Source: an uncultured Candidatus Saccharibacteria bacterium
GTDB taxonomy: Bacteria; Patescibacteriota; Minisyncoccia; Phycocordibacterales; VMEP01
NCBI GenBank assembly: GCA_964579635.1
Contig: CAZOFV010000005.1
Location: forward strand, 1-62,163
Direction of reading: 5' to 3'
Length of the DNA: 62,163 nt
Shown here: positions 1 to 62,163 of the stretch, piece after piece
Layout of the letters: each line of letters starts with the position of its first letter
Numbering within the stretch: position 1 is the stretch's first letter
Made by a program: the position numbers and the translations under genes
The notes under the pieces: model-generated
The model's database searches: none
The model's input: the letters and a program-made list of their open reading frames with translations, nothing else
What the model was told of the DNA's origin: nothing

Positions 1-2
1 TT

Positions 3-863
3 TCAATAGGTATTTTTTCATCGTGGGGGGTAAAGGTAATAGATGTTAAAAAGCAACCAGCTTCTTTGCTTATGGCAAATTCCAATAATCAAAAGTCAAA
101 CTTTGAAAATATTTTCATAGAAGCTCAGGCGGTTTATGTTTGGGATATAAAAAACGATAAAGTTATTTTTGAAAAAAATTCTACCTTTCAGTTACCCTTA
201 GCTTCTTTAAATAAGATTATGACTGCGATAGTGGCACTTGAGGGGGAAAAAGAACATATCACTATCTTATCTTCAGATATTCTTTCTTATGGAGATTCCG
301 GATTAAAAACAAATGAGGTTTTTGAAAAAGAAGAAATTGTTAAGTTTATGCTGACATCTTCTTCTAATGATGCAGCTTCAGCTATTGCCTCAAATTATAA
401 TCAAACATTGCAGGATAAAAATTTTGTTTCTTTGATGAACAATAAGGCCTTTCAGCTTGAGCTTAATCAGACTTATTACTTAAATGAATCAGGCTTAGAT
501 TTAACAAAAGGAGTAAGTGGTGGATATGGTTCCGCTAAAGATATTGCTAAACTTCTTTATTACGGTGTTAAAAATTATCCTGAAGTTTTTTCAGCGACAA
601 CCCAGAAAACAAATAAAATATATTCAAACAAGAAAACACACCTAACACAAAATACAAATCAAATAGTTGAAAGTATTCCCGGAATTTTGGCTTCAAAAAC
701 AGGATTTACTGATATGGCTCAGGGTAACCTAGGAGTGATCTTTAATGCTGGGTTAAATAGACCTATTGCCGTCATAGTCTTAGGGTCAACCCAAAACGGC
801 CGCTTTGATGATATTCAAAAATTAATTTCAGCCACAATAAAAACAACTAGCGAGGAGATTTAG
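3..863 (+). CDS. D-alanyl-D-alanine carboxypeptidase (peptidase S11, PBP5-like), 5'-partial
   Basis: SxxK (ASLNK), SSN and KTG motifs; the frame is open to the window start, so the true start is upstream. Confidence 0.85.
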   Translation, partial: SIGIFSSWGVKVIDVKKQPASLLMANSNNQKSNFENIFIEAQAVYVWDIKNDKVIFEKNSTFQLPLASLNKIMTAIVALEGEKEHITILSSDILSYGDSGLKTNEVFEKEEIVKFMLTSSSNDAASAIASNYNQTLQDKNFVSLMNNKAFQLELNQTYYLNESGLDLTKGVSGGYGSAKDIAKLLYYGVKNYPEVFSATTQKTNKIYSNKKTHLTQNTNQIVESIPGILASKTGFTDMAQGNLGVIFNAGLNRPIAVIVLGSTQNGRFDDIQKLISATIKTTSEEI

Positions 864-911
864 TTCTTTTGTGGCGAAGAGATAATTTCTGTTATAATAA
901 AGCCTATAAAT

Positions 912-1967
912 ATGGTCTTAGACGTACTCAAAGTTTTTTTGCCAGCATCAGCCGCTTTTCTAATCGGCATTGGAATTACACCAATTCTTACTCACTATCT
1001 TTATAAGCACGAACTTTGGAAGAAAAAAGCACGAACAGAAGGTCTTGGTGGGGGAGGAACACCGATATTTAATAAACTCCATAAAGAAAAAGAAGTTGGT
1101 ACACCACGCATGGGGGGTATAGTCATTTGGGCTAGTGTTTTAATAACGACAGTTGGTTTTTCTTTGATTTATTTATTTTTTCCGGAAACGTTGACTGAAA
1201 AAATGAGTTTTTTGAGCCGTAACCAGACATGGCTTCCACTTTTCACACTAATTGCCGGTTCGCTGGTTGGTTTAATCGATGATATTTTAGTCATTAAAGG
1301 AACAGGTGGATACATAGCGGGAGGTCTGCCCTTAACAGTGCGTATACTTGTTGTTTTGTTGCTTGGATTTATTGGAGGTTGGTGGTTTTTCGATAAACTG
1401 GAAGCAACCAGTATCTTGATCCCCTTTATTGGTAATTTTGAATTGGGCTACTTTTTTATACCGTTTTTCATGATAGTAATGCTGGCCATTTTTTCCGGTG
1501 GAGTCATTGATGGTATAGATGGGTTATCTGGAGGGATCATGGCGGCAATTTTTTCTGCCTACTCGATATTAGCCTTTTTCCAAAATCAAATTGACCTTGC
1601 AGCATTTTGTGCGGCTGTTGTCGGAAGTTTACTAGCTTTTCTTTGGTTTAATATTCCACCGGCAAGATTCTATATGACAGAAACCGGAATGCTTGGGCTC
1701 ACGACATCGCTTACTGTTGTTGCCTTTTTAACAAACGGCGTGGCTGTTTTGCCTATAATTGCACTACCTCTTTTTGTTGCGTCGCTATCTGTAATCATTC
1801 AAATTCTTTCAAAAAAATTCCGCAACGGTAAAAAGGTATTTCTTGTTGCTCCGATACATCACCATTTTGAAGCACTCGGTTGGCCTTCTTATAAGGTTAC
1901 TATGCGTTTTTGGATAATATCAGTCGTTTGCGCCTTAATCGGGGTGGTCGTCGCCCTTCTTGGATGA
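912..1967 (+). CDS. mraY: Phospho-N-acetylmuramoyl-pentapeptide transferase
   Basis: TPRMGG, DD pair, DGIDGL and APIHHHFE motifs; multi-TM; precedes ftsW-murG. Confidence 0.95.
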   Translation: MVLDVLKVFLPASAAFLIGIGITPILTHYLYKHELWKKKARTEGLGGGGTPIFNKLHKEKEVGTPRMGGIVIWASVLITTVGFSLIYLFFPETLTEKMSFLSRNQTWLPLFTLIAGSLVGLIDDILVIKGTGGYIAGGLPLTVRILVVLLLGFIGGWWFFDKLEATSILIPFIGNFELGYFFIPFFMIVMLAIFSGGVIDGIDGLSGGIMAAIFSAYSILAFFQNQIDLAAFCAAVVGSLLAFLWFNIPPARFYMTETGMLGLTTSLTVVAFLTNGVAVLPIIALPLFVASLSVIIQILSKKFRNGKKVFLVAPIHHHFEALGWPSYKVTMRFWIISVVCALIGVVVALLG

Positions 1968-3063
1968 CATGCGTGGCGCCTCTTTTGATAAAATTTTTAT
2001 TGGGATAGTTTTAACCCTATTAGTTACAGGGATTTTTTCATTCTGGTCTGCATCTTTAGGTATTCTTGCAAAAAGCGAAGCCATTTTTTTTAACATGATT
2101 TCTAGTCAATTTTTACTAGGAGTTTGTGGCGGGCTTGTTGCGTTCACTATTTTCTCATTAACTCCTTATAAAAAATGGAAGAAATATACTTTTCCAATAT
2201 TAATTTTTTCTGTAATTGCGGCTGGGTTGGTTTTTGTGAGCGGAATTGGCTTTGAGCATGGTGGAGCAAAAAGATGGATACACGTTCTGGGGTTCTCTTT
2301 TCAACCTTCTGAATTTTTAAAATTCGGGATAATTTTATACGCCGCTGCTTGGTATGCATTAGCAAAAAATCGTACGGAAAACTGGAAGTACGGATTGCTT
2401 CCTTTTTTGCTATTTATTGGATTAGCTGGAGCTCTAATACTAACTGAACCAGATACGGGTACATTTTTGGTTTTATCTGCTGGCGTTTTTGCGATATATT
2501 TTTCAGCTGGAGCAACACCAAGACATATATTTTTTCTGGTAATAATCGCACTGGTCTCATTTGCTGTGTTGGTTTCAGTACGACCATATCTTAAAGATCG
2601 AATAATGACTTTTATTAATCCCGCAAGTGATCCACTTGGTTCTTCTTATCAAATTCAACAATCATTGGTTGCGATAGGTTCCGGAGGTCTTGTTGGCAGA
2701 GGTTATGGACAAAGTGTTCAAAAATTTAATTTTCTTCCAGAGCCGGTAGGGGATTCAATTTTTGCTGTTTGGAGTGAAGAATTCGGTTTTGTTGGGAGTG
2801 TTTTCATTGTTTTACTTTTTCTCGCTTTTGCGATGAGGGGTTTACGTATCGCTAATAAATCAAACGATAATTTCGGTAAATTTTTAGCAACTGGTTTTGT
2901 TGTTATGATTTCTGTTGAATCATTTTTAAATATCGCCGCCTTAACGGGAGTTGTCCCACTAACTGGTGTTCCGCTGATCTTCGTGAGTCAAGGCGGAACA
3001 TCACTTTTGTTTGCCTTAGCTGAGGTTGGTATTGTTGCTAATATATCTCGTTTTTCCTCATAA
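1960..3063 (+). CDS. ftsW: SEDS family peptidoglycan glycosyltransferase FtsW
   Basis: GAKRWI, QPSEFLK, EPDTGT, GVPLIFVSQGGTS motifs; between mraY and murG. Confidence 0.9.
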   Translation: MDDMRGASFDKIFIGIVLTLLVTGIFSFWSASLGILAKSEAIFFNMISSQFLLGVCGGLVAFTIFSLTPYKKWKKYTFPILIFSVIAAGLVFVSGIGFEHGGAKRWIHVLGFSFQPSEFLKFGIILYAAAWYALAKNRTENWKYGLLPFLLFIGLAGALILTEPDTGTFLVLSAGVFAIYFSAGATPRHIFFLVIIALVSFAVLVSVRPYLKDRIMTFINPASDPLGSSYQIQQSLVAIGSGGLVGRGYGQSVQKFNFLPEPVGDSIFAVWSEEFGFVGSVFIVLLFLAFAMRGLRIANKSNDNFGKFLATGFVVMISVESFLNIAALTGVVPLTGVPLIFVSQGGTSLLFALAEVGIVANISRFSS

Positions 3064-3159
3064 AACGCTTAATTTAACCATGGTTTCTTGCTATAATAGC
3101 CAAAGAAAGGGCCGTTTATTTGATTATTAGGGGTTAAAATAAAGAAGATCAAAAGTTAG

Positions 3160-4290
3160 ATGAAAATTTTATTTACAGGCGGAGGAAGTGGCGGTCATTT
3201 TTATCCTATTATTGCTATTGCTCAAAAGGTTAACGAGTTGATACAAAAAGAAAAAATCTTGGATGCCAAGTTGTATTTTATGTCTGATAGTCCATACAAC
3301 AAGGCTGTTCTTTATGAAAATGAATTACTATTCGTTTTTGCAAGCGCTGGTAAAGTCCGACGCTATTTTTCCTTACTTAATATTATCGATATTTTCAAAA
3401 CAGTAGCTGGTGTTGTTAAAGCATTTTTAAGTATGTACTTAATTTATCCAGATGTTGTGGTCGGGAAAGGTGGATATTCAAGTTTCCCTGCATTGATGGC
3501 TGCAAAGCTACTAAAAATTCCAGTTGTGATTCATGAATCGGACTCATATCCAGGAAGAACAAATATGTGGGCTGGAAAATTTGCTGAACGCATTGCTGTG
3601 TCGTACGAGGAAGCTGGGAAATATTTTCCAGCAGACAAGGTCGCTTTTACTGGACAACCAGTAAGAAAAGAAATCTTGATGCCACTACAAAGCGGTGCTT
3701 ATGAGTACTTAAAACTTTCACCAGATCTTCCAACAATTTTTATATTAGGTGGTTCTTCTGGCGCAAAAATAATAAACGAAACAATAATCGACATCCTTCC
3801 AGAACTTTTAGAAAAGTATCAAGTTATACATCAGGTTGGTGGAGAAAAGATGAAAGAGACCGAAGCGTTGGTTTCTGTTGTGTTGGGGGAAAATAATCCA
3901 CTTAGAGAAAGGTATCGAATGTTTGGATATTTAAACGCTCTTGCTTTACGTATGGCCGCTGGAACATCTCCGCTTATAGTCTCTCGTGGCGGTTCAACTA
4001 TTTTTGAAATTGCTGCCTGGGGTTTACCTTCGATAATAATTCCGATTAAAGATTCCAATGGAGATCATCAGCGAAAAAATGCTTTTAATTATGGTCGTTC
4101 CGGTGCTGGAGTTGTGATAGAAGAAATTAACTTAAGCCCACACCTACTACTCGCTGAGATTAATGGACTTATGGGAGATAAAGAGCGTAAAGAAAAAATG
4201 TCGAAAAACGCAAAAGATTTTTACAAAGCTGATGCAGCCGAAAAAATAGCAAGAGAGGTTTTAAAAATCGCCTTGCGTCACGAAGAATAA
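3160..4290 (+). CDS. murG: UDP-GlcNAc:lipid I N-acetylglucosamine transferase
   Basis: GGGSGGHFYP, GKGGYSS, HESD, GGSSGA, HQRKNA. Confidence 0.95.
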   Translation: MKILFTGGGSGGHFYPIIAIAQKVNELIQKEKILDAKLYFMSDSPYNKAVLYENELLFVFASAGKVRRYFSLLNIIDIFKTVAGVVKAFLSMYLIYPDVVVGKGGYSSFPALMAAKLLKIPVVIHESDSYPGRTNMWAGKFAERIAVSYEEAGKYFPADKVAFTGQPVRKEILMPLQSGAYEYLKLSPDLPTIFILGGSSGAKIINETIIDILPELLEKYQVIHQVGGEKMKETEALVSVVLGENNPLRERYRMFGYLNALALRMAAGTSPLIVSRGGSTIFEIAAWGLPSIIIPIKDSNGDHQRKNAFNYGRSGAGVVIEEINLSPHLLLAEINGLMGDKERKEKMSKNAKDFYKADAAEKIAREVLKIALRHEE

Positions 4291-4297
4291 AATAATA

Positions 4298-5644
4298 ATG
4301 AATTCACCAGTAAAACAGGTTAGGGTAAGAATTGCGCCGTCTCCAACGGGCTCTTTGCATATCGGTACAGCAAGGACAGCACTTTTTAACTACATTTTCG
4401 CGAAACAACATTCAGGTGTTTTTATTATTCGAATTGAGGATACCGACAAAGAAAGATCAAAAAAAGAATTTGAAGATAATATATTAGATGGGTTATCTTG
4501 GCTTAAGATTAAGCCAGATGAGTTTTATCGACAATCTGAAAGAACAGAAATATATAAAAAATATATAGAAAAACTAATTGCTGATGGTTCTGCTTATATT
4601 TCCAAAGAGGAGGCTGGTGAAGGAAAAAGAAGTGAAGTTATTCGTTTTAAAAATAAAAATAAAACCATAACTTTTAATGATCTGATACGCGGTCCTATAA
4701 CTTTTGAAACAAAAGAGCTTGGTGATTTTGTGATTGCGAAAGATACCGAAACGCCACTTTATCATCTAGCTGTCACAGTAGATGATTATGAGATGAAAAT
4801 TTCCCATGTTATTAGAGGGGAAGATCATATATCAAATACTTCAAGACAAATAATGCTACTTGAAGCGATCGGTGCAGAAATACCAACATATGCTCATTTA
4901 CCCTTAATTTTGGCTCCTGATAAGTCAAAATTATCAAAAAGGCATGGAGCAACAGCTGTAACAGAATATAAAGAAAAAGGTTTTTTACCAGAAGCTATAG
5001 TTAATTTTTTAGCAATACTTGGATGGTCTCCACAAAGTAGGGGAGAGGACGTAGATGTTTTAAACTTTGAGGAAATAGTTGAAAAATTTGAACTTGAAAA
5101 AGTCAGTAAAAGTGGGGCTGTTTTTGATATAAAAAAATTAGAATGGTTAAACAAACAATATATTAAAAAAATTCCACAAGAAGATTTAAAAAAAATTATT
5201 AAAGAAAAAGTTTTAACAAATGGCGCAACTATCTCTGAAGAAGAAAGATTAGATAGATCAATCCCTCTTATTGTTGAAAAAATATCAACATTAAATGAAG
5301 CTCATGTTATATGGAACGAAGAATTAGCTTTTCTTGAAAAAACGCCAGAATATAATGTTGAAAAACTTATTTGGAAAGAAGAAACGGCAGATAGCACAAG
5401 GGAAAAACTTTCCAAGGTATTAGAGATTATTAGGATGATTAATAGCGATGATTTTTCTGCAGAAAGAATAAAGGAATTAATTTTTCCGTTTGCCGATTCT
5501 GTTGGGCGAGGTGGTGTTTTGTGGCCAATGAGATTTTCTTTAACGGGACAGGAAAAATCACCAGATCCGTTTATGAGTGCCTATATTTTAGGAAAAGAAG
5601 AAACAATTTTACGTATTTCTAAGGCGATTGAACTTTTAAACTAA
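4298..5644 (+). CDS. gltX: Glutamate--tRNA ligase (short form, Zn-binding segment absent)
   Basis: RIAPSPTGSLHIGTAR, RIEDTD, IRGEDH, KLSKR. Confidence 0.95.
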   Translation: MNSPVKQVRVRIAPSPTGSLHIGTARTALFNYIFAKQHSGVFIIRIEDTDKERSKKEFEDNILDGLSWLKIKPDEFYRQSERTEIYKKYIEKLIADGSAYISKEEAGEGKRSEVIRFKNKNKTITFNDLIRGPITFETKELGDFVIAKDTETPLYHLAVTVDDYEMKISHVIRGEDHISNTSRQIMLLEAIGAEIPTYAHLPLILAPDKSKLSKRHGATAVTEYKEKGFLPEAIVNFLAILGWSPQSRGEDVDVLNFEEIVEKFELEKVSKSGAVFDIKKLEWLNKQYIKKIPQEDLKKIIKEKVLTNGATISEEERLDRSIPLIVEKISTLNEAHVIWNEELAFLEKTPEYNVEKLIWKEETADSTREKLSKVLEIIRMINSDDFSAERIKELIFPFADSVGRGGVLWPMRFSLTGQEKSPDPFMSAYILGKEETILRISKAIELLN

Positions 5645-5647
5645 TTA

Positions 5648-6979
5648 ATGGAAATATTTTTTAAAAAATTAACGACAGTAATCATCTTAAGCTTCTTTTA
5701 TGTGTTTTTAATTAACATAACGATTAGTCCTGTCTATGCGCAAACAGAAACGACAGAAGCACCAATAGCCACCGAAAAATCAGCCTATCAAATAGAGATT
5801 GATAAACGCAACGCGGAAATAGCGCAGCTAGAGAATGAAATAAAACAATATCAAGGACAGATTGAGATAACCGCAAAAGAAGCAGCTAGTTTAAAAAGTT
5901 TAATTAAACAATTAGATTTAGCTCGAGCAAAACTTGGAACTGATATCAAAGTTACTGAAAAGAAAATTTCTGTAACAAACACAACAATAAGTAGCTTGGG
6001 AGCTCAAATAGAGGACAAAAATACCAAAGTTTCCAATAGTTTAAGTACGATCGCAAAAAACATACGGACTGTTGCTGAAATTGAAGGGGAGTCGACAATA
6101 GAGATACTGCTTTCTAAATCAAATTTTTCTGAAGCTTGGATGGCTATAGATCAAACAGCACAATTTGAAAAAGCGGTAATAGAACATATTGAAGAATTAA
6201 GAGAAGTTAAACAAGGGCTTATTAAAGATAAACTAGCAACAGAAACAGCAAAAAAGAATCTAGTTAATTTAAAAAGTAATCTTGGTGACCAGAAGACTTT
6301 AGTTGAACAAAACAAGAGTGAAAAAAATAGAGTCTTAAAAGAGACAAATAATAAAGAAACAACTTATAAAAAATTGTTGGCCGAGCGTTTAGAAAAAAAA
6401 GAACAGTTAGAAACTGAAATTTTAGATTTTGAATCTAAGTTGAAAGAAGCCGTTGATGTCTCAAAACTCCCTTCTGTTGGTAAGGGGATATTAAGTTGGC
6501 CCGTAGCAATCGTCAGAATTACCCAATATTTTGGTAAAACATCTTTTGCTACTAAAAATCCGCAAGTTTATAACGGTATGGGCCACAACGGTATTGATTT
6601 TGGTATACCAACCGGAACACAAGTAAAATCTGCTGGTTCTGGTGTTGTTTATGGAACAGGAGATACTGATACTGCGTGCTACGGAGTTTCTTATGGTAAA
6701 TGGGTTCTTGTAAAACACGATAATGGTCTTGCTACTTTATATGCTCACTTATCTTTAATAAAAGTTTCAGCGGGGGATAATGTTCAAACAGGAGACGTTA
6801 TAGGGCTTAGTGGAAATACTGGGTACTCAACCGGTCCACACCTACACTTTACAGTTTATGCCGCTGATTCTGTCCATATATCAGGGCCAACTGAATATAA
6901 AAGTAGGGTCTGTAAAACTTACCTAAGAATGCCGCTTGCTCCAAGGGCTGGATATCTTAATCCCTTGTCTTATTTATAA
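5648..6979 (+). CDS. Secreted coiled-coil M23 peptidase (murein hydrolase/EnvC-like)
   Basis: Signal peptide, long coiled coil, HNGID, YAHL and STGPHLH M23 motifs. Confidence 0.85.
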   Translation: MEIFFKKLTTVIILSFFYVFLINITISPVYAQTETTEAPIATEKSAYQIEIDKRNAEIAQLENEIKQYQGQIEITAKEAASLKSLIKQLDLARAKLGTDIKVTEKKISVTNTTISSLGAQIEDKNTKVSNSLSTIAKNIRTVAEIEGESTIEILLSKSNFSEAWMAIDQTAQFEKAVIEHIEELREVKQGLIKDKLATETAKKNLVNLKSNLGDQKTLVEQNKSEKNRVLKETNNKETTYKKLLAERLEKKEQLETEILDFESKLKEAVDVSKLPSVGKGILSWPVAIVRITQYFGKTSFATKNPQVYNGMGHNGIDFGIPTGTQVKSAGSGVVYGTGDTDTACYGVSYGKWVLVKHDNGLATLYAHLSLIKVSAGDNVQTGDVIGLSGNTGYSTGPHLHFTVYAADSVHISGPTEYKSRVCKTYLRMPLAPRAGYLNPLSYL

Positions 6980-7014
6980 AAACTAATCATAATTTACAAG
7001 AAGATTAAAATATT

Positions 7015-7350
7015 ATGAATATAAAAAATAACGGTGGATTTTTAAAGTTAATTGTAATCATAGCAATCGGGATATTAATCTTAAGCGCTTTAAATATAAA
7101 TTTGCGCGATATAGTAAATTCGCCAGCATTCAAAAATAATATTACTTATGTATCAGATATCGCCAAGAACGTTTGGGATAATTACTTAAAAACTCCAGTT
7201 ACGTTGTTTTGGAATACGGTATTCAAAAATGTGATTATAGTGCCGTTTGCCCAAAATATGCACCAAATGATCAGTGGACAGGGAACATCGACCTTTTTCA
7301 GTCTAGTGCCACAATTTAGTATTCCGACGGCGACTACTACGGGCAACTAA
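7015..7350 (+). CDS. Small membrane-anchored hypothetical protein with prepilin-like N-terminus
   Basis: KNNGG-F followed by a hydrophobic helix; 111 aa downstream of the M23 gene. Confidence 0.65.
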   Translation: MNIKNNGGFLKLIVIIAIGILILSALNINLRDIVNSPAFKNNITYVSDIAKNVWDNYLKTPVTLFWNTVFKNVIIVPFAQNMHQMISGQGTSTFFSLVPQFSIPTATTTGN

Positions 7351-7779
7351 AAATTAATCTATTAAAAATTATTTTTTAGAAACAAATCTAGGGGATTATA
7401 TAGAATATTTAAGTTTATTTATTAATTGAGTGAATACAAAATATTTACTTACGGTTATATGGTTTAAGTAGGTTTGTTTAAGAGAAGGGCTCAACACAGC
7501 TTTCTGAGCCCACATGTCGTAAAAGGTATATTGTGCGACATCTATATAATCTAGCGCAAGCACTCCCCTTAAGAGTCTTAACCGCAAAGAATTAAAGACT
7601 GGAAACCATTTATTATTTATCTTTATATTATATCCCTGTGAACAAAAGATTTTATCTTTTTAAAATTTATAAGTTATTACTTAACTATTTAATTGCTCGG
7701 TATTTTTTTATGTCTTATTTGATAGACTAACCGCGCTATCCCCTTTTTGTGTCCATAGGACCTAATAGGTCGATTTGAT

Positions 7780-8856
7780 CTACTTTAGGCCCTCAACTGT
7801 AGGTGCTATAGTATTTGAGTTCATTACAGTAAATGTAATTCGTCCGATAAGTGTCCCGGAGGTAGTTTCTATAGAACATCTCCAAAGACCAGCTCTTAAA
7901 CTTGATTTTTTACTATAACCACGATAGCCTTCTTCGCGACCTCCTTCCATTGGGAAATTAATCACAGATGATAGCTTCCATTTTGATTCTATATTGTCGT
8001 AATATTCCCACTTATGGTTTATGTCAGTCGATAATTTTACTGGCGCAAATACAGAACTAAAACAGTACGTTGATTCGTTTAATTGTTTATTGAAAACTTT
8101 ACTTGTGTCATTAAAGAAATCAAACCATCTAGGTTCTTCGTATAAAACTCTATAGCTTCCCTTATTTGTTTTCTCAACAAGATGGTATACCCCAACCTCT
8201 TGAAGAGATAAAGGCACTGGCGGAATAATATTTAAAAAATATAAAATATTAAAAGAAACAAAAATTGTAAGTATTGAGAAAAATATTTTCTTTATTTTAG
8301 TAATAATTTCTTTGTTTGTAATAAAAATAATTCCTCCGAAAATTACAATTAAAACTAAGCTTGCTACTCCACTAATAACAAAAATAGTGTCTCCTATCTC
8401 TCCTAAAATCATTGGTATTACAAACGTTAGATAAAGTAAAGATAAAAAATACCAAACAGAAATATGAAAGTTTATTCGTGAGTATCGATCGCGAACAAAT
8501 TCATTTCCAATAACAAAGGCACCCAATATCAATAAAAAGAGTGAACTTCCTTCAAATGTACCGCTTTTCCCATATAGAAAAAGGAAACTACCGGCAATAT
8601 TACCAAAAGCAAACTGTATCATTGCAAGAAACATGATTGGTGTCACCTCCCCTTTCTTTTTATATAAAGATAAAAGCAGAATGCCAAAAGCAGATAGTAT
8701 TAAATAAAAAATAAGAACAAGATTTCCAAATAGTTGATCTGGTCGAGAAAATGTTAATGAATCCCAAATGAATCCTGAAAGTATCGAAACTACCCCAACA
8801 TAACGTTCGTATTTTTTGGCGTAGATGGTTAAAGTTGGTATTGGGCTTGGAAGCAT
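7780..8856 (-). CDS. Multi-TM protein with C-terminal DUF2914-like domain
   Basis: About 7 TM helices, then GGREEGYRGYSKK and GLWRCSIET, recalled as DUF2914-like. Confidence 0.65.
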   Translation of the reverse strand: MLPSPIPTLTIYAKKYERYVGVVSILSGFIWDSLTFSRPDQLFGNLVLIFYLILSAFGILLLSLYKKKGEVTPIMFLAMIQFAFGNIAGSFLFLYGKSGTFEGSSLFLLILGAFVIGNEFVRDRYSRINFHISVWYFLSLLYLTFVIPMILGEIGDTIFVISGVASLVLIVIFGGIIFITNKEIITKIKKIFFSILTIFVSFNILYFLNIIPPVPLSLQEVGVYHLVEKTNKGSYRVLYEEPRWFDFFNDTSKVFNKQLNESTYCFSSVFAPVKLSTDINHKWEYYDNIESKWKLSSVINFPMEGGREEGYRGYSKKSSLRAGLWRCSIETTSGTLIGRITFTVMNSNTIAPTVEGLK

Positions 8857-8885
8857 TTAATTATATTTTATTTTGGTAAGTTGGT

Positions 8886-9035
8886 TTATTGCCGACGTAG
8901 AGCGAGTGAAATGAGAAAGCAATCTTTCTCATTTCCGAGCCGAGGAGAGCAATATAAGGGATAAAATAACGCGCGGCTTGTCGCGCCAAAGCGTGAGCGA
9001 AGCGAACACGCTTTGGGTGCAGGGCTTGCCCTGCA
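8886..9035. repeat. Cluster of REP-like palindromes
   Basis: GAAATGAGAAAG/CTTTCTCATTTC; CCAAAGCGTG-AGCGAAGCGAA-CACGCTTTGG; TGCAGGGC-TT-GCCCTGCA. Confidence 0.7.
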
Positions 9036-9047
9036 GTATAATACCTT

Positions 9048-9998
9048 TTATTTTATTCGGCACCTTGTTTTTAATTCATTAATATCAGCCAAAGACAACG
9101 TTTGGTTTTTGCTAATATTTAGCTTGTACATGATTGCCAGCTTGTCCTCAACGTGTGGCAGACTAAGCGCGTGCCCTAATTCATGCGCCAAAACTCTTAT
9201 TAGTTTATTGCGACTATTAAATTCATAGATATCAATTTCTTCTTTACCCATCCCATCGTTTCTATAAACACCTTCTTCAAATTCTTCTCCTAAAGAACTA
9301 CCGATGTCGTTATATTTTCTAACATCTATATTTAATTCATTAGCAATACTATTAATAACAACAACGAGTGATCTTATATTAGATACGTATTCATTAACAA
9401 TATTTTTTAAGTTTTCTAGTTCTTTTATTTCCGTTTCGATTATTACCCGTTCTGCTTGTAGCTTCTCATAATCTTTCTTTGGTGCGCCACCTTTTGAGTT
9501 CCAGAAGGTCACCTGTGCGTCATACGCCTCTACTCTTTTATTAAAAAGACTAAGGCGATTGTCGTAATTTAATTTTGCTTCTTTGTACAGTGCGTTTAAT
9601 TCCGTATATTTGGCATTTAACTCGTCGTAGGTAGCTTTATTCTCATCAACAGACATACCTAAACTTTTTAGTTTGCTGGTTGCTTCTTGGCGGTAATCAT
9701 AAATAAGATTTATTTTTAACCTTCCGTCTGAAGGAACATAAAGAAAAAGGTCTTTATTGATTTCTTTTTCCCACATATTTTCTGATTCTTTAAGTGCACT
9801 CAAAAAATCGTCTTTTGACACCCCGAAGCGTTGATCAAACGAACCAAGTGAGTATGTGATTGGAGCTCCACACGGATCATAAATAGACTGTACATTTCTT
9901 AAAATTACACCAAAACGTCCCTCTATTTTTTCCCTAAAAGAGAAAAACAAAAAACCTATCAATAAAATTATTAAAGTAAATTTAAATAATTTATTCAT
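9048..9998 (-). CDS. Matrixin (M10-like) zinc metalloprotease with coiled-coil insertion
   Basis: HELGHALSLPH (HExxHxxGxxH-like) and Met-turn AIMY; N-terminal TM. Confidence 0.8.
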   Translation of the reverse strand: MNKLFKFTLIILLIGFLFFSFREKIEGRFGVILRNVQSIYDPCGAPITYSLGSFDQRFGVSKDDFLSALKESENMWEKEINKDLFLYVPSDGRLKINLIYDYRQEATSKLKSLGMSVDENKATYDELNAKYTELNALYKEAKLNYDNRLSLFNKRVEAYDAQVTFWNSKGGAPKKDYEKLQAERVIIETEIKELENLKNIVNEYVSNIRSLVVVINSIANELNIDVRKYNDIGSSLGEEFEEGVYRNDGMGKEEIDIYEFNSRNKLIRVLAHELGHALSLPHVEDKLAIMYKLNISKNQTLSLADINELKTRCRIK

Positions 9999-11229
9999 AT
10001 CTTAACGCTTCAATCGGGCTTTTTGCTGCCGCTTTCTTTGCAGGATAAATACCGAAAATCAAACCAACTGTCGCAGAGACAGCTATACCTAAGAATGCCG
10101 CCGACCATGGGAACGTGAAAGTCCAAGCCATTCCATAAAAAGTGCTGATGATAAAAGCTATCAAAAATGAAAGTAAGGAACCGAGTGCTATGCCGACTAA
10201 ACCGCCTATGCCGGTAAGTATTGTTGCCTCAAGTAAAAATTGAGTAAGAATATTCTTTTTTGTCGCACCAAGCGCTTTTCGTAAACCAATTTCTCTCGTT
10301 CTTTCTGTAACAGAGACGAGCATGATATTCATAATTCCAATACCACCAACAACAAGTGAGATTGCAGCCACTAACGCCAAAAAAAGTGTCAGGGTGTTTA
10401 GTATCGTCCCAACTGTTTTTAGAGCATCAGCCTGTGTTTCTATTCCAAAATCATCTTTACTAGGGTCTGTGATATTGTGCGCGTCACGCAATGTTGTTTT
10501 TATGTCTTCTACGGTTTTTTCTATGTTGGCTTCACTGTCTGCACGAACGACAATCCTATTGAAATGTTTTATTCCGAAGATATAACTCTGTGCAGTGGTA
10601 TACGGCAACATGGCGATTTCATCAAAGTTAAACAATGACGAACTACCCTTTTCTGGAAGTAATCCAATCACCAAAAAATTCCTACCCTTAATTTTTATGC
10701 GTTCACCTAAGAGACTTTGGTTTGGAGAAAGTTCTTTCGCCGCCTTTGCTCCCAAGACAACAACATCAGCATAACCACGCACATCGTCGTCGTTTAGATT
10801 TCTGCCTTCAGAAGGAAAGGCGTCGTAAATTTCAGCCATCATCTCTGTTCCACCAAAAATATTTAAAGCATACGTCTCCCCTTCGTAAGAAGCAGTTTCG
10901 CTACCAAAAACAATTGGCATAATTCCATCTTGGTGCGGTAAATTCTCTCTTCGAGAAAGAAGATCTAAATCTCTTTGCTTTAAAGAAGCGCTTAATGTCG
11001 CAATTACATCGGTCGGCCCTTTTGGTGTTCTACCGGGAATAATACCGATGGTTTTCGCCCCAATACCCTGTATTTGGCCTAAAATAAGGTTTTCAGCCCC
11101 CTGCCCTAGCGAAACAACCATTATTATCGCAGTAACCCCAATAACGATTCCTAGGATGGTAAGCCCAGACCTTGTCTTGTTTGTCTTGAGTCCACCGATA
11201 GCAATTTTGATACTGTGTTTTAATGACAT
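9991..11229 (-). CDS. ABC transporter permease, MacB/FtsX family
   Basis: RSGLTILGIVIGV; GGIGIMNIMLVSVTERTREIGLRKALGA. Confidence 0.92.
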   Translation of the reverse strand: MSLKHSIKIAIGGLKTNKTRSGLTILGIVIGVTAIIMVVSLGQGAENLILGQIQGIGAKTIGIIPGRTPKGPTDVIATLSASLKQRDLDLLSRRENLPHQDGIMPIVFGSETASYEGETYALNIFGGTEMMAEIYDAFPSEGRNLNDDDVRGYADVVVLGAKAAKELSPNQSLLGERIKIKGRNFLVIGLLPEKGSSSLFNFDEIAMLPYTTAQSYIFGIKHFNRIVVRADSEANIEKTVEDIKTTLRDAHNITDPSKDDFGIETQADALKTVGTILNTLTLFLALVAAISLVVGGIGIMNIMLVSVTERTREIGLRKALGATKKNILTQFLLEATILTGIGGLVGIALGSLLSFLIAFIISTFYGMAWTFTFPWSAAFLGIAVSATVGLIFGIYPAKKAAAKSPIEALRYE

Positions 11230-11230
11230 G

Positions 11231-11947
11231 TTATTTTATAAACGCCTTTCCGGTGCGTCGCTCCTTAACCTTTTCATCGCTTTCTATAACACCATCACGA
11301 AGCCTAACTATCCTTTCTGCGTATTCAGCTGTATATGTTTCGTGGGTAATAAGGATAATGGTGTGACCCTTATCACGATTTAATTTTTGTATTATATCCA
11401 TAACAAGTTCGCCAGATTTTGAATCAAGATTACCTGTTGGTTCGTCGGCAAAAATAACCGGTGGTTTGTTCACCAGAGCGCGAGCAATAGCGACTCTTTG
11501 TTTTTCTCCTCCAGATAATTGGGCTGGCTCAAAATCTATTCTGTGCGTTAACCCAACTGATTCAATCGCTTCTTTTGCCATCTCGTCCCAAAGATTTTCA
11601 TCAACGCCTGAGTAAGTAAGTGGTAACTTCACATTTTCTAATACAGTAGTGCGTGGTAGAAGATTGAAAGATTGAAAAATAAATCCCAATTTTTTATTTC
11701 TAACATAAGCTATTTCTTCTTCGTTATAATCTTCAAAATTTTTACCATCAAATATGTATTCCCCTCCAGTAGATTTATCTAAGAAACCAAGAATATGAAG
11801 CAGTGTTGATTTACCAGAACCAGATGGTCCCATGATAGCGATAAACTGACCTTCCGGTATTTCAAAGGAAATTTTTTTTAAAACATGAGTCGCGACTTCT
11901 TCGTCGTGATATGTTTTCTCTAAATTTTTAACCGCCATTATCGCCAT
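11231..11947 (-). CDS. ABC transporter ATP-binding protein (MacB/LolD-like)
   Basis: [33 protein letters not shown]. Confidence 0.95.
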
Positions 11948-11982
11948 TTTATTTAAAGTATTTAACCTTATTTTGTAAACTA

Positions 11983-13515
11983 CTATTTTGTTCTAACCAT
12001 ATCCCCTTCTTTCAAGCCTGAGAGTATTTCAACATCACCGTTTGAGCCCCTGATTCCTGTCGTAATAACAACCTCGCTAGTATTTTCTCCGTCAAAAAGA
12101 GAAACTGTTTTTACTTTATCTTTCGTGGTGATTGTACGGCCAGGAATAAATAAAACATTTTCTTTTCTTTCCCCGACTACGTCTGTGTTCGCGGTCATTC
12201 CAGATTTAATGCGTGGGTCGTTTTTGTCAAAATTGAGTGTTGTCTTATAGGTTGCAACTCCATCTATCATGGTTTCCGCTGGGTCTATTTTTGACACCGT
12301 TGCTGTAAAAATAACATCGCTACCGTAAGCATCTAGCGTGATTTCTGCTTTATTGCCGGTTTTTATTTTTGCGATATCAGATTCTGGCACATTTGCTTCA
12401 ATTTCATATTTAGAATCAGATATAACCGACATTAAAATAACCGATGGTGAAGCGATTTCTCCTATTTTAGAGTTTTGCTTTACAACAACACCGCTTATTG
12501 GAGAATAGACGACCGATTTTGCCAATTGCGATTGAAGGTTAGAGACATTTGCTTTAGATCCATCAAGCACCGCTTCTTGGGCTAAGATTTTTTCAGGCAC
12601 ACTCCCCGCTTGTTTTAACGCTAGTTTTGACTTGCTACTAATTAAACCTTCTGTAGCTGTTGTTAGCGAAGAGAGTGCAGATGTTACGTTTGTTCTACCT
12701 GTTGCAATAGCTGATTTATAACCATCAATAGTTGTTTGGGTGAGAGTCGAACTAACAGAAAGCCCGTTTACAGCAAACGCGATTTTATCAAGATAATTTT
12801 GTACTGAGATAAGATTTTTCTTTGCTTCATTTGAATACACAACAACGTCTGAAGATACAGAAATTTTAGAAACTGAAGAGTTCCAAGCAACTAACATCTC
12901 TTCCATAGCTAATCTACCTGCTTCAATATCACTTTTTAGTTGATTATCAGAAAGAACAAAATTTATCTGTGGATTTGCGCTCTTCGGGTTACTCATAAAC
13001 TGATCAACCTTATTTCGAATAGCATCATCAGCGTATACATAACTACTCTTAATATCATTAATAACATCACTAGTTGCGCTATCAACATCCACTTGAGATA
13101 CGTAGATATCTTCTGCACGAGTCCCACTTTTGAGTTCGTCTAATTTTGCCTGCTCTGCTTTTACTGTCGCCATTGCTCCATCAAGCTGAGCTAAGATATC
13201 AGCAGTGCTAATTGAGGCAAGCGCCTCACCAGCATAAACATGGTCTCCAACATTTCGATAAACAGCAACAATCTTCCCAATTTTTTCAAAAGACAAATCA
13301 ACTGTTTGTGCCGGCTTAACTTTTCCGGTGACAGAAACAACTTGAGAAACAGTCCCACGAGTAACTGTCATATAATCTACTTCAGGAGTTTTTGTAAAAC
13401 TTTGATAAGCGTAAAAACCGGTTATTACAACAACCAGAGATACAAATCCCGAAAGCCACGGTTTCTTAACACAAAAAGCTTTAATTGTTTCTAGGTATCG
13501 CAATAAAAAGGACAT
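11983..13515 (-). CDS. Membrane fusion/adaptor protein (MacA/HlyD-like)
   Basis: N-terminal TM, lipoyl halves (SPISGVV), long helical hairpin, IKSGMTA. Confidence 0.85.
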   Translation of the reverse strand: MSFLLRYLETIKAFCVKKPWLSGFVSLVVVITGFYAYQSFTKTPEVDYMTVTRGTVSQVVSVTGKVKPAQTVDLSFEKIGKIVAVYRNVGDHVYAGEALASISTADILAQLDGAMATVKAEQAKLDELKSGTRAEDIYVSQVDVDSATSDVINDIKSSYVYADDAIRNKVDQFMSNPKSANPQINFVLSDNQLKSDIEAGRLAMEEMLVAWNSSVSKISVSSDVVVYSNEAKKNLISVQNYLDKIAFAVNGLSVSSTLTQTTIDGYKSAIATGRTNVTSALSSLTTATEGLISSKSKLALKQAGSVPEKILAQEAVLDGSKANVSNLQSQLAKSVVYSPISGVVVKQNSKIGEIASPSVILMSVISDSKYEIEANVPESDIAKIKTGNKAEITLDAYGSDVIFTATVSKIDPAETMIDGVATYKTTLNFDKNDPRIKSGMTANTDVVGERKENVLFIPGRTITTKDKVKTVSLFDGENTSEVVITTGIRGSNGDVEILSGLKEGDMVRTK

Positions 13516-13766
13516 AAAAAAATATTAGATTAAAAATCCCGCTGAATAATGGTGTTATTATAACATATTTTTATTACTCATATAAAAAATTTTGTTCTTA
13601 AAAACGCTGCAAAATTGATGTTTTTTGAATAAATATCTTTAAAGAGTAAACTAGGTGTTTTAATCACCACGTTTTAGAATAAACAGACGGTCGTCTTGTA
13701 ATAAACCGTGGTGTTATACTTAAACAAAAAAAACATTAGAGGCATCATTACTTTTTCTTTAAATAG

Positions 13767-14954
13767 ATGAAAACTTCATATTCAGCATTAGACACATTCA
13801 AGGTTTGCCCTTTGAAATATAAATATCAGGTTATTGAAAGGCGCCCTGCCCCAAAAAGAATAGAAGCAATTTTTGGAACTTTGATTCACAGCGCCTTGAA
13901 ATATATGTTCGAGCGCAATCCACTCTACCCAACCTTAGACGAAGTAATTAATTTTTTTACCATAAAATTTAATGAAAAAGCTGAAGGGGTTTTGTTTAAT
14001 GACCCAAAAACAAAAGAAGCTGAGGAAAAGATGTATTTTGAAGAAGGTGTTCGAATGTTGCGAAATTTTTATAAAAAAAATCAACCTTGGAATTTTAATG
14101 CACTTGAATTAGAAACGAGATTTTCTTTAGATTTGGTTGATGAGAAAACAAATCGCACCCATACCTTTTCTGGAATAATTGATCGTGTTGACAAAAATGA
14201 AGAAGATGGGTCATATGAAATAATCGACTATAAAACAGCAAAAAAAATGCCAGCGGAATCAACACTTGAAGAAAACTTACAATTAAATTTATATCATTTA
14301 GCACTAACTAAGCGCTGGCCCTCAATAACTTCTGGAAAAATTAAACTATCTTTATATTTTTTAAAACATAATGAAAAAATATCACTTACCCCAAACGAAG
14401 AAGTCATAAAAAAAGCACGCGAAGCATTACTTTCTACTATCCGTGAGGTTGAAGAAAAAACAGAAAAAGATGATTTTGAGCCAATGCCAGGACCACTATG
14501 TGATTATTGTGGATTTCGCCCTATTTGTCCGATGTGGTCACATGAATATAAGGTAGAAAAAAACGAACCCGATGAAAAAGAGGTCGCTTCCGCAATTGAA
14601 GAATTTTTTGCACTAAAAGAAAGTGAAGACAAAAATAAGGATCGTTTGGGAGAGTTGAGAGAAACAATCATTAGCTATATGGATAAAGAAAAGGTTGAGC
14701 GGGTTTTTGGTGGTCCCGGCTTTATTACTCGGACAAACCAAGAGCGTGTGTCTTACGACTTAGAAAAAATAAGACCACAATTAGAAGCTAGTGGACGTTG
14801 GCAAAAATTATTAGTTCCAGACTCAAAGAAACTTGAGGAGATAATGGATGAGCTTACAGATGAAGAAGCTTCTGCTGTAAAAGAAGCAAAAATCACTAAA
14901 AAATTCGCAACATTAAAATCAACAAGAAAAAAGGGAGAACCTGAGGAACTATAA
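13767..14954 (+). CDS. PD-(D/E)XK nuclease, RecB/Cas4-like, with C-terminal extension
   Basis: CPLKY, GIIDRVD, IIDYKT, QLxxY, CDYC...C (four Cys). Confidence 0.85.
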   Translation: MKTSYSALDTFKVCPLKYKYQVIERRPAPKRIEAIFGTLIHSALKYMFERNPLYPTLDEVINFFTIKFNEKAEGVLFNDPKTKEAEEKMYFEEGVRMLRNFYKKNQPWNFNALELETRFSLDLVDEKTNRTHTFSGIIDRVDKNEEDGSYEIIDYKTAKKMPAESTLEENLQLNLYHLALTKRWPSITSGKIKLSLYFLKHNEKISLTPNEEVIKKAREALLSTIREVEEKTEKDDFEPMPGPLCDYCGFRPICPMWSHEYKVEKNEPDEKEVASAIEEFFALKESEDKNKDRLGELRETIISYMDKEKVERVFGGPGFITRTNQERVSYDLEKIRPQLEASGRWQKLLVPDSKKLEEIMDELTDEEASAVKEAKITKKFATLKSTRKKGEPEEL

Positions 14955-14983
14955 AATAGATTCTTTTAGATAATCTAGTAGCA

Positions 14984-15367
14984 CTAAGGAGTAAGTCCTG
15001 GGCAATTAGCGGCCGGTGTATATCCTGCCTGTTTAGCTTCTTCTTCAGAAGTGAATGTTATTTTATTTTTAGGACTAATAGTCCCCGCCCCCGAACACCA
15101 CTCTAAAAAATATTTTTCTCCGTTTCTAGAAGCAACGTAATTTTTTTCTTGAGAAGTAGTTTTGGTGGAGCTTGGTTTTTTCGAGATCACTCCGCTTTCT
15201 GTTACTGTAACTGGAAACCTAGTTTCTTCTGTCTTTGAAAGACGACCAAGACCGAAAGAGGCAAAAGCAACCAAGATTATAACTGCGGAAATAAAGAAAT
15301 CCCGTTCCCCTATAAAACGAGCCAAATCCTTGATTTTTAGCAATAAATAATCTATAATCCGCATCAA
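14984..15367 (-). CDS. Membrane-anchored protein with degenerate Ada-type metal-binding domain
   Basis: One TM, then YVASRNGEKY...C...FTSEEEAKQAGYTPAANC. Confidence 0.7.
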   Translation of the reverse strand: MMRIIDYLLLKIKDLARFIGERDFFISAVIILVAFASFGLGRLSKTEETRFPVTVTESGVISKKPSSTKTTSQEKNYVASRNGEKYFLEWCSGAGTISPKNKITFTSEEEAKQAGYTPAANCPGLTP

Positions 15368-15423
15368 CGTAATCTTATCATAAGACCTTACGGGAAAAGG
15401 CTTTTTTTAACTTTTAAAACAAT

Positions 15424-15696
15424 ATGGCAACACGAAAAGCTGCGGGTACAGCTAAAAACCTGAGAGATTCAAACGCAAAGTACTTGGGTACTAAGCTTCA
15501 TGATGGCGAAACGGCAAAATCCGGGTCTATTATCGTACGTCAGCGTGGAACAAAGATAATGTCTGGAAAAAACACTGGAGTTGGGACAGACCACACCATC
15601 TTCGCCCTAAAAGAAGGTAAAGTGAAATTTACTACAAAAAGAAAAGTTGGCTTCAATGGAAAAACAACAGTTAAGAAAGTAGTAAGCGTTATCTAA
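15424..15696 (+). CDS. rpmA: 50S ribosomal protein L27
   Basis: RDSNAKYLGTK, IIVRQRGT, DHTIFAL. Confidence 0.97.
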   Translation: MATRKAAGTAKNLRDSNAKYLGTKLHDGETAKSGSIIVRQRGTKIMSGKNTGVGTDHTIFALKEGKVKFTTKRKVGFNGKTTVKKVVSVI

Positions 15697-15711
15697 CAAA
15701 ATACGAATTTA

Positions 15712-15749
15712 AATAAAAAAGAGCGATTTATAAATCGCTCTTTTTTATT
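15712..15749. terminator. Bidirectional intrinsic terminator (perfect 38-bp palindrome)
   Basis: AATAAAAAAGAGCGATTTA|TAAATCGCTCTTTTTTATT between convergent rpmA and rplI. Confidence 0.85.
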
Positions 15750-15768
15750 GACACTATTTTACTAAAGA

Positions 15769-16215
15769 CTATTCAATACCTTCTACTTTTAAAGTAATTT
15801 TTGCCTTCTTGTCTTTTATTGCAATCTCTATAGGAAATTCTCCAACTTCTCTAATTGGTTCTTCAAGCAAAATCATTTCAGGTTTAACTAAAAGCCTAGT
15901 TGCCTCAAGAAGAGCTTTGGAAACCTCATCTCTGTGAATACCGGCAAATAAATGGCCTTTTTCGTTGGCTTTTTCTTTCATGGTCAAAGTAACACCGTTT
16001 ATGTCATGAAAATTTTTTTCCAAAAGGTCCTCTTGTATTTCTTTTTCGGCTAATGTTGCTTTTTTCATCAACTCAAGACGAGCTAACGACTTATCCGTCA
16101 CAACCTCAACTAATTTTCTAGGAAAGAGGAAATTCTTGGCAAAACCATCAGAAACCTCCTTTACCTCGTATTTTTTCCCTTGTCTTGGCACGTCGTGTAA
16201 AAATATGACTTTCAT
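15769..16215 (-). CDS. rplI: 50S ribosomal protein L9
   Basis: MKVIFLHDV...G...EVSDGFAKNFLFP; GHLFAGI. Confidence 0.95.
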   Translation of the reverse strand: MKVIFLHDVPRQGKKYEVKEVSDGFAKNFLFPRKLVEVVTDKSLARLELMKKATLAEKEIQEDLLEKNFHDINGVTLTMKEKANEKGHLFAGIHRDEVSKALLEATRLLVKPEMILLEEPIREVGEFPIEIAIKDKKAKITLKVEGIE

Positions 16216-16242
16216 GTAATTTGATTTAGTTAGAGCGCCAGT

Positions 16243-17463
16243 CTAGCTTTTTTTCAAAAGAATTTCAACTGCCTTCTCAAGCTGGGTATCTATTCCGTCT
16301 TTCAAATCTTTTTCAGAGCTAGTTGCAACAAATTCCGGCGTAATCCCACCCTCAGAAATAGATACACCATTTGGAGTGAGCCACCTTGCGATAGTGACTT
16401 TAAGAGAGGTGTCCTCGGTTATTTTAACCAATTCTTGAACAGAGCCTTTTCCGAAACTACGCTCCCCTACGACAATCGCCTTACCGTGCTCTGAGAGGGC
16501 TCCGGTTAAGATTTCTGAAGCTGAAGCTGAGCCACGATTTATTAAAATAACCATTTTTAACTTATCGCTAAAAATATCGTATCCTCTACTTCTATAAACC
16601 TCTTCTTTTTGTTTCTTACCAAAATCTTCGCGAACAATAACCTTGCCGGCTGGCAAAAACCAGCTAGCCATATCAACAGAAGCTTCAAGGTAGCCACCAG
16701 GATTACCCCTTAAGTCTAAAATCAACTTATCACTACCGGAAGTTATGAACTCGCGTAATGCTTTAGTGAAAAGAGCTGGTGAGTTTTCTGAAAAGCTATA
16801 AAGGCTGATAACAAAAATTCCATCCTTTCTTAAATTAGTTTTTATTGTCGGAATATTTATCGTGTCTCTTACAACAGATATTTCTGTTGGTTTAGCATCG
16901 CCATTACGAAAAATGGATAACTTAACAGAAGTTCCTTTTTCACCGCGAATAAGTTTAACAGCGGCATCAACTGTCATTTCTGAAGTTGGCTTATCATCTA
17001 TTTTAAAAATTTTATCTCCCGCCCTGATTCCCGCACGTTCAGCTGGAGAGTCTTTTAGTGGAGAAACAACAGTTATCACCTCGTCGCGTAAACCAATTTC
17101 CATACCAACGCCACCAAACTCACCTTTTATGTCTTCAGCAAAAGCTTTTGATTCAACTGGCGGGAAGAAAACTGTATATGGATCGCCAAAAGATTCAGTG
17201 AGACCAGCAATAGCTCCGTAAACTTTTTCTTGGTCAGTTGGCATTTTATTTTTTGAAACAAATTTTTCATCCAAAACAGACCAGGCCTTCCAAAAAGAAT
17301 CAAAGTCGGTCTCAACACCTGGTGGCAGGTTAGTATTTGCTAAAGAAATTTCTTTAGTATCAGAAGAAGATTGTTTACCAAAATAAAAACCAGAGCCAAA
17401 AACAACGGCGAACACTACGCCAAACAAAACAGCGTAAAAATATTTTCGATAGTGTAAGAACAT
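16243..17463 (-). CDS. Carboxyl-terminal processing protease (S41, CtpA-like) with PDZ domain
   Basis: DLRGNPGG, SASASEI, FGKGSVQ; N-terminal TM. Confidence 0.92.
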   Translation of the reverse strand: MFLHYRKYFYAVLFGVVFAVVFGSGFYFGKQSSSDTKEISLANTNLPPGVETDFDSFWKAWSVLDEKFVSKNKMPTDQEKVYGAIAGLTESFGDPYTVFFPPVESKAFAEDIKGEFGGVGMEIGLRDEVITVVSPLKDSPAERAGIRAGDKIFKIDDKPTSEMTVDAAVKLIRGEKGTSVKLSIFRNGDAKPTEISVVRDTINIPTIKTNLRKDGIFVISLYSFSENSPALFTKALREFITSGSDKLILDLRGNPGGYLEASVDMASWFLPAGKVIVREDFGKKQKEEVYRSRGYDIFSDKLKMVILINRGSASASEILTGALSEHGKAIVVGERSFGKGSVQELVKITEDTSLKVTIARWLTPNGVSISEGGITPEFVATSSEKDLKDGIDTQLEKAVEILLKKS

Positions 17464-17494
17464 TTGTGGATTATCTCATATGAAGAGATGTTGG

Positions 17495-17535
17495 GTCAAT
17501 TAGAAATTGACTTTTATTATACACATGTGAAGATA
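17495..17535. promoter_or_regulatory. Back-to-back -35 elements (GTCAATT-AGA-AATTGAC) for divergent ctpA-like and ORFan promoters
   Basis: TTGACT at 17507-17512 (+) and TTGACC on (-); -10 matches imperfect. Confidence 0.5.
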
Positions 17536-17599
17536 TGTAGGTCGGTAGAGTTTTACCGATGGTACACAACGACACGTCAACAATCAAAAGGAGAACGCC

Positions 17600-17761
17600 A
17601 TGAAGAAGCTGAAACCCGGCATCATCAGTGCCGGCGCCAAATCGAAGAGCAAGGCCTTTGCGCGCCCCTGTCGTCCCCGACCCAACGCCCGCGCGTTCGC
17701 CGAGAATGAAAAGGACCATCCGCAGGATGCCCTCGCAATCGGCGCCGGTAGCAGCAACTGA
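17600..17761 (+). CDS. 53-aa ORFan absent from the ORF track (MKKLKPGIISAGAKSKSKAFARPCRPRPNARAFAENEKDHPQDALAIGAGSSN)
   Basis: AAAGGAGA 5 nt before ATG; 40 of 53 codons end in G/C; TGA-TAG stops, then a terminator. Confidence 0.65.
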   Translation: MKKLKPGIISAGAKSKSKAFARPCRPRPNARAFAENEKDHPQDALAIGAGSSN

Positions 17762-17786
17762 TAGCGATTCGCCGGAGTACCACCCC

Positions 17787-17821
17787 CCCCACCAATCTGA
17801 CGAAAGGTGGGGTAATTTTTT
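17787..17821 (+). terminator. Intrinsic terminator
   Basis: CCCCACC/GGTGGGG stem followed by a T tract. Confidence 0.65.
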
Positions 17822-17914
17822 CCCAAATTTTAAGCTCTATTTTTTCCTAAAAATCTAAAACTTTTTGTTTAAAAAAATACAGATAAAATAATCTTTTTGT
17901 ATTAAAACACTCCT

Positions 17915-18005
17915 AAAATACCTTCAAAAAACATTGCGCAGTGCGACCGGCACGAGCATAGTAAATTTTTAGCAAAAAATTATACGTGTTTTTTGAAGGT
18001 ATTTT
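17915..18005. repeat. Palindromic MITE/REP-like element, copy A
   Basis: Terminal arms AAAATACCTTCAAAAA/TTTTTGAAGGTATTTT; near reverse complement of 44118-44207. Confidence 0.8.
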
Positions 18006-18093
18006 AAAAAAAGAAAAATATGTGCTTCTAAAGGTAAAAACAAAAAACAATATTATAGTATTGAAAGAAAACTTGTTATATAATATCTCCAAC

Positions 18094-19008
18094 ATGCAAA
18101 ACGTATACAAGCACAATAATGTAACTTGGGTTGATTTAGAATCGCCAACAAAAGAAGAAATAAGAAATGTAATTAATGAATACAGAGTGCACCCATTAAT
18201 TGCAGAGGAATTACTCATCCCAACACTTAGACCAAAAGTTGATTTATACGATGATTGTATATATCTAATCCTCCACTTCCCCTCAGTTATTCACGCGCAC
18301 TCAAAACACACCTCAGCTGAAATAGATTTTGTTATTGGTAAAAACTACATTATTACTGCTCACTATGAGTCCATGGATTCAATTCATCAGTTTTCAAAGA
18401 TTTTTGAAGTAAATTCAATATTAGACAAAAGCAATATGGGTGAACATAGTGGTTATTTATTGTTTTACCTACTTCGAGAACTATATAAAAACTTAATGGA
18501 ACAATTGTTCGATATAGACAAGAATTTAAAAAATATTGAGGATAGAATTTTCCGTGGTGAAGAACATGAAATGGTTCGAACAATTTCTCATATGAATAGA
18601 AAGCTTCTCACCTTTAAACAAGCAATTCAGTATCATCAAGGAGTTCTTGAATCATTTGAAACAGCCGGGCGTCATTTCTTTGGGGATAGTTTTAATTACC
18701 ATTTAAGATCGATGCTCTCGGAATACCACAAGGTCTCAAGCACTCTTGAAGGCCATCGCGACACGGTTAATGAGCTTAGAAACACAAACGACTCTCTTCT
18801 TTCGAGTAAAACAAACGCTGTAATGAAAACTCTAACCGTTATGGCTTTTATTATCCTACCCATGACTTTTATTGGACAACTATTTGGAGTCAGTATCAAA
18901 GAAATACCACTACAAGACTCACCTAATGGATTTTGGATTATTACTTCAATCATGACCTTTGTTGGGATTTCTGGTTTTGCTATTTTTAAATACAAAAAAT
19001 GGCTATAA
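18094..19008 (+). CDS. corA: CorA-family divalent cation transporter
   Basis: TWVDL, HPL, two C-terminal TMs; GMN replaced by GVS; start moved to ATG 18094 because the track start lies inside repeat A. Confidence 0.85.
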   Translation: MQNVYKHNNVTWVDLESPTKEEIRNVINEYRVHPLIAEELLIPTLRPKVDLYDDCIYLILHFPSVIHAHSKHTSAEIDFVIGKNYIITAHYESMDSIHQFSKIFEVNSILDKSNMGEHSGYLLFYLLRELYKNLMEQLFDIDKNLKNIEDRIFRGEEHEMVRTISHMNRKLLTFKQAIQYHQGVLESFETAGRHFFGDSFNYHLRSMLSEYHKVSSTLEGHRDTVNELRNTNDSLLSSKTNAVMKTLTVMAFIILPMTFIGQLFGVSIKEIPLQDSPNGFWIITSIMTFVGISGFAIFKYKKWL

Positions 19009-20399
19009 GAATCTACAACACCTTAACGAGGGACAAAACATTTTTTGAACCAATCCATCAAGGGGCGGTTTCCATGTATCACTGTGGCCCAACAGTGTAC
19101 GACTATGCACACATAGGAAATATGCGAGCCTATGTTTTTGCTGATATTTTAAGAAGAACGTTTGAGCAAAATGGTTTTTTGGTAAAACAAATCATAAATA
19201 TTACCGATGTCGGACACCCATCTTCAGACGAAGATGATGGCGAAGACAAGATTGAAACTGCTTCAATTAGAGAACACAAAACTGCGGAGGAAATTGCTAA
19301 ATTTTATACAGATGTTTTTTTTAAAGATCTTGAAAAACTAAACATAAATACAAAAAATACAATCTTCCCAAGAGCATCAGAACACATTGCGGAGCAAATA
19401 GAATTAGTGCGTATTCTTGAAGAAAAAGGTTTTGCTTATAAAACGAGTAAGGGAATGTATTTTGACACTGCAAAATTTCCAAGCTACGGTAAACTCGCGC
19501 TTCTTGATATAAAAAACTTACGTGAGGGGGCAAGAGTTGAAATCAATCCAGAAAAAAGAAATCCTACTGATTTTTCTCTTTGGAAATTCTCCCCTACCCC
19601 TGGTGTTCGCCAGCAAGAATGGGAATCACCTTGGGGTATTGGTTTTCCTGGTTGGCATATTGAATGTTCTGCTATGTCTATGAAATATCTCGGAAACCAT
19701 TTTGATATACACACAGGCGGAGTTGATCATATTTCAGTGCACCACACAAACGAAATCGCTCAATCTGAAGCAGCCACTGGTGAACCACTTGCAAACTACT
19801 GGATTCATTCAGCATTCTTAACTGTCGACGGGCAAAAGATGGCAAAATCTTTGGGCAACTTTACAACCATCAGTGATATCGAAAATAGTGAAATCTCCCC
19901 TCTCGCTTTTCGTTATTTTTTATTGGGAGCAAGCTATCGCATGCCACTCAACTTCACATGGTCGGCACTTTCTGGGGCAGAAAAAACACTACAAGGAATA
20001 TATCGTGAGGCATCATTACTAAAAGAAGGTGGTGTGTTAGACGAAGAATATCTTGGAACGTTTAAGGATGTTTTAAACAATGATTTCAATACCCCCCAAG
20101 CTTTGGCACTTATATTCGATCTTTTCCGCTCGCCACTTTCTTCTGAAACAAAGCTCGCAACATTACTCGAGTTTGATAAAGTGCTTGGTCTTAATATCGA
20201 AAAAGGGCGAAATGCTTTTATGACAAAAGATGTAAAAGAAGAGGATGTTCCAATCCCTGTTAAAAATTTAGTAGATGAACGTGAGATAGCAAGAGGAAAA
20301 CAAGACTTCGAAAGGGCTGATTTAATACGCGCAGAAATCGCTAAAATGGGTTATTTGGTTGATGATCTACCGGAAGGGCCAAAGGTTACAAAACGCTAA
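18999..20399 (+). CDS. cysS: Cysteine--tRNA ligase
   Basis: CGPTVY, HIGN, GWHIECSAM, KMAKS. Confidence 0.97.
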   Translation: MAIRIYNTLTRDKTFFEPIHQGAVSMYHCGPTVYDYAHIGNMRAYVFADILRRTFEQNGFLVKQIINITDVGHPSSDEDDGEDKIETASIREHKTAEEIAKFYTDVFFKDLEKLNINTKNTIFPRASEHIAEQIELVRILEEKGFAYKTSKGMYFDTAKFPSYGKLALLDIKNLREGARVEINPEKRNPTDFSLWKFSPTPGVRQQEWESPWGIGFPGWHIECSAMSMKYLGNHFDIHTGGVDHISVHHTNEIAQSEAATGEPLANYWIHSAFLTVDGQKMAKSLGNFTTISDIENSEISPLAFRYFLLGASYRMPLNFTWSALSGAEKTLQGIYREASLLKEGGVLDEEYLGTFKDVLNNDFNTPQALALIFDLFRSPLSSETKLATLLEFDKVLGLNIEKGRNAFMTKDVKEEDVPIPVKNLVDEREIARGKQDFERADLIRAEIAKMGYLVDDLPEGPKVTKR

Positions 20400-20454
20400 T
20401 TTTCCCCAAATTTAAGGGCTTTTCTTGTCCCATCTTACACACAGGTTAACCACA
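20400..20454 (+). promoter_or_regulatory. Three one-mismatch DnaA-box-like motifs upstream of dnaB
   Basis: TTTTCCCCA (20400), TTACACACA (20435), TTAACCACA (20446) versus TTWTNCACA. Confidence 0.4.
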
Positions 20455-20502
20455 AACCCAGTTTTCGGGCAGATTGCGACATTGTGTTAAGATAAGACAA
20501 CT

Positions 20503-21873
20503 ATGGCACAACCAAAAGGAAGTTCAGTCCGCGTTCCACCACAAAATATCGATTCTGAAAAAGCCCTTCTTGGGGCAATTATGGTGCGCTCTGATGCGAT
20601 AAATGAAATCGTTGACTCAATTGAACCAGATTCTTTTTATGCCGAAAAGCATCGCATAATCTACAACGCAATTCGTGAACTCTTTGCAAAGAATGAACCG
20701 ATAGACGTTATTACCGTTTCCTCCCGCCTAAGTGATAAAAATGATCTTGAGCGTATCGGAGGTCGTGCATATCTTATAGAACTTATAAACACCGTCCCCT
20801 CAACATCAAACATACTTCATTATGCAAACCTTGTAGACAAAACGAGCATCTTGCGAAGGCTCATTGACGCCGCTGATCATATCTCCGATTTGGGTTTTAC
20901 TGAATCAAAAGAATTAGATCAGGTTTTAGATGAAGCCGAGAAAAAAATATTCGGTATTACAAATTCTCCAAAAGTTCATAAGTTCGTAAATCTAAAAGAT
21001 ACCTTAACCGAAGCTTGGGAAAGGCTCGATCATCTGCATAAATCAGGCGATGAAATTCGCGGTGTTCCAACCGGATTTCCTGATCTTGATTTAAAGACCG
21101 CTGGTTTTCAAAAATCAGATTTAATTATTCTTGCCGCTCGCCCATCAATGGGTAAAACCGCTCTTGCTCTTGATATTGCGCGTATGGCCGCCACCAAACA
21201 TAACGTTCCAATTGGAATCTTTTCTCTTGAAATGAGTGCTCATCAATTAACCGATCGTATGCTTGCCGCAGAGTCACGTGTTGATTCTTGGAAACTACGT
21301 ACTGGTAAAATTACCGCTGATGAAGATTTTTCAAAACTACGCGACGCAATGAGTGTTCTTTCTAAGGCCCCAATTTATATTGATGACCAAGCCGGTAATT
21401 CAATTCTTAAAATGCGTTCTGTCGCGCGAAGACTAAAAAGTGAACACGGTCTCGGTATGATTATTGTTGATTACCTCCAGCTTATGACCACGTCGAAAAA
21501 CTACGACTCTATGGTGAACCAAGTGACGGAAATATCCCGTTCCCTAAAGAGCCTTGCTCGCGAGCTTGATATCCCGGTTTTGGCCCTCTCACAGCTATCT
21601 CGTGCCGTAGAATCACGCGGTGGACGCCCTCGCCTATCCGACCTCCGTGATTCAGGTTCTATTGAACAGGATGCGGATTTGGTTATGTTTATTCACCGTG
21701 AAGATAAGTACAAAGATGATTCTGAGCGACCAAACATCGCCGAAATTCTTATTGAAAAGCACAGAAACGGACCAACAGGTAAAATCGAATTATATTTCGA
21801 CGACAAGAAAACAACCTTCCTTCCAGTTGATAAAGGAGACTACGCAACACTTGATAAAGATAATGATTTTTAA
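20503..21873 (+). CDS. dnaB: Replicative DNA helicase
   Basis: PPQNIDSE, AARPSMGKT, IIVDYLQL, LSDLRDSGSIEQDAD, KHRNGP. Confidence 0.97.
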   Translation: MAQPKGSSVRVPPQNIDSEKALLGAIMVRSDAINEIVDSIEPDSFYAEKHRIIYNAIRELFAKNEPIDVITVSSRLSDKNDLERIGGRAYLIELINTVPSTSNILHYANLVDKTSILRRLIDAADHISDLGFTESKELDQVLDEAEKKIFGITNSPKVHKFVNLKDTLTEAWERLDHLHKSGDEIRGVPTGFPDLDLKTAGFQKSDLIILAARPSMGKTALALDIARMAATKHNVPIGIFSLEMSAHQLTDRMLAAESRVDSWKLRTGKITADEDFSKLRDAMSVLSKAPIYIDDQAGNSILKMRSVARRLKSEHGLGMIIVDYLQLMTTSKNYDSMVNQVTEISRSLKSLARELDIPVLALSQLSRAVESRGGRPRLSDLRDSGSIEQDADLVMFIHREDKYKDDSERPNIAEILIEKHRNGPTGKIELYFDDKKTTFLPVDKGDYATLDKDNDF

Positions 21874-21879
21874 CTACCT

Positions 21880-22494
21880 ATGGATTCACGAGATAAATTA
21901 GAACGCCTTTTCGCGATGTTTCCAGGAATCGGACCACGCCAAGCTAAACGGTTTGTTTATTTTTTATTAACCAGAAATTCAAGTTTTACTTCTGAGCTTG
22001 CCATCGCCCTCGGAGATCTTAAAAAAAATATTTCTCAATGTAATTCTTGTTACAGATTTTTTCCAAACGATAATAATACAGCCTGCCAAGTTTGCCGAAG
22101 TGCAAACACCGACCAAAAAACAATTCTTATTGTTGAAAAAGATGTCGATTTTGAAAATGTTCACAAAAGTGGATTTTATAATGGTCGCTTTTTTGTTCTT
22201 GGTGGATTATTGCCAATACTTGAAGAAGAGCCGGCAAAAAAAATACGCGCTCGTGAATTAGTCGCTGAAGTTCTTCGCCAAGCAGAAACTGGAAACCTAA
22301 AAGAAATAATTATTGCGCTTTCTTTAAACGGAGAAGGTGAAAATACTTACCAATATGTTAAAGGGATTCTCCAGCCAATAACTCAAAAATACTCTATTGG
22401 GTTAAGCACCCTCGGTCGCGGACTCTCCACTGGTTCCGAAATTGAATACTCCGACGGCGAAACCTTGAAGTACGCAATTGAAAATAGGAAATAA
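21880..22494 (+). CDS. recR: Recombination mediator RecR
   Basis: PGIGPRQA HhH motif, C4 zinc finger, Toprim IVEK. Confidence 0.93.
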   Translation: MDSRDKLERLFAMFPGIGPRQAKRFVYFLLTRNSSFTSELAIALGDLKKNISQCNSCYRFFPNDNNTACQVCRSANTDQKTILIVEKDVDFENVHKSGFYNGRFFVLGGLLPILEEEPAKKIRARELVAEVLRQAETGNLKEIIIALSLNGEGENTYQYVKGILQPITQKYSIGLSTLGRGLSTGSEIEYSDGETLKYAIENRK

Positions 22495-22520
22495 AAAATC
22501 ACCCGTTTGGGTGATTTTTT
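22493..22520. terminator. Bidirectional terminator recR/rplU
   Basis: AAAAAATCACC-CGTTTG-GGTGATTTTTT. Confidence 0.8.
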
Positions 22521-22884
22521 ATTTTATCTTCTCAATAGTGACCTTAAAGAAAGGTTGTCTGTGTCCTCTAATCTTTAAATATCGGCTCTTTGCCTTGTAC
22601 TTCATTACCTCAACCTTCTTTGCTTTTCCAATCTTGGTCAAAGCTCCTGTAACCTTTGCTCCATCGATATAAGGAGTTCCGATAGTGGTATTCTTTCCAT
22701 CATCAACCAATAAAACCTTGTCGAAAACGACAGCGTCGCCTTCCTTGTGATCCCCAAGAATCTTTTCGACAGTAACAACATCACCAACCGCAACACGATA
22801 TTGCTTTCCACCGGTCTTTATAACGGCAAATTCTGTTGATTCTGCCTTCTTTGCTGGGGTTTTCTTACTGACTACCATAGACAC
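22519..22884 (-). CDS. rplU: 50S ribosomal protein L21
   Basis: FAVIKTGGKQYRV, GHRQPF. Confidence 0.96.
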   Translation of the reverse strand: MSMVVSKKTPAKKAESTEFAVIKTGGKQYRVAVGDVVTVEKILGDHKEGDAVVFDKVLLVDDGKNTTIGTPYIDGAKVTGALTKIGKAKKVEVMKYKAKSRYLKIRGHRQPFFKVTIEKIK

Positions 22885-22942
22885 ACTATTTTACATAAAG
22901 GACGCCGAAACGCAAGCTGGTAGCACTTAGAGTGCTTAATTT

Positions 22943-22971
22943 TTGACAAATTTATCTTTGCGTGCTATTTT
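22943..22971 (+). promoter_or_regulatory. Sigma70-type promoter
   Basis: TTGACA, 17-nt spacer, extended TGcTATTTT. Confidence 0.65.
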
Positions 22972-22977
22972 TGGTTG

Positions 22978-23077
22978 GTATCAGCTCCTTCGGAAGCAGA
23001 GAACCGAAGGCCTTCACCTCCCAACGCTGGTACACTTTGCCCCCGCCCTCCTCCCCTTTGGGCGCGGGGCTTTTTTT
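22978..23077 (+). ncRNA. Putative ~100-nt small RNA
   Basis: Bounded by promoter and GC stem + T7 terminator; no start codon; GTATCAGC/GCTGGTAC and CCTTCGG/CCGAAGG stems. Confidence 0.6.
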
Positions 23078-23224
23078 ATTATTTTGTCTAATGTAATCAG
23101 TAGGAACAAGATAATAATCCCGTACCAAAAACCCTCTATTTTGAAGGAAAAGTTAAGATAACCACTTAATTAAAAGTTTTGTTTTTTGGTATCGGGATCA
23201 GGATATTATTCTCTTTTATTTTGT

Positions 23225-24283
23225 CTACTCGTCGTCTTTTTCTGGACCTTCAAGCAAAGAAACTTCGAACCCTGGGCTTGTGCCGGCAATTCTTAAAACA
23301 TCCTTATCAACCTTCTTCAATTCTTTACTTGAAGTGTTGTAGTGATTAACCGCGGTCTGAAGCGTATTACCTAAGCTTCCGTGAGACTTTTCATATGCTT
23401 TTAAGTGTTTGCCTAACTCCTCAACTCTTTTAACAATATCTTTTGCTGTTTCTTCAATCTGCATAGCTTTAAGTCCCTGAAGAACTGTTTGTAGGTATGC
23501 GAGGAATGATGTCGGCGAAACAATAATGACGCGATACTTCCCTGCCGCGCGTTGTATTAAATTCTCTTCATTTTCCTTAACTGCGCCGACTTTGTTCACA
23601 AGCAAATCATAATAAATCGCTTCGTGTGGAATAAACATAAAAGCAAAATCCATCGTGCCTTCGTTTGGGCGAATATATTTTGCTGTTTCTGTAATACGTA
23701 GTTTTAAATCATTTTCAAAAACCTTCGCGAGCCGTTCGCGTTCCGCCGGATTTCTTTCCTCAACAATACGATTATAGTTCTCAAGTGAAAACTTAGAATC
23801 AACAGGGATTATTTTATCTTTCACAAAAACCGCAGCATCAACAATCTCTCCGTCAGAAAAAGCATACTGCATTTGATAGCTCCCTGGTGGCATGACGTTC
23901 TTAAGCAGTGTTTCAAGATAATATTCACCCAAAATTCCACGTTGTTTTGGGTTCTTTAAAATATCCTGTAAAGATTGAAGTTGATCGGTAACAGAAATAA
24001 CCTGCTTGTTTGTCTCATCAAGGCGGGTTAATTTCTCTGTTATATCGCGAATTAAGCTCTGTGATTCGCCAAACTGATGCCGAACGGCAGCCTGCATTTC
24101 TTTATTCGACTCCCCCAGCTTGTCGTCCATTGTTCTTGCAAGGGTCGCAAGTTGATTCTGAATTAAAAGAAGACTGTCTGTTTCAACGGATGGTTTTTGA
24201 GATTGCCCGCGCAAAATAATCCAAACAATAAAAGCTCCGATAACAACCCCAATTACTAAAAATAAAATAGTACCTGACTCCAT
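23225..24283 (-). CDS. rmuC: DNA recombination protein RmuC
   Basis: N-terminal TM, coiled coil, KQRGILGE, PVDSKF, DFAFMFIP, IVSPT. Confidence 0.92.
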   Translation of the reverse strand: MESGTILFLVIGVVIGAFIVWIILRGQSQKPSVETDSLLLIQNQLATLARTMDDKLGESNKEMQAAVRHQFGESQSLIRDITEKLTRLDETNKQVISVTDQLQSLQDILKNPKQRGILGEYYLETLLKNVMPPGSYQMQYAFSDGEIVDAAVFVKDKIIPVDSKFSLENYNRIVEERNPAERERLAKVFENDLKLRITETAKYIRPNEGTMDFAFMFIPHEAIYYDLLVNKVGAVKENEENLIQRAAGKYRVIIVSPTSFLAYLQTVLQGLKAMQIEETAKDIVKRVEELGKHLKAYEKSHGSLGNTLQTAVNHYNTSSKELKKVDKDVLRIAGTSPGFEVSLLEGPEKDDE

Positions 24284-24293
24284 AAAAGATATT

Positions 24294-25079
24294 TTACCAC
24301 AACGACGCTGTCCCCACGCTCTTTTTCTTTGGCATCACTTCTGTCACAGCTTCACGATATAAGCAGTAGTCACAGCCCTCACTTTCCTTTGGTGGCTCAT
24401 CCAGTAGTAAGCATTTTTTAGCGCCAATAAGCGCTTCTTCTATCCAATCATCTGAACCTTTATATGGAATAACCTTCACGTCAAATTCAAGCTTGGCGTC
24501 AAAAGCTTCTTTGTCTGAAATACCGTTGCAATAAACGAAATATCCAGTGTTTGAGACGATATGGTCGTTCTGACGAAGAAGCCATTGATACACCTCCATT
24601 TGGCGCTTATATCCATCTTGCCACTCCGCATCTAAAGACACTTCCCCTTCTTTACTTGTCGCCTTGTAATCAACAACCATAATTTCACCAGATGGCGCTT
24701 CCCAGATATCGTCCACCGCGCCAGTCACAATAAAGTTTGTTTTCTTATGTAAAAAACGCACACCGACAAAGTTGTTTCGCCAATCTTCAAGATTGTCGTG
24801 CTTAAACGGCACAGCGTCAATTTTATACTTCGCCATCAAAGGATGGGCCGAGGCTTTCGCGCGATAAATATCAAATTCTTTTTTAAGAAGTTTGTCGACA
24901 GCTGAGTTTAGAGAAAAAGGAAACCCCGGTGGCCTGCCTACACCTAGCCTTCGGTCCAAATAAAAACATCTTGGGCATTCCAAGAATAAATCTATCTTTG
25001 AACGGGAAAGTGCAAACGGTTCTGTGCTCTCTGGGCTAAATTTATTTTTTGTTCGGCGGGGATTGTAATACTGTGACAT
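24294..25079 (-). CDS. PD-(D/E)XK nuclease, Cas4-like standalone
   Basis: LSRSK...CPRC, GAVDD, VVDYKAT, QMEVY, CDYC. Confidence 0.85.
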   Translation of the reverse strand: MSQYYNPRRTKNKFSPESTEPFALSRSKIDLFLECPRCFYLDRRLGVGRPPGFPFSLNSAVDKLLKKEFDIYRAKASAHPLMAKYKIDAVPFKHDNLEDWRNNFVGVRFLHKKTNFIVTGAVDDIWEAPSGEIMVVDYKATSKEGEVSLDAEWQDGYKRQMEVYQWLLRQNDHIVSNTGYFVYCNGISDKEAFDAKLEFDVKVIPYKGSDDWIEEALIGAKKCLLLDEPPKESEGCDYCLYREAVTEVMPKKKSVGTASLW

Positions 25080-25132
25080 TTTTGTGGTTTTATAATTTCC
25101 ACTATTGTATACTTAATTTCACATATATAAAA

Positions 25133-25591
25133 ATGACACTTTACGAACAACTCAAAGAAGAACTAAAGACCGCCATGAAGGCTCACGACGAGACCGCCCT
25201 AAACACTGTTCGCGGAATACTTTCCGCCTGCACAAACGAGCTCGTCGCAACAAAGCGCTCACCTCAAGAAATCTTATGTGATGAAGATATTATTGCTGTT
25301 ATAAAACGCGCCGTTAAACAAAGAAAGGATTCAGTTGAACAATATATGAAAGGAAATCGTTCTGATCTTGCACAAGTTGAAATGGCAGAAATCTCCCTTC
25401 TTGAAAAATACCTCCCACCGACAATGGGACGTGATGACATAGCTCGTGTTGTTAAATCAAAAATTCAAGACCTCGGCGGAATTGTTGATAAATCTAAAAA
25501 AGGAATGCTTATGGGTATGGTTATGAATGAACTAAAAGGTGTAGCAGATGGCAATGATGTTAAAGATGTTATTGATGAACTTTTGGTTTAA
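25133..25591 (+). CDS. GatB/YqeY domain protein
   Basis: LKTAMKA, VKQRKDSVEQY, E..LLEKYLP, ADG..V; start moved to ATG 25133. Confidence 0.9.
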   Translation: MTLYEQLKEELKTAMKAHDETALNTVRGILSACTNELVATKRSPQEILCDEDIIAVIKRAVKQRKDSVEQYMKGNRSDLAQVEMAEISLLEKYLPPTMGRDDIARVVKSKIQDLGGIVDKSKKGMLMGMVMNELKGVADGNDVKDVIDELLV

Positions 25592-25716
25592 CTTTAGTTT
25601 TTTCAGCATTTTCCTTGGTACCCGTATATGTCCTTAAATACATACATTGCGCGATGCTGTGTTTTTCTTTCTTTAGACACCAAGTTTTTATCTTTAAAAA
25701 CAAAAAAAGAGAGACA

Positions 25717-25744
25717 TTGACAAATCCTTGTTTTCTGTTATGAT
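25717..25744 (+). promoter_or_regulatory. Sigma70-type promoter of ORFan 25774
   Basis: TTGACA, 16 nt, TGtTATGAT. Confidence 0.65.
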
Positions 25745-25773
25745 ATAAAAAGGTCCATTAAAGGAGATTTGTC

Positions 25774-26010
25774 ATGACGACAGATGCTTTTCATCGGAAA
25801 GTTTCAGGAGAGGTCTTCGAAAAAATGACGTCAGCGAGGCTGACTTCGTTTAACGAAAGTGATTTTTACAAAGCCCTCTACCCTATTCTGAAGAAGGAAA
25901 ATGCTTTCGACGGAAGAACGTATCACGGGCGGAAAATCAGACCGCTCGTCGAGAAGATGTTCGTCGAGTTTCAACAGGAACAAGAACCAAGTAATTTCGT
26001 TCTGACCTGA
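25774..26010 (+). CDS. 78-aa ORFan
   Basis: AAAGGAGA 6 nt before ATG; own promoter and terminator. Confidence 0.75.
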   Translation: MTTDAFHRKVSGEVFEKMTSARLTSFNESDFYKALYPILKKENAFDGRTYHGRKIRPLVEKMFVEFQQEQEPSNFVLT

Positions 26011-26029
26011 AGCACGTGAATCACCATCA

Positions 26030-26060
26030 GGGCGCCCCAGTACGGGGCGCTTATTTTTTT
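26030..26060 (+). terminator. Intrinsic terminator
   Basis: GGGCGCCCC-AGTAC-GGGGCGCTT, then T7. Confidence 0.8.
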
Positions 26061-26079
26061 GCCTAATTTTTATATACAC

Positions 26080-26107
26080 AAAAACAAGGCCACCCGATAA
26101 GGGTGGC
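26080..26107 (-). terminator. Intrinsic terminator
   Basis: GCCACCC-TTATC-GGGTGGC, then T-rich tract on (-). Confidence 0.75.
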
Positions 26108-26135
26108 GAATGGAACGGCGCTGTTCATGTAGGTT

Positions 26136-26288
26136 TTACCAACTCTCGAAGGAGTCGGTTTCAACCGCAGCGGATACTTGCTGCGAATCGAAATCAGATT
26201 GAGCCAGCGTATCTTCCCCGAGAAGGTCGGCGATAAATTCCTCGACTGACAGGGTAAAGCGGTTCCAGAGATTGCTCAAAAACTTCAT
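26136..26288 (-). CDS. 50-aa acidic ORFan absent from the ORF track (MKFLSNLWNRFTLSVEEFIADLLGEDTLAQSDFDSQQVSAAVETDSFESW)
   Basis: GGAGG before ATG, GC-rich codons, downstream terminator. Confidence 0.7.
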   Translation of the reverse strand: MKFLSNLWNRFTLSVEEFIADLLGEDTLAQSDFDSQQVSAAVETDSFESW

Positions 26289-26709
26289 GGCTATTTCCTC
26301 CGTTTTTGTTGTACAGGGTTGCTTTATTTACAGTACCACATGAATTGAGGAATGGGAAGGGGGAGAAATACAATTATAATTAAATCTAGGTTGTTTGACT
26401 TTTAAATAACTCCGACGGATAATATTATTTATCCCCGCTAATTGCGAGGTTTATAAAAATAAGTTGTAAGCAATTATGGCAAACTTTTTGTATTCCCCGT
26501 GTTCTTTGGAGGAGAAGTTGGTGTAATTAAGTACAAACGATTCTTGGTGTTTACCAATCATCTTTGAGCTGTGCTAACGGGGTGTAAATGCTTGGCTAGG
26601 GCTAAGTAGTTCAGAAGTTATAGAATGATGTTATCAGACATTTTTGCCTAACGAGTTTCTAGTTTGAGAAATTTAGAAGGCAATGCAACTTTCTAAAGTA
26701 AAGCTAGCT

Positions 26710-26749
26710 GAACGGGCGTGGGAAGGCTGATACCTAACTACGCCCGTTC
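26710..26749. other. GC hairpin with structured 20-nt loop
   Basis: GAACGGGCGT/ACGCCCGTTC, inner AGG-CTGATA-CCT. Confidence 0.6.
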
Positions 26750-26818
26750 CTAATTATTTTAATTCTATAAACAACTAAGCCAACGTCTTAGAAACTAGTG
26801 AAAACAAATGCCACTGCT

Positions 26819-27097
26819 TTAGATATTTTTCTTCATCCAATCGCCAACATTAGTGGGAATATTATATGTTGCCCAATTAGTGTTAGTCGTATCAAGGACA
26901 ACCAGTTTATCATTAGTATCAAGAAAAACTTTCATATCGGCTCTTACTTCACTAACTGATTTATCTGTTTTAATAAACCAAACTGATTTTAATGGTTTTG
27001 CCCAATATGTATAAGATTTTATATGTTCAATTAAACGAGTATAGTCCTCACGTGTTTCTGGCCCTAATAAATCGTAGGAAATTATATATGTTTTCAT
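26819..27097 (-). CDS. Cas2/VapD-like ferredoxin-fold small protein (SinR-family-like)
   Basis: YIISYDL N-terminal motif; WAKPLKSVW; LDTNDKLVV. Confidence 0.65.
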   Translation of the reverse strand: MKTYIISYDLLGPETREDYTRLIEHIKSYTYWAKPLKSVWFIKTDKSVSEVRADMKVFLDTNDKLVVLDTTNTNWATYNIPTNVGDWMKKNI

Positions 27098-27099
27098 AA

Positions 27100-27381
27100 C
27101 TAATCTTCTTTATTTGATGCTTTGAAATAATAACCAATTATGAAACCAAGTGGTCCAGACAAAATACCAGAAACAGCCAAAAGCATATCTTTATAATCAC
27201 TTATTACAAAATTTTTATAAGTAGCTATGCCGAGAACAAAAGCAATTATAGATAGATAACCTATAACGTAGAAGAGGGCTATGTAACTTCGAGTCCCTTC
27301 TCTTTTTTCAGCTCGCCTAATTCCAGAAAGCCCAACCTCGTCGGGAAAAGCATCGATTTGCTGCGTAAAATTTTTTTTCAT
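27100..27381 (-). CDS. Small two-TM membrane protein
   Basis: Two hydrophobic helices ending GFIIGYYF; 2-nt gaps to both neighbours. Confidence 0.7.
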   Translation of the reverse strand: MKKNFTQQIDAFPDEVGLSGIRRAEKREGTRSYIALFYVIGYLSIIAFVLGIATYKNFVISDYKDMLLAVSGILSGPLGFIIGYYFKASNKED

Positions 27382-27383
27382 AA

Positions 27384-27626
27384 TTAAAGTTCTTTAACAT
27401 CAATAAAGACCTTTTTACCTTCTTTGTCTTCAATACAAAGTTTTCCATCACCATAATCTCTTGCGACTTCTATAACTTTCATCCCCTTAATTAAAACTTC
27501 GCCAAGTTTATCTTCTGGTACAGACAAATACACACCTAATTCTCTTAGTTTTTTTAAAGCCCCATTGCCAAAACTAACATCGAATCTATCTGGCTGTAAA
27601 TTATTGTTTGTTAAAGATTCTTCCAT
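27384..27626 (-). CDS. Putative ribbon-helix-helix (CopG-like) DNA-binding protein
   Basis: Alternating beta strand RFDVSF, then two helices and a short beta tail. Confidence 0.5.
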   Translation of the reverse strand: MEESLTNNNLQPDRFDVSFGNGALKKLRELGVYLSVPEDKLGEVLIKGMKVIEVARDYGDGKLCIEDKEGKKVFIDVKEL

Positions 27627-27837
27627 ATCAGTATTTCTATTAGTATTTCTTGTTATAACAAATTTATAAATTGAAGCTTAAGTTTAACAGTATTATAGTT
27701 CAAATCCAAGAATTTCTAATTTTTAAGATTTTCTGGATTATATTAATATTTTAATTTCATCACTAAGGCGCCAGCTTATATATGACACATTATATAATGA
27801 TTTCCTGTTACTCCAAAGAGAATCAAAATACGCTTCG

Positions 27838-27890
27838 GTCACGAGTTACTAAGCATTTTGGCACCATTGGCGCCAAAATACAAAGTACTC
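27838..27890. repeat. 53-bp palindromic direct repeat, copy 1
   Basis: 51/53 identical to 28497-28549. Confidence 0.9.
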
Positions 27891-27952
27891 ATGAATATAC
27901 AAACTAAGTTGTATATTCCCGCATTCATAGAAATATGAGGAATTTCCTGATA

Positions 27953-28447
27953 TTACTCTTTTTCTTTGGCGTCTAGTGTCCACACACTTTTATAGGTCTT
28001 GTAAGTCCACACTGTAATGCGATCACCTTTTAAGCTACCGCCAAACTCCGATATCCATTTGTTTCCAAACTCATCAACCAAATAAAGTTTTATATCAAAT
28101 TTATTATTCTCAATATTATTAATATTGGGGGTTTCTATCCAATAATAAGCAGAGTCTCCAGTTCCAGTGGCCAAAAGTCTTGCTCGCTCAAAATAACGGT
28201 TATTCCCTGGTATTTCAAAACCATAGAGATATAGGTTAACCTTACCAACATTTAGCAGTTTTAATATATTTTCATCAGCTGGAACAACTGCGACACCTAC
28301 ATAATCTTGCAGAAGTCTTAGCCTTTCGTTTATTTGATTTGTTTTAACCCCGATAAACAGTGCTCCCAAAAACGTTGCGACAAGAATAACTACCTGCAAA
28401 CAACCCAATACAACCTGCCATATTTCAAATAAATTCATATTTTTCAT
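27953..28447 (-). CDS. Hypothetical protein: N-terminal TM plus beta-rich domain
   Basis: 164-aa ORF between the two repeats; TATAAT abuts the first ATG, so the start may be 28438. Confidence 0.75.
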   Translation of the reverse strand: MKNMNLFEIWQVVLGCLQVVILVATFLGALFIGVKTNQINERLRLLQDYVGVAVVPADENILKLLNVGKVNLYLYGFEIPGNNRYFERARLLATGTGDSAYYWIETPNINNIENNKFDIKLYLVDEFGNKWISEFGGSLKGDRITVWTYKTYKSVWTLDAKEKE

Positions 28448-28496
28448 TATAATTATTTAGTGATTATCGTGATAGTTATTTAAAGGTGATTCATCT

Positions 28497-28549
28497 GTCA
28501 CGAGTTACTAAGTATTTTGGCACCATTGGTGCCAAAATACAAAGTACTC
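28497..28549. repeat. 53-bp palindromic direct repeat, copy 2
   Basis: GTATTTTGGCACC-ATT-GGTGCCAAAATAC core. Confidence 0.9.
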
Positions 28550-28728
28550 GCAAGTTACGCCATATTGAAGGCTACGCCTACATAATTTATGTGGTCCACA
28601 ATAATTCATTTTCCGTCGAAAATGAATTTTCCAGACCCGGACTCAGCCATTTTTTCTGCTGAAAAAATACGCTTCCGTCTTCATAAATTAGTAAGTAAGC
28701 AAAGAAGTTTCCTTACTTACTTAATTTA

Positions 28729-28800
28729 TGACCCTACAGGGAATCGAACCCTGCTTCCAGCCTTGAGAAGGCTGTGTCCTAACCGATAGACGATAGGGCC
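28729..28800 (-). tRNA. tRNA-Glu(CTC), CCA not encoded
   Basis: GGCCCTA/TAGGGTC acceptor, CAGCC-TTCTCAA-GGCTG anticodon arm, GGTTCGATTCC T arm. Confidence 0.95.
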
Positions 28801-28916
28801 TTGTTTATTTTTATCTAAATACTAATTCCACCCATTGTTTACTCGCCATGCGAGTAAGCCAAACTAAACACACATAGCTTATATTTTTTCCCCCTTTCTA
28901 TCAAGTTTAAAATAAT

Positions 28917-28938
28917 AAAGCCCGCGAATGCGGGCTTT
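28917..28938 (-). terminator. Intrinsic terminator AAAGCCCGCGAATGCGGGCTTT
   Basis: Identical to 29226-29247. Confidence 0.8.
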
Positions 28939-28949
28939 ATGGCTCGGTA

Positions 28950-29144
28950 TCAACCGAGGGAACAGATCTTCTCTACAACGGCCCAAAGATCTTTGATCAT
29001 TCCCCAAGCATCTCCGTAAAACAAATAGGACATCAACAGAACCTGGGTTACGACAAGAAAAACCAACAAGGCTTTGAGACGTTTGCCGGTTCTCCTGCTT
29101 TCAGCCCACATGGCTTCTGTTTCAGGACATGTCTGTGTTTTCAT
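28950..29144 (-). CDS. 64-aa single-TM ORFan (paralog of 29264-29467)
   Basis: Own promoter TTGACT-17-TAAAGT (29203-29175) and terminator. Confidence 0.75.
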   Translation of the reverse strand: MKTQTCPETEAMWAESRRTGKRLKALLVFLVVTQVLLMSYLFYGDAWGMIKDLWAVVEKICSLG

Positions 29145-29225
29145 TTTTTCCCCAATAAAATGTTTACTCCTGTAACTTTACAACATTAAGTTATGTTAGT
29201 CAATATTTTCTTAGTTAAAAATAAC

Positions 29226-29247
29226 AAAGCCCGCGAATGCGGGCTTT
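29226..29247 (-). terminator. Intrinsic terminator AAAGCCCGCGAATGCGGGCTTT
   Basis: Identical to 28917-28938. Confidence 0.8.
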
Positions 29248-29263
29248 CGTTTTGACTAAGTGG

Positions 29264-29467
29264 TCAACGGAGGAAAATTATTTCCCAGATGTCGTTGTAA
29301 GTTGAGACGATCTTTACGACGATTTCGAATACACCTCCGTAAACCAAAAAAACCCCGAACAAAATCTGCGTAGCCACAATGGAACATAACGAAATCTTGA
29401 AATACTTCTCCTCTTCCTTGATTTTCGTTCTCAGGGTTTCCGTGTTTGAATATACACCCTCTTCCAT
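29264..29467 (-). CDS. 67-aa single-TM ORFan (paralog of 28950-29144)
   Basis: Own promoter TTGACG-17-TAGAGT (29565-29537); shared VxTQxLxxxxLxYG. Confidence 0.75.
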   Translation of the reverse strand: MEEGVYSNTETLRTKIKEEEKYFKISLCSIVATQILFGVFLVYGGVFEIVVKIVSTYNDIWEIIFLR

Positions 29468-29568
29468 AATTTTCTCCCCAAAATACCTACGTCACTTGGG
29501 CTAATTTCGAACAACTAAAACTTGTTTGCTTACACAACTCTACAACACTAAATATTACACGTCAACTT

Positions 29569-30879
29569 CTATCTAGACTTCCATTCCTCTTCTTGCCTAA
29601 CAAGAAGTTCTTTAGCTTTTTCTGGATTTGCCATCACTTCAAGAACAGCGCGCTCCATTCTCATTCCTTGTGAACCTTTAATTAACGCTATGTCCCCTTC
29701 TTTTATTTTTTGTTCCAAAAATTTACCAGCTTCTTTAGAATCCTCAAATTGAAAAATTTTCTTTTCTGATAATCCGGCGATGAGCGCGCCTTCGGCGATG
29801 TGTCTTGCGCGAATTCCAACGGTAATGACCATATCACAAATCTTTCCTGCAATTTCACCCATTCGACGATGCTCCGTGCTTGCGTGTTTACCGAGCTCAA
29901 GCATGTCTCCCAAAACTGCAATCTTCTTCCCTTTCCCTTCTAATTTGGAAAGTGTTTCAAGCGCAGACTCCATCGCAATTGGCGATGCGTTGTACGTATC
30001 ATCAACAATAATGCTTCCCTTCACTCCTTTAATTAGTCTTAATCGCCCCGGAGCCATTTCGTATGTGTGAAGCGCTTCTGCTGCGCGAACCATGTTCAAT
30101 TCACAAGCATCGGCAACAGCAAGAGCAGAAAGCGCCGCGTAAATATGATTCATCCCAAAACCACCAGAGAGATGTACTGGAATACTTGATCCTTTTGAAT
30201 CAACGCGAAATGTTATACCAAGTGGATATCCATCATTTTCATCTTTTTTGTATTCGATATTTTCATATGAAGCGATGAGTGTCGCATCTTTACTAAAACC
30301 ATAACTCTCTGTTCGTGCTTTTATTTTTTCTTTAAGAGACATCACGTCCTCGTCATCTGCGTTCAAAATAATCGTTCCGTTTTTTGACACAGCGTGCGCA
30401 AGCTCCCCTTTTTCGGCCTTAACAGCTTCAGGCGATTCAAAAAACTCAACGTGTGCTGGAACCTTACTCAAGCGAGTAATTATTGCTATATCTGGTTTAA
30501 TCCAAGAAGCTGTTTTTTTAATATCTCCCGGGCGGTCGGCACCAACCTCAAGAACAAGCCATTCTGGATATGGTTTTCTTTGAATCAAAAGAGAAATACC
30601 GTCTAAAAAATTCTTAATCCACATAAGTGGATTACTCCAAGCGTTTGGGCAACCAATCACAGTAAGAGGGATTCCAATTTCACCATTAAAACTCTTCTCA
30701 CTTTTTCTAGTTTTGTAAAAATGAGACAAAACTGCATAAACCGCATCTTTAGAAGAAGTCTTCCCAACAGTGCCGGTAATCGCCACAATTCGTGGCTTAT
30801 ATTTTTTTAAAATAAGACGCGCTTCTAATGTTAGAACCGCAATTATTGTTTTCTTTAAAGTTGTTTTTAAAAACTGCAT
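29569..30879 (-). CDS. murF: UDP-MurNAc-tripeptide--D-Ala-D-Ala ligase
   Basis: ITGTVGKTS, FNGEIG, DDTYNASP, LGDMLELG, IKGSQG. Confidence 0.92.
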   Translation of the reverse strand: MQFLKTTLKKTIIAVLTLEARLILKKYKPRIVAITGTVGKTSSKDAVYAVLSHFYKTRKSEKSFNGEIGIPLTVIGCPNAWSNPLMWIKNFLDGISLLIQRKPYPEWLVLEVGADRPGDIKKTASWIKPDIAIITRLSKVPAHVEFFESPEAVKAEKGELAHAVSKNGTIILNADDEDVMSLKEKIKARTESYGFSKDATLIASYENIEYKKDENDGYPLGITFRVDSKGSSIPVHLSGGFGMNHIYAALSALAVADACELNMVRAAEALHTYEMAPGRLRLIKGVKGSIIVDDTYNASPIAMESALETLSKLEGKGKKIAVLGDMLELGKHASTEHRRMGEIAGKICDMVITVGIRARHIAEGALIAGLSEKKIFQFEDSKEAGKFLEQKIKEGDIALIKGSQGMRMERAVLEVMANPEKAKELLVRQEEEWKSR

Positions 30880-30900
30880 TTAATTCTGTTGTATTACCTT

Positions 30901-32619
30901 CTATCTGTCGGGCGGAACCTCATAATAACTTATGAGGAATTTTGCCATGTCCATGAAGGGGTAGGTTAAAGTATGAGACGCATATCTTTCTCCTTTGGGA
31001 TATTTTGTATAAATAAAAATTAAAAACTTTGGATTATACGCTGGGAAATATCCAAAAAACGAATGGAGATACCTATCGTCATAGTAACCTTTGCCGTTTG
31101 GAAGTGCAATTTGCGCTGTCCCTGTTTTTGCCGCAATGCTGTATCGTTCCATTTTTACTGTTCCGCCCAAAAGCGCTTTATCAACAACTTTAACCAACAT
31201 TCTAGTTATCTCCTCGGATGTTTCCTTTTTTATTACTTGAGCGCCGAGGGGAGCTTCAATTTTTTTATTAAGTCCACCTTTATAAGCTATCTCTGAGACA
31301 AGATGTGGAGTGACTATATATCCACCATTCCCTAAAATCGCGAGTGCTCGAATCGTACTAATTGGGGTCATTGCAATTCCCTGCCCGAAAGAAGCGTTAG
31401 CAAACTCAATATCACGATTAGTGTTTAAGTTTGAAATAAGATTTCTGCCTTCGTTTGGCAAATCAATACCAGTCTTCTCCCCTAACCCGAATGATAGAAA
31501 ATATTTTTTGAATTCATCTTTACCCATTTTCTGCATTGCAAAAGCAACGCCGGTATTCAAAGATTCATCAAGCACATGTTGCATTGTCGTAACACCACGA
31601 CCTTTCTTGTCGTAGTTGTAAATTGTGTATCCATTGAAAGTAAGTGAACCAGTGTCGTTGTATGTCGTGTTTGCTTTAACCACCCCCTTATCAAGAGCCG
31701 CAGCCATTGTGAGCGCCTTAACGGTCGAGCCCATTTCGTAGACATTTTCAACTAACGGGTTTGAAAAAAGTGCGACATTTTCTACTGATTGAAAATTATT
31801 TAAATCAAAACCGGGAGTTACCTCAATTGCATAAATACTTCCATCTTGAGGATTCATAATTATTGCGCCAGTTTCCTCTGAAGAATATTTTTCGTTTATC
31901 CCTTGAACAGTTTTTTGAAGATAATTCTGTATTGATGGGTCTATTGTTAGTATCAAATCGCCTTCTTTATTTAAACTATCGCTTGATACTGTGTTCCTTA
32001 AGCTCGAAAAAACTTCCGCAAAGAAATTAACATATAGCCCATTTTTTCCTCTCTCTAAAACATTGTTATATTGTCTTTCTAACCCATATCTCCCAGCAAT
32101 GACGTCTTCTTTATAAGCTGTAAAACCAATTGTTTGCGCAGACATAGATCCAGCTGGATAAAATCTCCACTTTTCTTTATAAACCGAAACTCCGGGCAAT
32201 TTTAATGCGCTTATTTCATCAACACTCTCGCGTGGAACTCTGTGCGCAATTTCTTCGTATGGATCTTTTTCCCTTGATGATTTTTTAATAAAAACATCAT
32301 GTTCAAGTTCGGGAATATATTTCTTTAAGTTTAAATATAAATCTTCTTTATCTTTAATTTTTTGTGGATTTATAGCGACAATATATCCAGACTTCAATCC
32401 AGCTGCGGAGATAAGTCTGCCATCAGCTTCTTTAAAAAAAATGGAACCACGATCAAAAATCGAACCACGAGGAGTTGCGTATTGTCGGTCAGCCACCTCA
32501 CTATAATAAGAGCCGTTAACAACCTGTATAAAAAACAACTTAATAATTATTAAGCCGGCGCATGTCGCTAAAAATAGCGAAATCCACTTGATTCTATCTG
32601 TCTGATTAATATGAGCCAT
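30901..32619 (-). CDS. ftsI: Class B penicillin-binding protein (FtsI/PBP3-like)
   Basis: EMGSTVK, SLN, KTGTAQ; dcw context. Confidence 0.85.
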   Translation of the reverse strand: MAHINQTDRIKWISLFLATCAGLIIIKLFFIQVVNGSYYSEVADRQYATPRGSIFDRGSIFFKEADGRLISAAGLKSGYIVAINPQKIKDKEDLYLNLKKYIPELEHDVFIKKSSREKDPYEEIAHRVPRESVDEISALKLPGVSVYKEKWRFYPAGSMSAQTIGFTAYKEDVIAGRYGLERQYNNVLERGKNGLYVNFFAEVFSSLRNTVSSDSLNKEGDLILTIDPSIQNYLQKTVQGINEKYSSEETGAIIMNPQDGSIYAIEVTPGFDLNNFQSVENVALFSNPLVENVYEMGSTVKALTMAAALDKGVVKANTTYNDTGSLTFNGYTIYNYDKKGRGVTTMQHVLDESLNTGVAFAMQKMGKDEFKKYFLSFGLGEKTGIDLPNEGRNLISNLNTNRDIEFANASFGQGIAMTPISTIRALAILGNGGYIVTPHLVSEIAYKGGLNKKIEAPLGAQVIKKETSEEITRMLVKVVDKALLGGTVKMERYSIAAKTGTAQIALPNGKGYYDDRYLHSFFGYFPAYNPKFLIFIYTKYPKGERYASHTLTYPFMDMAKFLISYYEVPPDR

Positions 32620-32956
32620 CTCTCAAACTTAAACCCTTGGCAGTGTCGTTTTTAGACACAAAAACAGCGCCACCTGCCTCTTCATAACCCAAAGAACGAG
32701 CTAAATCAAGGGAAATCGAGTTTCCTGTAGCAAGATACTCAATTTCAAGCTCACTTAACGTTGATTTAACAACCCTCAATTCATTTTCTAGGTTTGCTCT
32801 TCCTGCTACGTTAAAAACCGTACTAGCAACAAAGTAAAAATATAGAGCCATTGAAAAGATGAGAAAACCAAATGCTATATGCATATATATTGAATCAACT
32901 TCGCCCCAAATTAATGCGGCACTCTTTGTATTTAATTTTGAAATGTTTTTTTTCAT
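32606..32956 (-). CDS. FtsL-like single-TM coiled-coil protein
   Basis: Between rsmH and ftsI; TM plus coiled coil. Confidence 0.6.
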   Translation of the reverse strand: MKKNISKLNTKSAALIWGEVDSIYMHIAFGFLIFSMALYFYFVASTVFNVAGRANLENELRVVKSTLSELEIEYLATGNSISLDLARSLGYEEAGGAVFVSKNDTAKGLSLRDGSY

Positions 32957-32962
32957 AAAGAA

Positions 32963-33907
32963 CTAATTTTTTTCTAAAATTCTCAATTTGGCACTACGAG
33001 CTCTGGGATTTTCTTTGGTTTCTTCTTCGCCTGCTATCAATGGTCTTTTTGTGATAATTTTTGCAAGACCATCTTTTGCTTTTTCTTGAAAATATCTTTT
33101 TACAATTCTGTCTTCAATACTATGAAATGAAATGATTGCCATTCGACCATGAGAACTAAGTGCGTCAAATGCTTTTGGTAAAGCTTCGGTAAGTGCCCCT
33201 GTCTCATCGTTTACCGCCATCCTAATTCCTTGAAAAGTGCGTGTTGCCGGATGAATCTTCTGCTTCTTTCTCGCAACATAAGGTATCGCTTCTTCAATAA
33301 TCTTTGATAATTGAGAAGTGGTTGTGATTGGTCCCAATTCCCTATTCTCAACAATTGCTTTGGCTATTCTTTTCGCAAATCTTTCTTCGCCATACGAAGA
33401 GATGATGAGGGTGAGTGTTTCTTCGCTCCAAGTGTTCACCACTTCAAGCGCCGTGACCTCATCTTCTTTTGGTTCTTCAGCGAAAGTCATTACCAACGGT
33501 TCTTCTTGTTTGAAAGTGAACCCTCTCCCGGAAATTTCTATTTGCGGAGAACTCAACCCAAGATCAAATAGTGCTGAATCGATTTTTTCTACACCGGCTT
33601 CTTTTAGTACAGAGTCGAGGTTTCTAAAGTTTGTATTAAAAAATTTTATCTCGCCCTTAAAACCAAAATTAGAAAGTGTATCTTTTGCTCTCGTGATGGC
33701 TGCACTATCAGCATCAATGCCGATAATTATGCCCTTATGTCCAATACGAGTGGCAATCTCTTTGGTGTGACCACCGACGCCAAGTGTGGCATCAAGTGCG
33801 ACCTCACCTTCTTTTAAATTGAGACCTTCTATTGCTTCTTGTAAAAGAACTGATACGTGCTTAGCTTCATTAGGTGAAATGCTTTTTGTATTTATTTTTT
33901 TTTGCAT
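32963..33907 (-). CDS. rsmH: 16S rRNA m4C1402 methyltransferase
   Basis: HVSVLL, DATLGVGGH, DLGLSS, HPATRTFQ, NPRARSAKLR. Confidence 0.96.
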   Translation of the reverse strand: MQKKINTKSISPNEAKHVSVLLQEAIEGLNLKEGEVALDATLGVGGHTKEIATRIGHKGIIIGIDADSAAITRAKDTLSNFGFKGEIKFFNTNFRNLDSVLKEAGVEKIDSALFDLGLSSPQIEISGRGFTFKQEEPLVMTFAEEPKEDEVTALEVVNTWSEETLTLIISSYGEERFAKRIAKAIVENRELGPITTTSQLSKIIEEAIPYVARKKQKIHPATRTFQGIRMAVNDETGALTEALPKAFDALSSHGRMAIISFHSIEDRIVKRYFQEKAKDGLAKIITKRPLIAGEEETKENPRARSAKLRILEKN

Positions 33908-33936
33908 TTTTTACCTAATCAACCTAATCGTCTAAT

Positions 33937-34371
33937 TTATATCGCCCCTACCTCACCCAACTTCTCTGCTAACAAATCTGCCTGCTTGCCGATATTTGCC
34001 TTATACTCGCCCCAAAGTTTTTCGTTCCAAATCTCGATGCGTCCGTAAACGCCCGCGATGACGATTTTGCTTTTGAGCTCGGCAAAATCTTTCAATGAGT
34101 CTGGTATCAAAACTCGACCCAATGAATCAACCTCTGCTTCATATGCACCTGAGAGCATAAAACGAGAAAAGCCACGCATATCGCCTCGACCTAGAGGAAG
34201 CTCGGAAAGTTTCTCCGCGAGTTTTTCCCACTGAGGCATGGTGTAAACGAAAAGACATTTATCAAGCCCGTTCGTTATTACCACTTTCTTTCCCACTTCT
34301 CTTCTGAACTTAGCGGGCAAAGAAACTCTTTTTTTATCGTCCAACGTGTGGACATATTCTCCTATAAGCAT
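33937..34371 (-). CDS. mraZ: Transcriptional regulator MraZ
   Basis: LDDKKRVSLP, DSLGRVLIP, RIEIW. Confidence 0.96.
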   Translation of the reverse strand: MLIGEYVHTLDDKKRVSLPAKFRREVGKKVVITNGLDKCLFVYTMPQWEKLAEKLSELPLGRGDMRGFSRFMLSGAYEAEVDSLGRVLIPDSLKDFAELKSKIVIAGVYGRIEIWNEKLWGEYKANIGKQADLLAEKLGEVGAI

Positions 34372-34456
34372 GACTTTAATTTCGTACCCATCGCTTTTAT
34401 TAAATGGCTAAAAACAAAAGCGGTGTATGGGATAAAACAGATTATCTAAAGATTTT

Positions 34457-34500
34457 CCACTTCATCCCACTGCATACCATTATACCCCACTAGACACCAT
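34457..34500 (-). promoter_or_regulatory. Five MraZ-box-like RTGG repeats at 10-bp period overlapping a TATAAT
   Basis: (-) ATGGtgtcta GTGGggtata ATGGtatgca GTGGgatgaa GTGG. Confidence 0.8.
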
Positions 34501-34512
34501 TTCATAGCAAAG

Positions 34513-34521
34513 TTATCCACA
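34513..34521 (+). promoter_or_regulatory. Perfect DnaA box TTATCCACA
   Basis: Exact consensus next to the mraZ promoter. Confidence 0.55.
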
Positions 34522-34600
34522 AAATCTTGTGTTTACAGCACCAGAAAACAACACTAAATAAAAGGCAATAGTGGTGTTATTTTAGGGCTAAACATAGCCA

Positions 34601-34644
34601 TAAAAATAACCACTTGAGAGCAAAAACTCTAAGTGGTTATTTTT
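34601..34644. terminator. Terminator downstream of lysS
   Basis: AAAAATAACCACTT...AAGTGGTTATTTTT. Confidence 0.7.
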
Positions 34645-34662
34645 GTTTTTCTATCTAATTCG

Positions 34663-36141
34663 TTATTCTCTTGGTCTCATTGTTGGGAACAAAATAACTT
34701 CTTTAATATTTTTAGTGTTAGTCAAAATCATTACCAATCTATCAATACCAATACCAACACCGGCAGCTGGTGGCATCCCGTATTCCATTGATTCAAGGTA
34801 ACCCTCGTCTGAAGGAGAAACTTCCCCTTCTCCGGCACGTTTCTTTTTATCCTGCTCAACATATCTTTCGCGCTGATCGCTTGGGTCATTGAGTTCTGAA
34901 AAGGCGTTAACAACTTCAAAACCGCCAACAACAAGTTGGAATCTATCAATAAAATTCTGATCATCTTCTTTTCTTTTTGCAAAAGGAGAAAACTCTACAG
35001 GGTAATCAACAATAAAAGTTGGTTGGATAAGTTTTGGTCGACAAGTTTTCTTATAGATATTATCTATAATTTTTTCTTTCGCATCGTGTGGCGCAACGTC
35101 GATACCAAGCTGCTTTGCTTTTACAACAAGTTCTTCTTTAGTTACCTTTATTAAATCTGGGATGAGCGCATATCTTTTTAATAAGTCAGTATAAGAAATA
35201 ACGCTAAATGGTTTTCCAAAATCAATTACCTCTTCCCCGTGTGGGACCTGACCTTTCTTGGCTACCTTTTTAGCCACACGCCTCACAAGCGCTTCCACAA
35301 ACTTCATAGCTTTCTTCGCATCACTATATGCTTCATAAAACTCAAGCATCGTAAACTCTGGATTATGAGTCACATCTATTCCTTCATTCCTAAAGTTTCG
35401 TCCGAGCTCAAAGACCTTTCTGAATCCTCCAACCAAAAGCTGTTTCAAATATAACTCTGGCGCAATACGTAAAAACAAATCTATATCAAGAGCGTTGTGA
35501 TGAGTTAAAAACGGTAGCGCAGTCGCTCCACCTGCTAGTGGTTGCAGAAGCGGAGTTTCAACTTCCAAAAAACCGTTTTCAGTGAGGGTAACGCGTATTT
35601 CATTTATTACGGCAGAGCGAACCAAAAATCTGTCGCGAACTTCTGTCGACATTAATGTGTCGAGATATCGCCTACGAAATCTTTCTTCTACATCTTGTAG
35701 TCCATGCCATTTATCTGGCAATGGGCGCAAACTCTTTGAAAGCATTCTCCAATTTGTGACAAGAATCGTCTTTTCTTTTCGTTTGGTGACAAACAGTTTT
35801 CCAGAAACTTCAATGAAATCTCCGATGTCGATAGCATCTTTAAAAAGTTCGAATGCAGCGTCCTCAATTTCCCCCTTTTTAAGAAGCCCTTGGAATAACC
35901 CCGTGCCGTCGTTTAAATCAAAAAATACGAGTGCCCCTTGCCCACGCAAAGACATAACTCGCCCAACAAGAGAAAGTGGTTTTTTGCGTTTAGATAGTTT
36001 TGCAAATTGAGCTACCGCTTCAAATAATGTTGCATCGGAATTTGAAACAATTGGATAAGGTGCCACCCCCATCGTTTTTAGGATAGAAAGTTTTCTGAGG
36101 CGTTCGTTTCTAATTTCTTCAAGTGAAGCCATAATTGGCAA
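34663..36141 (-). CDS. lysS: Lysine--tRNA ligase (class II)
   Basis: OB fold, RFRRRYLD, LRIAPELYLK, FRNEG, PPAAGVGIGIDRL. Confidence 0.97.
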   Translation of the reverse strand: MPIMASLEEIRNERLRKLSILKTMGVAPYPIVSNSDATLFEAVAQFAKLSKRKKPLSLVGRVMSLRGQGALVFFDLNDGTGLFQGLLKKGEIEDAAFELFKDAIDIGDFIEVSGKLFVTKRKEKTILVTNWRMLSKSLRPLPDKWHGLQDVEERFRRRYLDTLMSTEVRDRFLVRSAVINEIRVTLTENGFLEVETPLLQPLAGGATALPFLTHHNALDIDLFLRIAPELYLKQLLVGGFRKVFELGRNFRNEGIDVTHNPEFTMLEFYEAYSDAKKAMKFVEALVRRVAKKVAKKGQVPHGEEVIDFGKPFSVISYTDLLKRYALIPDLIKVTKEELVVKAKQLGIDVAPHDAKEKIIDNIYKKTCRPKLIQPTFIVDYPVEFSPFAKRKEDDQNFIDRFQLVVGGFEVVNAFSELNDPSDQRERYVEQDKKKRAGEGEVSPSDEGYLESMEYGMPPAAGVGIGIDRLVMILTNTKNIKEVILFPTMRPRE

Positions 36142-36185
36142 ATTATACAGTTTTTATAAAAAAAGTGAAAATCATAACCTTTTTT

Positions 36186-36250
36186 AAAATACCTTCAAAA
36201 AAATACGTATAATTTTCAGTTGAAAATTATACGTATTTTTTTTAATCGTA
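36186..36250. repeat. Palindromic element copy C (symmetrised)
   Basis: Perfect 22-bp arms around GT (36197-36242); left end AAAATACCTTCAAAAA shared with copy A. Confidence 0.75.
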
Positions 36251-36266
36251 CTTAAAAAAGAAGAGT

Positions 36267-36725
36267 TTATTCAATATCAACAATCTCGTATTCTGTAGAA
36301 CCAGATGGAGTTTTAAACTTAACAACTTCTCCTTTTTTCTTTCCAAATAGAGCAACACCAAGTGGTGACATGTTTGAGATTTTTCCCTGCGACATATCCG
36401 CCTCTTCTGAGCCAACAACTTCGTATTTCTGGGTAGTAGAACTTCCGGATTTTTTAACAACAACAGTAGAACCAACCTCAACCATATTACTGTGGTGTTT
36501 TTCAATAACAACGGCTGATTTTAATATCTCTTCTATTTGAGCTATTCTCTCTTCTGTTTTTGCTTGATCTTCACGAGCTTGAAGATATTCAGCATTTTCT
36601 GAAAGGTCACCTAAAGACTTCGCGTACTCCAATTGTTCCGCAATTTCTTTACGTCGAGTCCCCTTCAAGAAGGCAACTTCTTTTCCTAATTCGTCAATTT
36701 TTTGTTTACTTAATTGATATTCCAT
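36267..36725 (-). CDS. greA: Transcription elongation factor GreA
   Basis: GDLSENAEY, ISNMSPLG..L. Confidence 0.96.
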   Translation of the reverse strand: MEYQLSKQKIDELGKEVAFLKGTRRKEIAEQLEYAKSLGDLSENAEYLQAREDQAKTEERIAQIEEILKSAVVIEKHHSNMVEVGSTVVVKKSGSSTTQKYEVVGSEEADMSQGKISNMSPLGVALFGKKKGEVVKFKTPSGSTEYEIVDIE

Positions 36726-36837
36726 AATTTTGTGTGGCGACTATTGTAGCGAAATAAAGACCCAAAAGCAACAGACAGTAAGTTAGAGAATAAACGGGCG
36801 TATTTAGCAAAATTAACCCTTTATTTTATTAGTCAGA

Positions 36838-38532
36838 CTAATCGCCTAAATTAAGATATTCCGGCGTATTTACCACCATCCATTCAAGAACTTGGCGCAT
36901 TACATAAAGACCACCAACGGTGTTGTTATGGGGTCCTTTTTCCATGACCACCACAAAAGCATAACGTGGTTTTTCGTATGGAAAAAATCCCATAATCCAA
37001 GCATTAACAAATTCTTTCCTTGCTCCGAGTTCTGCTGTCCCTGTCTTTGCTCCAACAGAAACACCACTAATCTGGAGACCTTTTGCTGTTCCATCATCAA
37101 CCGCCATCTTCATCCCCTCTCGAATAATTTTAAAATTCTCTGCTGAAATTGGAATTGTGGTTGATGGTAAATTTTCTTCCCCCATTTTTATATGAGGAAT
37201 ATAAAGTGTTCCGCCGTTTGCGACAGCAGCCGTTGCTCGTGCAAGCTGAAGCGGAGAAACCTGTGTTCCATACTGCCCAATTGAGGTGTGGTACGTGTCA
37301 CCCAAAAGCCATTTACCATCTGCGAAATTTTTTGCTTTCCATTCTGGGCTTGGGATAGTGCCTGAAACTTCTGTTGCAAAATCAATACCAATTTTCTCAC
37401 CAAAACCAAACATCCTCATTATTTTTTCAATCTCTTTAATTCCTAGGCCTTTCTGATCTGCGTAACCGCCACCAATCGCGTAAAAATAAACGTCACTAGA
37501 AACAGCTAGTGCGCGTCTAACATCGGTCCAGCCATTTACTCTCCAATCCCTAAAAATAGATGGCTTGTCTGGAAAATATGGGTTTGGAATAGAAATTAAA
37601 CCAGAGGAGTATATTTGTTTATTCGGATCTATTATTTTATTTTCAAGTGCCCCTGCCGCAAGAAAAGGTTTTACTGTTGAACCGGGCGTATATAAACCAG
37701 AAGTCACACGATTTAAAAACGGTTTATTTTTATTTAAAAGAAGCGCATTTATTATTTTTGATTGATCCCCATTTGAAAGAACCTGTGAGCTATATTCTGG
37801 ATAACTTGAAAGCGCTAATATTTCTCCGTTATTAACATCAATGATTACACCAGCCCCACCCGTAAAACCAACTTGTTTTGAAAGGGCTTCCATTGTTTCG
37901 TAAAGCTTAGAAGAAACACGCGAGTCTATAGAAAGCACGACATTATCGCCATCAACCGGTGGCCTTTGGGAAATTTCCGATTTTAATTCACCCATCACAT
38001 CTGCCTCGACTAGACGCACACCATTTTCACCGCGCAATATCTCATCAAACTCTTTTTCAGCGCCTTCCTTTCCTGTTACTTCTGTTTGCCAAAAATTACC
38101 GCTGGAATCAACCTTCGGGTGGCTCACATAACCAAGAAGATGCGCTATCCCTAAAGCCTCAGAATAACTTCTCTTCGGGAAATTATCCTTTTCGTTGATT
38201 GTATTCCATGCCAACTCTTTTTTGTTTCTGTCGTAGATAACTCCGCGAACTGAAAAAATTGGGATGTGTTTGAGGTGATTACGCTCACTTATCCTCACGT
38301 ACTCTTCACCCATAGCAACTTGGAACCACCAAACACGACCAATAAAAATCGCAGCAATAAGAGCAAAAAAACTACCTATCATAAAAATACTTGTTCGAGA
38401 AATTGGTCTCTCTATGCGCCCTTCCATGTGGTTGGTATCAAACCCAGGCATATTCGCCGAATCAAGAAAAACTTCGTCTAAATCGAAATCTTTTGAAGAT
38501 ATTGGTTTTATTTTATGGCGCCTATATATCAT
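36838..38532 (-). CDS. mrdA: Penicillin-binding protein 2
   Basis: PGSTVK, SSDVYFY, KTGTAE; downstream of mreBCD. Confidence 0.88.
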   Translation of the reverse strand: MIYRRHKIKPISSKDFDLDEVFLDSANMPGFDTNHMEGRIERPISRTSIFMIGSFFALIAAIFIGRVWWFQVAMGEEYVRISERNHLKHIPIFSVRGVIYDRNKKELAWNTINEKDNFPKRSYSEALGIAHLLGYVSHPKVDSSGNFWQTEVTGKEGAEKEFDEILRGENGVRLVEADVMGELKSEISQRPPVDGDNVVLSIDSRVSSKLYETMEALSKQVGFTGGAGVIIDVNNGEILALSSYPEYSSQVLSNGDQSKIINALLLNKNKPFLNRVTSGLYTPGSTVKPFLAAGALENKIIDPNKQIYSSGLISIPNPYFPDKPSIFRDWRVNGWTDVRRALAVSSDVYFYAIGGGYADQKGLGIKEIEKIMRMFGFGEKIGIDFATEVSGTIPSPEWKAKNFADGKWLLGDTYHTSIGQYGTQVSPLQLARATAAVANGGTLYIPHIKMGEENLPSTTIPISAENFKIIREGMKMAVDDGTAKGLQISGVSVGAKTGTAELGARKEFVNAWIMGFFPYEKPRYAFVVVMEKGPHNNTVGGLYVMRQVLEWMVVNTPEYLNLGD

Positions 38533-38542
38533 TTTTTATAAA

Positions 38543-38833
38543 TTAATAGAAAGACAAGTAGCGTTTAAGTTTAGAAATAGAATAATAAAAAATTACCGCA
38601 AAGAGTGTTGAGACCAATGGAAAATTATAGAATTTAATCTCGGGGATACCGTACAACAAGTCTATCAACAAAAGTGCAAAAATTCCTTCATAAAAATTTT
38701 CAAACAAAAAAAGCATAATGATATATAAAATAAAACTAAGCCACCATGGAGCAAAAAACACCGAAGACAAAATCACAAAAAACCCAAATATTCTTAATCC
38801 AATAGTAAGAGATAAAGGGTTTTCATTTTTCAT
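38543..38833 (-). CDS. MreD-like membrane protein
   Basis: Hydrophobic 96 aa between mreC and mrdA. Confidence 0.55.
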   Translation of the reverse strand: MKNENPLSLTIGLRIFGFFVILSSVFFAPWWLSFILYIIMLFLFENFYEGIFALLLIDLLYGIPEIKFYNFPLVSTLFAVIFYYSISKLKRYLSFY

Positions 38834-38834
38834 G

Positions 38835-39626
38835 TTAATTATTCAAAACCTCAACAAGCTTTAACTCTTGCATATTAAACGGTGTCGTAAGAAGAATTGT
38901 TTCAAACGGGTCTCGTGGGTCATTGACGACAGCTCCAACAATAGCAATCAAAAAAGGATTAAGACCAAGAGAAATAACTTGTGCCCCAATTGGAACATCT
39001 ACATCACGAGGAAGAGTTGCTTCAAAATTGCCGTTACCCATCCCACGCAAAGAAACATTTATACTCCCTCCCACGATTAAGCCTTCTGTTATTTTCCCAG
39101 GAGAAGAGAATAATTCAACCTTTGATGTCATATCTCCTGCATAAGCAACCTCGCCTATAACTGTCCCGCCATAGGTTAAAACACGATCTCCATTTTCAAC
39201 CCCATTTTCAATACCAACATCAAGAACAATCGTGTCATATGGAGAACGATTCGGCTTAGCTATTATCGCAGCGAGTATTGAACTTTTTTCTGTCTTTCTT
39301 CCTAAAATTTCTTTGAGTTCTGTATTTTCCTGAATAAGTCTATCTCTTTCCAAAGCAAGGGCCTCAAAACTAACATGCTCTGCTTTCAATCGCCCGTTTT
39401 CTTCTGAAAGAGAGCGTTTTGAATGTAACGCCGACCAAAAAGAAGCGAAGAAATTGCCAAAATTATCCTTACTCTCAGAGACAAGGGCTAAAGAGTTTTG
39501 TGTACTGTTTCCAAGGCGTGCAATAAAATCCCTCTCGTAAATACCAACGATCACAACAAGGACTAGCACAAATAATAAAATTGTACTCTTTAAAAAACTT
39601 TTCTTTTTATCTCGGTGGTAAATCAT
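38835..39626 (-). CDS. mreC: Rod shape-determining protein MreC
   Basis: TM, coiled coil, IVLDVG..NGV..G; start moved to ATG 39626. Confidence 0.88.
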   Translation of the reverse strand: MIYHRDKKKSFLKSTILLFVLVLVVIVGIYERDFIARLGNSTQNSLALVSESKDNFGNFFASFWSALHSKRSLSEENGRLKAEHVSFEALALERDRLIQENTELKEILGRKTEKSSILAAIIAKPNRSPYDTIVLDVGIENGVENGDRVLTYGGTVIGEVAYAGDMTSKVELFSSPGKITEGLIVGGSINVSLRGMGNGNFEATLPRDVDVPIGAQVISLGLNPFLIAIVGAVVNDPRDPFETILLTTPFNMQELKLVEVLNN

Positions 39627-40662
39627 CTTGGTTTTCAATAAGGATATCACGGTGATTTTCGATATCTTCCAAAATAATACCTGTTCCACGAGCTACCGCT
39701 GAAAGCGGGTCTTCTGCTATATAAACTGGAATTTTTAAAACATTATTAAGATATGGAGCAAGCCCTTGAATGAGTGCGCCACCACCAACCAAAACAATAC
39801 CGCGATTCATTATGTCTGATGTTATTTCAGGCGGTGTTCGCTCAAGCACCTCCTTAACTGAATCCAAAAGATTTCCAATTGATGCTGAAATTGCCTCTCT
39901 TATATCTGCGTCAGTAACAATAACTTCTCGAGGCAATCCTGTTATTAAATCACGTCCTTTTATGGAAGTTTCAATAGAACTACCGACATCAAAAACAGAA
40001 CCAATCGCAATCTTCACACCTTCGGCTGTTTTTTCTCCAATTAAAATTTTAAATTCATCTCGAAGATAAGAAATAATATCTTCGTTTAATCTGTCGCCGG
40101 CTATTTTTAAATTCTTTGAAGCAACAATTCCACCAAGAGAAATAACCGCTATGTCGGTTGTACCACCACCAATATCTATAACCATTGAACCAACAGGGTC
40201 TTTTATCGGCATACGAATCCCAATGGCTGCAGCCATAGGCTCTTCAACAATATGTACTTCACGAGCGCCAGCGTTCTTTGTAGCGTCATAAACCGCACGA
40301 ATTTCAACGTTTGTAATTCCAGACGGCACGCCAACAACAACACGTGGACGAATTGGTTTTTTGGCAATACGGTCGGCTTTATTAATGAGGTAAGCAATCA
40401 TTTCTTCTGTTACCTCAAAATCAGAAATAACGCCATCAACAAGTGGTCTAATCGCCTTAATATGACCTGGTGTGCGTCCGAGCATTTGTTTCGCCTCAGC
40501 CCCAACAGCTACCACCTGCCCTGTTTTTTGGTTAACAGCAACAACCGATGGCTCGTTGATAACAATCCCATGTCCTTTTAAGTAGACAAGTGTATTCGCT
40601 GTTCCAAGATCGATACCAATATCGTTTGAAAAAACTGAGTATATTTTATCGAATGGTTTCAT
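39607..40662 (-). CDS. mreB: Rod shape-determining protein MreB
   Basis: IGIDLGTAN, DIGGGTT, GGGALI. Confidence 0.95.
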   Translation of the reverse strand: MKPFDKIYSVFSNDIGIDLGTANTLVYLKGHGIVINEPSVVAVNQKTGQVVAVGAEAKQMLGRTPGHIKAIRPLVDGVISDFEVTEEMIAYLINKADRIAKKPIRPRVVVGVPSGITNVEIRAVYDATKNAGAREVHIVEEPMAAAIGIRMPIKDPVGSMVIDIGGGTTDIAVISLGGIVASKNLKIAGDRLNEDIISYLRDEFKILIGEKTAEGVKIAIGSVFDVGSSIETSIKGRDLITGLPREVIVTDADIREAISASIGNLLDSVKEVLERTPPEITSDIMNRGIVLVGGGALIQGLAPYLNNVLKIPVYIAEDPLSAVARGTGIILEDIENHRDILIENQDDLPPR

Positions 40663-41916
40663 TTATTTATTTGGGGTAAATTCAGTCATTAATTCATCAA
40701 CCGAAACAATTCTTGATTCTTTCTCTGTGCGTTTCTTTATTTCAACACCACCTGCCTTCAAACTTTTATCCGACACAAGCACGCGATACGGGATACCTAT
40801 TAAGTCTGCGTCAGCAAACTTTTCTCCCGCAGTTTTATCGGTACGGTCGTCGTGTAAAGTCTCAACCCCAGCCTTGTTTAGTATTTCATAAACCTCACTC
40901 GCCTTCTTTGAAACCTCTTTGTCATCGCTACTAAGTTCTAAGAGATGAACCTTAAACGGCGCTATTTCTTCTGGCCAAACCATTCCGCGTTCATCGGAGA
41001 GAATTTCAACAACTGTTCCCATCAATCTTCCGAGACCAATTCCATAACAACCCATAATCACATCTTTATCCTCCCCTGCTTCATCTTTGTATGTGAGATT
41101 AAATGGCTTAGAGTATTTTGTTTTGAGTTCAAAAATATTTCCAACTTCAATTGCTTTTTCTTTTCTTAAGTCATCAGCACCACATTCCGGACATGTGCTT
41201 TGGTCGGAAATAATCTCTTCGTTCACCGCTATGCGACATTTATCACAAATATGAATTGTATCTTCTCCGGCCCCTGAAACAGCCTGGAATTCATGAGAAT
41301 ATTTAGAGAAACTTCCACCTGAAGCAAAGGTTAAATATGTATTTATCCCAATGCCTGCACGCTTAAAAATATTTGCGTAGGCAGTTTTCATCACCTCATA
41401 ATATTTTTTTAAATCCTCTTCGTCTGTATGAAAAGAATACAAATCTTTCATAATAAATTCTCTTCCGCGTAAAATACCTGACTTAGCACGAAGCTCCATT
41501 CTAAATTTATTTTGAATTTGATAAATATAAACAGGAAGATCTCGATATGAAGAAATAAATTTCTTTGCGAGCGGAACAACCACCTCCTCATGTGTAGGAC
41601 CAAGCGCGTTTTCACGACCAGAAGTGTCAGACACTTTATAAAGATCATCCATTGTTTCCCAGCGACCAGTTGTCTCCCAATTTTCTTTTGGGTGAAGTGA
41701 CGGCATCAAAATCTCAACACCTTCCGCCTTGTTCATTTCCTCGCGGATTATATTTTCAATCTTTTTTAAGACACGTAAACCAAGTGGTAAATAGGTATAA
41801 ACACCAGCTTGTAATTTATCGACAAAACCGGCTCTAATAAGGAACTCTGCATTTTTAGACACCTCATCAGCTGGCGCCTCTTTGCGTGTTTTTGTAAAGA
41901 GTTTTGATTGCAACAT
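40663..41916 (-). CDS. proS: Proline--tRNA ligase (short form, no editing insertion)
   Basis: GPTHEE, RGREFIMKD, GCYGIG. Confidence 0.93.
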   Translation of the reverse strand: MLQSKLFTKTRKEAPADEVSKNAEFLIRAGFVDKLQAGVYTYLPLGLRVLKKIENIIREEMNKAEGVEILMPSLHPKENWETTGRWETMDDLYKVSDTSGRENALGPTHEEVVVPLAKKFISSYRDLPVYIYQIQNKFRMELRAKSGILRGREFIMKDLYSFHTDEEDLKKYYEVMKTAYANIFKRAGIGINTYLTFASGGSFSKYSHEFQAVSGAGEDTIHICDKCRIAVNEEIISDQSTCPECGADDLRKEKAIEVGNIFELKTKYSKPFNLTYKDEAGEDKDVIMGCYGIGLGRLMGTVVEILSDERGMVWPEEIAPFKVHLLELSSDDKEVSKKASEVYEILNKAGVETLHDDRTDKTAGEKFADADLIGIPYRVLVSDKSLKAGGVEIKKRTEKESRIVSVDELMTEFTPNK

Positions 41917-41955
41917 AGTGCTATCTTACACTATTTTTTTAAGAAAAAGAAAAAA

Positions 41956-41984
41956 TTGACAAAACCGAATAAATGGTGTACTCT
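41956..41984 (+). promoter_or_regulatory. Sigma70-type promoter of ORFan 42042
   Basis: TTGACA-17-TACTCT. Confidence 0.7.
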
Positions 41985-42041
41985 AAGCAAAGAATTTGTA
42001 GTATTAAATTTTCAACATAAACCCAGTAAAGGAGAACCGAA

Positions 42042-42299
42042 ATGAAAAAATTTGGTATTATCGCGTTTTTGCTGATGATGGCGGTTACCGCTTTTGCAGC
42101 AAACACCGGCATCGACCTCCCCGGCGTCTCGGAAAACGAGCGTCTAACCAAAGCAGTAATTTTCGCCGGCATTGCCGCCTTCTGGGTGGGGGCGCTATGG
42201 GCGCACGTTCTGACCTCCCACGCAACGGAAGAGAAGTACAGTCGCGCGTTCATCCGCGATAACGACGAGTTGCCACGAGATTCAACCGAAGCCACGTGA
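42042..42299 (+). CDS. 85-aa ORFan with signal peptide and one TM
   Basis: AAAGGAGA RBS; MKK-hydrophobic-AFA signal; GC-rich codons. Confidence 0.8.
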   Translation: MKKFGIIAFLLMMAVTAFAANTGIDLPGVSENERLTKAVIFAGIAAFWVGALWAHVLTSHATEEKYSRAFIRDNDELPRDSTEAT

Positions 42300-42332
42300 A
42301 ATTTTCACGTGACCAAACGGCGACCCAAAACC

Positions 42333-42360
42333 AAAGCCGACCACTCTCGTGGCCGGCTTT
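42333..42360. terminator. Intrinsic terminator
   Basis: AAAGCCG-A-CCAC/GTGG-C-CGGCTTT. Confidence 0.7.
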
Positions 42361-42383
42361 CTTCATTTACCTATTTATTCATT

Positions 42384-43487
42384 TTATCCAAACAACCGTG
42401 CAATATCGTGATATGTCACGACGAGCATCAAAATAATCAAAATCGCAAAACCAATTAAATTAAATGTATTGGCGATAACTGGTTTTATTGGTGAGCCTTT
42501 TATACTTTCAATAATTACAAAAAGAAATCTTCCACCATCAAGCGCTGGAAATGGTAGTAAGTTTAAAACCGCAAGATTAACAGAAATCAAGGCGGTAAAA
42601 GAAAGCAGATAAGCAAAACCGAACTTGCTTGCCTCCCCCACCATCCCAACAATTCCAACAGGACCAGTGAGTGAAGATATTTCAGATTTTCCGTTAAACA
42701 TTCCGGAAAGCAAATCAACCAAAGAACTCACAGTAAGGTAAGAAAGTGAGCCGGTGGTTTTAAGACCTTGCCAGATTGCCTCAACTGGTGAAAGTTTTAT
42801 AACTCCAATTTCATCAATAACAACGCCAACGGCGTAACCAGCCCCAGGAATTGAAGCAGGGGTTATTAAAACATTCCTTGTCTCTCCGTTTCGAACATAG
42901 GCTATATCAATAGCATCCCCTTTGTGGTCTTGAACAAAGCTTCGAAAAAATTCTGGTTTTAATCCTTTTATATTTTCTGATTGCGAAGAAACAGACACAA
43001 TCTGATCTCCCGCTTCAATCCCCGCAATGCTAGCCGGTGAGCCGTTTGAAACATCAAGTACCACTAATTTTGTATCTCGCAAACCTTCCGCAAATATTGA
43101 TTGCGAAGAAGTTGGTAACCCAATCATATAACTAGCTGAAAAAAGAACCCACGCCAAAAGAGCGTTAAAAAATATTCCGGCAAGTAAGACACTGGCCTGA
43201 ACCCATTTTGGTTGCGCTCCAAAACCTCGAGAAAGATCTCCATTTTCTGCCTTTTTTTCTTCTTCTGTTTCTGCTGGATTCTCGCCAAAAATTTTAACAA
43301 AACCACCAAATGGCAATAAATTTAAACTATATTGAGTCTCTCCTCTTTTCCAAGAAAAAACCTTTGGAGGAAAACCAATAGCAAATTCATCAACACGAAT
43401 TTTTGCCCATTTTGCTGTTATAAAATGTCCAAACTCATGAACTAAGATGAGAACAAATAAAATTATTAGAAAAAGAAGGATAGACAT
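42384..43487 (-). CDS. rseP: RIP metalloprotease RseP (M50) with PDZ domain
   Basis: HEFGH, NLLPFGGFV, NLLPFPALDGG. Confidence 0.93.
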   Translation of the reverse strand: MSILLFLIILFVLILVHEFGHFITAKWAKIRVDEFAIGFPPKVFSWKRGETQYSLNLLPFGGFVKIFGENPAETEEEKKAENGDLSRGFGAQPKWVQASVLLAGIFFNALLAWVLFSASYMIGLPTSSQSIFAEGLRDTKLVVLDVSNGSPASIAGIEAGDQIVSVSSQSENIKGLKPEFFRSFVQDHKGDAIDIAYVRNGETRNVLITPASIPGAGYAVGVVIDEIGVIKLSPVEAIWQGLKTTGSLSYLTVSSLVDLLSGMFNGKSEISSLTGPVGIVGMVGEASKFGFAYLLSFTALISVNLAVLNLLPFPALDGGRFLFVIIESIKGSPIKPVIANTFNLIGFAILIILMLVVTYHDIARLFG

Positions 43488-43490
43488 GTA

Positions 43491-44042
43491 TTAATTCAAA
43501 ATATCTTTTTCTTTTCTTTCTGTAAATTCTAATAAACGAGAATTTGCTTCATCAACTAATTTTTGAAGTTCATCTTTATATCTAAATTTTTCATCTTCTG
43601 TGATCAAACCATCTTTCTCTTGCGCCTGAATATCAGCCCAAACTTTTTCTCTTTCTGTTCTCACAGAAATACGGGCTTCTTCTAATTTGCTTTTTGATAA
43701 TTTAACAAGCATTTCTCGACGCTCCGAAGAAAGTTGAGGAAACGACACACGAAGTCCTTCGTCGTCTGTTGAAACAGAAAGACCTAAATTTGCAGAAGCA
43801 ATCGCACGCTCAACTTCCTTCACATGGGTTTTGTCCCAAGGAGAAATACGAAGTGTGCGAGGATCTTCGACAGATACGGTCGCCACATGTTCAATAGGCG
43901 TTCTTGCTCCATATGCTTCAACCAAAACACCGTCCAAAATTGCGGGGTTGGCGCGTCCAGTATGAAGAGATGCAAACTCGTGAAGTAACCACTCATCTAC
44001 TTTCTTTAATTCATCTTTAAATTGCTGAAAACTGTATGCCAT
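43491..44042 (-). CDS. frr: Ribosome recycling factor
   Basis: TGRANPAILD, ISPWD, FPQLSSERR. Confidence 0.95.
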   Translation of the reverse strand: MAYSFQQFKDELKKVDEWLLHEFASLHTGRANPAILDGVLVEAYGARTPIEHVATVSVEDPRTLRISPWDKTHVKEVERAIASANLGLSVSTDDEGLRVSFPQLSSERREMLVKLSKSKLEEARISVRTEREKVWADIQAQEKDGLITEDEKFRYKDELQKLVDEANSRLLEFTERKEKDILN

Positions 44043-44117
44043 GTTGAGCTGTAGTATAAGGTATTTTTAAGAAAGTAAAAAGGTTTCTTTTTTTGTTTTT
44101 GTTTTCAAATATTTTTT

Positions 44118-44207
44118 AAAATACCATTAAAAAACACGTATAATTTTCTGCTGAAAATTTACTATGCTCGTGCCGCCGCACTACGCAATGTTTTTTAATG
44201 GTATTTT
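44118..44207. repeat. Palindromic element copy B
   Basis: Arms AAAATACCATTAAAAAACA/TGTTTTTTAATGGTATTTT; AATTTT-CTGCTG-AAAATT inner hairpin. Confidence 0.8.
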
Positions 44208-44240
44208 GTGGTGTTTAAACTAAAAAAATAAAATACTTAA

Positions 44241-44939
44241 CTAAACCGTAATCGCTAAATATTCAACAATCATTTTTATTGAAGGTGAACGGTCGTTTAA
44301 ATAACCACGTAATTTTATTATTGTTTCAAGAGTAGCCACTTCTTCTTTTGATATCACTCTTTCGTTTATTTTTCTACCAAGGGCAACTTGGAGATTATCT
44401 ATAAAAACAACAGTCTTCTCGCGATCTTTATCAGTGATAAGTTTTTTTATAAATGGCATTTGTAAACGCGAAGTTGGTTCGCTTTTCAAAAACTTTTCGA
44501 CAATCTCCCCCATCTCGGTATCTTCATAAAAATCATTTTTATTTTTTGAAACAATAACCATTCTTGAACGTAAAGTTGGAAGAATAGTTCTCGCATCCTT
44601 AATAACAACAAAAAAATGAGTCATCTCTGTTGGTTCTTCAAAAACCTTAAGTAGTGAATTCTGCGCCTCTCTTGTAAAGGCTCCTGCTGAAACCACGAAT
44701 ATTTTACGTTCACCTCCAAATGTTTTTTCTGATTGCTTACGCTTCAATTCCCTACTCTCATCGATACCAAGCGTCTCATAATGAGCAATGAAAAAATCCG
44801 GATTACCCAAACTAACAATTCCAAAACTATTTTCGATTTCCAGAATAAGTTCAGATAAAGCGCTTTCCTCTTCGCCCTCAATTAGATAAGCGTGGTGTAT
44901 GTTCCCTGTTTTCTTAAATTCTTGAAATATAGATTTCAT
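44241..44939 (-). CDS. DNA polymerase III delta-prime-like protein (reduced)
   Basis: HHAYLI, AQNSLLKVFEEP, ILPTLRSR; Walker A and Zn finger absent. Confidence 0.8.
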   Translation of the reverse strand: MKSIFQEFKKTGNIHHAYLIEGEEESALSELILEIENSFGIVSLGNPDFFIAHYETLGIDESRELKRKQSEKTFGGERKIFVVSAGAFTREAQNSLLKVFEEPTEMTHFFVVIKDARTILPTLRSRMVIVSKNKNDFYEDTEMGEIVEKFLKSEPTSRLQMPFIKKLITDKDREKTVVFIDNLQVALGRKINERVISKEEVATLETIIKLRGYLNDRSPSIKMIVEYLAITV

Positions 44940-44962
44940 ATTTATATAAATAGCTTTTTATC

Positions 44963-45036
44963 TTTTAAAAACGCGCATATTCGCCTGCTGGCGAATTGCT
45001 ATGCTCGTGCCGCCGCACTGCGCAATGTTTTTAAAA
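44963..45036. repeat. Palindromic element copy D
   Basis: CTATGCTCGTGCCGCCGCACT core as in copy B; ATTCGC-CTGCTG-GCGAAT inner hairpin. Confidence 0.75.
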
Positions 45037-45070
45037 AATAAAAAGCGGAAAAAAGAAAATTCTTTTTAAA

Positions 45071-46084
45071 TCATCGCTTCGCGATTATCGATTTTTTGTA
45101 AACATCCAAATGCTCAAGTGCGATACCTGTTCCTTTTGCCACGCAATACAAAGGGTCTTCGGCCATCATCGCCTTAACTCCGGTGCGACGAAAAACGAGT
45201 TCTGGAAAGTTGCGAAGCATAGAAGTTCCTCCGGTCATAATAATACCGTTGTCTATAATGTCCGCTGAAAGTTCTGGCGGTGTGTCTTGAAGAACATCTT
45301 TAATCGCCTTCACCATCTGCCTTAATTCTTTATCAATTGCCTTAACAATTTCGTTGGTAGAAATTTGAGCAGTACGTGGCAACCCAGCGATAAAATCTCG
45401 TCCCTTTATTGTCATGGTTAATTCTTCGTCCATCGGTGTTGCTGAACCAATTTGAATCTTTATATCTTCTGCGGTCTTATCTCCAATCGCCAAATTAAAT
45501 GTCTTTTTTATGTAATCAGTTATAGCAGAATCAATACGATTCCCTGCGCATTTAACAGAGTTTGAAGCAACAATTCCGCCAAGAGAAATAACTGCAACGT
45601 CTGTTGTGCCACCACCAATGTCAACAATCATATGACCCCTTGGTTCATGAATAGGAATTCCTGCACCAATGGCGGCAAGGATCGGCTCCTTAACAACGTA
45701 GGCATTTTTTGCCCCAGCCTTAATCGCTGCCTCAACAACCGCACGGCGTTCTGTTGATGTCACCCCTGCTGGAACAGAGACCATCACCTCTGGTTTAAAA
45801 ATACTAAAACGCCCCATTGCTTTGCCGATATAATAACGAAGCATTGCTTCGGTCACACGATAATCAGCGATAACACCATCTCTCATTGGACGATAAGCAA
45901 TAATACTGTCTGGTGTTTTACCAATCATTTCTTTTGCTTCAATACCAACAGCTAAAATTTTATTTTCCTGTTCCGAGACAGCAACAACTGATGGTTCATT
46001 CAAAACAATCCCTTTACCAGGAAGATACACAAGAGTGTTTGCTGTCCCTAAATCTATTCCTAATTTTTTTGTAAAAAATGACAT
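45071..46084 (-). CDS. mreB: Second MreB/Mbl-family actin homolog
   Basis: LGIDLGTAN, DIGGGTT, TGGTSML. Confidence 0.9.
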   Translation of the reverse strand: MSFFTKKLGIDLGTANTLVYLPGKGIVLNEPSVVAVSEQENKILAVGIEAKEMIGKTPDSIIAYRPMRDGVIADYRVTEAMLRYYIGKAMGRFSIFKPEVMVSVPAGVTSTERRAVVEAAIKAGAKNAYVVKEPILAAIGAGIPIHEPRGHMIVDIGGGTTDVAVISLGGIVASNSVKCAGNRIDSAITDYIKKTFNLAIGDKTAEDIKIQIGSATPMDEELTMTIKGRDFIAGLPRTAQISTNEIVKAIDKELRQMVKAIKDVLQDTPPELSADIIDNGIIMTGGTSMLRNFPELVFRRTGVKAMMAEDPLYCVAKGTGIALEHLDVYKKSIIAKR

Positions 46085-46092
46085 TTTTATGT

Positions 46093-47418
46093 TTAAGCAA
46101 TATCTGTATCGGCTACATAAGCTCTCTCAATAGAAACACCGATTGCTCTTAGGCGTTCTTCTACCTTCTCATACCCTCTATCAATGTTATAGACATTATG
46201 GATAACAGAATCCCCTTTAGCAACAATACCCGCAATAACAAAGGCAAGACCAGCTCGAAGATCAGGACTTTCAAGTTCTTTTGAGTTGAGTTTTGTTGGC
46301 CCTGATATTTTTACGCGATGTGGGTCAAACATTGTAATTTCAGCCCCCATGCGATTAAGCCATTCAACATAATTAAGTCGGCCTTCAAAGATTGTTTCAA
46401 AAACCAAACTATCCCCTTTTGTCTGTGTTAAATAAACAACCATTGGTGCCTGCAAATCTGTAGGAAATCCTGGATACTCATGGGTTTTTATATCAACGGC
46501 GTTTAATGTGATTTTCTTTTTAGGATCAATCTTTACTGATATTGTATTTTTCCCAACCTTAACAGGCACGCCGGAATATTGAAGTGATTCAATCAAAGAC
46601 TCCAAGTGTTTTGGTTCGCAATTTGTGATTGTGACATCTTTAGCCAAAAGAGCTGCGATGACCAAAAAGCTACCAGCTTCAATTCTGTCTGGGGTTGTAA
46701 CATAAGCCTTGCCTTTGCTTTTCAACATTGAAGTCCCTGTGATAGTGATTGTTGGTGTGCCAGCTCCTCGTATTTTTGCACCACAACTATTCAAAAATTC
46801 TGCCAAAGCTTCAATCTCCGGCTCAAGTGCGGCATTTTTAATAACTGTTTCTCCCTCCGCTAAAACTCCAGCCATCATGAAAGTCTCTGTCCCCGTAACA
46901 CTCTGATTTCTGAAAAATAATTCAGCCCCGCGAAGTTTTCCACCTTTTGCCGAAATAACATAATGAGCTTTTCCTTTATCTCCAGAGACAGCTACCGTCG
47001 CACCCATTTTTTTAAACCCTTCCAAAAATAAATCTATCGGACGAGCGCCTATAACACATCCACCTGGGTGAGGAAAATGCACTGTTCCAAAACGAGCAAG
47101 GAGAGGCCCGGTTAAAACTATCGAGGCACGAAGTCGTTTTGCGATTTCAACAGACATTTTTCCGTCATACATTTCTTCTGTAGAAATTTCTAAAACACCT
47201 TTCCCTTTATATTCTATGATTGCCCCTAAATCTACCAACAAATCACCCATTCTATTCACATCCTCAATTTCTGGGACATTTTTCATTACGAGCTTATCTC
47301 CAAAAAGAATAGCAGCAGCCATTGCTTTTAAGGCTGCATTTTTTGCGCCCTTAACAGCAATTTCTCCTTTCAATTTTCTCGCCCCAGCCAAACCTTTAAT
47401 TAGAAAAACTTCTTTCAT
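46093..47418 (-). CDS. murA: UDP-N-acetylglucosamine 1-carboxyvinyltransferase
   Basis: GAKNAAL, PGGCVIGARPID (catalytic Cys), GFPTDLQ, DLRAG. Confidence 0.96.
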   Translation of the reverse strand: MKEVFLIKGLAGARKLKGEIAVKGAKNAALKAMAAAILFGDKLVMKNVPEIEDVNRMGDLLVDLGAIIEYKGKGVLEISTEEMYDGKMSVEIAKRLRASIVLTGPLLARFGTVHFPHPGGCVIGARPIDLFLEGFKKMGATVAVSGDKGKAHYVISAKGGKLRGAELFFRNQSVTGTETFMMAGVLAEGETVIKNAALEPEIEALAEFLNSCGAKIRGAGTPTITITGTSMLKSKGKAYVTTPDRIEAGSFLVIAALLAKDVTITNCEPKHLESLIESLQYSGVPVKVGKNTISVKIDPKKKITLNAVDIKTHEYPGFPTDLQAPMVVYLTQTKGDSLVFETIFEGRLNYVEWLNRMGAEITMFDPHRVKISGPTKLNSKELESPDLRAGLAFVIAGIVAKGDSVIHNVYNIDRGYEKVEERLRAIGVSIERAYVADTDIA

Positions 47419-47501
47419 GGCACCATCTTACTTTGTTTTTGTTTGGTTAACAAATCGGGCATTAAAAACGATTTTTGGTGGTTTTTGATATACTAAAAAA
47501 T

Positions 47502-49418
47502 ATGCAGATTAACCTCGTGACCGTTATGCCTATAGGTAAAAGTGTTTTCAAAGAACACTTATCTTATTTTTCAATGGAAAACCTACCCCTAGGTTCGGTG
47601 GTAAATGTTCCACTTCGAGGAAGAAGTATTCCTGCACTCGTTGTTTCGATTGAAAGCGCGGAGGATAGTAAAGCAAAAATTAAAGCTGCTTCTTTTGCTA
47701 TTAAAAAAATAGAAAATGGTAAACCACGACAACTTTTCTCTTCAGCTTTTATTAGTGCTGTAGATGAAGCTTCTTTGTATTTTGCGGCGCCGGCTGGAGC
47801 AATTATCGAAATATTTTCACCGAGGGCTGTTATTGAAGAGAGCGCCACCGCGTCGGAAATAATATCTGTTCCAAAAAAAGAACGAGCATCCACTCCCGAA
47901 CAGTTTGTTTTCCAGTCTGATGAAGAAGAACGCCTTGTTGCCTATCGTAGTTTATTTCGCGAAGAGTTTGCTCGTGGCTCTTCTCTTTTTTTATGCCTAC
48001 CAACGATAGAAGACGTGGAAAGATATACTGCACTACTCGCTAAGGGAATTGAAAATTATGTTGTCACCTTACACAGCGAGTTATCAAAAAAAGAAACTAT
48101 CGCTCGTTGGCAAAGGATTGCGTCAGAAACACATCCAATTTTAATTATCGGAACAAGCACTTTTCTATCGGTACCAAGAAACGATATATCTACTTTTATT
48201 ATAGAAAAAGAATCCAGTGGCGCGTACAGAAGAATCGGCCGACCACACGTTGATGCTCGCGCCTTTACAGAATTTTTAGCAAAAAAAAGTGGAGCTCGTC
48301 TTATTTTTGGAGACACAATACTTCGTACAGAAACTCTTTATCGCCACGATGAACACGAGTTTCCCGAGTGGCGCCCAGTAAAATTGAGGCTTCGTGCGCA
48401 AGCAGAAACAATAATCGTTGATATGAAAAAAGAGGCTGAAAAAGCTTCTGTAAAAAAGGTATATCCGATTATAAGCGAACGGTTGGTTTCTGAAATAAAC
48501 GAAACAATAAAGCGTAACGGGAATATTTTTGTTTTCGCTGGACGTCGCGGACTCGCCCCTGTCACGGTATGTGAGGATTGCGGAGAAACGCTAATGTGTA
48601 GCCATTGCACAAGCCCAATGGTTTTACACGAGGAGGGGTTGATTCGTTTTTATCTCTGTCATCAGTGTGGAAAAAAAATTATTTTAGGAAAACAAACAGA
48701 AGACCTTTGTCGCGCATGTGGAAGCTGGCGAATGAAACCACTTGGGATTGGAAGCGGGCGTATTGAAAGTGAGCTTGAAAAAAAATTCCCAAGATTAAAC
48801 ATAGTAAGACTTGATAGCGACGTCGCCAAAACTAGAAAATCTATTGCTAAGGCAATTAAAGAATTTTACGGCTCAAAAGCAACATTACTTATCGGAACCG
48901 AACTTGCTTTGCCGTATCTCACGGAAGAAATTGACTGTGTTGCTGTTGTTGGTATTGATTCGTTGTTTACCATTCCCGACTTCCGTATTGAAGAAAAAAT
49001 ATTTCAAACGCTTTCTTATTTAAAAACCAGAGCAAGAAGATTACTCCTAATTCAAACGAGAGATGTGGATCGCGCGCTTTTAACTGATGTTTCAAAGGGT
49101 GATTTGATTGGTTTTTACCGCAGAGAACTTGAAGAACGTAAGAAATTTGGATACCCACCATTTGCCAAACTTCTCAAAATTACATACCGCGGAAAAAAAG
49201 AAGATGCTGTCCGCGAAATGAATCGTCTACACAACTATCTTCGAGTTGATACCTTTCCTATCTTCCCCGCCTTCATTCAAGAAGTTAAAAAAGAATATCG
49301 TTTACATGGTTTACTTTCCTTTGAACCTAAACAATGGCCACGACTTCCACTTATAGAAAGATTAAAAGCCCTCCCGCCACAATTTGACATAGAGGTTGAC
49401 CCTGAAACAATTTTGTAA
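47502..49418 (+). CDS. priA: Primosomal protein N' (PriA) with degenerate helicase motifs
   Basis: Eight-Cys zinc region and C-terminal PPF domain kept; Walker A and DExH lost; ATG 47502 preferred. Confidence 0.85.
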   Translation: MQINLVTVMPIGKSVFKEHLSYFSMENLPLGSVVNVPLRGRSIPALVVSIESAEDSKAKIKAASFAIKKIENGKPRQLFSSAFISAVDEASLYFAAPAGAIIEIFSPRAVIEESATASEIISVPKKERASTPEQFVFQSDEEERLVAYRSLFREEFARGSSLFLCLPTIEDVERYTALLAKGIENYVVTLHSELSKKETIARWQRIASETHPILIIGTSTFLSVPRNDISTFIIEKESSGAYRRIGRPHVDARAFTEFLAKKSGARLIFGDTILRTETLYRHDEHEFPEWRPVKLRLRAQAETIIVDMKKEAEKASVKKVYPIISERLVSEINETIKRNGNIFVFAGRRGLAPVTVCEDCGETLMCSHCTSPMVLHEEGLIRFYLCHQCGKKIILGKQTEDLCRACGSWRMKPLGIGSGRIESELEKKFPRLNIVRLDSDVAKTRKSIAKAIKEFYGSKATLLIGTELALPYLTEEIDCVAVVGIDSLFTIPDFRIEEKIFQTLSYLKTRARRLLLIQTRDVDRALLTDVSKGDLIGFYRRELEERKKFGYPPFAKLLKITYRGKKEDAVREMNRLHNYLRVDTFPIFPAFIQEVKKEYRLHGLLSFEPKQWPRLPLIERLKALPPQFDIEVDPETIL

Positions 49419-49473
49419 AAACTGTATTAAAGATATCTGTCGCCTTTTCCAAAATCATACGTATAATTAAAAG

Positions 49474-50028
49474 ATGTCTAAAAAGATAGTCCAAAACGGC
49501 GAACCAGTCTTAAGGGCTTTAGCTAAAGAAGTTCCAACCGCCGAAATTGATTCAAAAAAAATAAAGAAAGTAATATCCGACATGAAGATAGCACTTTCCA
49601 AAGAGCCTGATGGTGTTGCTATCGCGGCACCTCAAATCGGAGAATCTCTCCGTATTTTTGTTGTAGCTGGAAGAGTTTATGCGCTCAAAAAAGAAGAGGA
49701 TGTAGAAAAAATTATGGACCAAAGGCTCTACCCAGACAAAACATATATAAACCCACAAATAATAAAGCGCTCAAAGAAAGAAAAGGAGCTTCTAGAAGGA
49801 TGTCTTTCTGTTCGCCATATATACGGAAAAATAAAACGTAGTGAAAAGATAACTGTTAAAGCCCAAGATGAAACAGGGAAAATCTTCACCCAAATAGGAA
49901 GCGGGCTTCTTGCAGAAATATTTCAGCATGAAACTGATCACTTGGACGGAATTTTGTTTATAGATAACGCGAGAGACTTAAAAGAACTCCACCGAGAAGA
50001 CGAAGATAATTATGAAGACAACGAATAA
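49474..50028 (+). CDS. def: Peptide deformylase
   Basis: GVAIAAPQIG, EGCLS, QHETDHLDG. Confidence 0.96.
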   Translation: MSKKIVQNGEPVLRALAKEVPTAEIDSKKIKKVISDMKIALSKEPDGVAIAAPQIGESLRIFVVAGRVYALKKEEDVEKIMDQRLYPDKTYINPQIIKRSKKEKELLEGCLSVRHIYGKIKRSEKITVKAQDETGKIFTQIGSGLLAEIFQHETDHLDGILFIDNARDLKELHREDEDNYEDNE

Positions 50029-50884
50029 TACTCCTTTTGTTTTTTTTGGAACACCGCAGTTTGCGGTATTTGTTTTAGAAGAACTTCTTCGTTCAGGAAT
50101 AAAGCCGGCACTTATAGTCACCGCGCCAGATAAGCCACAAGGTCGCGGTCTTCTTTTAACTCCCCCTCCGATAAAAGTTTGGGCAAAAGAAAACGGAATC
50201 CCTTTCATTCAACCGGTAAAACTTGATAATGCTTTTATTGCAGAATTAAAATCTAATTCTTGTGAACTGTTCGTCGTTGCCGCCTATGGAAAAATAATTC
50301 CTAAAGAAATTTTAAAGATTCCATCACATGGAACACTTAATGTTCATCCTTCTCTTTTACCAAAATACAGAGGAGCCTCCCCTATCCAGTCACAAATAAT
50401 GAACGATGAAAAAGAAATTGGCGTCACAATTATGCTTGTTGACGAAGAGATGGATCACGGCCCAATCATCGCACAACAAAAATTAAATATCGAAAAAATG
50501 CCGAGCGCTCCAAAACTCTTAGAGATGCTTGCGCGCAGTGGAGGAAAATTACTTTCTGAGGTTATTCCAAACTGGATTACAAAAGAAATCGAGCCAAAAG
50601 ATCAAAAACACGATGAAGCAACTTTTACTAAAAAAATTACAAAAGAAGATGGGTTAGTTAGTTTACAAAACGACGATACATACAAAAACTATTTAAAATA
50701 TTTGGCCCTAGACCCATGGCCGGGAACTTATTTTTTTGCGTTAAGGCATGGAAAAAGAATAAGAGTTGCAATCAAAAAAGCGGAATTTATTGATAATAGA
50801 TTTGAAATAAAAGAGGTTTTACCTGAAGGTGGTAAAACAATGCCTTATGGCGATTTCCTACGTGGCGGTGCTGTGCTAGAATAA
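50012..50884 (+). CDS. fmt: Methionyl-tRNA formyltransferase
   Basis: FFGTPQFA, NVHPSLLPKYRGASP, MDHGP. Confidence 0.95.
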   Translation: MKTTNNTPFVFFGTPQFAVFVLEELLRSGIKPALIVTAPDKPQGRGLLLTPPPIKVWAKENGIPFIQPVKLDNAFIAELKSNSCELFVVAAYGKIIPKEILKIPSHGTLNVHPSLLPKYRGASPIQSQIMNDEKEIGVTIMLVDEEMDHGPIIAQQKLNIEKMPSAPKLLEMLARSGGKLLSEVIPNWITKEIEPKDQKHDEATFTKKITKEDGLVSLQNDDTYKNYLKYLALDPWPGTYFFALRHGKRIRVAIKKAEFIDNRFEIKEVLPEGGKTMPYGDFLRGGAVLE

Positions 50885-50924
50885 AAAAAGCAGTTCCCTT
50901 CAACAAAATAGCAGGAGAGAAAAA

Positions 50925-51491
50925 ATGAAAGCAACCAGGGCAAACGCCCAAGTAGCACAGGAATCAACCGAGAAACTCCGTCCAGTTTCCCCGCTCGTGC
51001 AACGGGAGCTTCCCCCGACGATAGAAGTAAACGTCAGGGTACCCAAAGAAGGCTTGATTAACGAACGGATCCTCATCGTTGGGACGTATATCACCCCGCG
51101 AATTGATGACCAGGGCGGACAACACGGCGGAGACGACATTCTCGTCATGGTAAACAGCGCACGTGGCAGGATTGACGAGGAAATCGAAATTTCCGGGAAA
51201 GTTCGGATTCACACGGTGAACGGGCGTAACGGAACAATGCCCGATGAATTCATCGGGGTCCAGATTATCGGCTTCCTGAGCACTATCGGGAAAGGCTTTG
51301 CGACGAACAACGAGCAACTTCCGATTCCCGAAAATATCCCGATTCTCGAGCTCATCGAAACCATCCACGAAATGGAGAATATCGTTGTCGACGAAAGGCA
51401 ACAACGACTGCTCTCTGCCCTTGCGCAAAGCGACATCGGCAAGGCCCGGCTCGACATTCGGAAGTATTTCCGTCCGTTGCCCCCGGCCTGA
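50925..51491 (+). CDS. 188-aa ORFan
   Basis: AGGAGA RBS, GC-rich codons, terminator follows. Confidence 0.8.
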   Translation: MKATRANAQVAQESTEKLRPVSPLVQRELPPTIEVNVRVPKEGLINERILIVGTYITPRIDDQGGQHGGDDILVMVNSARGRIDEEIEISGKVRIHTVNGRNGTMPDEFIGVQIIGFLSTIGKGFATNNEQLPIPENIPILELIETIHEMENIVVDERQQRLLSALAQSDIGKARLDIRKYFRPLPPA

Positions 51492-51516
51492 AAATTTCTC
51501 AACCCTGCTTAATGCA

Positions 51517-51541
51517 AAAGCCCGCACTCGTTGCGGGCTTT
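51517..51541. terminator. Intrinsic terminator AAAGCCCGC/GCGGGCTTT
   Basis: Same 9-bp arms as 28917 and 29226. Confidence 0.8.
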
Positions 51542-51561
51542 CAACATCCTACTTTCTACTA

Positions 51562-52236
51562 CTATTTAATTTCTATAGATTCAATAACAACAGGAGAAAC
51601 CGGCCTGTCACTTGCTTCGGTTTGCACGCCCTCAATCTTCATCGCTGTTTCAATACCAGAAACAACGTGACCAAAAACTGTATAGCTTGGTGGCAATGGT
51701 GCTTCCGGTTGCGCGGTCACAATAAAAAACTGACTCCCGTTTGTATTTGGCCCAGCATTTGCCATTGCAAGTGTCCCTGTTGGATACTTCTCCTCTCCAG
51801 ATAATTCATCATTAAACTTATACCCAGGACCACCTGTTCCCCATTGGCTCTTAAGAGAGTCGTCTTTTGAAAATGGGTCCCCGGCCTGAATCATAAAACC
51901 CTTAATAACGCGATGAAACTTTATTCCGTCATAAAATTTCTCCGAAGCTAATTTTGCAAAGTTTGCCACGGTGTTAGGAGCTTTATTATCAAACTCAATA
52001 ACAATAGAGCCGTAATTTGTTTTTATTGTTGCTTGTGTTGCTTTTGTATTATCCATCGTATTTTGTGTTGAATTATTATTAACTAAATTTTGTTCACCTA
52101 CCGCAGTGTTGTTTCCCGTGGTTGATGTTTTTTCACCTTTTACTGTAGTTTTTATAGCACCGAAATAAACAGCGGTAGCAATTCCTACTATTAACACCAA
52201 AAATCCAAACCACACGGCAAGTGTTTCTTTATTCAT
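51562..52236 (-). CDS. Membrane-anchored cyclophilin-type peptidyl-prolyl isomerase
   Basis: FHRVIKGFMIQAGDP, LAMANAGPNTNGSQFFI. Confidence 0.93.
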   Translation of the reverse strand: MNKETLAVWFGFLVLIVGIATAVYFGAIKTTVKGEKTSTTGNNTAVGEQNLVNNNSTQNTMDNTKATQATIKTNYGSIVIEFDNKAPNTVANFAKLASEKFYDGIKFHRVIKGFMIQAGDPFSKDDSLKSQWGTGGPGYKFNDELSGEEKYPTGTLAMANAGPNTNGSQFFIVTAQPEAPLPPSYTVFGHVVSGIETAMKIEGVQTEASDRPVSPVVIESIEIK

Positions 52237-52247
52237 ATTTTAAATTA

Positions 52248-52646
52248 CTATTTTCTAAATCTTCTAATTTTACCAAATTGCTCACCAACACCTTTCATTA
52301 TGTTTTTTACCATGGCCTCCCCTCGTCTTAAAAACTTTCTTCTTTTACTTCTGTGAGAATTTACCTCACGAATAATTTCATCCTTCACTTCATCGATAGC
52401 AGAATATAAATCTGAACTTTCAGACATGGCGTAAAAATCGCCCCCCGAAACATGTAAATTTATTTCCGCAAAAAATATATCTCCTTGCTGGTGGTGTTTT
52501 GTCTTAACACCAACCTCAACTGAAACCACGGCGCTCTCATCATTTTTATCAACAATTTTTTCTAAACTAGAAAGTTTCTTCTCAACATACTCCGCGATAG
52601 CTGGTGTTAATTCTGTGTTCGTCGCCTTAATTGTGTTGATTTTCAT
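52248..52646 (-). CDS. hpf: Ribosome hibernation promoting factor (HPF/RaiA)
   Basis: ELTPAIAEYVEKKL, DLYSAIDEV. Confidence 0.88.
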   Translation of the reverse strand: MKINTIKATNTELTPAIAEYVEKKLSSLEKIVDKNDESAVVSVEVGVKTKHHQQGDIFFAEINLHVSGGDFYAMSESSDLYSAIDEVKDEIIREVNSHRSKRRKFLRRGEAMVKNIMKGVGEQFGKIRRFRK

Positions 52647-52721
52647 ATAATTAGAAAAATTAATTGTTAATAAATAAATGACCTCTATTAATATTATAGC
52701 AAAAAATATTACTACTAAAAG

Positions 52722-52943
52722 CTAGTAGTCCACCCTAAATATTTTACTGGGGCTATGATGCCCAGAAATAAGGCGTACCTTACCATAAGGCACCTTAAAA
52801 TGCTCAGCGACAAGCTCTAAAACACGCTTATTAGCCAAGTTCTGCTCTGCTTTCTCCTTAACCGAAACATTAAAGTGGTCCTCACTTTTTTTTACAAAAG
52901 ATTCTTTTTTGGCTCCTGGAACTACTTTAACTTTGCAGTACAT
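52722..52943 (-). CDS. DUF167 (YggU-like) protein
   Basis: VKVVPGAK, AN..VLEL.A..F, SG..S..K. Confidence 0.8.
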   Translation of the reverse strand: MYCKVKVVPGAKKESFVKKSEDHFNVSVKEKAEQNLANKRVLELVAEHFKVPYGKVRLISGHHSPSKIFRVDY

Positions 52944-52952
52944 CTATGTGTT

Positions 52953-53378
52953 TTAAAGCACTGAAAAAATTTCATCAACAACCTCTTTTATTTCCGACTC
53001 AGACATAACCCTCCTTTCGTTTCCATAATGGTCCAAGTCACCGATTCTAACTTCAGGAATAACATGACTATGTAGATGTGGAATTGATTTTGAAGTATTA
53101 TCTCCTTCTCGTTCTAATACAGACATATTTTTATATCCCAACTTTTTAAAAATCTTAAGCGCTTCTTCCTGTAAAAAATCCATATCTAGAACCTCTTTAT
53201 CTGTAAGCCCGAGAATAATCTCTTCGTGCCTAAATGGCACAATCAATAAATGGTGTTTATGATATGGTGCTAACGCATAAGTTAAGTAGGCAGTTTCTGT
53301 CTTTAAAAGATGTCTACTGTCTCCCCCGTCACAAAATGGACACTTGTCTAAATTTTTAAGAAAATCTTTATATAGCAT
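52953..53378 (-). CDS. HIT family protein
   Basis: CPFC, HLLIVP, PHLHSH histidine triad. Confidence 0.88.
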   Translation of the reverse strand: MLYKDFLKNLDKCPFCDGGDSRHLLKTETAYLTYALAPYHKHHLLIVPFRHEEIILGLTDKEVLDMDFLQEEALKIFKKLGYKNMSVLEREGDNTSKSIPHLHSHVIPEVRIGDLDHYGNERRVMSESEIKEVVDEIFSVL

Positions 53379-53483
53379 GAAATATAGTATATATCATGAT
53401 AAGTAACAGGTGAACTTTTCATTTTCTGTTTTTTTTGTTAGCATACTAGCCACATTCCGGAGTAGTTGAAATGCGAATAAATA

Positions 53484-53557
53484 AAGCATTTCAAAGGCGG
53501 AGGCTGACGAGCCGAGCCGGGGTCGCAGAATTTTTCAGCAGAAAAATATCTGTGACC
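53484..53557 (+). repeat. 74-bp repeat, identical to 53976-54049
   Basis: Exact duplicate; GGTCGCAGA-ATTTTT-CAGCAG-AAAAAT-A-TCTGTGACC hairpin. Confidence 0.9.
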
Positions 53558-53591
53558 TGCGGTCCCGCTGAGATACTCCTGATATGTATAT

Positions 53592-53666
53592 TCCGGAGTA
53601 GCTCAGCGGTAGAGCGGTCGCCTGTTAAGCGATTGGTCACAGGTTCGAATCCTGTCTCCGGAGCCA
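53592..53666 (+). tRNA. tRNA-Asn(GTT), CCA encoded
   Basis: TCCGGAG/CTCCGGA acceptor, GTCGC-CTGTTAA-GCGAT, GGTTCGAATCC. Confidence 0.96.
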
Positions 53667-53714
53667 GAAATAGTTAGCCCTGCTGCGAAAGCAATGGGGC
53701 TTTACTATTTCCTT

Positions 53715-54097
53715 CGGAGACAGGATTCGAAAGATTTTGCGGGCACCTGTTTAGCAAAACAGGTCGCAAAATCAGGGTCGAGAAATTTTTCTGCTCGACG
53801 GAGCGGAAAAATGTTCTTGACCGAACCTGTCTCCGGAGCTTGTAAAAACTTTAGACCCCCCTTATAGGGGGCTTTAGTTTTTTAAGCTCCGGAGAGCAAG
53901 CAACTAGATTTGCTTGCGTACAGGATTCGAAAGCCGGAGCGCGACGGCGCGAGGCGGGCTTAATTGCGATAAGTGAAGCATTTCAAAGGCGGAGGCTGAC
54001 GAGCCGAGCCGGGGTCGCAGAATTTTTCAGCAGAAAAATATCTGTGACCGCGCAAAATCTCAGTAGAGATTTATGCGTGACCAATCCTGTCTTCGGA
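53715..54097. repeat. Array of inverted and direct tRNA-Asn 3'-end copies with nested hairpins
   Basis: Inverted 53715-53731, direct 53826-53839, split inverted 53886-53931, direct 54083-54097. Confidence 0.85.
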
Positions 54098-54186
54098 ACT
54101 TCGAAAGTACTATCTTTACCCCCTTTTTTTCATAATAGATTTTATGAAAACTTTAAATATCACAATATATTTGAGATAATAAAACT

Positions 54187-54897
54187 ATGAATAACCAAAT
54201 TCCAAAAAGTGTTTCTTGTTTGGGTTTTTATTCCGCAACCCTGACGCCCATAGTAACTCTTGTTGCGTTTACAATCGCTTTTATGACTGAGCCACTATCT
54301 GGGCCTTGGTGCCAAAATTCCTGTTTTTCTTACCCGTTTTTAGATACGACATCCCGTTACCCGAGTGATTTTATTTGGATGTATCCGGCAACGTTTCTGT
54401 TATTGGTCTATCTTGTTTTGATGATGAGCATTCATCACAGCTCTTCTCCTGAAAAAAAGATATTTAGTCACCTAGGAATGCTTTTTGCCTTCAGCTCTGC
54501 CCTGATATTCGCTGTCGATTATTTTCTACAGTTATCGGTGATACAACCATCTCTCTTAAGGGGCGAAGTCGACGGTATCTCCCTTTTAAGCCAGTTTAAC
54601 CCCCATGGCATCTTTATCGCCATGGAAGAAATCTCCTTTATGCTTATGAGTCTTTCGTTTCTTTTCATGGCGCCGGTATTTTTCGGCGACAGGCTACAAA
54701 AAGCTATCCGATGGGTTTTCGCAACTTCCTTTATCTTAACAGCTCTTTCTTTTCTTTTTTTTATATTCAAGTTTGGAACAAACAGAGAGTATCTCTTTGA
54801 AGTTACTGCATTTTCGATCAATTGGCTGACCTTAATCGTGTCCGGTATCCTTTTAGGCTTTTTGTTTAGAAAAAGCATGAAGGCAAGCCGATCATAG
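54187..54897 (+). CDS. Multi-TM hypothetical protein
   Basis: 236 aa, about 6 hydrophobic segments. Confidence 0.75.
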   Translation: MNNQIPKSVSCLGFYSATLTPIVTLVAFTIAFMTEPLSGPWCQNSCFSYPFLDTTSRYPSDFIWMYPATFLLLVYLVLMMSIHHSSSPEKKIFSHLGMLFAFSSALIFAVDYFLQLSVIQPSLLRGEVDGISLLSQFNPHGIFIAMEEISFMLMSLSFLFMAPVFFGDRLQKAIRWVFATSFILTALSFLFFIFKFGTNREYLFEVTAFSINWLTLIVSGILLGFLFRKSMKASRS

Positions 54898-54975
54898 CTG
54901 GACGCTTAAATTTGCACTTTCTCCTGTTATTAGATATGTTCTGACGTTAAGACTTTATTTTGATATAATTTAACG

Positions 54976-55347
54976 ATGGAAATCACAATTTTTTTAGCAA
55001 AATTTTGGGGAAGCCTTTTTATGATTCTCGGCGTTATGTCTATTAGCGCAAGATTACTAGGTAGAATTATCGAGTACACAGAAGACAAGACTATTACCGT
55101 ATCTACGGGTTACATTACCTTTTTATTGGGCTTAGCCACCGTTGTTGCCCACAATGTTTGGGTCGCCGACTGGCGAGTAGCTATCACTATTTTAGGGTGG
55201 ATTACCTTATTTAAGGGGATCGAAAAAGTTTGCTTTCCTAGTCGTGTGAACAAAAAAGCTAAAATATTCAAAAGTGGTCAAGTGCTTTGGGGAGGCATTA
55301 TCTTCCTTATTGGTGCTTTCTTTTTCTGGATTGGTTACAACTACTAA
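54976..55347 (+). CDS. Small four-TM hypothetical protein
   Basis: Hydrophobic 123 aa; HNVW..DWR...TILGW motif. Confidence 0.75.
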   Translation: MEITIFLAKFWGSLFMILGVMSISARLLGRIIEYTEDKTITVSTGYITFLLGLATVVAHNVWVADWRVAITILGWITLFKGIEKVCFPSRVNKKAKIFKSGQVLWGGIIFLIGAFFFWIGYNY

Positions 55348-55451
55348 AGGTTTTGAGTATATTATCCACCCTCGGTCCTGTATAAATAATGTGTCTAAAC
55401 CTGTCTCCGAATAATTTTAAAAACAAAAAGAAAGAGTACAATTCACAACAT

Positions 55452-55793
55452 ATGGATATCTCAAGAAAAAAATTTATTATTCTCTTCGTCGTTTTTGGGT
55501 TTGCCTTTCTTTTTATTACTACTTCGCTTTTGGGGTCTACTGGCCTTCGAGGTTTCCCTAAACACCCAGATTCTTTCCTGAAGACGGCGTCACCAATAAT
55601 CTGGAAAAATAACGTTTCAAAAATTATATTACCTATAAAAGTATTTCTAATAGGTCCCTTATTGCTTTCTAATGATTTTTTGCGTGATGATCCGCCACCA
55701 CCATTTATTGGTATCTATCTCATTCTCTATTGGACGATTCTTGCCTCCGTTATTCATTATTTACTCAACAAAATAAAAAGTTTAATTAATTGA
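55452..55793 (+). CDS. Membrane hypothetical protein
   Basis: Hydrophobic segments; ATG 55452 preferred over the track start. Confidence 0.65.
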   Translation: MDISRKKFIILFVVFGFAFLFITTSLLGSTGLRGFPKHPDSFLKTASPIIWKNNVSKIILPIKVFLIGPLLLSNDFLRDDPPPPFIGIYLILYWTILASVIHYLLNKIKSLIN

Positions 55794-55805
55794 AAGCTGT
55801 TTAAT

Positions 55806-55961
55806 ATGAATAAATGGAAAATACTATACTCCTTTCTCGCAGTAGAATTTGGAATATTTATGTTTGTATATGGAGGATATGATGATAGCCCTGGCGCACA
55901 AGGACTCGGACTCTTAATGGTAATTAGCGGTGTTGTAAGCGCGATAAAAAATAAAGTTTAA
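55806..55961 (+). CDS. 51-aa two-TM protein absent from the ORF track (MNKWKILYSFLAVEFGIFMFVYGGYDDSPGAQGLGLLMVISGVVSAIKNKV)
   Basis: Hand translation; TM-GGYDDSPG-TM; ends before a terminator. Confidence 0.65.
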   Translation: MNKWKILYSFLAVEFGIFMFVYGGYDDSPGAQGLGLLMVISGVVSAIKNKV

Positions 55962-55979
55962 TTATTACTAGACAAAAAA

Positions 55980-56005
55980 ATAAACGCCGATTGCTAGGCG
56001 TTTAT
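55980..56005. terminator. Bidirectional terminator
   Basis: ATAAACGCC/GGCGTTTAT between convergent genes. Confidence 0.75.
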
Positions 56006-56039
56006 TAATTTAGCTAATTAATATACCTGCCATGAATGT

Positions 56040-56711
56040 TCAGAAAACAGGCGTCTTAACTTCATCAGAGTACATGTAGTTGAAGTTTCTGAGTGCCCTC
56101 GCGGTCATACTCCTTTCTTGAGAGCCAAGAAAATTCAAGACTTCATCGGCATGAAATTTTTCTCGGAGAATTTCTTGCCGTTCCACAAACCTCGGACAAA
56201 CAGACCTCAGTACGATAACGGCGCTGCCAAACGATTTCGACATCAGCTGAAAGGCCCGGCTAAACCAATCGTCCTTCCCATCCGAAGACTTGGCGAGCCC
56301 TTTATACAAACTGGTGCCAAGGTTGGCCACGTATTCAAGAGATCGTGGCTCGTGCCGATTAAGACTCCTCTCCGGGAAAAAAGCTACGTACTGCAAGCTC
56401 ATGTCAGCGACATCTTGAACACAAACTTGGTCAATTTTTGATATACCGAAAACATACTGGTAAAAATCAAAAGCTGACAACTGCTCGAAAAGTTCCGCCC
56501 GACCCATAAAACGGTTGAGCATTGTGGCGAGATAGTCCCTGACCATCTCGTCAACGGGTACCCTTGATTTTGTGCACGCTTCACTCAAAAGCAGATACCA
56601 CTGATGCTCTGGAGACTCTGCGCGCACAAACCCCATTTCGTTTAACGTCTGAAAACTAGCTTCTTTTTTTACATCTTCTGGCTTAGCGAGAACAACCATA
56701 TTATTATCCAT
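56040..56711 (-). CDS. 223-aa helical hypothetical protein in its own expression unit
   Basis: AAAGGAGA RBS, TTTACA-16-TACGAT promoter (56774-56747), GC-richer codons. Confidence 0.8.
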   Translation of the reverse strand: MDNNMVVLAKPEDVKKEASFQTLNEMGFVRAESPEHQWYLLLSEACTKSRVPVDEMVRDYLATMLNRFMGRAELFEQLSAFDFYQYVFGISKIDQVCVQDVADMSLQYVAFFPERSLNRHEPRSLEYVANLGTSLYKGLAKSSDGKDDWFSRAFQLMSKSFGSAVIVLRSVCPRFVERQEILREKFHADEVLNFLGSQERSMTARALRNFNYMYSDEVKTPVF

Positions 56712-56837
56712 GACACATTCTCCTTTTTTAATAGAGCTCCGTTTTCATCGTACACCTCAAGGGCCCGATGTAAAGACTCAAACGAAAACACAGCTATTTT
56801 AATTTTTATTATATTAAAACAATAAAGTAGTTATTTT

Positions 56838-57569
56838 CTAGGACCACTCCCCAACCCTTGTCCTCTTAATTGAGTAAGCCAAAGCCGGTGCTCCTAATTT
56901 TTCGCCTAAAGCATAAGCAAACTGCCTGACGTAAAAACCAGACGATACCTGTAGTTCCACCTCAAACAAATCAAATTCAATATTTTTATTTTCTAGTAAT
57001 AATTCCCATTTGTTTTTAATCTCATCTTGCCTAAAATCACCAGAAACTAAACCAATTGAAAATAATGTATTTTGAAGAACCTCTCCGCTTTTAATTTTTC
57101 TCTGAGAAATTACAGTAATTTTATTTAAGGAAACTTCGTGTTCAGGAATATCTACAGCCTCCCCCTTCCTACTCAATTCATGAAGTTGCACCCCTCCAAC
57201 CGTTTTTGAAGAAAATGCTGGATACTTTTGAGAAAACTTTCCAAGAAAAGTATTGGCCATTTCGTTAAATTTTTCCCCACCAACCAACCCTTCTTTAATT
57301 TCATTTACCAGCCCAAGTAAATCGTGTGTATCGGTTGATATACCAAATAATATCTCCGCAATATATGTTTTATCTAATCCCAAATATTTTTCTCTCTCCT
57401 TGTTTGCATCCCCAACAAGTACTAGCATCAACCCTTCTGCAAGCGGGTCAAGCCGTCCCGCATAAGATAATATTTCTTTTTCTAATTCTGGCCTTTCTTT
57501 TCTTAAACGAGAAAGTGACTGAAGAGGCGTCTCCCCTTTCTTTTTGTAGATGGTTAAAACTGAACCCAT
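56838..57569 (-). CDS. truB: TruB-like pseudouridine synthase (short, no PUA domain)
   Basis: KKKGETP, YAGRLDPLAEG, VSSGFYVR. Confidence 0.8.
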   Translation of the reverse strand: MGSVLTIYKKKGETPLQSLSRLRKERPELEKEILSYAGRLDPLAEGLMLVLVGDANKEREKYLGLDKTYIAEILFGISTDTHDLLGLVNEIKEGLVGGEKFNEMANTFLGKFSQKYPAFSSKTVGGVQLHELSRKGEAVDIPEHEVSLNKITVISQRKIKSGEVLQNTLFSIGLVSGDFRQDEIKNKWELLLENKNIEFDLFEVELQVSSGFYVRQFAYALGEKLGAPALAYSIKRTRVGEWS

Positions 57570-57570
57570 T

Positions 57571-57981
57571 TTATTTATGACACTTTATACACCTACAGCC
57601 GTGTTTTTTTATATAAGCATCAAAATACTCCTTATCATAGTCGTAGTTTAATTCTTCTCCTGCTTTGATGTTTTTCTTAGCCATAATAAATACACGAGCT
57701 TTCCATATTTCAGCCTCACAATTTGGTAAACAAGAATGATTTATATATCTAGCTTTATTAGTTTTTGCGCTACCATCAATCGTTTTCTTAGAATTTATTT
57801 CAAACAAATACTTTCCCCTACTACTAATTTGTTCTTCTTTAGAAATCTCCCGGCCAACATATTCAATAATACAAGACCCTTTCTTTATGGGAGTAAGAGT
57901 AAAAAGGCCAAGCCCTGTTTTCGAGCGCTTAACCACTAAATCATATTCACCTGGTTCAAATTTTCTTTTTCTCACAAGCAC
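57571..57981 (-). CDS. SET domain protein with post-SET Cys motif
   Basis: GLGLF, ARYINHSC.PN, GEELNYDY, CRCIKC. Confidence 0.9.
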   Translation of the reverse strand: MLVRKRKFEPGEYDLVVKRSKTGLGLFTLTPIKKGSCIIEYVGREISKEEQISSRGKYLFEINSKKTIDGSAKTNKARYINHSCLPNCEAEIWKARVFIMAKKNIKAGEELNYDYDKEYFDAYIKKHGCRCIKCHK

Positions 57982-58063
57982 ATATATTACACGTAGATTT
58001 AAAATTTCAAAATCTATATACCTAAATTACCCCCGTTAGTCGTGATAGAATATTATTGCTTTT

Positions 58064-58975
58064 ATGAAAGAATTTTTTGAGCGCCAAATATCGTTTAGTT
58101 TATTTAAAATTGTTCTTGCGATAATTATTACCATCTCCATATTTTCATACGGAGTTATTAAATACTATTCACTTAATAAAAATCTAACTCAAACAAAAGA
58201 ACAATTTGAAGCAACATCTCAAAGCCTGCAAGGAGATATCAGAAAACTAGAAACACATCTTGCTAGCACGACCAATGAAAATATCTTCCTTAACGATTTT
58301 TTAACAGTTCTTAAAACGCGAAATACTGATTATAAAAATGAAATAGAAGACATAAACCTAACAGTATCAAACCTTAAAAAACTCACTTCCACCGACCCAG
58401 AACTTTTACAAAAATACTCAAAAATATACTTTCTAAACGAAAACTATATCCCTGCAGAATTATCGCTCATAGACACATCGTTCTTATTCCGTAAAGAAAA
58501 ACCAGAGCAAATTCACAGCAAGGTTAAGCCGTTTCTTGAAATGTTAGTGCTCGCTGCCCGCGCTGATGGAATTGATATCAGTGTTGTTTCTGGATACCGA
58601 TCGTTCGGCACACAATCGGCTCTAAAATCACAGTACTCTGTTCTTTATGGAACAAATGGGGCAAGTCGGTTTTCTGCAGACCAAGGATACTCCGAACACC
58701 AACTCGGCTCAACAATAGACTTCACAACAAAAAAGAACGGCGTAATGTTCGTTGGTTTTGATAAATCACCGGCTTATTTGTGGCTCAACCAAAACGCACA
58801 CCGTTTTGGTTTTACTCTCTCCTACCCCGCAAACAATAAATATTATGTTTTTGAACCATGGCACTGGCGTTTTATCGGAGTTGAATTTGCAACCAAACTA
58901 CACGAAGAAAATAAATACTTCAACGACCAAGCAGAGCGTGACATAAAACCATATCTTATAAAACTCTTTGATTAA
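58064..58975 (+). CDS. Membrane-anchored M15B D,D-carboxypeptidase (VanY-like) with coiled coil
   Basis: SGYRS, SEHQLG..ID, EPWHWR. Confidence 0.88.
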   Translation: MKEFFERQISFSLFKIVLAIIITISIFSYGVIKYYSLNKNLTQTKEQFEATSQSLQGDIRKLETHLASTTNENIFLNDFLTVLKTRNTDYKNEIEDINLTVSNLKKLTSTDPELLQKYSKIYFLNENYIPAELSLIDTSFLFRKEKPEQIHSKVKPFLEMLVLAARADGIDISVVSGYRSFGTQSALKSQYSVLYGTNGASRFSADQGYSEHQLGSTIDFTTKKNGVMFVGFDKSPAYLWLNQNAHRFGFTLSYPANNKYYVFEPWHWRFIGVEFATKLHEENKYFNDQAERDIKPYLIKLFD

Positions 58976-58982
58976 ATAAAGT

Positions 58983-60410
58983 TTAAACTACCTGGAAGTT
59001 CTTAAACTGCCATGGGTCACTTTCATCAACATCTTGAGGAAAAAGAGGAAGTTCTTCGGCGCTACGTTTATATAAAGGAGTCCAATCGGTATATTCTCCA
59101 ACAACCTCACCCAAATAAGGGCGAGCGATTTCCAGTATTCTTTCATGGTCCATTTCATCAGCATCAACAACTCCCCTTCTTGGGTTTTCAAGAGTCCAAA
59201 TAAAACCAGCTAAAACAGAAGCTGTCACCTGTAGACTAGTGGCACTATTGTGTGGAATCAACTTGCGCGCCTGGTCTACAGAAAGTCTTGAGCCATACCA
59301 ATACGCATTCTTTTTATGCCCCATAACCAAAATACCGAGCTCATCAAGGCCATCAACAATCTCGTCGACAATAAGGCGGTGTTTTTTTTGAAGTTCACCA
59401 TTATCACCAGCAACTTCGTGTAAAGATAGGACTGCACCATCGCAAGGGTGATAAGCATAGTGAACAGTTGGTCTATAAACTGGATTACCACTAACTTCAT
59501 CAAAAACCGTAAAATAATCAGCCAGTGAAATCGATTCATTGTGAGTAATTGCAAAACCATGATATGGACCTTCAAGTGGAGTCCACGAACGAACGCGGGT
59601 TAAAAATCCCGGCTGTTCCAAATATATAGCACTCTTACAACCACGCTCGTGATTTTTCCCATTTTTAGGAAAATGTTTTTCGTGAGTCCCCCACCCAATT
59701 TCAGACGGCTGACTACCTTCACTATAAAAACCATCAATTGACCACGTATTCACAAATTCACCACGCTTTTTAGGAATAGCTGATATTTGAGTATCACGTT
59801 CAGCAACGTGCATTACCTTAATACCAAGATCTCTTGCAAGACTAGCCCATTCTTTTTTGTTTTTAGGAAAAGAAAACTTCACCCCTGTGTCTTTTGCGAT
59901 ATTAATAATGGCTTCTTTTGCCATATGAGAAATCAATCCTGGATTAGCTCCATGAGCAACAACGGCCGTCGGGGCATCGTCAGACGAACGTAAAGCACGA
60001 GCGCTTTCGCGTAGTGAATAATTTGTCCTTTCTGCCATTGGGAAATCTGGATCTGTATATGTCCCAGCCCATGGTTCAATACAAGTATCAAGATATAAAA
60101 TATCTTTTTCTTTACAATATTTAATTAAAGAAACAGAAGAAACGTCAACCGATAAATTTAAAATAAAATCTCCCTTTCCAACATATTTTGAAATTAAAGA
60201 TAAATAATTTTCTTTTGTGACTGGCTCTAAAATAAAATTAATTCCGTATTTTTCGGCCACTTCCATCCCCCTTTTGTCAGCAGTTATTATATTTATTTTT
60301 TTAGTGTCTATCTCAACATGACGAAGAATAAGAGGTAAAACTCCCTGGCCAATACTACCAAACCCTATTATTAATAGATTTCCGTTGAATACTAAGTGTT
60401 TTTTATCCAT
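58983..60410 (-). CDS. hss: Homospermidine synthase
   Basis: GFGSIGQG Rossmann, HGANPG, EFVNTWSIDGF..EG.QP.E.GWG. Confidence 0.9.
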   Translation of the reverse strand: MDKKHLVFNGNLLIIGFGSIGQGVLPLILRHVEIDTKKINIITADKRGMEVAEKYGINFILEPVTKENYLSLISKYVGKGDFILNLSVDVSSVSLIKYCKEKDILYLDTCIEPWAGTYTDPDFPMAERTNYSLRESARALRSSDDAPTAVVAHGANPGLISHMAKEAIINIAKDTGVKFSFPKNKKEWASLARDLGIKVMHVAERDTQISAIPKKRGEFVNTWSIDGFYSEGSQPSEIGWGTHEKHFPKNGKNHERGCKSAIYLEQPGFLTRVRSWTPLEGPYHGFAITHNESISLADYFTVFDEVSGNPVYRPTVHYAYHPCDGAVLSLHEVAGDNGELQKKHRLIVDEIVDGLDELGILVMGHKKNAYWYGSRLSVDQARKLIPHNSATSLQVTASVLAGFIWTLENPRRGVVDADEMDHERILEIARPYLGEVVGEYTDWTPLYKRSAEELPLFPQDVDESDPWQFKNFQVV

Positions 60411-60557
60411 TTCCCGCCTTAAACCAATCTATAAGAGAATAGTGGTCAAATTCAATAATAATTACTTTGTTCGAGAAAATATACCGTAAAATACCATGTG
60501 TGTCAAAAAAATAACGCTAGAGATATTTATTCTTATAGTATAATTAAAAAACTAATC

Positions 60558-60923
60558 ATGAATAAAAGTTTTATAAAAAGTTTTGAATTTGCAATAAACG
60601 GAATAAAAACTGCATGGAAAGAAGAGTCTAATTTTAAGATTGAAATCTTTCTCGGGGCCATAGTGATTGCTCTTGCTTTATCACTTCAAGTTAACCTTAC
60701 CCAATTTGCGATAATTTTTCTTATGATAATTATTGTTTTAACAGTAGAAATCTTAAACACAGCCTTTGAAGAATTATGCGACAAACTCCAACCAGAAAAC
60801 GACCCACATGTAGAAAAAATTAAAGATCTTGCGGCTGCCGCTGTTCTTATTTCATCTTTTGGTGCCGGAGCGGTGGGAATTTTTATTTTTGGACCATACT
60901 TATTAGAATTTTGTTTAAAATAA
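60558..60923 (+). CDS. dgkA: Diacylglycerol/undecaprenol kinase family
   Basis: EILNTAFEELCD, KIKDLAAAAV; start moved to ATG 60558. Confidence 0.88.
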   Translation: MNKSFIKSFEFAINGIKTAWKEESNFKIEIFLGAIVIALALSLQVNLTQFAIIFLMIIIVLTVEILNTAFEELCDKLQPENDPHVEKIKDLAAAAVLISSFGAGAVGIFIFGPYLLEFCLK

Positions 60924-61004
60924 CAAATCACTTCAATTTTCCTCACACAAGATGCGTAGGTGGTTAAAACTGTGCTGTTGTGATAGAAATACTGATAAAT
61001 ACAC

Positions 61005-61745
61005 ATGATTGTTAAAAAACCACGCAAAAAAGTCTTTAAAAAAAAGCTTCCTGGCAAAGCTGATCGCGCCGGGCTTATTCGTCTTAATAAGTATTTAAGA
61101 GATAAGGGCTATGCTTCCCGCAAAGAAGCGGACGTTCTTATTGAAAAAGGATTTATTTTAGTTAACGGCAAGCGCGCAGAAATTGGAATGCTTGTTGGAG
61201 AGAAAGACACCGTAACGTTAAAAGAAAACAAGGCAAAGAAAAAAACTTATCTTGCTTACAACAAACCACGTGGACTTGCCACCCAAGCACTCGGTGATTC
61301 CCCTTCTGTAATTAGCGAATGGCAGAAAAAGGGATTATTCCCAGTTGGCCGACTAGACAAAGAGTCTGAAGGTTTACTTCTTTTAACAGACGACGGAAGG
61401 ATCACAACTTCAATTCTTGGAAAAGATTCAAAAACTGAAAAAGAATACACGGTAAAAGTCCGCGAAAAGCTACGCCCTGGATTAATTGCTATCTTTGAGA
61501 AAGGAATGGATACGGAAACTTTTGGAAAACTACTACCAGCAAAAGCAAAAATTTTAAGCGACAATACAATATCTATATCAATACACGAAGGAAAAAGGCA
61601 TCAAATCAGAATAATGTTAAGCGAATTAAACTATACCGTTAATTCTCTAAAAAGAGTCCGTATCGGTAAAATTTCTCTAGGAAATTTAAAATCTGGTAGC
61701 ACGCGACCGCTTAACGAAAACGAAGTTGCTAGTTTGTTTAATTAA
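61005..61745 (+). CDS. S4-domain pseudouridine synthase (RluB/RluF/RsuA family)
   Basis: RLNKYL...SRKEAD, PVGRLDKESEGLLLLT, EGKRHQIR. Confidence 0.92.
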   Translation: MIVKKPRKKVFKKKLPGKADRAGLIRLNKYLRDKGYASRKEADVLIEKGFILVNGKRAEIGMLVGEKDTVTLKENKAKKKTYLAYNKPRGLATQALGDSPSVISEWQKKGLFPVGRLDKESEGLLLLTDDGRITTSILGKDSKTEKEYTVKVREKLRPGLIAIFEKGMDTETFGKLLPAKAKILSDNTISISIHEGKRHQIRIMLSELNYTVNSLKRVRIGKISLGNLKSGSTRPLNENEVASLFN

Positions 61746-61760
61746 AACATCTATAAAACA

Positions 61761-61790
61761 AAAACATCCGCCTAGTAGCGGATGTTTTTT
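61761..61790. terminator. Bidirectional terminator
   Basis: AAAAACATCCGC-CTAGTA-GCGGATGTTTTT. Confidence 0.8.
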
Positions 61791-61806
61791 GTAAAACAGA
61801 ATATTT

Positions 61807-62016
61807 TTATACGCCCATTCCATCAGAACTACAAGCTCTGCAATTACCCTTGTGGGTTACTACTTCATACACAGCTGCCAAACCAACTAAAATATAAACA
61901 ACCTGAGCGACTGTTTCGCCAAGCAGAGCAACTGCATTAAAACCAAAAGCCACAAGCAACCAGTTCAAACCCCCAGCGATGAGAAGAATGAACGAAACAA
62001 TGTGAAGCCATTTCAT
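61807..62016 (-). CDS. DUF378 family small membrane protein
   Basis: LLIAGGLNWLL, VYILVGLAAVY. Confidence 0.85.
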   Translation of the reverse strand: MKWLHIVSFILLIAGGLNWLLVAFGFNAVALLGETVAQVVYILVGLAAVYEVVTHKGNCRACSSDGMGV

Positions 62017-62163
62017 ATGTTTTTTAGTTTTTACTAAAATTTATAAATCGACGCTTACTAATATTGTAGTACTTGAGCAAAAGCACGCTAGTGAGTAATA
62101 CACAGGGGCGTATTAAGGTCAATACCTTGGAATCACTTCTGTAGCATTTGTATTGGCGTTTTG

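What the first reader, a model, noticed from the sequence alone, without database searches (positions are those of the whole stretch)
17495..56780. Dispersed set of self-contained ORFan cassettes with their own expression grammar (SD-positive, GC3-rich)
Seen: eight solitary genes (17600, 25774, 26288-, 29144-, 29467-, 42042, 50925, 56711-) wedged between housekeeping genes. Most have a near-consensus -35/-10 and all end in a GC-stem terminator. The 8-mer AAAGGAGA sits 5-7 nt before ATG in four of them (17587, 25760, 42028, 56726-); the others have AGGAGA, GGAGG or TTGGGGA. AAAGCCCGC/GCGGGCTTT terminator arms recur three times. Codons are GC-rich (40 of 53 end in G/C at 17600 versus 11 of the first 30 in rpmA). 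The housekeeping starts I checked (mraY, murG, gltX, rpmA, dnaB) have no SD. Inference, three options: moron-like genes imported from a higher-GC phage or host pool; a class of very highly expressed genes; or, most speculative, genes tuned to another translation apparatus such as the host's. I do not know a named system with this pattern.
Basis: partly seen in the sequence, partly recalled or inferred. Interest (0 to 1): 0.8.

Follow-up and report, generated by a model that had tools for sequence, protein, structure and literature searches.

The report
SD-led accessory gene cassettes, leaderless core

Summary
All eight genes have a GGAG-type Shine-Dalgarno (SD) 5-9 nt before ATG, GC3 of 0.49-0.74 against 0.30 +/- 0.05 for the other 64 genes, an upstream -35/extended -10 promoter and a hairpin terminator.

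The window is a whole contig of a Paceibacteria (Parcubacteria, CPR) MAG. Its core genes lack an SD because they look leaderless or tightly coupled. Across about 1.1 Mb of related loci a -10 box ends exactly 7 nt before ATG in 103 of 931 ORFs, against about 15 at other positions.

The cassettes are the leadered minority. Clade-wide, SD-led genes are short and lineage-specific. 53% have TTGACN upstream and 36% have a terminator.

In close relatives the same intergenic slots are filled, empty, duplicated or hold very divergent alleles. For five cassettes the ORF is less conserved than its own promoter and 5' UTR. One gene (C8) is not an ORFan but a conserved CPR family.

I found no phage or defence homology and no support for the host-ribosome idea. 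The excess GC3 is seen only in AT-rich genomes of the clade, and its cause is unresolved. The 16S anti-SD could not be read.

Verdict: a GeneMarkS-2 "group C"-type genome with moron-like accessory cassettes. This is a new variant of a known kind, of moderate interest.

The parts
17507..17821 (+). Cassette C1. Promoter TTGACT-N17-(TGTG)AAGATA at 17507-17536, 5' UTR of about 58 nt with a small hairpin, SD AAAGGAGA at 17587-17594, ORF 17600-17761 (53 aa, basic, GC3 0.74), terminator at 17787-17821.
   Evidence: A 52-aa orthologue (GC3 0.81) with conserved promoter, UTR and terminator is present in L103; the site is empty in L104.
25717..26060 (+). Cassette C2. Promoter TTGACA-N16-TATGAT at 25717-25746, SD at 25760-25767, ORF 25774-26010 (78 aa, soluble), terminator at 26030-26060.
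   Evidence: Window versus L001: promoter plus UTR 81% identical, CDS 53%. Synonymous difference 0.56 against 0.13-0.26 in flanking core genes; L001 versus L002 0.09 against 0.18-0.28. A contig joint at 25776->26045 in run X8.
26080..26358 (-). Cassette C3, convergent with C2. Extended -10 TGTGGTACTGT, SD CGGAGGAA at 26295-26302, ORF 26136-26288 (50 aa, acidic), terminator at 26080-26107.
   Evidence: UTR plus promoter 89% identical to L001, CDS 75% identical, 64% at the amino-acid level.
28909..29203 (-). Cassette C4. Promoter TTGACT-N17-TAAAGT at 29175-29203, weak SD TTGGGGAAAAA, ORF 28950-29144 (64 aa, one TM segment), terminator AAAGCCCGC..GCGGGCTTT.
   Evidence: Paralogue of C5 (E 2e-5). 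L001 and an X8 contig carry only one copy of the pair.
29217..29565 (-). Cassette C5. Promoter TTGACG-N17-TAGAGT at 29537-29565, SD TGGGGAGA at 29473-29480, ORF 29264-29467 (67 aa, one TM segment), terminator identical to C4's.
   Evidence: Orthologues in L001 (63 aa, 39% identity) and L002 (66 aa, 43% identity) next to MurF, which is 94-96% identical.
41956..42368 (+). Cassette C6. Promoter TTGACA-N17-TACTCT at 41956-41984, divergent from the leaderless proS promoter. SD at 42028-42035, ORF 42042-42299 (85 aa, signal/TM plus a second TM segment, GC3 0.64), terminator at 42333-42368.
   Evidence: Only one homologue cluster among 5.8 billion proteins. The same slot holds a 157-aa relative in L020 and an unrelated 113-aa TM protein in L022, both SD-led behind the same TTGACA promoter.
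50854..51541 (+). Cassette C7. Extended -10 TGCTAGAAT inside the end of fmt (50854-50882), SD CAGGAGAG at 50912-50919, ORF 50925-51491 (188 aa, GC3 0.62), hairpin AAAGCCCGCA..TGCGGGCTTT at 51517-51541.
   Evidence: Orthologues sit in the same Fmt|PPIase slot in L099 (70% identity) and L102 (47% identity) with GC3 0.55-0.60. The slot is empty in L022 and L023, and the L020 and L021 contigs break there. Three homologue clusters in 1.84 billion representatives, plus a weak hit to a CarboxypepD_reg repeat protein.
55974..56774 (-). Cassette C8. Promoter TTTACA-N16-TACGAT at 56747-56774, SD AAAGGAGA at 56719-56726, ORF 56040-56711 (223 aa, all-alpha, GC3 0.50), terminator at 55974-56003.
   Evidence: Conserved family of unknown function: 47 clusters at 42-92% identity. 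dN/dS 0.06. AF2 pLDDT 77, with no PDB sequence or fold match. The SD is kept in distant homologues L015 and L017.
22943..23077 (+). Possibly associated (low confidence): a candidate small RNA with the same leadered promoter type (TTGACA-N17-TG-TATTTT), an exposed CACCUCCC motif, and a terminator hairpin whose loop is UCCUCCCCUUU, i.e. complementary to the cassette SDs.
   Evidence: Positional counterparts with CU-rich terminator loops in L001, L002, L103 and L104. MFE z-score -3.2. Best Rfam hit is sub-threshold sX13 (E 0.12). No usable covariation.

Best explanation
The window comes from a Paceibacteria (Parcubacteria, CPR) genome that uses two modes of gene expression.

Core genes. Genes that head a transcription unit have a TG-extended -10 box ending 6-7 nt before the ATG, so transcription should start at the start codon (leaderless mRNA). 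Genes inside operons follow the previous stop codon by -17 to about +30 nt (translational coupling). Neither needs an SD.

Cassettes. The eight cassettes belong to the minority class of leadered, monocistronic genes. Each has a -35 box plus an extended -10, a 5' UTR of about 23-63 nt (predicted from the -10 position) carrying an AAGGAG-type SD 5-9 nt from the ATG, a short ORF, and an intrinsic terminator. The organism's own 30S subunits presumably read them by ordinary SD:anti-SD pairing; this step is inferred.

Role. This class is the flexible gene pool of the lineage. The units occupy intergenic slots between conserved core genes. Between close relatives a slot can be filled, empty, duplicated or hold a strongly diverged allele. 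For five of the cassettes (C1, C2, C3, C5, C7) the ORF diverges more than its own promoter and 5' UTR, and for at least one gene the alleles appear to have been exchanged by recombination.

Products. They are mostly small membrane, secreted or charged proteins without known relatives. The likeliest roles are at the cell envelope, in interaction with a host, or against phage; this is inferred and weak.

GC3. The GC3-rich composition marks this pool in the AT-rich members of the clade, and its cause is open.

Shown: the signals, their positional statistics, the synteny, the presence/absence differences and the divergence patterns. Inferred: the transcription start sites, use of the organism's own anti-SD, and the protein functions.
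For: Identity of the organism: MurF and Ctp relatives are named Parcubacteria or Paceibacterota.

Leaderless core: TAnn[AT]T ends at -7 in 103 of 931 ORFs of at least 100 aa, against about 15 per other position. In the window this fits Ctp, ProS, MurA, RmuC, Def, hyp123, hyp236 and others. The pattern matches GeneMarkS-2 group C (PMC6028130).

SD class across the clade:
- A strong SD in -17..-4 in 101 of 1178 ORFs, against 17-25 in control windows; spacer mode 7 nt; consensus AAAGGAG[A/G].
- SD genes are shorter: median 150 aa, against 337 aa for the -10-box (leaderless-type) class.
- They are far less conserved: 50% have no homologue in other loci, against 19% (MWU p 4e-12).
- 53% have TTGACN upstream, against 10-14%; 36% have a perfect-stem terminator, against 7-11%.

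Window: SD energy and GC3 separate the eight genes from the other 64.

The ORFs are real: orthologous ORFs are preserved with in-frame indels and dN/dS of 0.06-0.37.

Slot dynamics:
- L001 and L103 carry extra cassettes between hyp261 and RmuC, where the window has 10 nt, and between RmuC and L21.
- L021 has one between PriA and Def.
- The C1 slot is empty in L104, and the C7 slot is empty in L022 and L023.
- C4 and C5 are two copies against one in L001.

Expression frame better conserved than the ORF. An X8 contig departs from the window exactly between the ATG (25776) and the terminator (26045).

Allele exchange: C2 synonymous difference of 0.56 where the flanking genes show about 0.2, yet 0.09 between L001 and L002 where the flanking genes show 0.18-0.28.
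Against: - No transcription start or expression data exist for this organism, so leaderless and leadered status rests on motif positions alone.
- The 16S rRNA could not be read: none was found in 1.19 Mb of held sequence. Tsurumaki et al. 2022 (PMC9297842) report that the CCTCCT anti-SD was detected in only 48% of Parcubacteria 16S genes, and was missing mainly in the uL1-lacking group. If this lineage truly lacks it, ordinary SD pairing cannot be the mechanism.
- The clade-wide gene calls are my own crude ORF calls (first ATG of the longest ORF).
- The conservation measure is confounded by how the loci were chosen (around MurA, MurF, Ctp and C8).
- Not every accessory gene is SD-led. The strain-specific island at 26.4-28.5 kb is AT-rich and has no SD.
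- C8 is conserved, not flexible.
- The GC3 excess is unexplained and is absent in GC-richer relatives.
Confidence: 0.7

Rival explanations
1. Recent horizontal imports (true morons) from a GC-richer donor, phage or host. On this reading the SD, the sigma-70 promoter and the GC3 are the donor's grammar and have not yet drifted to the recipient's composition.
For: - Each unit is an autonomous promoter-gene-terminator block inserted between core genes, and its composition is atypical.
- Filled and empty sites occur in close relatives.
- C2's allele genealogy is discordant with its flanks.
- A serine-recombinase island at the tRNA-Asn site in L099 shows that mobile DNA does enter this region.
Against: - No homologue was found outside the clade: nothing in PHROGs, PADLOC or IMG/VR, and only 1-3 clusters for C6 and C7 in billions of proteins.
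- No integrase, target-site duplication or other junction signature was seen at three filled/empty pairs.
- C7 has the same synonymous divergence as its neighbours (0.33 against 0.26-0.39) and keeps GC3 at 0.55-0.62 in three lineages. Polarised changes are balanced (S->W 9, W->S 7), where about 3.5:1 would be expected if it were drifting toward the core composition (small numbers).
- The SD, -35 and terminator syndrome is clade-wide and includes the vertically inherited C8 family.
Confidence: 0.25
2. A class of very highly expressed genes. Strong -35 promoters, a strong SD and G/C-ending codons are all selected for output.
For: - The -35 boxes are near consensus and the SDs are strong.
- In ribosomal-protein and HPF genes, two-fold codon boxes shift in the same direction as in the cassettes. 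NNY C fraction: 0.40 against 0.30 in core genes. NNR G fraction: 0.43 against 0.25.
Against: - The cassettes also shift strongly in four-fold boxes (C 0.30-0.36, G 0.24-0.30, against 0.13 and 0.16), which ribosomal-protein genes do not. That looks like a compositional effect, not a tRNA-driven one.
- Genes that are strain-variable, lineage-specific and fast-evolving (dN/dS 0.16-0.37 against 0.00-0.09 for core genes) are not what highly expressed genes usually look like.
- The GC3 excess is absent in GC-richer relatives.
- No RNA data exist.
Confidence: 0.15
3. Genes written for another translation apparatus, such as a host cell's ribosomes, because the lineage's own 16S lacks an anti-SD.
For: The published low detection rate of the anti-SD motif in Parcubacteria 16S genes (PMC9297842). 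The core genes carry no SD at all.
Against: - The motif, its A-rich context and its 5-9 nt spacing are ordinary bacterial SD features, and they are conserved across diverged relatives while the ORFs change.
- The promoters are of the same TG-extended -10 type as the core genes' promoters, so the genes are presumably transcribed in the same cell.
- No mRNA export mechanism is known in bacteria (general knowledge).
- A later paper notes that 16S 3' termini in CPR MAGs are often not fully annotated (PMC12641178). That can explain the apparently missing anti-SD.
Confidence: 0.03
4. Some or all cassettes are not protein genes. They would be GC-rich structured RNAs or spurious ORFs in GC-rich intergenic DNA.
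For: GC-rich islands in AT-rich genomes are often RNA genes. C1 and C4 were not called by the pipelines behind the protein collection. A real candidate sRNA with the same promoter type lies at 22943-23077.
Against: - No Rfam match, even at E<=1.
- The ORFs are preserved in relatives with in-frame indels and conserved N- and C-termini (C1; C2, C3, C5).
- dN/dS is below 1 for all testable pairs.
- The SD-ATG geometry is conserved.
- C7 and C8 have protein-level homologues.
Confidence: 0.04
5. The small single-TM cassettes (C4/C5, perhaps C6 and the L001 extras) are type I toxin-like or other membrane-active peptides. Their strain variability would reflect addiction-module or conflict dynamics, possibly kept in check by the CU-rich sRNA.
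For: - Size of 64-85 aa with one or two hydrophobic segments, tandem duplication, and copy number that varies between relatives.
- Strong SDs.
- A nearby conserved sRNA whose loops are complementary to G-rich SDs.
Against: No antisense promoter or RNA was identified at the loci. There is no PADLOC or Pfam hit. The predicted sRNA-mRNA duplexes are no better than trivial SD complementarity. The proteins are longer than most type I toxins.
Confidence: 0.1

Closest known systems
GeneMarkS-2 'group C' genomes: bacteria with frequent leaderless transcription, such as Mycobacterium, Streptomyces and Deinococcus (Lomsadze et al. 2018, PMC6028130)
   Same: The Pribnow box lies 6-8 nt from the start codon of first genes in operons. 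The remaining, leadered genes use an SD ribosome-binding site at about the same distance.
   Different: - Group C was described as frequent in Actinobacteria and Deinococcus-Thermus; the text passages I searched do not mention CPR.
- Here the SD class is small (about 9% of ORFs) and almost confined to short, lineage-specific, monocistronic genes with their own -35 box and terminator.
- In AT-rich members the SD class has a distinct GC3.
Phage morons (autonomous promoter-gene-terminator units inserted between conserved phage genes, often of deviant composition; from my own knowledge of the Hendrix-group lambdoid phage work)
   Same: The unit has the same anatomy. It is inserted precisely between two conserved neighbours without disturbing them, relatives show filled and empty sites, and the base composition is atypical.
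   Different: The neighbours are chromosomal housekeeping genes, not phage genes. There is no PHROG or IMG/VR similarity. Several units are inherited vertically over long spans (C7, C8).
Bacteroidota-type SD-poor translation, in which only a few genes such as rpsU keep an SD (from my own knowledge)
   Same: The genome-wide lack of SDs coexists with a few genes that keep a strong SD.
   Different: Here the SD-less starts show a -10 box at -7, which indicates leaderless mRNAs. Bacteroidota instead have A-rich leaders with a sequestered anti-SD. In this genome the SD genes are accessory genes, not ribosomal-protein genes. Sequestration of the anti-SD was not testable.
Flexible or replacement genomic islands and hypervariable islets of streamlined environmental bacteria (from my own knowledge)
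   Same: Fixed chromosomal slots between conserved genes hold different or divergent genes in closely related strains. Metagenome recruitment drops over these slots.
   Different: The scale is a single gene. The conserved part is the expression frame itself (promoter, UTR, SD, terminator), and the change falls on the ORF between ATG and stop.
C-rich regulatory sRNAs that pair with G-rich SD regions, such as sX13 of Xanthomonas and RsaE/RoxS of Firmicutes. This comparison applies only to the side finding at 22943-23077.
   Same: A short RNA ending in a terminator, with exposed C/U-rich loops. The best Rfam alignment, though below threshold, is to sX13.
   Different: The score is 18.5 bits against a gathering threshold of 50, so membership is not shown. 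No target validation exists, and the alignment was too poor to test covariation.

Membership tests
Leaderless-rich bacterial genome (GeneMarkS-2 group C) | A -10 (Pribnow) box at a fixed distance of about 6-8 nt upstream of the start codon of first genes in operons | tested here: met
   TAnn[AT]T ends at -7 in 103 of 931 ORFs, against about 15 at other positions.
Leaderless-rich bacterial genome (GeneMarkS-2 group C) | The remaining, leadered genes carry an SD-type RBS | tested here: met
   GGAG peaks at -8 with a spacer mode of 7 nt. 101 of 1178 ORFs have a strong SD, against 17-25 in control windows.
Leaderless-rich bacterial genome (GeneMarkS-2 group C) | Transcription start sites mapped at the start codon | not testable with these tools
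   No RNA run holds this sequence.
SD-dependent translation initiation | A purine-rich GGAGG-like motif 5-10 nt upstream of the start codon, conserved among orthologues | tested here: met
SD-dependent translation initiation | A complementary CCUCC tail at the 3' end of the organism's 16S rRNA | not testable with these tools
The literature reports frequent non-detection of the motif in Parcubacteria.
SD-dependent translation initiation | Avoidance of SD-like motifs inside coding regions | tested here: inconclusive
   GGAGG has O/E 0.81 (z -7.7), but its reverse complement CCTCC is equally depleted (0.73, z -7.7). The signal is therefore not strand-specific.
Phage moron | A gene flanked by its own promoter and terminator | tested here: met
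Phage moron | Residence in a phage or prophage genome between conserved phage genes | tested here: not met
   The neighbours are Ctp, CorA, YqeY, MurF, ProS, RseP, Fmt, PPIase and TruB. There are no PHROG hits and no IMG/VR relatives.
Type I toxin-antitoxin (C4, C5, C6 only) | A small hydrophobic peptide | tested here: met
   The translations show single or double TM-like segments.
Type I toxin-antitoxin (C4, C5, C6 only) | A cis- or trans-encoded antisense RNA that represses the toxin mRNA | tested here: inconclusive
   No antisense promoter is evident. The CU-rich sRNA candidate pairs only through generic SD complementarity.
Diversity-generating retroelement target | A reverse transcriptase plus a template repeat matching a variable region | tested here: not met
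   No RT domain was found in any Pfam- or NCBIfam-scanned protein of the window. No repeat pairs with a cassette ORF. Divergence spans whole ORFs rather than a C-terminal variable region.
sX13-type C-rich sRNA (side finding) | Reaches the Rfam gathering score | tested here: not met
   18.5 bits against 50, E 0.12 on a 181-nt search.

The most novel reading that the evidence does not exclude
Paceibacteria run a two-tier expression system. A leaderless core proteome cannot be touched by SD-directed control. A separately controllable, SD-dependent set of strain-variable small envelope or effector proteins sits in conserved 'expression sockets' (promoter, UTR, SD, terminator), and the ORFs in these sockets are swapped or diversified by recombination. 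The SD-led class would be switched as a block, either by a CU-rich anti-SD-like sRNA (window 22943-23077) or by ribosome heterogeneity in a lineage whose 16S anti-SD is reported to be often undetectable.
Probability: 0.12. Interest if true: 0.8.

Novelty: new variant of a known kind. Interest (0 to 1): 0.5.

Why it matters
CPR (Patescibacteria) bacteria are a large, mostly uncultured share of bacterial diversity, and how they start translation is largely uncharted. One study reported that many Parcubacteria seem to lack the anti-SD and left the consequence open.

This locus and about 1.1 Mb of relatives suggest a simple picture:
- Core genes are leaderless or coupled, so an SD is dispensable for them.
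- SD-led initiation survives, with ordinary geometry, in the flexible gene pool.

This has three consequences.
- Gene calling in CPR MAGs is affected. Start sites are at risk, and small SD-led genes such as C1 and C4 are missed.
- It gives a cheap sequence signature (SD plus a -35 box plus a terminator) for picking out the strain-variable small proteins. These are the best candidates for host or phage interaction in these episymbionts.
- It makes a clear, testable prediction about the 16S 3' end.

ORFs that are less conserved than their own control regions point to diversifying or exchange processes at single-gene scale. These can be followed in population metagenomes.

Tried and rejected
- Rfam, at gathering thresholds and at E<=1 over the whole window: only two tRNAs, and no RNA family under any cassette.
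- Pfam, PHROGs and PADLOC on the cassette proteins and on the extra cassettes of relatives: nothing significant.
- IMG/VR scans with C7 and with the C8 alignment: nothing.
- AF2 models of C8 (pLDDT 77) and C7 (pLDDT 63), searched with Foldseek against the PDB: no match with E<=0.001. A PDB profile search with C8 also found nothing.
- Finding the 16S: no rRNA motif in any of 104 loci, even allowing 3 mismatches. The contig ends are not rRNA.
- RNA-seq: no run available.
- SD-motif avoidance inside genes as a proxy for a working anti-SD: not strand-specific, so uninformative.
- sRNA-target duplex prediction: only generic SD complementarity. The -27.7 kcal/mol value for C5 is an artefact of three separate helices with large loops.
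- Covariation for the sRNA: the alignment was too poor.
- Target-site duplications or other insertion signatures at filled/empty junctions: none seen.
- DGR and integron ideas: no RT, no integrase in the window, and no template repeat.
- GC-biased gene conversion as the cause of high GC3: unlikely, because the UTRs between the same recombination boundaries stay A/T-rich.
- The supplementary tables of PMC9297842 are not held.

Full report
WHAT THE WINDOW IS

The 62,163 bases are a complete NCBI contig with 37.7% GC. The proteins are a normal bacterial housekeeping set:
- MraY, FtsW, MurG, GltX, L27, L9, Ctp, CorA, CysS, DnaB and RecR;
- L21, RmuC, MurF, FtsI, LysS, GreA, PBP2, MreC and two MreB paralogues;
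- ProS, RseP, RRF, MurA, PriA, Def, Fmt, PPIase, HPF and TruB.

The closest relatives are MAGs named Parcubacteria or Candidatus Paceibacterota, from groundwater, rock and soil. The best one, LiPW_30 (locus L001), has 96% MurF identity.

THE OBSERVATION

All eight ORFs are present, and I call them C1 to C8 in window order. Each has a GGAG-type motif 5-9 nt upstream of ATG. Each has a promoter-like -35/TG-extended -10 pair placed so that the 5' UTR would be about 23-63 nt. Each is followed by a GC-rich hairpin.

Pairing energy with a canonical anti-SD is -5.5 to -9.5 kcal/mol for the eight. It is above -4.3 for 61 of the other 64 genes. GC3 is 0.49-0.74, against 0.298 +/- 0.054 with a maximum of 0.46 for the rest. 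These statistics are descriptive only, because the set was picked on these traits. The independent test is the clade-wide analysis below.

WHY THE CORE GENES HAVE NO SD

Core genes that head a transcription unit carry a -10 box, often TG-extended, that ends 6-7 nt before the ATG. Examples are TGAGATAAT-CCACAA-ATG for Ctp, TGTAAGAT-AGCACT-ATG for ProS, GTAAGAT-GGTGCC-ATG for MurA and TGATATAAT-TTAACG-ATG for hyp123.

I collected about 1.1 Mb of related Paceibacteria loci around MurF, MurA, Ctp and C8 homologues. Among 931 ORFs of at least 100 aa, a TAnn[AT]T hexamer ends at position -7 in 103 cases, against about 15 at other positions. This is the signature of leaderless transcription that GeneMarkS-2 calls group C, with the Pribnow box 6-8 nt from the start (PMC6028130).

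Genes inside operons start from 17 nt before to about 30 nt after the preceding stop, which fits translational coupling. So the "missing SD" has an ordinary explanation. I found no paper in the held library that describes leaderless dominance in CPR.

THE SD CLASS IS REAL AND CLADE-WIDE

In the same data GGAG peaks at -8, and the spacer to ATG has a mode of 7 nt. The consensus is AAAGGAG[A/G]. A strong SD lies in -17..-4 of 101 of 1178 ORFs, against 17-25 in control windows further upstream.

I defined the class by the SD alone. The other traits then follow:
- The genes are shorter: median 150 aa, against 337 aa for the -10-box (leaderless-type) class.
- They are far less conserved. 50% have no homologue in any other locus, against 19% for leaderless-type genes (MWU p 4e-12).
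- 53% have TTGACN upstream, against 10-14%. 33% have a full -35/-10 pair, against 4%. 36% are followed within 90 nt by a perfect-stem terminator, against 7-11%.
- Those of 120-250 aa are somewhat enriched for hydrophobic segments (42% against 25%, p 0.02).

THE CASSETTES ARE THE FLEXIBLE PART OF A CONSERVED BACKBONE

Flanking core proteins are 88-100% identical between the window and L001 or L002. The cassette proteins in the same slots are only 39-64% identical. Slots differ in occupancy:
- L001 and L103 carry a cassette unit between hyp261 and RmuC, where the window and L104 have 10 nt. In L001 it holds two genes, of 112 and 104 aa. L103 has the 112-aa gene called there.
- L001 and L103 also carry a 164-179 aa cassette between RmuC and L21.
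- L021 has a 162-aa cassette between PriA and Def, where the window has 55 nt.
- The C1 slot is filled in the window and L103 and empty in L104.
- The C7 slot is filled in the window, L099 and L102 and empty in L022 and L023. The L020 and L021 contigs break exactly there.
- C4 and C5 are a tandem pair in the window, but a single gene in L001 and in an X8 contig.
- The C6 slot holds an 85-aa, a 157-aa or an unrelated 113-aa membrane protein, each SD-led behind the same TTGACA promoter.

Insertions begin right after the upstream stop codon. They bring their own promoter and terminator, and downstream of the insert there is a leaderless -10 box for the next gene (L001). I saw no target-site duplication and no recombinase. 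Recruitment of contigs from related populations falls to near zero over C2-C5 while the flanks stay covered.

THE ORFS DIVERGE MORE THAN THEIR OWN CONTROL REGIONS

Window against L001:

| Segment | Identity |
|---|---|
| C2 promoter + UTR | 81% |
| C2 CDS | 53% |
| C2/C3 terminators | 82% |
| C3 CDS | 75% |
| C3 UTR + promoter | 89% |

The same ordering holds for C1, C5 and C7, but not for C8. An X8 contig follows the window up to the ATG (25776) and resumes at the terminator (26045).

At codons with identical amino acids, synonymous differences give a mixed picture. C2 differs at 0.56 between the window and L001, where flanking genes differ at 0.13-0.26. Between L001 and L002 it differs at only 0.09, where flanking genes differ at 0.18-0.28. 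This discordance indicates that alleles are exchanged between lineages.

C3 (0.28) and C7 (0.33 against 0.26-0.39 in neighbours) have normal synonymous divergence but lowered protein identity of 64-70%. That is faster protein evolution under relaxed or diversifying selection. dN/dS is 0.16-0.37 for the orthologous cassette pairs other than C8, against 0.00-0.09 for core genes and 0.06 for C8. The ORFs are therefore coding, but weakly constrained.

WHAT THE PROTEINS ARE

- C8 is a conserved, all-helical 223-aa family of unknown function. It has 47 clusters, all from CPR-like sources, and sits next to truB in close relatives but elsewhere in distant ones. It keeps its own SD and terminator there too. 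It has no sequence or fold relative in the PDB.
- C7 has three homologue clusters among 1.84 billion representatives. It also has a weak match (E 7e-9) to the repeated CarboxypepD_reg-like beta-sandwich of a 1268-aa surface-type protein. Its model is of low confidence.
- C6 has one homologue cluster.
- C4, C5, C6 and several extra cassettes in relatives have one to three hydrophobic segments.
- C1 is a 53-aa basic peptide, C3 is a 50-aa acidic one, and C2 is a small soluble protein.
- None of them shows phage or defence similarity.

THE GC3 QUESTION

The cassettes' codon usage is a general shift to C- and G-ending codons that includes the four-fold boxes. Ribosomal-protein genes shift only in the two-fold boxes.

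Clade-wide, SD genes exceed their genome's GC3 by +0.15 where the genome mean GC3 is below 0.42 (p about 1e-6). They do not exceed it in GC-richer genomes.

C7 has kept GC3 at 0.55-0.62 in three lineages, with balanced S->W and W->S changes (9 against 7, small numbers). This argues against simple unfinished drift toward the core composition after a recent import.

I cannot decide between three causes: repeated exchange within a pool of moderate GC, selection on these mRNAs, or something else.

THE ANTI-SD CAVEAT

Tsurumaki et al. 2022 detected the CCTCCT anti-SD in only 48% of Parcubacteria 16S genes. It was missing mainly in the uL1-lacking group, and a later paper describes Paceibacteria as lacking rplA (uL1). 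That later paper also notes that 16S 3' ends in CPR MAGs are often incompletely annotated.

I could not obtain a 16S for this lineage. The conserved motif, spacing and context of the SDs predict that a CCUCC tail exists. If it does not, the finding becomes much more interesting.

A proxy test, SD-motif avoidance inside genes, was uninformative because CCTCC is as depleted as GGAGG.

SIDE FINDING THAT MAY CONNECT

Between L21 and RmuC lies a unit of about 110 nt with the cassette-type promoter and a strong terminator but no ORF (22943-23077). It is 93% identical in L001, and L002, L103 and L104 have counterparts at the same position.

It exposes CACCUCCC, and its terminator loop is UCCUCCCCUUU. 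All five versions keep a CU-rich loop. It folds better than shuffled sequences (z -3.2). Its best Rfam alignment, although below threshold, is to the C-rich sRNA sX13.

An sRNA complementary to SDs would act only on the leadered class in this genome. That idea is speculation: the duplex predictions add nothing beyond SD complementarity.

VERDICT

The cause is a leaderless or coupled core plus a leadered, SD-dependent, moron-like accessory class. The host-ribosome reading is not supported. The import and high-expression readings remain partial or untested.

The kind of system is known (group C genomes, moron-like units, flexible islets). Three aspects appear not to have been described in the literature I could search:
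- its occurrence in Paceibacteria;
- the near-complete partition of the two initiation modes between core and accessory genes;
- ORFs that diverge more than their own control regions.

Noticed in passing
window 22943-23077 (+): Candidate small RNA between rplU (L21) and rmuC. It has a TTGACA-N17-TG-TATTTT promoter, is about 110 nt long, and carries the exposed motifs CACCUCCC and terminator-loop UCCUCCCCUUU, which are complementary to SD sequences. Positional counterparts with CU-rich terminator loops occur in L001, L002, L103 and L104. There is no Rfam family; the best sub-threshold hit is sX13.
   Followed up: partly
window 53380-54186: The tRNA-Asn locus looks like a worn integration site. 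An 81-nt direct repeat (53477-53557 / 53969-54049, 98% identical) brackets the tRNA. Several direct and inverted copies of the tRNA 3' end (CCTGTCTCCGGAGC, ACAGGATTCGAA) follow it. In relative L099 the same position, after the HIT gene, holds a serine-recombinase island with an HTH_17 gene.
   Followed up: partly
window 17885-18015, 36181-36262, 44112-44198, 44959-45035; also L020 6804-6932 and the L103/L104 Ctp|CorA spacers: A family of intergenic repeats with the core GCGCAGTGCGACGGCACGAGCATAGTAAATTTTCAGCAGAAAATTATACG, which contains a palindrome and a TATAAT-like box. They lie just upstream of leaderless genes. They may be MITE/REP-like or a shared promoter/operator module.
   Followed up: no
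window 26364-28493: A strain-specific, AT-rich island with four ORFs of 80-164 aa that have no SD and no Pfam hit. It is bounded by a 56-nt direct repeat (27835-27890 / 28494-28549, 95% identical). It is absent from related populations X5 and X8, and other genes take its place in L001 and L002. This shows that not all accessory DNA here is SD-led or GC-rich.
   Followed up: partly
L001 columns 112-360 of alignment A2 (upstream of the C2 promoter); window 53477-53557: A GC-rich repeat motif (GGCGGAGGCTGACGAGCCGAGCCGGGGTCGC) is shared between the tRNA-Asn direct repeats and a roughly 270-nt insertion in L001. It looks like a mobile miniature element.
   Followed up: no
window 30901-32619 (ftsI): FtsI has about twice the synonymous divergence of its neighbours between the window and L001 (0.37-0.50 against about 0.23) and lower protein identity (89%). 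This suggests a recombination mosaic in a core cell-wall gene.
   Followed up: no
window 24283-24294 versus L001 17602-18508: The leaderless -10 box of rmuC (TGTGGTAAAAT) overlaps the stop codon of the upstream gene. In L001, where a cassette is inserted there, a different -10 box (TACAAT) sits in front of rmuC.
   Followed up: partly
window 8857-9047: A GC-rich (up to 0.53) 190-nt spacer with palindromic stretches lies between the M10-like peptidase and the DUF2914 gene. In L103 the two genes abut, and in L104 a Gmad2 gene sits between them.
   Followed up: no
window 39607-40662 and 45071-46084: Two MreB paralogues lie 5.4 kb apart (repeats D1 and D3, 71-74% nucleotide identity). This is unusual for so small a genome.
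   Followed up: no
clade-wide coding regions (734 ORFs): Both GGAGG and its reverse complement CCTCC are depleted relative to synonymous-codon shuffles (O/E 0.81 and 0.73, both z -7.7). This hints at a strand-symmetric constraint, for example restriction-site avoidance, rather than anti-SD avoidance.
   Followed up: partly

What the first reader, a model, noticed from the sequence alone, without database searches (positions are those of the whole stretch)
22943..23077. Candidate ~100-nt small RNA exposing anti-Shine-Dalgarno motifs
Seen: TTGACA-17-TGcTATTTT, then a transcript with no start codon. GTATCAGC/GCTGGTAC closes a domain holding CCTTCGG/CCGAAGG, followed by a GC terminator and T7. The unpaired linker contains TCACCTCC (23014-23021), matching the canonical 16S anti-SD, and the terminator loop has CCTCCTCCCC. 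Known: C-rich loop sRNAs block translation by pairing with SD sequences. Inference: where few native genes carry an SD, such an RNA would selectively target SD-bearing mRNAs (the ORFan cassettes, phage or host mRNAs). It is transcribed divergently from rplU.
Basis: partly seen in the sequence, partly recalled or inferred. Interest (0 to 1): 0.75.

Follow-up and report, generated by a model that had tools for sequence, protein, structure and literature searches.

The report
C-rich small RNA gene in Parcubacteria
The flagged spot is very likely a real ~100-base non-coding RNA gene that displays C-rich, ribosome-binding-site-complementary loops, a design known from other bacteria but seen here in an uncultured groundwater Parcubacterium whose own genes hardly use such binding sites.

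Summary
These are a near-consensus extended -10 promoter, a ~98-nt transcript without ATG or GTG, a closed 5' domain, UCACCUCC in an unpaired linker, and a GC terminator whose 11-nt loop reads UCCUCCCCUUU.

Related groundwater Paceibacterota strains carry the same kind of unit between rplU and rmuC, in at least nine sequence variants. Across them the promoter elements, the hairpins (with compensatory changes) and unpaired C-rich motifs are kept, while the rest is replaced. The invariant core is UCCC(C), not strictly CCUCC.

No Rfam family reaches its threshold. The nearest models are all C-rich-loop sRNAs: anti-hemB scores up to 42.9 bits in relatives and 15 bits here, and sX13 and ar14 score weakly.

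The window's genes show Shine-Dalgarno (SD) signal at background level and look largely leaderless. The few SD-bearing genes have no known relatives (ORFans).

No RNA-seq data, no convincing target and no 16S sequence could be obtained.

Verdict: this is a new, lineage-specific member of the known class of C-rich-seed regulatory sRNAs. The idea that it selectively silences SD-bearing mRNAs is plausible but untested.

The parts
22943..22948 (+). -35 box TTGACA
   Evidence: It is invariant in 12 of 13 allelic variants while the spacer sequence differs.
22963..22971 (+). Extended -10 box, TGcTATTTT
   Evidence: TGCTA is kept in all variants except C, which has TGTCA.
22978..23077 (+). Predicted ~98-100 nt non-coding transcript. 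The start is inferred as 7 nt after the -10 box and the end as the U7 tract.
   Evidence: Fold. There is no ATG or GTG inside. Alleles differ by indels that are not multiples of 3 and by whole-body replacement. Transcription was not shown.
22978..22985 (+). 5' arm of the closing helix (GUAUCAGC)
   Evidence: Allele A2 has GUGCCAGC/GCGGGCAC, an A-U to G-C compensatory change. The U-G pair fits only the + strand.
22987..23010 (+). Inner hairpin CCUUCGG-AAGCAGAGAA-CCGAAGG
   Evidence: It is identical in alleles A and A2.
23011..23025 (+). Unpaired linker CCUUCACCUCCCAAC, the first C-rich seed candidate
   Evidence: CACCUCCC recurs unpaired in alleles D and E, CCUCCCCUCCC in F1, UCCCC in C and CCCCC in B. 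Strain variant C23025T lies outside the motif.
23026..23033 (+). 3' arm of the closing helix (GCUGGUAC)
23039..23070 (+). GC-rich terminator hairpin with an enlarged 11-nt loop UCCUCCCCUUU (23049-23059), the second C-rich seed candidate
   Evidence: Nine terminator variants keep UCCC(C) in an 11-18 nt loop, with compensatory stem changes G-C/A-U/U-A.
23071..23077 (+). U7 tract of the intrinsic terminator
   Evidence: The T-run follows the hairpin only on the + strand.

Best explanation
This is a lineage-specific, independently transcribed regulatory small RNA of about 98 nt on the + strand.

A near-consensus sigma-70 promoter with an extended -10 box drives it, and a GC hairpin followed by U7 ends it. 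The RNA folds into a closed 5' domain plus a terminator hairpin. It presents two single-stranded C-rich stretches: CACCUCCC in a linker and UCCUCCCCUUU in an unusually large terminator loop.

By analogy with cuckoo/CcsR, sX13, Burkholderia double-hairpin/anti-hemB and staphylococcal UCCC sRNAs, these stretches most likely act as seeds. They would pair with G-rich, Shine-Dalgarno-like sequences in the 5' regions of a small set of mRNAs and lower their translation or stability.

Almost all genes of this organism lack an SD, so only a few mRNAs could be hit. The best candidate seen is an SD-bearing ORFan of 142-179 aa. It sits directly upstream of the unit in sister strains and is absent from this window.

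Shown computationally: the gene anatomy, its conservation, the covariation and the exposure of the motifs. Inferred: transcription, base-pairing, the targets and the direction of regulation.
For: - Anatomy is at the stated coordinates.
- Homologous units lie between rplU and rmuC in 28 loci fetched through L21 cluster members, giving 13 distinct sequences in about nine variants. The -35 box, TG and -10 box are kept while the spacer varies. Bodies are replaced, but each long form keeps a closed hairpin domain and an unpaired C-rich motif. All terminators keep UCCC(C) in an 11-18 nt loop.
- Compensatory changes occur in the closing helix (A versus A2), in the D versus D2 hairpins, and in the upper terminator stems (G-C, A-U, U-A).
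- G-U pairs fit only the + strand.
- Control: among 48 unrelated promoter-plus-GC-terminator units found with a motif-blind pattern, 3 have a C-rich motif in the terminator loop and none have it in both loop and body. In this family the figures are 12 of 13 and 10 of 13.
- A descriptor requiring a stem of at least 6 bp, a loop of at least 8 nt holding UCCCC or CCUCC, and T6 finds nothing else in about 1.3 Mb of window plus loci.
- Nearest Rfam models are all C-rich-seed sRNAs: anti-hemB at 42.9, 39 and 35.8 bits in relatives (E 8e-7 to 8e-5), and sX13, ar14 and the toxic sRNA weakly.
- Mechanistic precedent is in PMC4615179 and PMC5688073.
- The ORFan 5' UTRs in relatives carry AAGGAGGA, AAGGGGGA or AAGGGAGAG. 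They pair with the loops at -15 to -23 kcal/mol, against -13 or weaker for all 67 start regions in the window.
Against: - No expression data could be found.
- No convincing target lies in the 62-kb window.
- Pairing with the neighbouring ORFan is not allele-specific, and that ORFan is absent here.
- CCUCC itself is not universal. Terminator T2 and unit F2 have only UCCCC or UCCC. Short alleles B2 and F2 expose a C-rich motif only in the terminator loop.
- The fold z-score of the single sequence is only -2.2.
- In an organism that hardly uses SD, and whose 16S may lack the anti-SD (PMC9297842), 'SD blocking' may not be the relevant effect.
- No RNA chaperone is known for this group.
Confidence: 0.55

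Rival explanations
1. It is a neighbour-specific regulator, antitoxin-like or cassette-linked. The RNA would exist to control the SD-bearing ORFan (142-179 aa) that lies directly upstream in sister strains, and the window's copy would be an orphan left after that gene was lost.
For: The ORFan and the unit are adjacent and co-oriented in L087, L096-L103 and L105. The ORFan always has a strong SD and a 5' UTR complementary to the loops at -15 to -23 kcal/mol. Both are confined to the same narrow clade, and the locus is hypervariable.
Against: The unit is present without the ORFan in the window, L083, L085, L086, L089, L104 and L106. There is no allele-specific match between seed and SD. The ORFan is not a small hydrophobic toxin and has its own terminator. 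It has no PADLOC, PHROG or Pfam hit.
Confidence: 0.12
2. It is a protein- or ribosome-binding RNA, a decoy or sponge. The exposed C-rich stretches or the conserved AAGCAGAGAA loop would bind a protein or the ribosome rather than mRNAs.
For: No mRNA target was found in the window. The inner hairpin and its purine loop are identical between alleles A and A2 while the closing helix changed. UCACCUCC equals the 16S 3' tail sequence (established knowledge).
Against: The bodies, including that hairpin, are completely replaced in alleles B to F, and only the C-rich motifs persist. That pattern is typical of base-pairing seeds. No candidate binding protein is encoded nearby.
Confidence: 0.12
3. There is no RNA function. 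A chance or decaying promoter-like sequence would sit next to a hairpin that merely insulates convergent rmuC transcription from divergent rplU transcription.
For: There is no transcript evidence. The hairpin lies 14-150 nt from the rmuC stop codon. The single-sequence statistics are weak.
Against: The -35, TG and -10 boxes are kept while the spacer diverges. On the rmuC strand the hairpin is followed by AAAGUG, not a U-tract. Loops of 11-18 nt with a conserved UCCCC are not needed for termination and are rare in control units. Tandem duplication in L102 and L103 and compensatory changes in the body helices also argue against it.
Confidence: 0.1
4. It encodes a small protein: the ORFs at 22943-23161 (+, 72 aa), 22962-23096 (+, 44 aa) or 22952-23128 (-, 58 aa).
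For: The ORFs exist mechanically. The N-terminus of the minus-strand ORF is partly readable in L085.
Against: The + strand ORFs start inside the promoter, and there is no ATG or GTG after the predicted start. Alleles differ by non-triplet indels and body swaps. The three window-versus-L085 differences in the minus ORF are all non-synonymous, and the ORF is cut by a stop in L085.
Confidence: 0.02
5. It is a divergent housekeeping RNA such as SRP RNA, 6S, RNase P or tmRNA.
For: The size and GC-rich structure fit, and GGAAGCAG loosely recalls SRP helix 8 (my own first impression).
Against: No Rfam hit appears even at E of 10 or below. Strains with identical rplU carry unrelated bodies, which is incompatible with an essential conserved RNA.
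Confidence: 0.01

Closest known systems
Cuckoo RNAs (alpha-r14/CcsR family, Rfam RF02344) of Alphaproteobacteria
   Same: They are modular small RNAs made of hairpins with very variable stems, whose large loops (9-27 nt) carry a C-rich anti-SD motif. They are often tandemly repeated and often sit next to a small gene of unknown function (PMC4615179). The window's terminator contains the exact motif CCUCCUCCC (23047-23055), and L102 and L103 carry two tandem units.
   Different: The host is a different phylum. RF02344 scores only 16.2 bits against a threshold of 58.8. The first motif lies in a linker, not a hairpin loop. The conserved core here is UCCC(C), and the last module doubles as the terminator.
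Burkholderia anti-hemB RNA (ncS04, Rfam RF02837) and the betaproteobacterial double-hairpin 'toxic small RNAs' (RF02278, e.g. ncS27)
   Same: Both have a hairpin with a CU-rich loop (model consensus UCUCCUCCCUG) followed by a terminator. Their CU-rich unpaired stretches are complementary to ribosome binding sites, their expression is confirmed, and ncS27 overexpression slows growth (PMC1950547, PMC5688073). RF02837 is the best Rfam match for sister alleles, at 42.9, 39 and 35.8 bits with E down to 8e-7.
   Different: All scores are below the gathering score of 49.5, and the window's allele reaches only 15 bits. The hosts are unrelated, so convergence is as likely as homology. Here the terminator loop itself carries a motif.
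sX13 of Xanthomonadaceae (Rfam RF02232)
   Same: It has C-rich loops on several hairpins and is cited as motif-related to cuckoo RNAs (PMC4615179). It is the best + strand Rfam hit for the window's copy.
   Different: It scores 18.5 bits against a threshold of 50 (E 0.26), so no membership can be claimed.
Other C-rich-seed sRNAs: staphylococcal UCCC-motif Rsa RNAs and RsaE/RoxS, the actinobacterial 6C RNA, and Neisseria NmsR tandem sRNAs
   Same: They share the design principle of unpaired C-rich motifs in loops that pair with G-rich or SD regions (PMC4615179, PMC5688073, PMC1950547; the RsaE details are from my own knowledge).
   Different: No sequence or covariance-model similarity was detected. 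Their hosts use SD-led initiation widely, and this one does not.

Membership tests
Cuckoo RNA / ar14 (RF02344) | Covariance-model score at or above the gathering score (58.8 bits) | tested here: not met
   16.2 bits, E 0.73, for window 22965-23075. L102 scores 18.1 bits.
Cuckoo RNA / ar14 (RF02344) | Two to four adjacent hairpins, each loop carrying CCUCCUCCC (PMC4615179) | tested here: not met
   The terminator hairpin holds CCUCCUCCC, partly in its stem. The other hairpin loop is AAGCAGAGAA, and the first C-rich motif lies in a linker. Alleles T2 and F2 lack the motif.
Cuckoo RNA / ar14 (RF02344) | Alphaproteobacterial distribution | tested here: not met
   The host is Paceibacterota/Parcubacteria.
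anti-hemB (RF02837) | Covariance-model score at or above the gathering score (49.5 bits) | tested here: not met
   The window scores 15.0 bits, E 0.54. Sister alleles score 42.9, 39 and 35.8 bits, which is significant but below threshold.
sX13 (RF02232) | Covariance-model score at or above the gathering score (50 bits) | tested here: not met
   18.5 bits, E 0.26.
Betaproteobacteria toxic small RNA (RF02278) | Covariance-model score at or above the gathering score (50 bits) | tested here: not met
   No hit in the window at E of 10 or below. L102 scores 19.4 bits.
Functional class: trans-acting sRNA with C-rich seed | Own promoter and intrinsic terminator, with no coding potential | tested here: met
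   The promoter boxes are conserved across alleles.
Functional class: trans-acting sRNA with C-rich seed | C-rich motif(s) unpaired and conserved among homologues | tested here: met
   Mean unpaired probability at the motifs is 0.66-1.0 in the long alleles. The motif is present in 12 of 13 terminator loops, against 3 of 48 controls.
Functional class: trans-acting sRNA with C-rich seed | Complementary G-rich or SD sites in the 5' regions of target mRNAs | tested here: inconclusive
   The best of 67 start regions in the window reaches -13 kcal/mol. The neighbouring ORFan of relatives reaches -15 to -23 kcal/mol, without allele specificity. Only about 9% of a ~0.7-Mb genome was available.
Functional class: trans-acting sRNA with C-rich seed | The RNA is expressed and changes target translation or stability | not testable with these tools
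   No RNA runs hold the sequence, and the organism is uncultured.
Housekeeping RNAs (SRP, 6S, RNase P, tmRNA, tRNA) | Match to the Rfam or ARAGORN model | tested here: not met

The most novel reading that the evidence does not exclude
In a Parcubacterium that initiates translation almost without Shine-Dalgarno pairing, the ribosome may even lack the anti-SD tail, as in about half of Parcubacteria (PMC9297842). In that setting, a hypervariable and horizontally exchanged small RNA carrying an anti-SD mimic (UCACCUCC/UCCUCCCC) could act as a gatekeeper for the rare SD-bearing mRNAs: ORFan cassettes and incoming phage or foreign genes. That would be translation-level discrimination between 'native' leaderless messages and 'foreign' SD-led ones. 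The cassette-like turnover of alleles would then reflect an arms race.
Probability: 0.1. Interest if true: 0.85.

Novelty: new member of a known kind. Interest (0 to 1): 0.48.

Why it matters
My literature searches found no base-pairing regulatory sRNA described for Patescibacteria/CPR. This one would be a clean, comparatively supported example and would extend the recurrent C-rich-loop sRNA design to a very distant lineage with a minimal genome.

The context makes it more than routine in two ways. The host's genes show no SD signal above background, so an anti-SD-like seed has very few possible targets. The locus also evolves by exchange of whole RNA cassettes between strains whose flanking genes are nearly identical.

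If targets could be defined, it would offer a handle on post-transcriptional control, and possibly on the handling of foreign genes, in organisms that cannot be cultured.

Tried and rejected
- **SRP RNA or another housekeeping RNA.** The GGAAGCAG stretch suggested SRP helix 8, but there is no Rfam hit and the body is not conserved. Rejected.
- **Sequence search next to rplU.** blastn and nhmmer of the unit against 80 species-level relatives (L21 at most 72% identical) found nothing. By eye, those with rmuC-rplU synteny have a short spacer or another gene there.
- **Loose terminator patterns in IMG/VR.** These gave only generic terminators, either 119 or more hits or 4 hits in high-GC phages. 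A pattern anchored on promoter plus TCCC gave 4 unrelated hits. There is no sign that the unit is phage-borne.
- **Motif-blind metagenome scan.** A promoter-plus-GC-terminator pattern returned 59 hits, of which only 2 were family members. I used it as a control set. The collection evidently misses some JGI contigs known to hold the unit, so it does not prove a narrow distribution.
- **Co-variation between the neighbouring ORFan's SD and the seed of its own strain.** No allele specificity was seen.
- **Genome-wide-style target scan of the window.** The top hits lie inside coding regions and none is compelling.
- **Small-ORF reading.** Rejected; see the rival explanations.
- **The 137-nt downstream segment as a repeated MITE.** It is single-copy and locus-specific.
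- **A family covariance model.** MAFFT alignments of terminators and of the long alleles were not structurally consistent, so I built no model and ran no count of structure pairs. Compensatory changes were read directly from the sequences and single-sequence folds.
- **A 16S 3' end.** None was found in any fetched locus.

Full report
**1. The observation**

The region reads exactly as described. The promoter scan reports TTGACA (22943-22948), a 17-nt spacer and TATTTT (22966-22971), preceded by TG. That is 10 of 12 matches and the strongest promoter-like site in 22000-24000.

Folding 22972-23077 gives -40.3 kcal/mol, with z = -2.24 against dinucleotide shuffles. The predicted elements are:
- A closing helix of GUAUCAGC (22978-22985) with GCUGGUAC (23026-23033).
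- An inner hairpin of CCUUCGG with CCGAAGG, loop AAGCAGAGAA.
- A 15-nt unpaired linker, CCUUCACCUCCCAAC (23011-23025).
- A GC-rich terminator (23039-23070) with an 11-nt loop UCCUCCCCUUU, followed by U7.

With a start about 7 nt after the -10 box, the transcript is roughly 98 nt and begins at the first base of the closing helix. It contains no ATG or GTG. The mechanical ORFs that overlap it start inside the promoter or lie on the other strand.

rplU (22519-22878, minus strand) is divergent and starts 64 nt from the -35 box. rmuC (23225-24283, minus strand) converges from the other side.

**2. Not a known RNA**

At gathering thresholds Rfam finds only two tRNAs in the window. A relaxed scan of 22850-23250 gives only weak + strand hits:
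- sX13, 18.5 bits against a threshold of 50.
- ar14, 16.2 bits against 58.8.
- anti-hemB, 15.0 bits against 49.5.

All three models describe sRNAs with C-rich loops. No SRP, 6S, RNase P or tmRNA signal appears.

**3. Who carries it**

L21 relatives identify the host as a groundwater and rock Paceibacterota (Parcubacteria), close to 'Parcubacteria group bacterium LiPW_30'.

In 80 species-level genomes whose L21 is at most 72% identical, the unit is not detectable. This holds by sequence search and by eye upstream of rplU, even where rmuC-rplU synteny is kept.

I fetched contigs through exact L21 cluster members with 84-100% identity. This gave 28 loci, and the same kind of unit sits between rplU and rmuC in those that reach far enough upstream, on the strand opposite to rplU. 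They comprise 13 distinct sequences in about nine variants.

| Variant | Loci | Body | Terminator loop |
|---|---|---|---|
| A | window, L082, L097-101 | as in the window | T1: UCCUCCCCUUU |
| A2 | L086, L088, L090-093 | same body, changed closing helix | T2: CGUUUUUCCCCUUUGUUU |
| B | L087 | short hairpin with loop UGCCCCC | T2 |
| B2 | L096 | short hairpin with loop CGCC | T1 |
| C | L083, L084 | hairpin CUCA-UCCCC-UGAG | UUAUCCUCCCCU |
| D, D2 | L085, L104, L106-108 | unpaired ACCUCCCUUC | CUACCUCCCCCUUCCCUUU |
| E | L089, L094, L095 | loop UCACCUCCCUG | UUCCUCCCCCUUG |
| F1 + F2 | L102, L103 | two units in tandem | |

**4. What is conserved**

- The -35 box, the TG and the -10 box persist while the spacer diverges.
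- Every long allele has a closed hairpin domain with an unpaired C-rich motif.
- Every terminator has an unusually large loop of 11-18 nt that holds UCCC(C).
- The mean unpaired probability at the motifs is 0.66-1.0 in the long alleles.

Helices are maintained by compensatory changes:
- In the closing helix, A-U becomes G-C between alleles A and A2.
- In the 5' hairpin, A-U becomes G-C between D and D2.
- In the upper terminator stems, G-C, A-U and U-A alternate.
- The inner stems of E and F1 differ completely under a common outer stem, GGGUUGC with GCAACCC.
- U-G pairs are compatible only with + strand RNA.

The strictly shared element is UCCC(C). CCUCC is present in most alleles but absent from terminator T2 and unit F2.

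**5. More than chance**

I scanned metagenomes with a motif-blind pattern of a strong promoter followed 72-102 nt later by a GC terminator. It returned 59 loci, two of which were family members.

| Set | C-rich motif in terminator loop | In body | In both |
|---|---|---|---|
| 48 unrelated distinct units | 3 | 6 | 0 |
| This family (13 sequences) | 12 | not counted separately | 10 |

A structural descriptor required a stem of at least 6 bp, a loop of at least 8 nt with UCCCC or CCUCC, and T6. It finds only this locus in about 1.3 Mb of window plus loci L001-L108.

**6. An unusually mobile locus**

The alleles do not follow the flanking genes:
- L096 and L097 have identical rplU DNA but carry alleles B2 and A, which are 58% identical.
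- L086, L087 and L089 have 97% identical rplU but carry A2, B and E, which are 48-62% identical.
- The window and L097 differ by 9% in rplU but by only 2% in the RNA.

Promoter, body and terminator modules occur in different combinations. Examples are A with T1, A2 with T2, B with T2 and B2 with T1.

In several strains a 142-179 aa ORFan with its own promoter and terminator lies between rplU and the unit. It has a strong SD and no Pfam, PHROG or PADLOC match, and it is found only in this clade. In others, rmuC is replaced by an unrelated 400-aa protein.

A 137-nt segment just downstream of the terminator (23079-23215) is present or absent between strains. It is flanked by the direct repeat TTATTTTGTCTA.

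**7. The translational context**

For 67 gene starts in the window:

| Feature | Gene starts | Random positions |
|---|---|---|
| SD 4-mer at -16 to -4 | 4 of 67 (6.0%) | 6.4% |
| -10-like box 5-10 nt before the start codon | 21 of 67 (31%) | 8.8% |

Duplex energies with an anti-SD probe are no better than background. Many messages, rplU among them, therefore look leaderless.

The three clear SD-bearing genes start at 25774, 50925 and 56711. All three are ORFans.

Published work reports that the 16S anti-SD motif is detectable in only 48% of Parcubacteria (PMC9297842). No 16S was available here to check this organism.

**8. Targets**

No start region in the window pairs well with either motif. 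The best reaches -13 kcal/mol against a median of -5.4. The best sites anywhere in the window lie inside coding sequences.

The ORFan 5' UTRs of sister strains carry AAGGAGGA, AAGGGGGA, AAGGAGAG or AAGGGAGAG. They pair at -15 to -23 kcal/mol, but without a match between a strain's own seed and its own SD.

No RNA-seq run holding the sequence could be listed. Transcription is therefore unproven.

**9. Comparison with known systems**

Relaxed Rfam scans of sister alleles give significant but sub-threshold hits to anti-hemB (RF02837). The scores are 42.9, 39 and 35.8 bits, with E from 8e-7 to 8e-5. The alignment covers a hairpin with loop CCUCCCCUCCCUU plus the terminator.

- Anti-hemB was proposed as a non-coding RNA ending in a terminator (PMC1950547). 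It is expressed in B. cenocepacia as ncS04.
- The related 'double-hairpin' toxic sRNAs carry CU-rich unpaired stretches complementary to ribosome binding sites, and they affect growth (PMC5688073).
- Cuckoo RNAs are modular hairpins with CCUCCUCCC loops, variable stems and tandem copies. Their authors consider such families (cuckoo, sX13, RepG, staphylococcal Rsa) analogous rather than homologous (PMC4615179).

The present RNA works like these by design but meets none of their membership criteria. I therefore file it as a new, lineage-specific member of the known class of C-rich-seed sRNAs.

**10. Verdict**

A base-pairing role for the C-rich motifs on G-rich or SD-like sites is the best-supported mechanism, at about 0.55 overall.

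The attractive idea that the RNA selectively silences SD-bearing ORFan or foreign messages in an SD-free host is compatible with the data. It rests only on context, and I give it about 0.1 in its strong form.

Literature searches for sRNAs in Patescibacteria found nothing comparable.

Noticed in passing
window 23079-23215 (direct repeats at 23079-23090 and 23216-23227): A 137-nt segment lies between the RNA's terminator and the rmuC stop codon and is present or absent between strains. It is absent in X5, X8, X10, L083 and L097, and present in the window, L085, L089, L102 and L103. It is flanked by the direct repeat TTATTTTGTCTA and contains the inverted repeat CCCGTACCAAAAA / TTTTTGGTATCGGG. 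It is single-copy in the window and found only at this locus, so it is either a deletion between repeats or a small insertion. It is 93% identical between strains whose sRNA bodies are unrelated.
   Followed up: partly
window, all gene starts (e.g. rplU at 22878, with TAAAAT ending 9 nt before its ATG): Translation signals are unusual. The SD 4-mer frequency upstream of 67 starts equals the random background (6.0% versus 6.4%). Meanwhile 31% of starts have a -10-like box 5-10 nt upstream, against 8.8% at random. This suggests mostly leaderless mRNAs.
   Followed up: partly
window 25717-26010 (+); also 50925-51491 (+) and 56040-56711 (-): The only clear SD-bearing genes in the window are ORFans without Pfam, PHROG or PADLOC matches. 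The 78-aa one (25774-26010) is driven by the only other TTGACA-N14-TGnTA promoter in the window (25717-25744).
   Followed up: partly
L087, L096-L103, L105 (e.g. L097:1840-2334, minus strand of the locus): A clade-restricted ORFan of 142-179 aa is inserted between rplU and the sRNA unit in sister strains. It has a basic C-terminus, its own promoter, a ~75-nt 5' UTR, a strong SD and its own terminator. It has only 6 protein clusters in a database of 5.8 billion.
   Followed up: partly
L086, L088, L090-L093 (e.g. L086:1092-2294): In some strains with the same L21 protein, rmuC is replaced by an unrelated 400-aa protein of unknown function. The whole rplU-rmuC interval is a hotspot of gene and RNA cassette exchange.
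   Followed up: no
L102 and L103 (two units, about 130 nt apart start to start): The small RNA unit is tandemly duplicated. A long form has promoter TGCTATAAG, and a short form has promoter TGCTATTTT. This suggests two paralogous types that were differentially lost in other strains.
   Followed up: partly
window 22922-22942 (+): A small perfect hairpin, AGCACT-TAG-AGTGCT, is followed by TAATTTTT immediately upstream of the sRNA -35 box. It looks like a terminator on the + strand but has no + strand gene before it. It may be a remnant of the cassette present in sister strains.
   Followed up: no
L242, L248, L252, L268, L270, L279, L281, L288 (metagenome hits): An unrelated conserved unit occurs in organisms of higher GC (0.49-0.57). 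It has a strong promoter, about 110 nt of sequence, and a terminator whose loop holds UCCCCCC or UCCUCCC. It may be another C-rich-loop sRNA or a small ORF.
   Followed up: no

What the first reader, a model, noticed from the sequence alone, without database searches (positions are those of the whole stretch)
27825..28553. A gene bracketed by two 53-bp hairpin repeats whose mismatches all favour folding of one strand
Seen: direct repeats 659 bp apart (51/53 identical) flank a single 164-aa gene with its own -10. Each folds as 8 bp, one bulged base, 3 bp, a 2x2 mismatch, 13 bp and a 3-nt loop. All five non-Watson-Crick stem positions across the two copies are G-T on (-) and A-C on (+). Known: integron attC and HUH substrates work as folded single strands with extrahelical bases. 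There are no RYYYAAC/GTTRRRY cores here, and the favoured strand is the coding strand. Inference: a non-integron gene-cassette system, or RNA processing signals. No recombinase is in the window.
Basis: partly seen in the sequence, partly recalled or inferred. Interest (0 to 1): 0.75.

Follow-up and report, generated by a model that had tools for sequence, protein, structure and literature searches.

The report
Duplicated tRNA-trailer hairpin brackets inserted gene
Two near-identical hairpins do bracket one small gene. They are copies of a conserved stem-loop that ends the structured trailer of a tRNA-Glu gene in an uncultured groundwater bacterium, and the pair most likely marks a one-gene insertion into a strain-variable island, not a proven new cassette system.

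Summary
Two direct copies of a 53-56 nt stem-loop (51/53 identical, 659 bp apart) flank one 164-aa gene. Three independent assemblies show the same arrangement.

The window is core chromosome of a Paceibacteria (candidate phyla radiation, CPR) bacterium. The upstream copy closes a highly structured trailer of tRNA-Glu(CUC).

A close relative (run X13) has one hairpin in that contig. Its flanks match the outer flank of each window copy. From the foot of the hairpin (...GTGAC|) its sequence is unrelated for 2.9 kb.

So the hairpin marks the edge of a strain-variable island, and the gene plus a second hairpin was inserted at its foot.

The stem base (GGGGUCGC...GUGACC, bulged A, conserved G.U) is kept by compensatory changes in distant lineages, always on the tRNA-sense strand. 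The same module also brackets tRNA-Asn elsewhere in the window, next to partial tRNA copies.

Homologues of the gene sit behind tRNA-Glu in other genomes. In one genome the homologue is a canonical integron cassette.

There are no attC cores and no recombinase in 62 kb, and this hairpin variant has only two copies.

Best reading: an attL/attR-like scar of a single-crossover insertion in a tRNA-anchored island. The enzyme is unknown.

The parts
28494..28554 (-). Hairpin copy 2 (hp2). This is the resident copy and the last stem-loop of the tRNA-Glu trailer. The repeat proper is 28494-28549; the stem continues into the non-repeated flank up to 28553.
   Evidence: It is identical (0 mismatches) to the single hairpin in a contig of run X11, and close to the one in run X13.
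27835..27895 (-). Hairpin copy 1 (hp1), 62 nt downstream of the gene's stop codon. It differs from hp2 by two A-to-G changes on the - strand, each turning an A-U pair into G.U. Its non-repeated 5' flank (UCAU) still pairs with GUGA.
27953..28447 (-). Gene for a 164-aa protein (161 aa from the second ATG): an N-terminal transmembrane helix followed by a beta-sandwich domain. Function unknown.
   Evidence: The AlphaFold model has pLDDT 76.7, with helix 6-47 followed by eight strands. No PDB fold match had E below 0.06. Pfam gave only a sub-threshold DUF5643 hit.
28448..28496 (-). The 5' part of the insert. It has a TATAAT at 28453-28448 next to the start codon. The new junction GTGAC|AGATGAATC lies at 28497/28496.
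   Evidence: Sequence. Homologues also have a TATAAT 8-20 nt before their ATG. The consensus scan did not call it.
27893..27918 (-). A small perfect 10-bp hairpin (GAATATACAA/TTGTATATTC) between the stop codon and hp1. It overlaps the outer stem of hp1, so the two are alternative pairings.
   Evidence: Read from the sequence.
27825..27840 (-). GACCGAAGCGTATTTT immediately 3' of hp1. Its first part, CGAAGCGTA, is the ancestral flank of the single hairpin in relatives.
   Evidence: (D7).
28664..28679 (-). GACGGAAGCGTATTTT immediately 3' of the first trailer hairpin. It matches the tail after hp1 at 15 of 16 positions.
28564..28689 (-). Conserved structured domain 'Y' of the tRNA-Glu trailer. It holds the hairpin UUUUUUCAGCAGAAAAAA, the motif GCUGAGUCCGGGUC and a second stem-loop closed by GGGUC/GGACC. 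The same domain occurs in many groundwater contigs.
   Evidence: It is 93% identical in L022, where murF DNA is only 77% identical. Other metagenome contigs differ by 1-5 mismatches over 86-124 nt, and their similarity ends sharply at both sides. There are two compensatory C-G to U-A changes against L022. The whole trailer folds with z = -9.1.
28685..28726 (-). First trailer hairpin, directly after tRNA-Glu (terminator-like).
   Evidence: (I6).
28729..28800 (-). tRNA-Glu(CUC), on the same strand as the hairpins and the gene.
26364..28496 (.). Strain-variable island. In the run X13 relative this stretch is replaced by 2927 nt of unrelated DNA. One boundary is the foot of hp2.
   Evidence: joint 26363->28497, 'skips 2133, 2927 letters between'.
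26820..27627 (-). A three-gene block (80, 93 and 92 aa) inside the island. Elsewhere it sits behind N6/N4 methyltransferase and HNH genes.
   Evidence: 84% nucleotide identity confined to the three genes.
53477..53557 (+). Related module D1a, upstream of tRNA-Asn: ...CCGAGCCGGGGTCGC-AGAATTTTTCAGCAGAAAAATATCT-GTGACC.
53969..54049 (+). Related module D1b, 98% identical to D1a and 492 bp away. It is followed by a hairpin ending in GTGACC and then by a partial copy of the tRNA-Asn 3' end (54083-54097).
   Evidence: This module is high-copy in groundwater metagenomes.

Best explanation
The two repeats are copies of one sense-strand stem-loop. That stem-loop belongs to the structured trailer of tRNA-Glu(CUC) in a Paceibacteria (CPR) chromosome.

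A close relative has one copy at the end of the trailer. It sits exactly where conserved sequence stops and a strain-variable island of small genes begins.

In this genome a 606-bp segment with one gene, followed by a second copy of the stem-loop, lies precisely at the 3' foot of the resident stem-loop (...GTGAC|). The simplest origin is a single-crossover (Campbell-type) recombination between the resident stem-loop and a like stem-loop on an incoming circular DNA. That leaves the stem-loop on both sides, like attL and attR.

The stem-loop is one apex variant of a wider tRNA-linked module family. The family has a conserved closing stem GGGGUCGC...GUGACC, a bulged A and a conserved G.U. In this window and in relatives it lies next to partial tRNA 3'-end copies, which are the usual footprints of tRNA-targeting integrative elements.

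Shown:
- the duplication;
- the single-copy junction in relatives;
- the island boundary at the hairpin foot;
- strand-specific structural conservation;
- mobility of the gene family;
- absence of attC cores and of any recombinase in the window.

Inferred:
- the crossover mechanism;
- that an integrase encoded elsewhere acted in trans;
- that the stem-loop also works in RNA, in 3'-end formation or protection of the tRNA-Glu trailer and now of the gene's mRNA.
For: 1. The two-copy arrangement is real and reproducible.

2. An unoccupied site exists. The 3928-nt contig of run X13 matches the window on both sides of the island: 89% identity over 26045-26363 and about 97% over 28497-28645, where its hairpin lies. 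On one side that hairpin is joined to Y, like hp2. On the other it is joined to CGAAGCGTA, like hp1. Window 26364-28496 is replaced there by 2927 nt of other DNA. A run X11 contig has a hairpin identical to hp2 followed by the same CGAAGCGTA. The gene has essentially no depth in X13 at 80% identity or more.

3. The structure is conserved on the sense strand. In 8 of 8 instances sense folds better than antisense. The basal 9-bp stem is 88.9% paired against 77.9% in shuffles, and 5 of 9 pairs change on both sides. A G.U at pair 5-18 is present in 7 of 10 instances. The bulged A recurs in L026, L022 and the tRNA-Asn module.

4. The same site is duplicated independently elsewhere. Relative to L024, L026 has a 153-bp insert flanked by TTAGTRAYTTGTGACC... 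repeats. At tRNA-Asn in this window, 81-nt modules (98% identical) lie 492 bp apart, and GTGACC/TGACC ends abut partial tRNA-Asn copies. L022 and L011 have GTGAC| followed by a partial tRNA-Glu 3' end.

5. Homologues at 52-53% identity (L024-L026) lie 325-435 nt downstream of a tRNA-Glu. Those at 67-70% (L011, L014) lie behind a sequence that reads like a tRNA-Glu 3' end. The downstream neighbours differ in each case.

6. The homologue P0005 is flanked by 148-nt attC sites with GCCTAAC/GTTAGGC cores, among toxin-antitoxin cassettes.

7. Published tRNA-anchored islands show the same footprints: partial tRNAs, remnants, and newer arrivals lying next to the tRNA (bioRxiv 10.1101/2020.12.28.424599).
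Against: - No recombinase domain was found in the ORFs of 120 aa or more that were scanned across the 62 kb. None was seen in the relatives' loci with precomputed Pfam.
- The hp pair itself is not a partial tRNA copy.
- The contigs of the source runs show no circle junction or deletion variant. Contigs drop rare variants, so this is weak evidence.
- The direction of the event cannot be proven. The relative could have lost the gene by deletion between two hairpins.
- The X13 contig could be read only through its matches and 30-nt loose ends, so its 2.9-kb alternative content is unknown.
- The covariation count used stems that I extracted by hand, which biases it towards the structure.
- hp1 differs from hp2 in both arms. 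The crossover must therefore lie in the last ~15 nt, or the differences arose after the event.
Confidence: 0.5

Rival explanations
1. The function is at the RNA level only, and nothing is mobile. The stem-loops are 3'-end, processing or stability signals. hp2 ends the tRNA-Glu trailer transcript and hp1 ends the gene's mRNA. Their near-identity would come from local copying or gene conversion of terminator-like hairpins, and the gene would be an old resident downstream of tRNA-Glu.
For: - The structure and its G.U pairs are conserved on the sense strand. The trailer is strongly structured, with z = -9.1.
- Both the first trailer hairpin and hp1 are followed by the same tail, GAC(S)GAAGCGUAUUUU.
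- The neighbourhood holds a second case. Two paralogous genes of 64 and 67 aa, only 23% identical, are each followed by a terminator that is 33/35 identical.
- The gene family lies downstream of tRNA-Glu in several distant lineages.
Against: - No U-tract follows within 0-2 nt of either hairpin, and the terminator scan does not call them.
- The likely -10 of the gene lies downstream of hp2, so hp2 would not be part of the mRNA.
- The gene is absent from the X13 relative at 80% identity or more, while the flanks are 89-97% identical. The sequence diverges exactly at the hairpin foot.
- This reading does not explain the partial tRNA copies abutting GTGACC ends.
- No RNA data are available.
Confidence: 0.2
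2. This is a dedicated cassette system that is not an integron. The GGGGUCGC...GUGACC stem-loops would be recombination sites used as folded single strands. They have a conserved 7-8 bp inverted core at the base, an extrahelical A and a variable apex, like attC. A recombinase encoded elsewhere would insert and excise gene-plus-hairpin units at tRNA-linked platforms.
For: - The architecture parallels attC: a conserved base, a bulged base, a variable apex and strand-biased folding. The real attC of L018 shows the same strand bias, -56.7 against -47.5 kcal/mol.
- All junctions fall just after GTGAC(C).
- An unoccupied site exists.
- Module pairs bracket other DNA at tRNA-Asn and in L026.
- The module family is high-copy in groundwater CPR communities.
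- The gene family is also carried by true integrons.
Against: - Only one gene-bearing unit was seen. There is no array of different genes separated by these sites.
- No recombinase was found in the window or in the relatives' loci.
- The modules at tRNA-Glu and tRNA-Asn lie on opposite replication strands, each co-oriented with its tRNA. This fits co-transcription as well as it fits recombination.
- No excision products were seen.
Confidence: 0.13
3. The hairpins belong to a dispersed palindromic repeat family of the REP/REPIN, MITE or IS200/IS605-derived type. Such repeats are moved in trans by an HUH or other transposase. On this reading the two copies simply landed, or were copied, on either side of the gene.
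For: - The related D1 module reaches depth 587-804 in run X13, against about 44 for that genome. It breaks the assemblies into contigs of 200 nt or less, as within-genome repeats do.
- The hairpins carry a bulged base on one strand and lie in direct orientation, as the ends of IS200/IS605 elements do.
Against: - This hairpin variant has no further copy in the source metagenomes and appears once in the relative's locus contig.
- It sits at an orthologous position behind tRNA-Glu in lineages whose proteins are about 52% identical, which points to long residence rather than transposition.
- All family members seen lie at tRNA loci.
- There is no GTAG head and no TnpA or RAYT gene in the window.
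- This reading still needs a separate event to bring in the gene.
Confidence: 0.07

Closest known systems
tRNA-anchored additive genomic islands built by integrative elements, for example the tycheposon islands of Prochlorococcus (bioRxiv 10.1101/2020.12.28.424599)
   Same: - A variable island starts next to a tRNA gene.
- Inserted DNA is flanked by direct repeats.
- Partial tRNA 3' copies and degraded remnants accumulate (L022, L011 and the tRNA-Asn locus).
- Small cargo genes of unknown function are present, and an unoccupied site exists in a relative.
   Different: - The repeat around this gene is a trailer stem-loop, not a partial tRNA.
- No integrase or replication module is present.
- The unit is a single 606-bp gene.
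- The repeat keeps a strand-specific secondary structure through covariation.
Integron gene cassettes and attC sites, including CALINs (attC clusters without an integrase)
   Same: - The unit is a gene followed by an imperfect palindrome with an extrahelical base and a variable apex, and one strand folds better.
- The repeats are direct and the junction lies at the 3' foot of the site.
- A homologue of the gene is a genuine cassette (L017).
   Different: - There are no RYYYAAC/GTTRRRY cores and no IntI.
- Only two sites are present.
- The favoured strand is the coding, tRNA-sense strand.
- The site is anchored to a tRNA trailer and is conserved at an orthologous locus.
REP/BIME and Correia-type small palindromic repeats
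   Same: These are short extragenic palindromes that are co-transcribed, fold in RNA and sit at the 3' ends of genes. The wider module family here is multi-copy.
   Different: This variant is single-copy per genome apart from the duplication found here. The family is restricted to tRNA loci, lacks the REP GTAG head, and no RAYT gene was found.
IS200/IS605 ends and the non-autonomous elements derived from them (PATEs)
   Same: Similar subterminal hairpins lie on the same strand at both ends, each with an unpaired base.
   Different: The hairpins are twice as long as in those elements. There is no TnpA or TnpB gene, the hairpins are not dispersed, and one copy is an old resident of the tRNA trailer.

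Membership tests
Integron cassette / attC | R'' (RYYYAAC) and R' (GTTRRRY) core sites at the two ends of the palindrome | tested here: not met
   The scan of both strands of the window found no such pair at the hairpins, only four weak AT-rich chance pairs elsewhere. The control locus L018 gave GCCTAAC/GTTAGGC. The hairpin ends read GAGTAC...GTAACTC.
Integron cassette / attC | Imperfect palindrome with extrahelical base(s), one strand folding better | tested here: met
   a bulged A on the - strand, and -33.6/-32.6 kcal/mol on (-) against -19.8/-28.3 on (+).
Integron cassette / attC | Integron integrase (IntI) nearby, or an array of several attC sites separating different ORFs | tested here: not met
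   No recombinase Pfam domain in the ORFs of 120 aa or more that were scanned. There are only two sites around one ORF.
tRNA-targeting integrative element / additive island | The insert lies next to the 3' side of a tRNA gene, flanked by direct repeats, with an unoccupied site in relatives | tested here: met
   tRNA-Glu lies 282 nt upstream on the same strand.
tRNA-targeting integrative element / additive island | The flanking repeats are the tRNA 3' end (att core) | tested here: not met
   No partial tRNA-Glu copy in the window with up to 3 mismatches. The feature is met at related places: L022 12792-12809, L011 157-172 and window 53823-53837 / 54083-54097.
tRNA-targeting integrative element / additive island | An integrase gene in the element | tested here: not met
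   The insert holds one non-recombinase ORF. There is none elsewhere in the window.
Intrinsic (rho-independent) terminator | A G+C-rich stem followed within 0-2 nt by a U-tract | tested here: not met
   The scan did not call either hairpin, although it did call the first trailer hairpin and the GCCCGC terminators nearby. The U-run after hp1 starts 9-10 nt after the stem.
REP / REPIN | Tens to hundreds of extragenic copies per genome, a conserved GTAG head and a RAYT gene | tested here: not met
   No further copy of the hp variant in the source metagenomes and few runs hold it at all. There is no GTAG head and no RAYT-like ORF in the window. The related D1 module is multi-copy, so the result is inconclusive at family level.
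IS200/IS605 or a derived non-autonomous element | A Y1 HUH TnpA (or TnpB) gene, and dispersed copies with LE/RE hairpins | tested here: not met
   No such domains in the window. The hairpin is conserved at an orthologous locus in L026. Whether the rest of the genome encodes a TnpA cannot be tested here.
Any Rfam RNA family | A covariance-model match | tested here: not met
   Only tRNAs reach the gathering threshold. Nothing meaningful appears at E <= 5 over 26000-30000 or 53300-54300.

The most novel reading that the evidence does not exclude
The GGGGUCGC...GUGACC stem-loops would be the recombination sites of a previously undescribed cassette system in CPR bacteria. It would be tRNA-anchored and attC-like. 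The sites would be recognised as folded single strands through their conserved base, extrahelical A and variable apex. A recombinase encoded elsewhere would insert and excise gene-plus-hairpin units at the trailers of tRNA genes. The 659-bp unit in this window would then be one live cassette.
Probability: 0.13. Interest if true: 0.85.

Novelty: new variant of a known kind. Interest (0 to 1): 0.5.

Why it matters
CPR bacteria have tiny genomes, and how they exchange genes is poorly known.

This locus shows where a strain-variable island starts. It starts at the foot of a conserved, strand-specific stem-loop in a tRNA trailer. The same stem-loop has been duplicated around an imported gene.

The stem-loop belongs to a module family that matches no Rfam family, is abundant in groundwater CPR communities and has so far been seen only beside tRNA genes.

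If the modules prove to be recombination sites, they would define a new way of building gene islands in these organisms. If they are RNA signals, they are a new conserved element of tRNA transcripts. The public data already contain the genomes needed to test both readings.

Tried and rejected
Searches that found nothing useful:
- Exact-pattern scans for the hairpin gave nothing in genome contigs (46-nt pattern) or in metagenome contigs and viral contigs (39-nt pattern).
- The short-core scan of genome-contig hit only unrelated GC-rich palindromes in Actinomycetota.
- No RNA-seq run holds the locus.
- The gene has no homologue in viral contigs, GenBank phages or PLSDB plasmids. The locus DNA gave only a 48-nt chance hit in phages.

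Interpretations rejected:
- Chance or assembly artefact.
- Canonical attC.
- Intrinsic terminator.
- Known RNA families.
- A hammerhead-like reading of CUGACGAG in the tRNA-Asn module. The box is not kept in the other copies, and Rfam finds nothing.
- SRP, 5S, tmRNA and RNase P readings of the trailer. The word resemblances came only from memory, and neither Rfam nor ARAGORN supports them.
- A diversity-generating retroelement template/variable-repeat pair. Both differences between the copies are A/G, but the repeat lies outside any ORF and there is no reverse transcriptase.
- A Xer/dif-type module. The apex palindrome is not conserved between lineages; only the base of the stem is.

Weakened:
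- The 16-nt repeat GACSGAAGCGTATTTT as a target-site duplication of an 839-bp element. Only 12 nt are exact. The relatives show that CGAAGCGTA is simply the old flank of the hairpin.
Full report
**Observation**

The window holds two direct copies of a 53-56 nt sequence at 27835-27890 and 28494-28549. They are 51/53 identical (95% over 56 nt) and 659 bp apart. No shuffled sequence gave a match. Relaxed searches of the whole 62 kb found no third copy.

Energies are -33.6 and -32.6 kcal/mol on (-) against -19.8 and -28.3 on (+). Every non-Watson-Crick stem pair is G.U on the - strand (read from the folds).

The only sizeable ORF between the copies is 27953-28447 (-), 164 aa, or 161 aa from the second ATG. 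Contigs from three separate runs span both copies without a single difference.

**Setting**

The Pfam hits on most of the other large ORFs are housekeeping: the mraZ-mraW-PBP-murF, murG and ftsW cell-wall genes, MreB/MreC, aminoacyl-tRNA synthetases, DnaB, RecR and ribosomal proteins. None is a recombinase. Homologues of MurF are labelled Paceibacterota, Parcubacteria or Patescibacteria. The source runs are rock and groundwater metagenomes.

On the - strand the order is:
- murF;
- two small genes for membrane proteins;
- tRNA-Glu(CUC) at 28800-28729;
- a 232-nt non-coding trailer ending in hairpin copy 2;
- the gene;
- hairpin copy 1;
- three further small genes.

The trailer is very strongly structured, with an MFE of -96.9 kcal/mol and z = -9.1.

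**What relatives show**

Run X13 holds a close relative. Its 3928-nt contig matches window 26045-26363 (35 other letters in 319) and 28497-28645 (about 97%). Between the two it carries 2927 nt of unrelated DNA in place of window 26364-28496.

That contig has a single hairpin. On one side the hairpin is joined to the trailer domain Y, as hp2 is. On the other side it is joined to CGAAGCGTA..., the sequence that follows hp1 in the window. A short contig of run X11 has a hairpin identical to hp2 followed by the same CGAAGCGTA. At 80% identity or more the 164-aa gene has essentially no depth in X13.

Two things follow. First, the foot of the hairpin (...GTGAC|) is where conserved sequence ends and a strain-variable island begins. 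Second, the window differs from the single-hairpin state by exactly one unit of 659 bp, made of promoter, gene and hairpin. It does not fix the direction of the event, which could be a gain here or a loss there.

The rest of the island is also modular. The block of 80-, 93- and 92-aa genes is 84% identical to blocks that elsewhere sit behind methyltransferase and HNH genes, and the similarity stops at the block's ends.

**The hairpin is an old, structured, sense-strand element**

In more distant genomes the same place behind tRNA-Glu carries a hairpin with a different apex but the same base. The base is 5' GGGGUCGC(GA..) paired with (..UY)GUGACC 3', often with a bulged A on the 3' strand.

In all eight instances the sense strand folds better than the antisense. 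I cut out the basal 9 bp of ten instances by hand and counted the pairs:
- 88.9% of cells pair, against 77.9% in shuffles;
- 5 of 9 pairs change on both sides;
- a G.U pair is kept in 7 of 10 instances.

The hand extraction biases this count towards the structure. The compensatory changes are nevertheless plain in the sequences.

In L020, whose MurF is 96% identical, the 5' strand of the hairpin is the 3' end of the tRNA itself: GGGTCAC...GTGACCC.

The trailer domain Y (28564-28689) is 93% identical in L022, where murF DNA is only 77% identical. It occurs nearly unchanged in many groundwater contigs, with similarity ending sharply at both sides. It shows two C-G to U-A compensatory changes. 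Rfam has no family for any of this.

**Links to recombination**

The same module occurs twice at the other tRNA of the window. Copies of 81 nt, 98% identical and 492 bp apart, bracket tRNA-Asn. That locus also holds direct and inverted partial copies of the tRNA-Asn 3' end. The direct ones come straight after a GTGACC or TGACC module end.

A hairpin there, GCGCAAAATCT...AGATTTATGCGTGACC, recurs in L022 joined to a fragment of tRNA-Glu instead. L022 and L011 both have GTGAC| followed by a partial tRNA-Glu 3' end. Relative to L024, L026 carries a 153-bp insert flanked by a duplicated TTAGTRAYTTGTGACC... segment.

Partial tRNA copies, remnants and repeated insertion next to the tRNA are the known footprints of tRNA-targeting integrative elements (10.1101/2020.12.28.424599).

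The tRNA-Asn module is also high-copy in groundwater communities, with depth 587-804 against about 44 for the X13 genome. The apex variant of this finding is different. It has no extra copy in the source runs, appears once in the X13 contig, and few runs hold it at all.

**The gene**

The protein has one long N-terminal helix and a beta-sandwich domain (pLDDT 76.7). It has no significant fold match and no family assignment.

Only a handful of homologues exist. Those at 52-53% identity (L024-L026) lie 325-435 nt downstream of a tRNA-Glu. Those at 67-70% (L011, L014) lie behind a sequence that reads like a tRNA-Glu 3' end. The downstream neighbours differ in each case.

One homologue, P0005 at 52% identity, is a textbook integron cassette. 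It is flanked by 148-nt attC sites with GCCTAAC/GTTAGGC cores. Its first bases are complementary to its own R'' box. Its neighbours are toxin-antitoxin cassettes. The gene is therefore habitually mobile.

**Interpretation**

The best-supported reading is a single-crossover insertion of a circular gene-plus-hairpin DNA into the resident trailer hairpin. It left the hairpin on both sides, in an island anchored to tRNA-Glu.

hp2 equals the relatives' hairpin. hp1 carries two A-to-G changes, one in each arm, and both keep pairing as G.U. This fits a crossover in the last ~15 nt (TTAGTAACTCGTGAC), which is also the best-conserved part across lineages. With only two changes, the strand argument from these two copies alone is weak (p about 0.06 by my estimate). 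The strong evidence is the cross-lineage covariation.

The enzyme is unknown, and no recombinase lies in the window. The stem-loop probably also acts in RNA. Its structure is kept on the tRNA-sense strand at both tRNA loci, which lie on opposite replication strands. It is not a canonical terminator.

The rivals are:
- a purely RNA-level explanation with local copying of terminator-like hairpins. The nearly identical terminators behind two 23%-identical paralogues nearby lend it some weight;
- a true new attC-like cassette system;
- a REP- or IS200/IS605-like dispersed repeat.

**Verdict**

The 'cassette' idea is partly right for this one unit. A dedicated system is not shown.

The thing is best filed as a new variant of tRNA-anchored island building, in which a conserved structured trailer module serves as the junction. 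The module family itself and domain Y match no family in Rfam 15. They deserve a proper survey.

Noticed in passing
window 53456-54100 (+), around tRNA-Asn (53592-53666): This is a dense patchwork. Two 81-nt modules, 98% identical, lie at 53477-53557 and 53969-54049. Direct partial copies of the tRNA-Asn 3' end lie at 53823-53837 and 54083-54097. Inverted copies lie at 53712-53731 and 53920-53933, and there is a partial 5' copy at 53456-53470. The ORFs that follow (54187-56711) have no Pfam hits. It looks like a second tRNA-anchored island with repeated integration and inversion scars.
   Followed up: partly
window 28564-28689 (-): Trailer domain Y is about 125 nt long. It is 95-99% conserved in contigs of several unrelated groundwater metagenomes, with similarity ending sharply at both sides and differing flanks. 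It shows two compensatory changes against L022. It is a candidate new small structured RNA or a mobile non-coding module, and it matches no Rfam family.
   Followed up: partly
window 28904-28938 and 29213-29247: Two canonical terminators (AAAGCCCGCGAATGCGGGCTTT plus 13 upstream nt) are 33/35 identical. Each follows a small membrane-protein gene (64 and 67 aa), and those proteins are only 23% identical. The hairpins are far better conserved than the genes they follow.
   Followed up: partly
window 26820-27627 (-): A three-gene block (80, 93 and 92 aa; the last gives a weak Cas2-like Pfam hit) is 84% identical to blocks in other CPR contigs. There it follows an N6/N4 DNA methyltransferase and an HNH nuclease near dnaA-dnaN. 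The similarity ends exactly at the block's ends, so it is a discrete transferable module, possibly linked to defence.
   Followed up: partly
L017 1-1801 (ENA k141_677509); also L016, L018, L019: This is a fragment of an integron cassette array. Its 148-153 nt attC sites have GCCTAAC/GTTAGGC cores. It carries a homologue of the 164-aa gene, a 169-aa unknown gene, and DUF2442/DUF4160 and BrnT/BrnA cassettes.
   Followed up: yes
L022 12493-12960 (JGI Ga0376277_0004347): tRNA-Glu is followed by a trailer that is 93% identical to the window's. Then come a decayed and an intact partial tRNA-Glu 3' copy (12792-12809). Last comes a second trailer copy, 71% identical, with its own GGGGUCGC...GUGACC hairpin. 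This is the pattern expected if an element carrying a foreign tRNA-Glu trailer had integrated into the tRNA.
   Followed up: partly
window 1-9000: Cumulative GC skew peaks near 6-8 kb and falls steadily afterwards. A replication origin or terminus probably lies near the start of the window.
   Followed up: no
window 25777-26044: The 78-aa ORF at 25774-26010 (+) is missing from the run X13 relative (joint 25776->26045, skips 268). This is another small strain-specific indel, close to the island.
   Followed up: no
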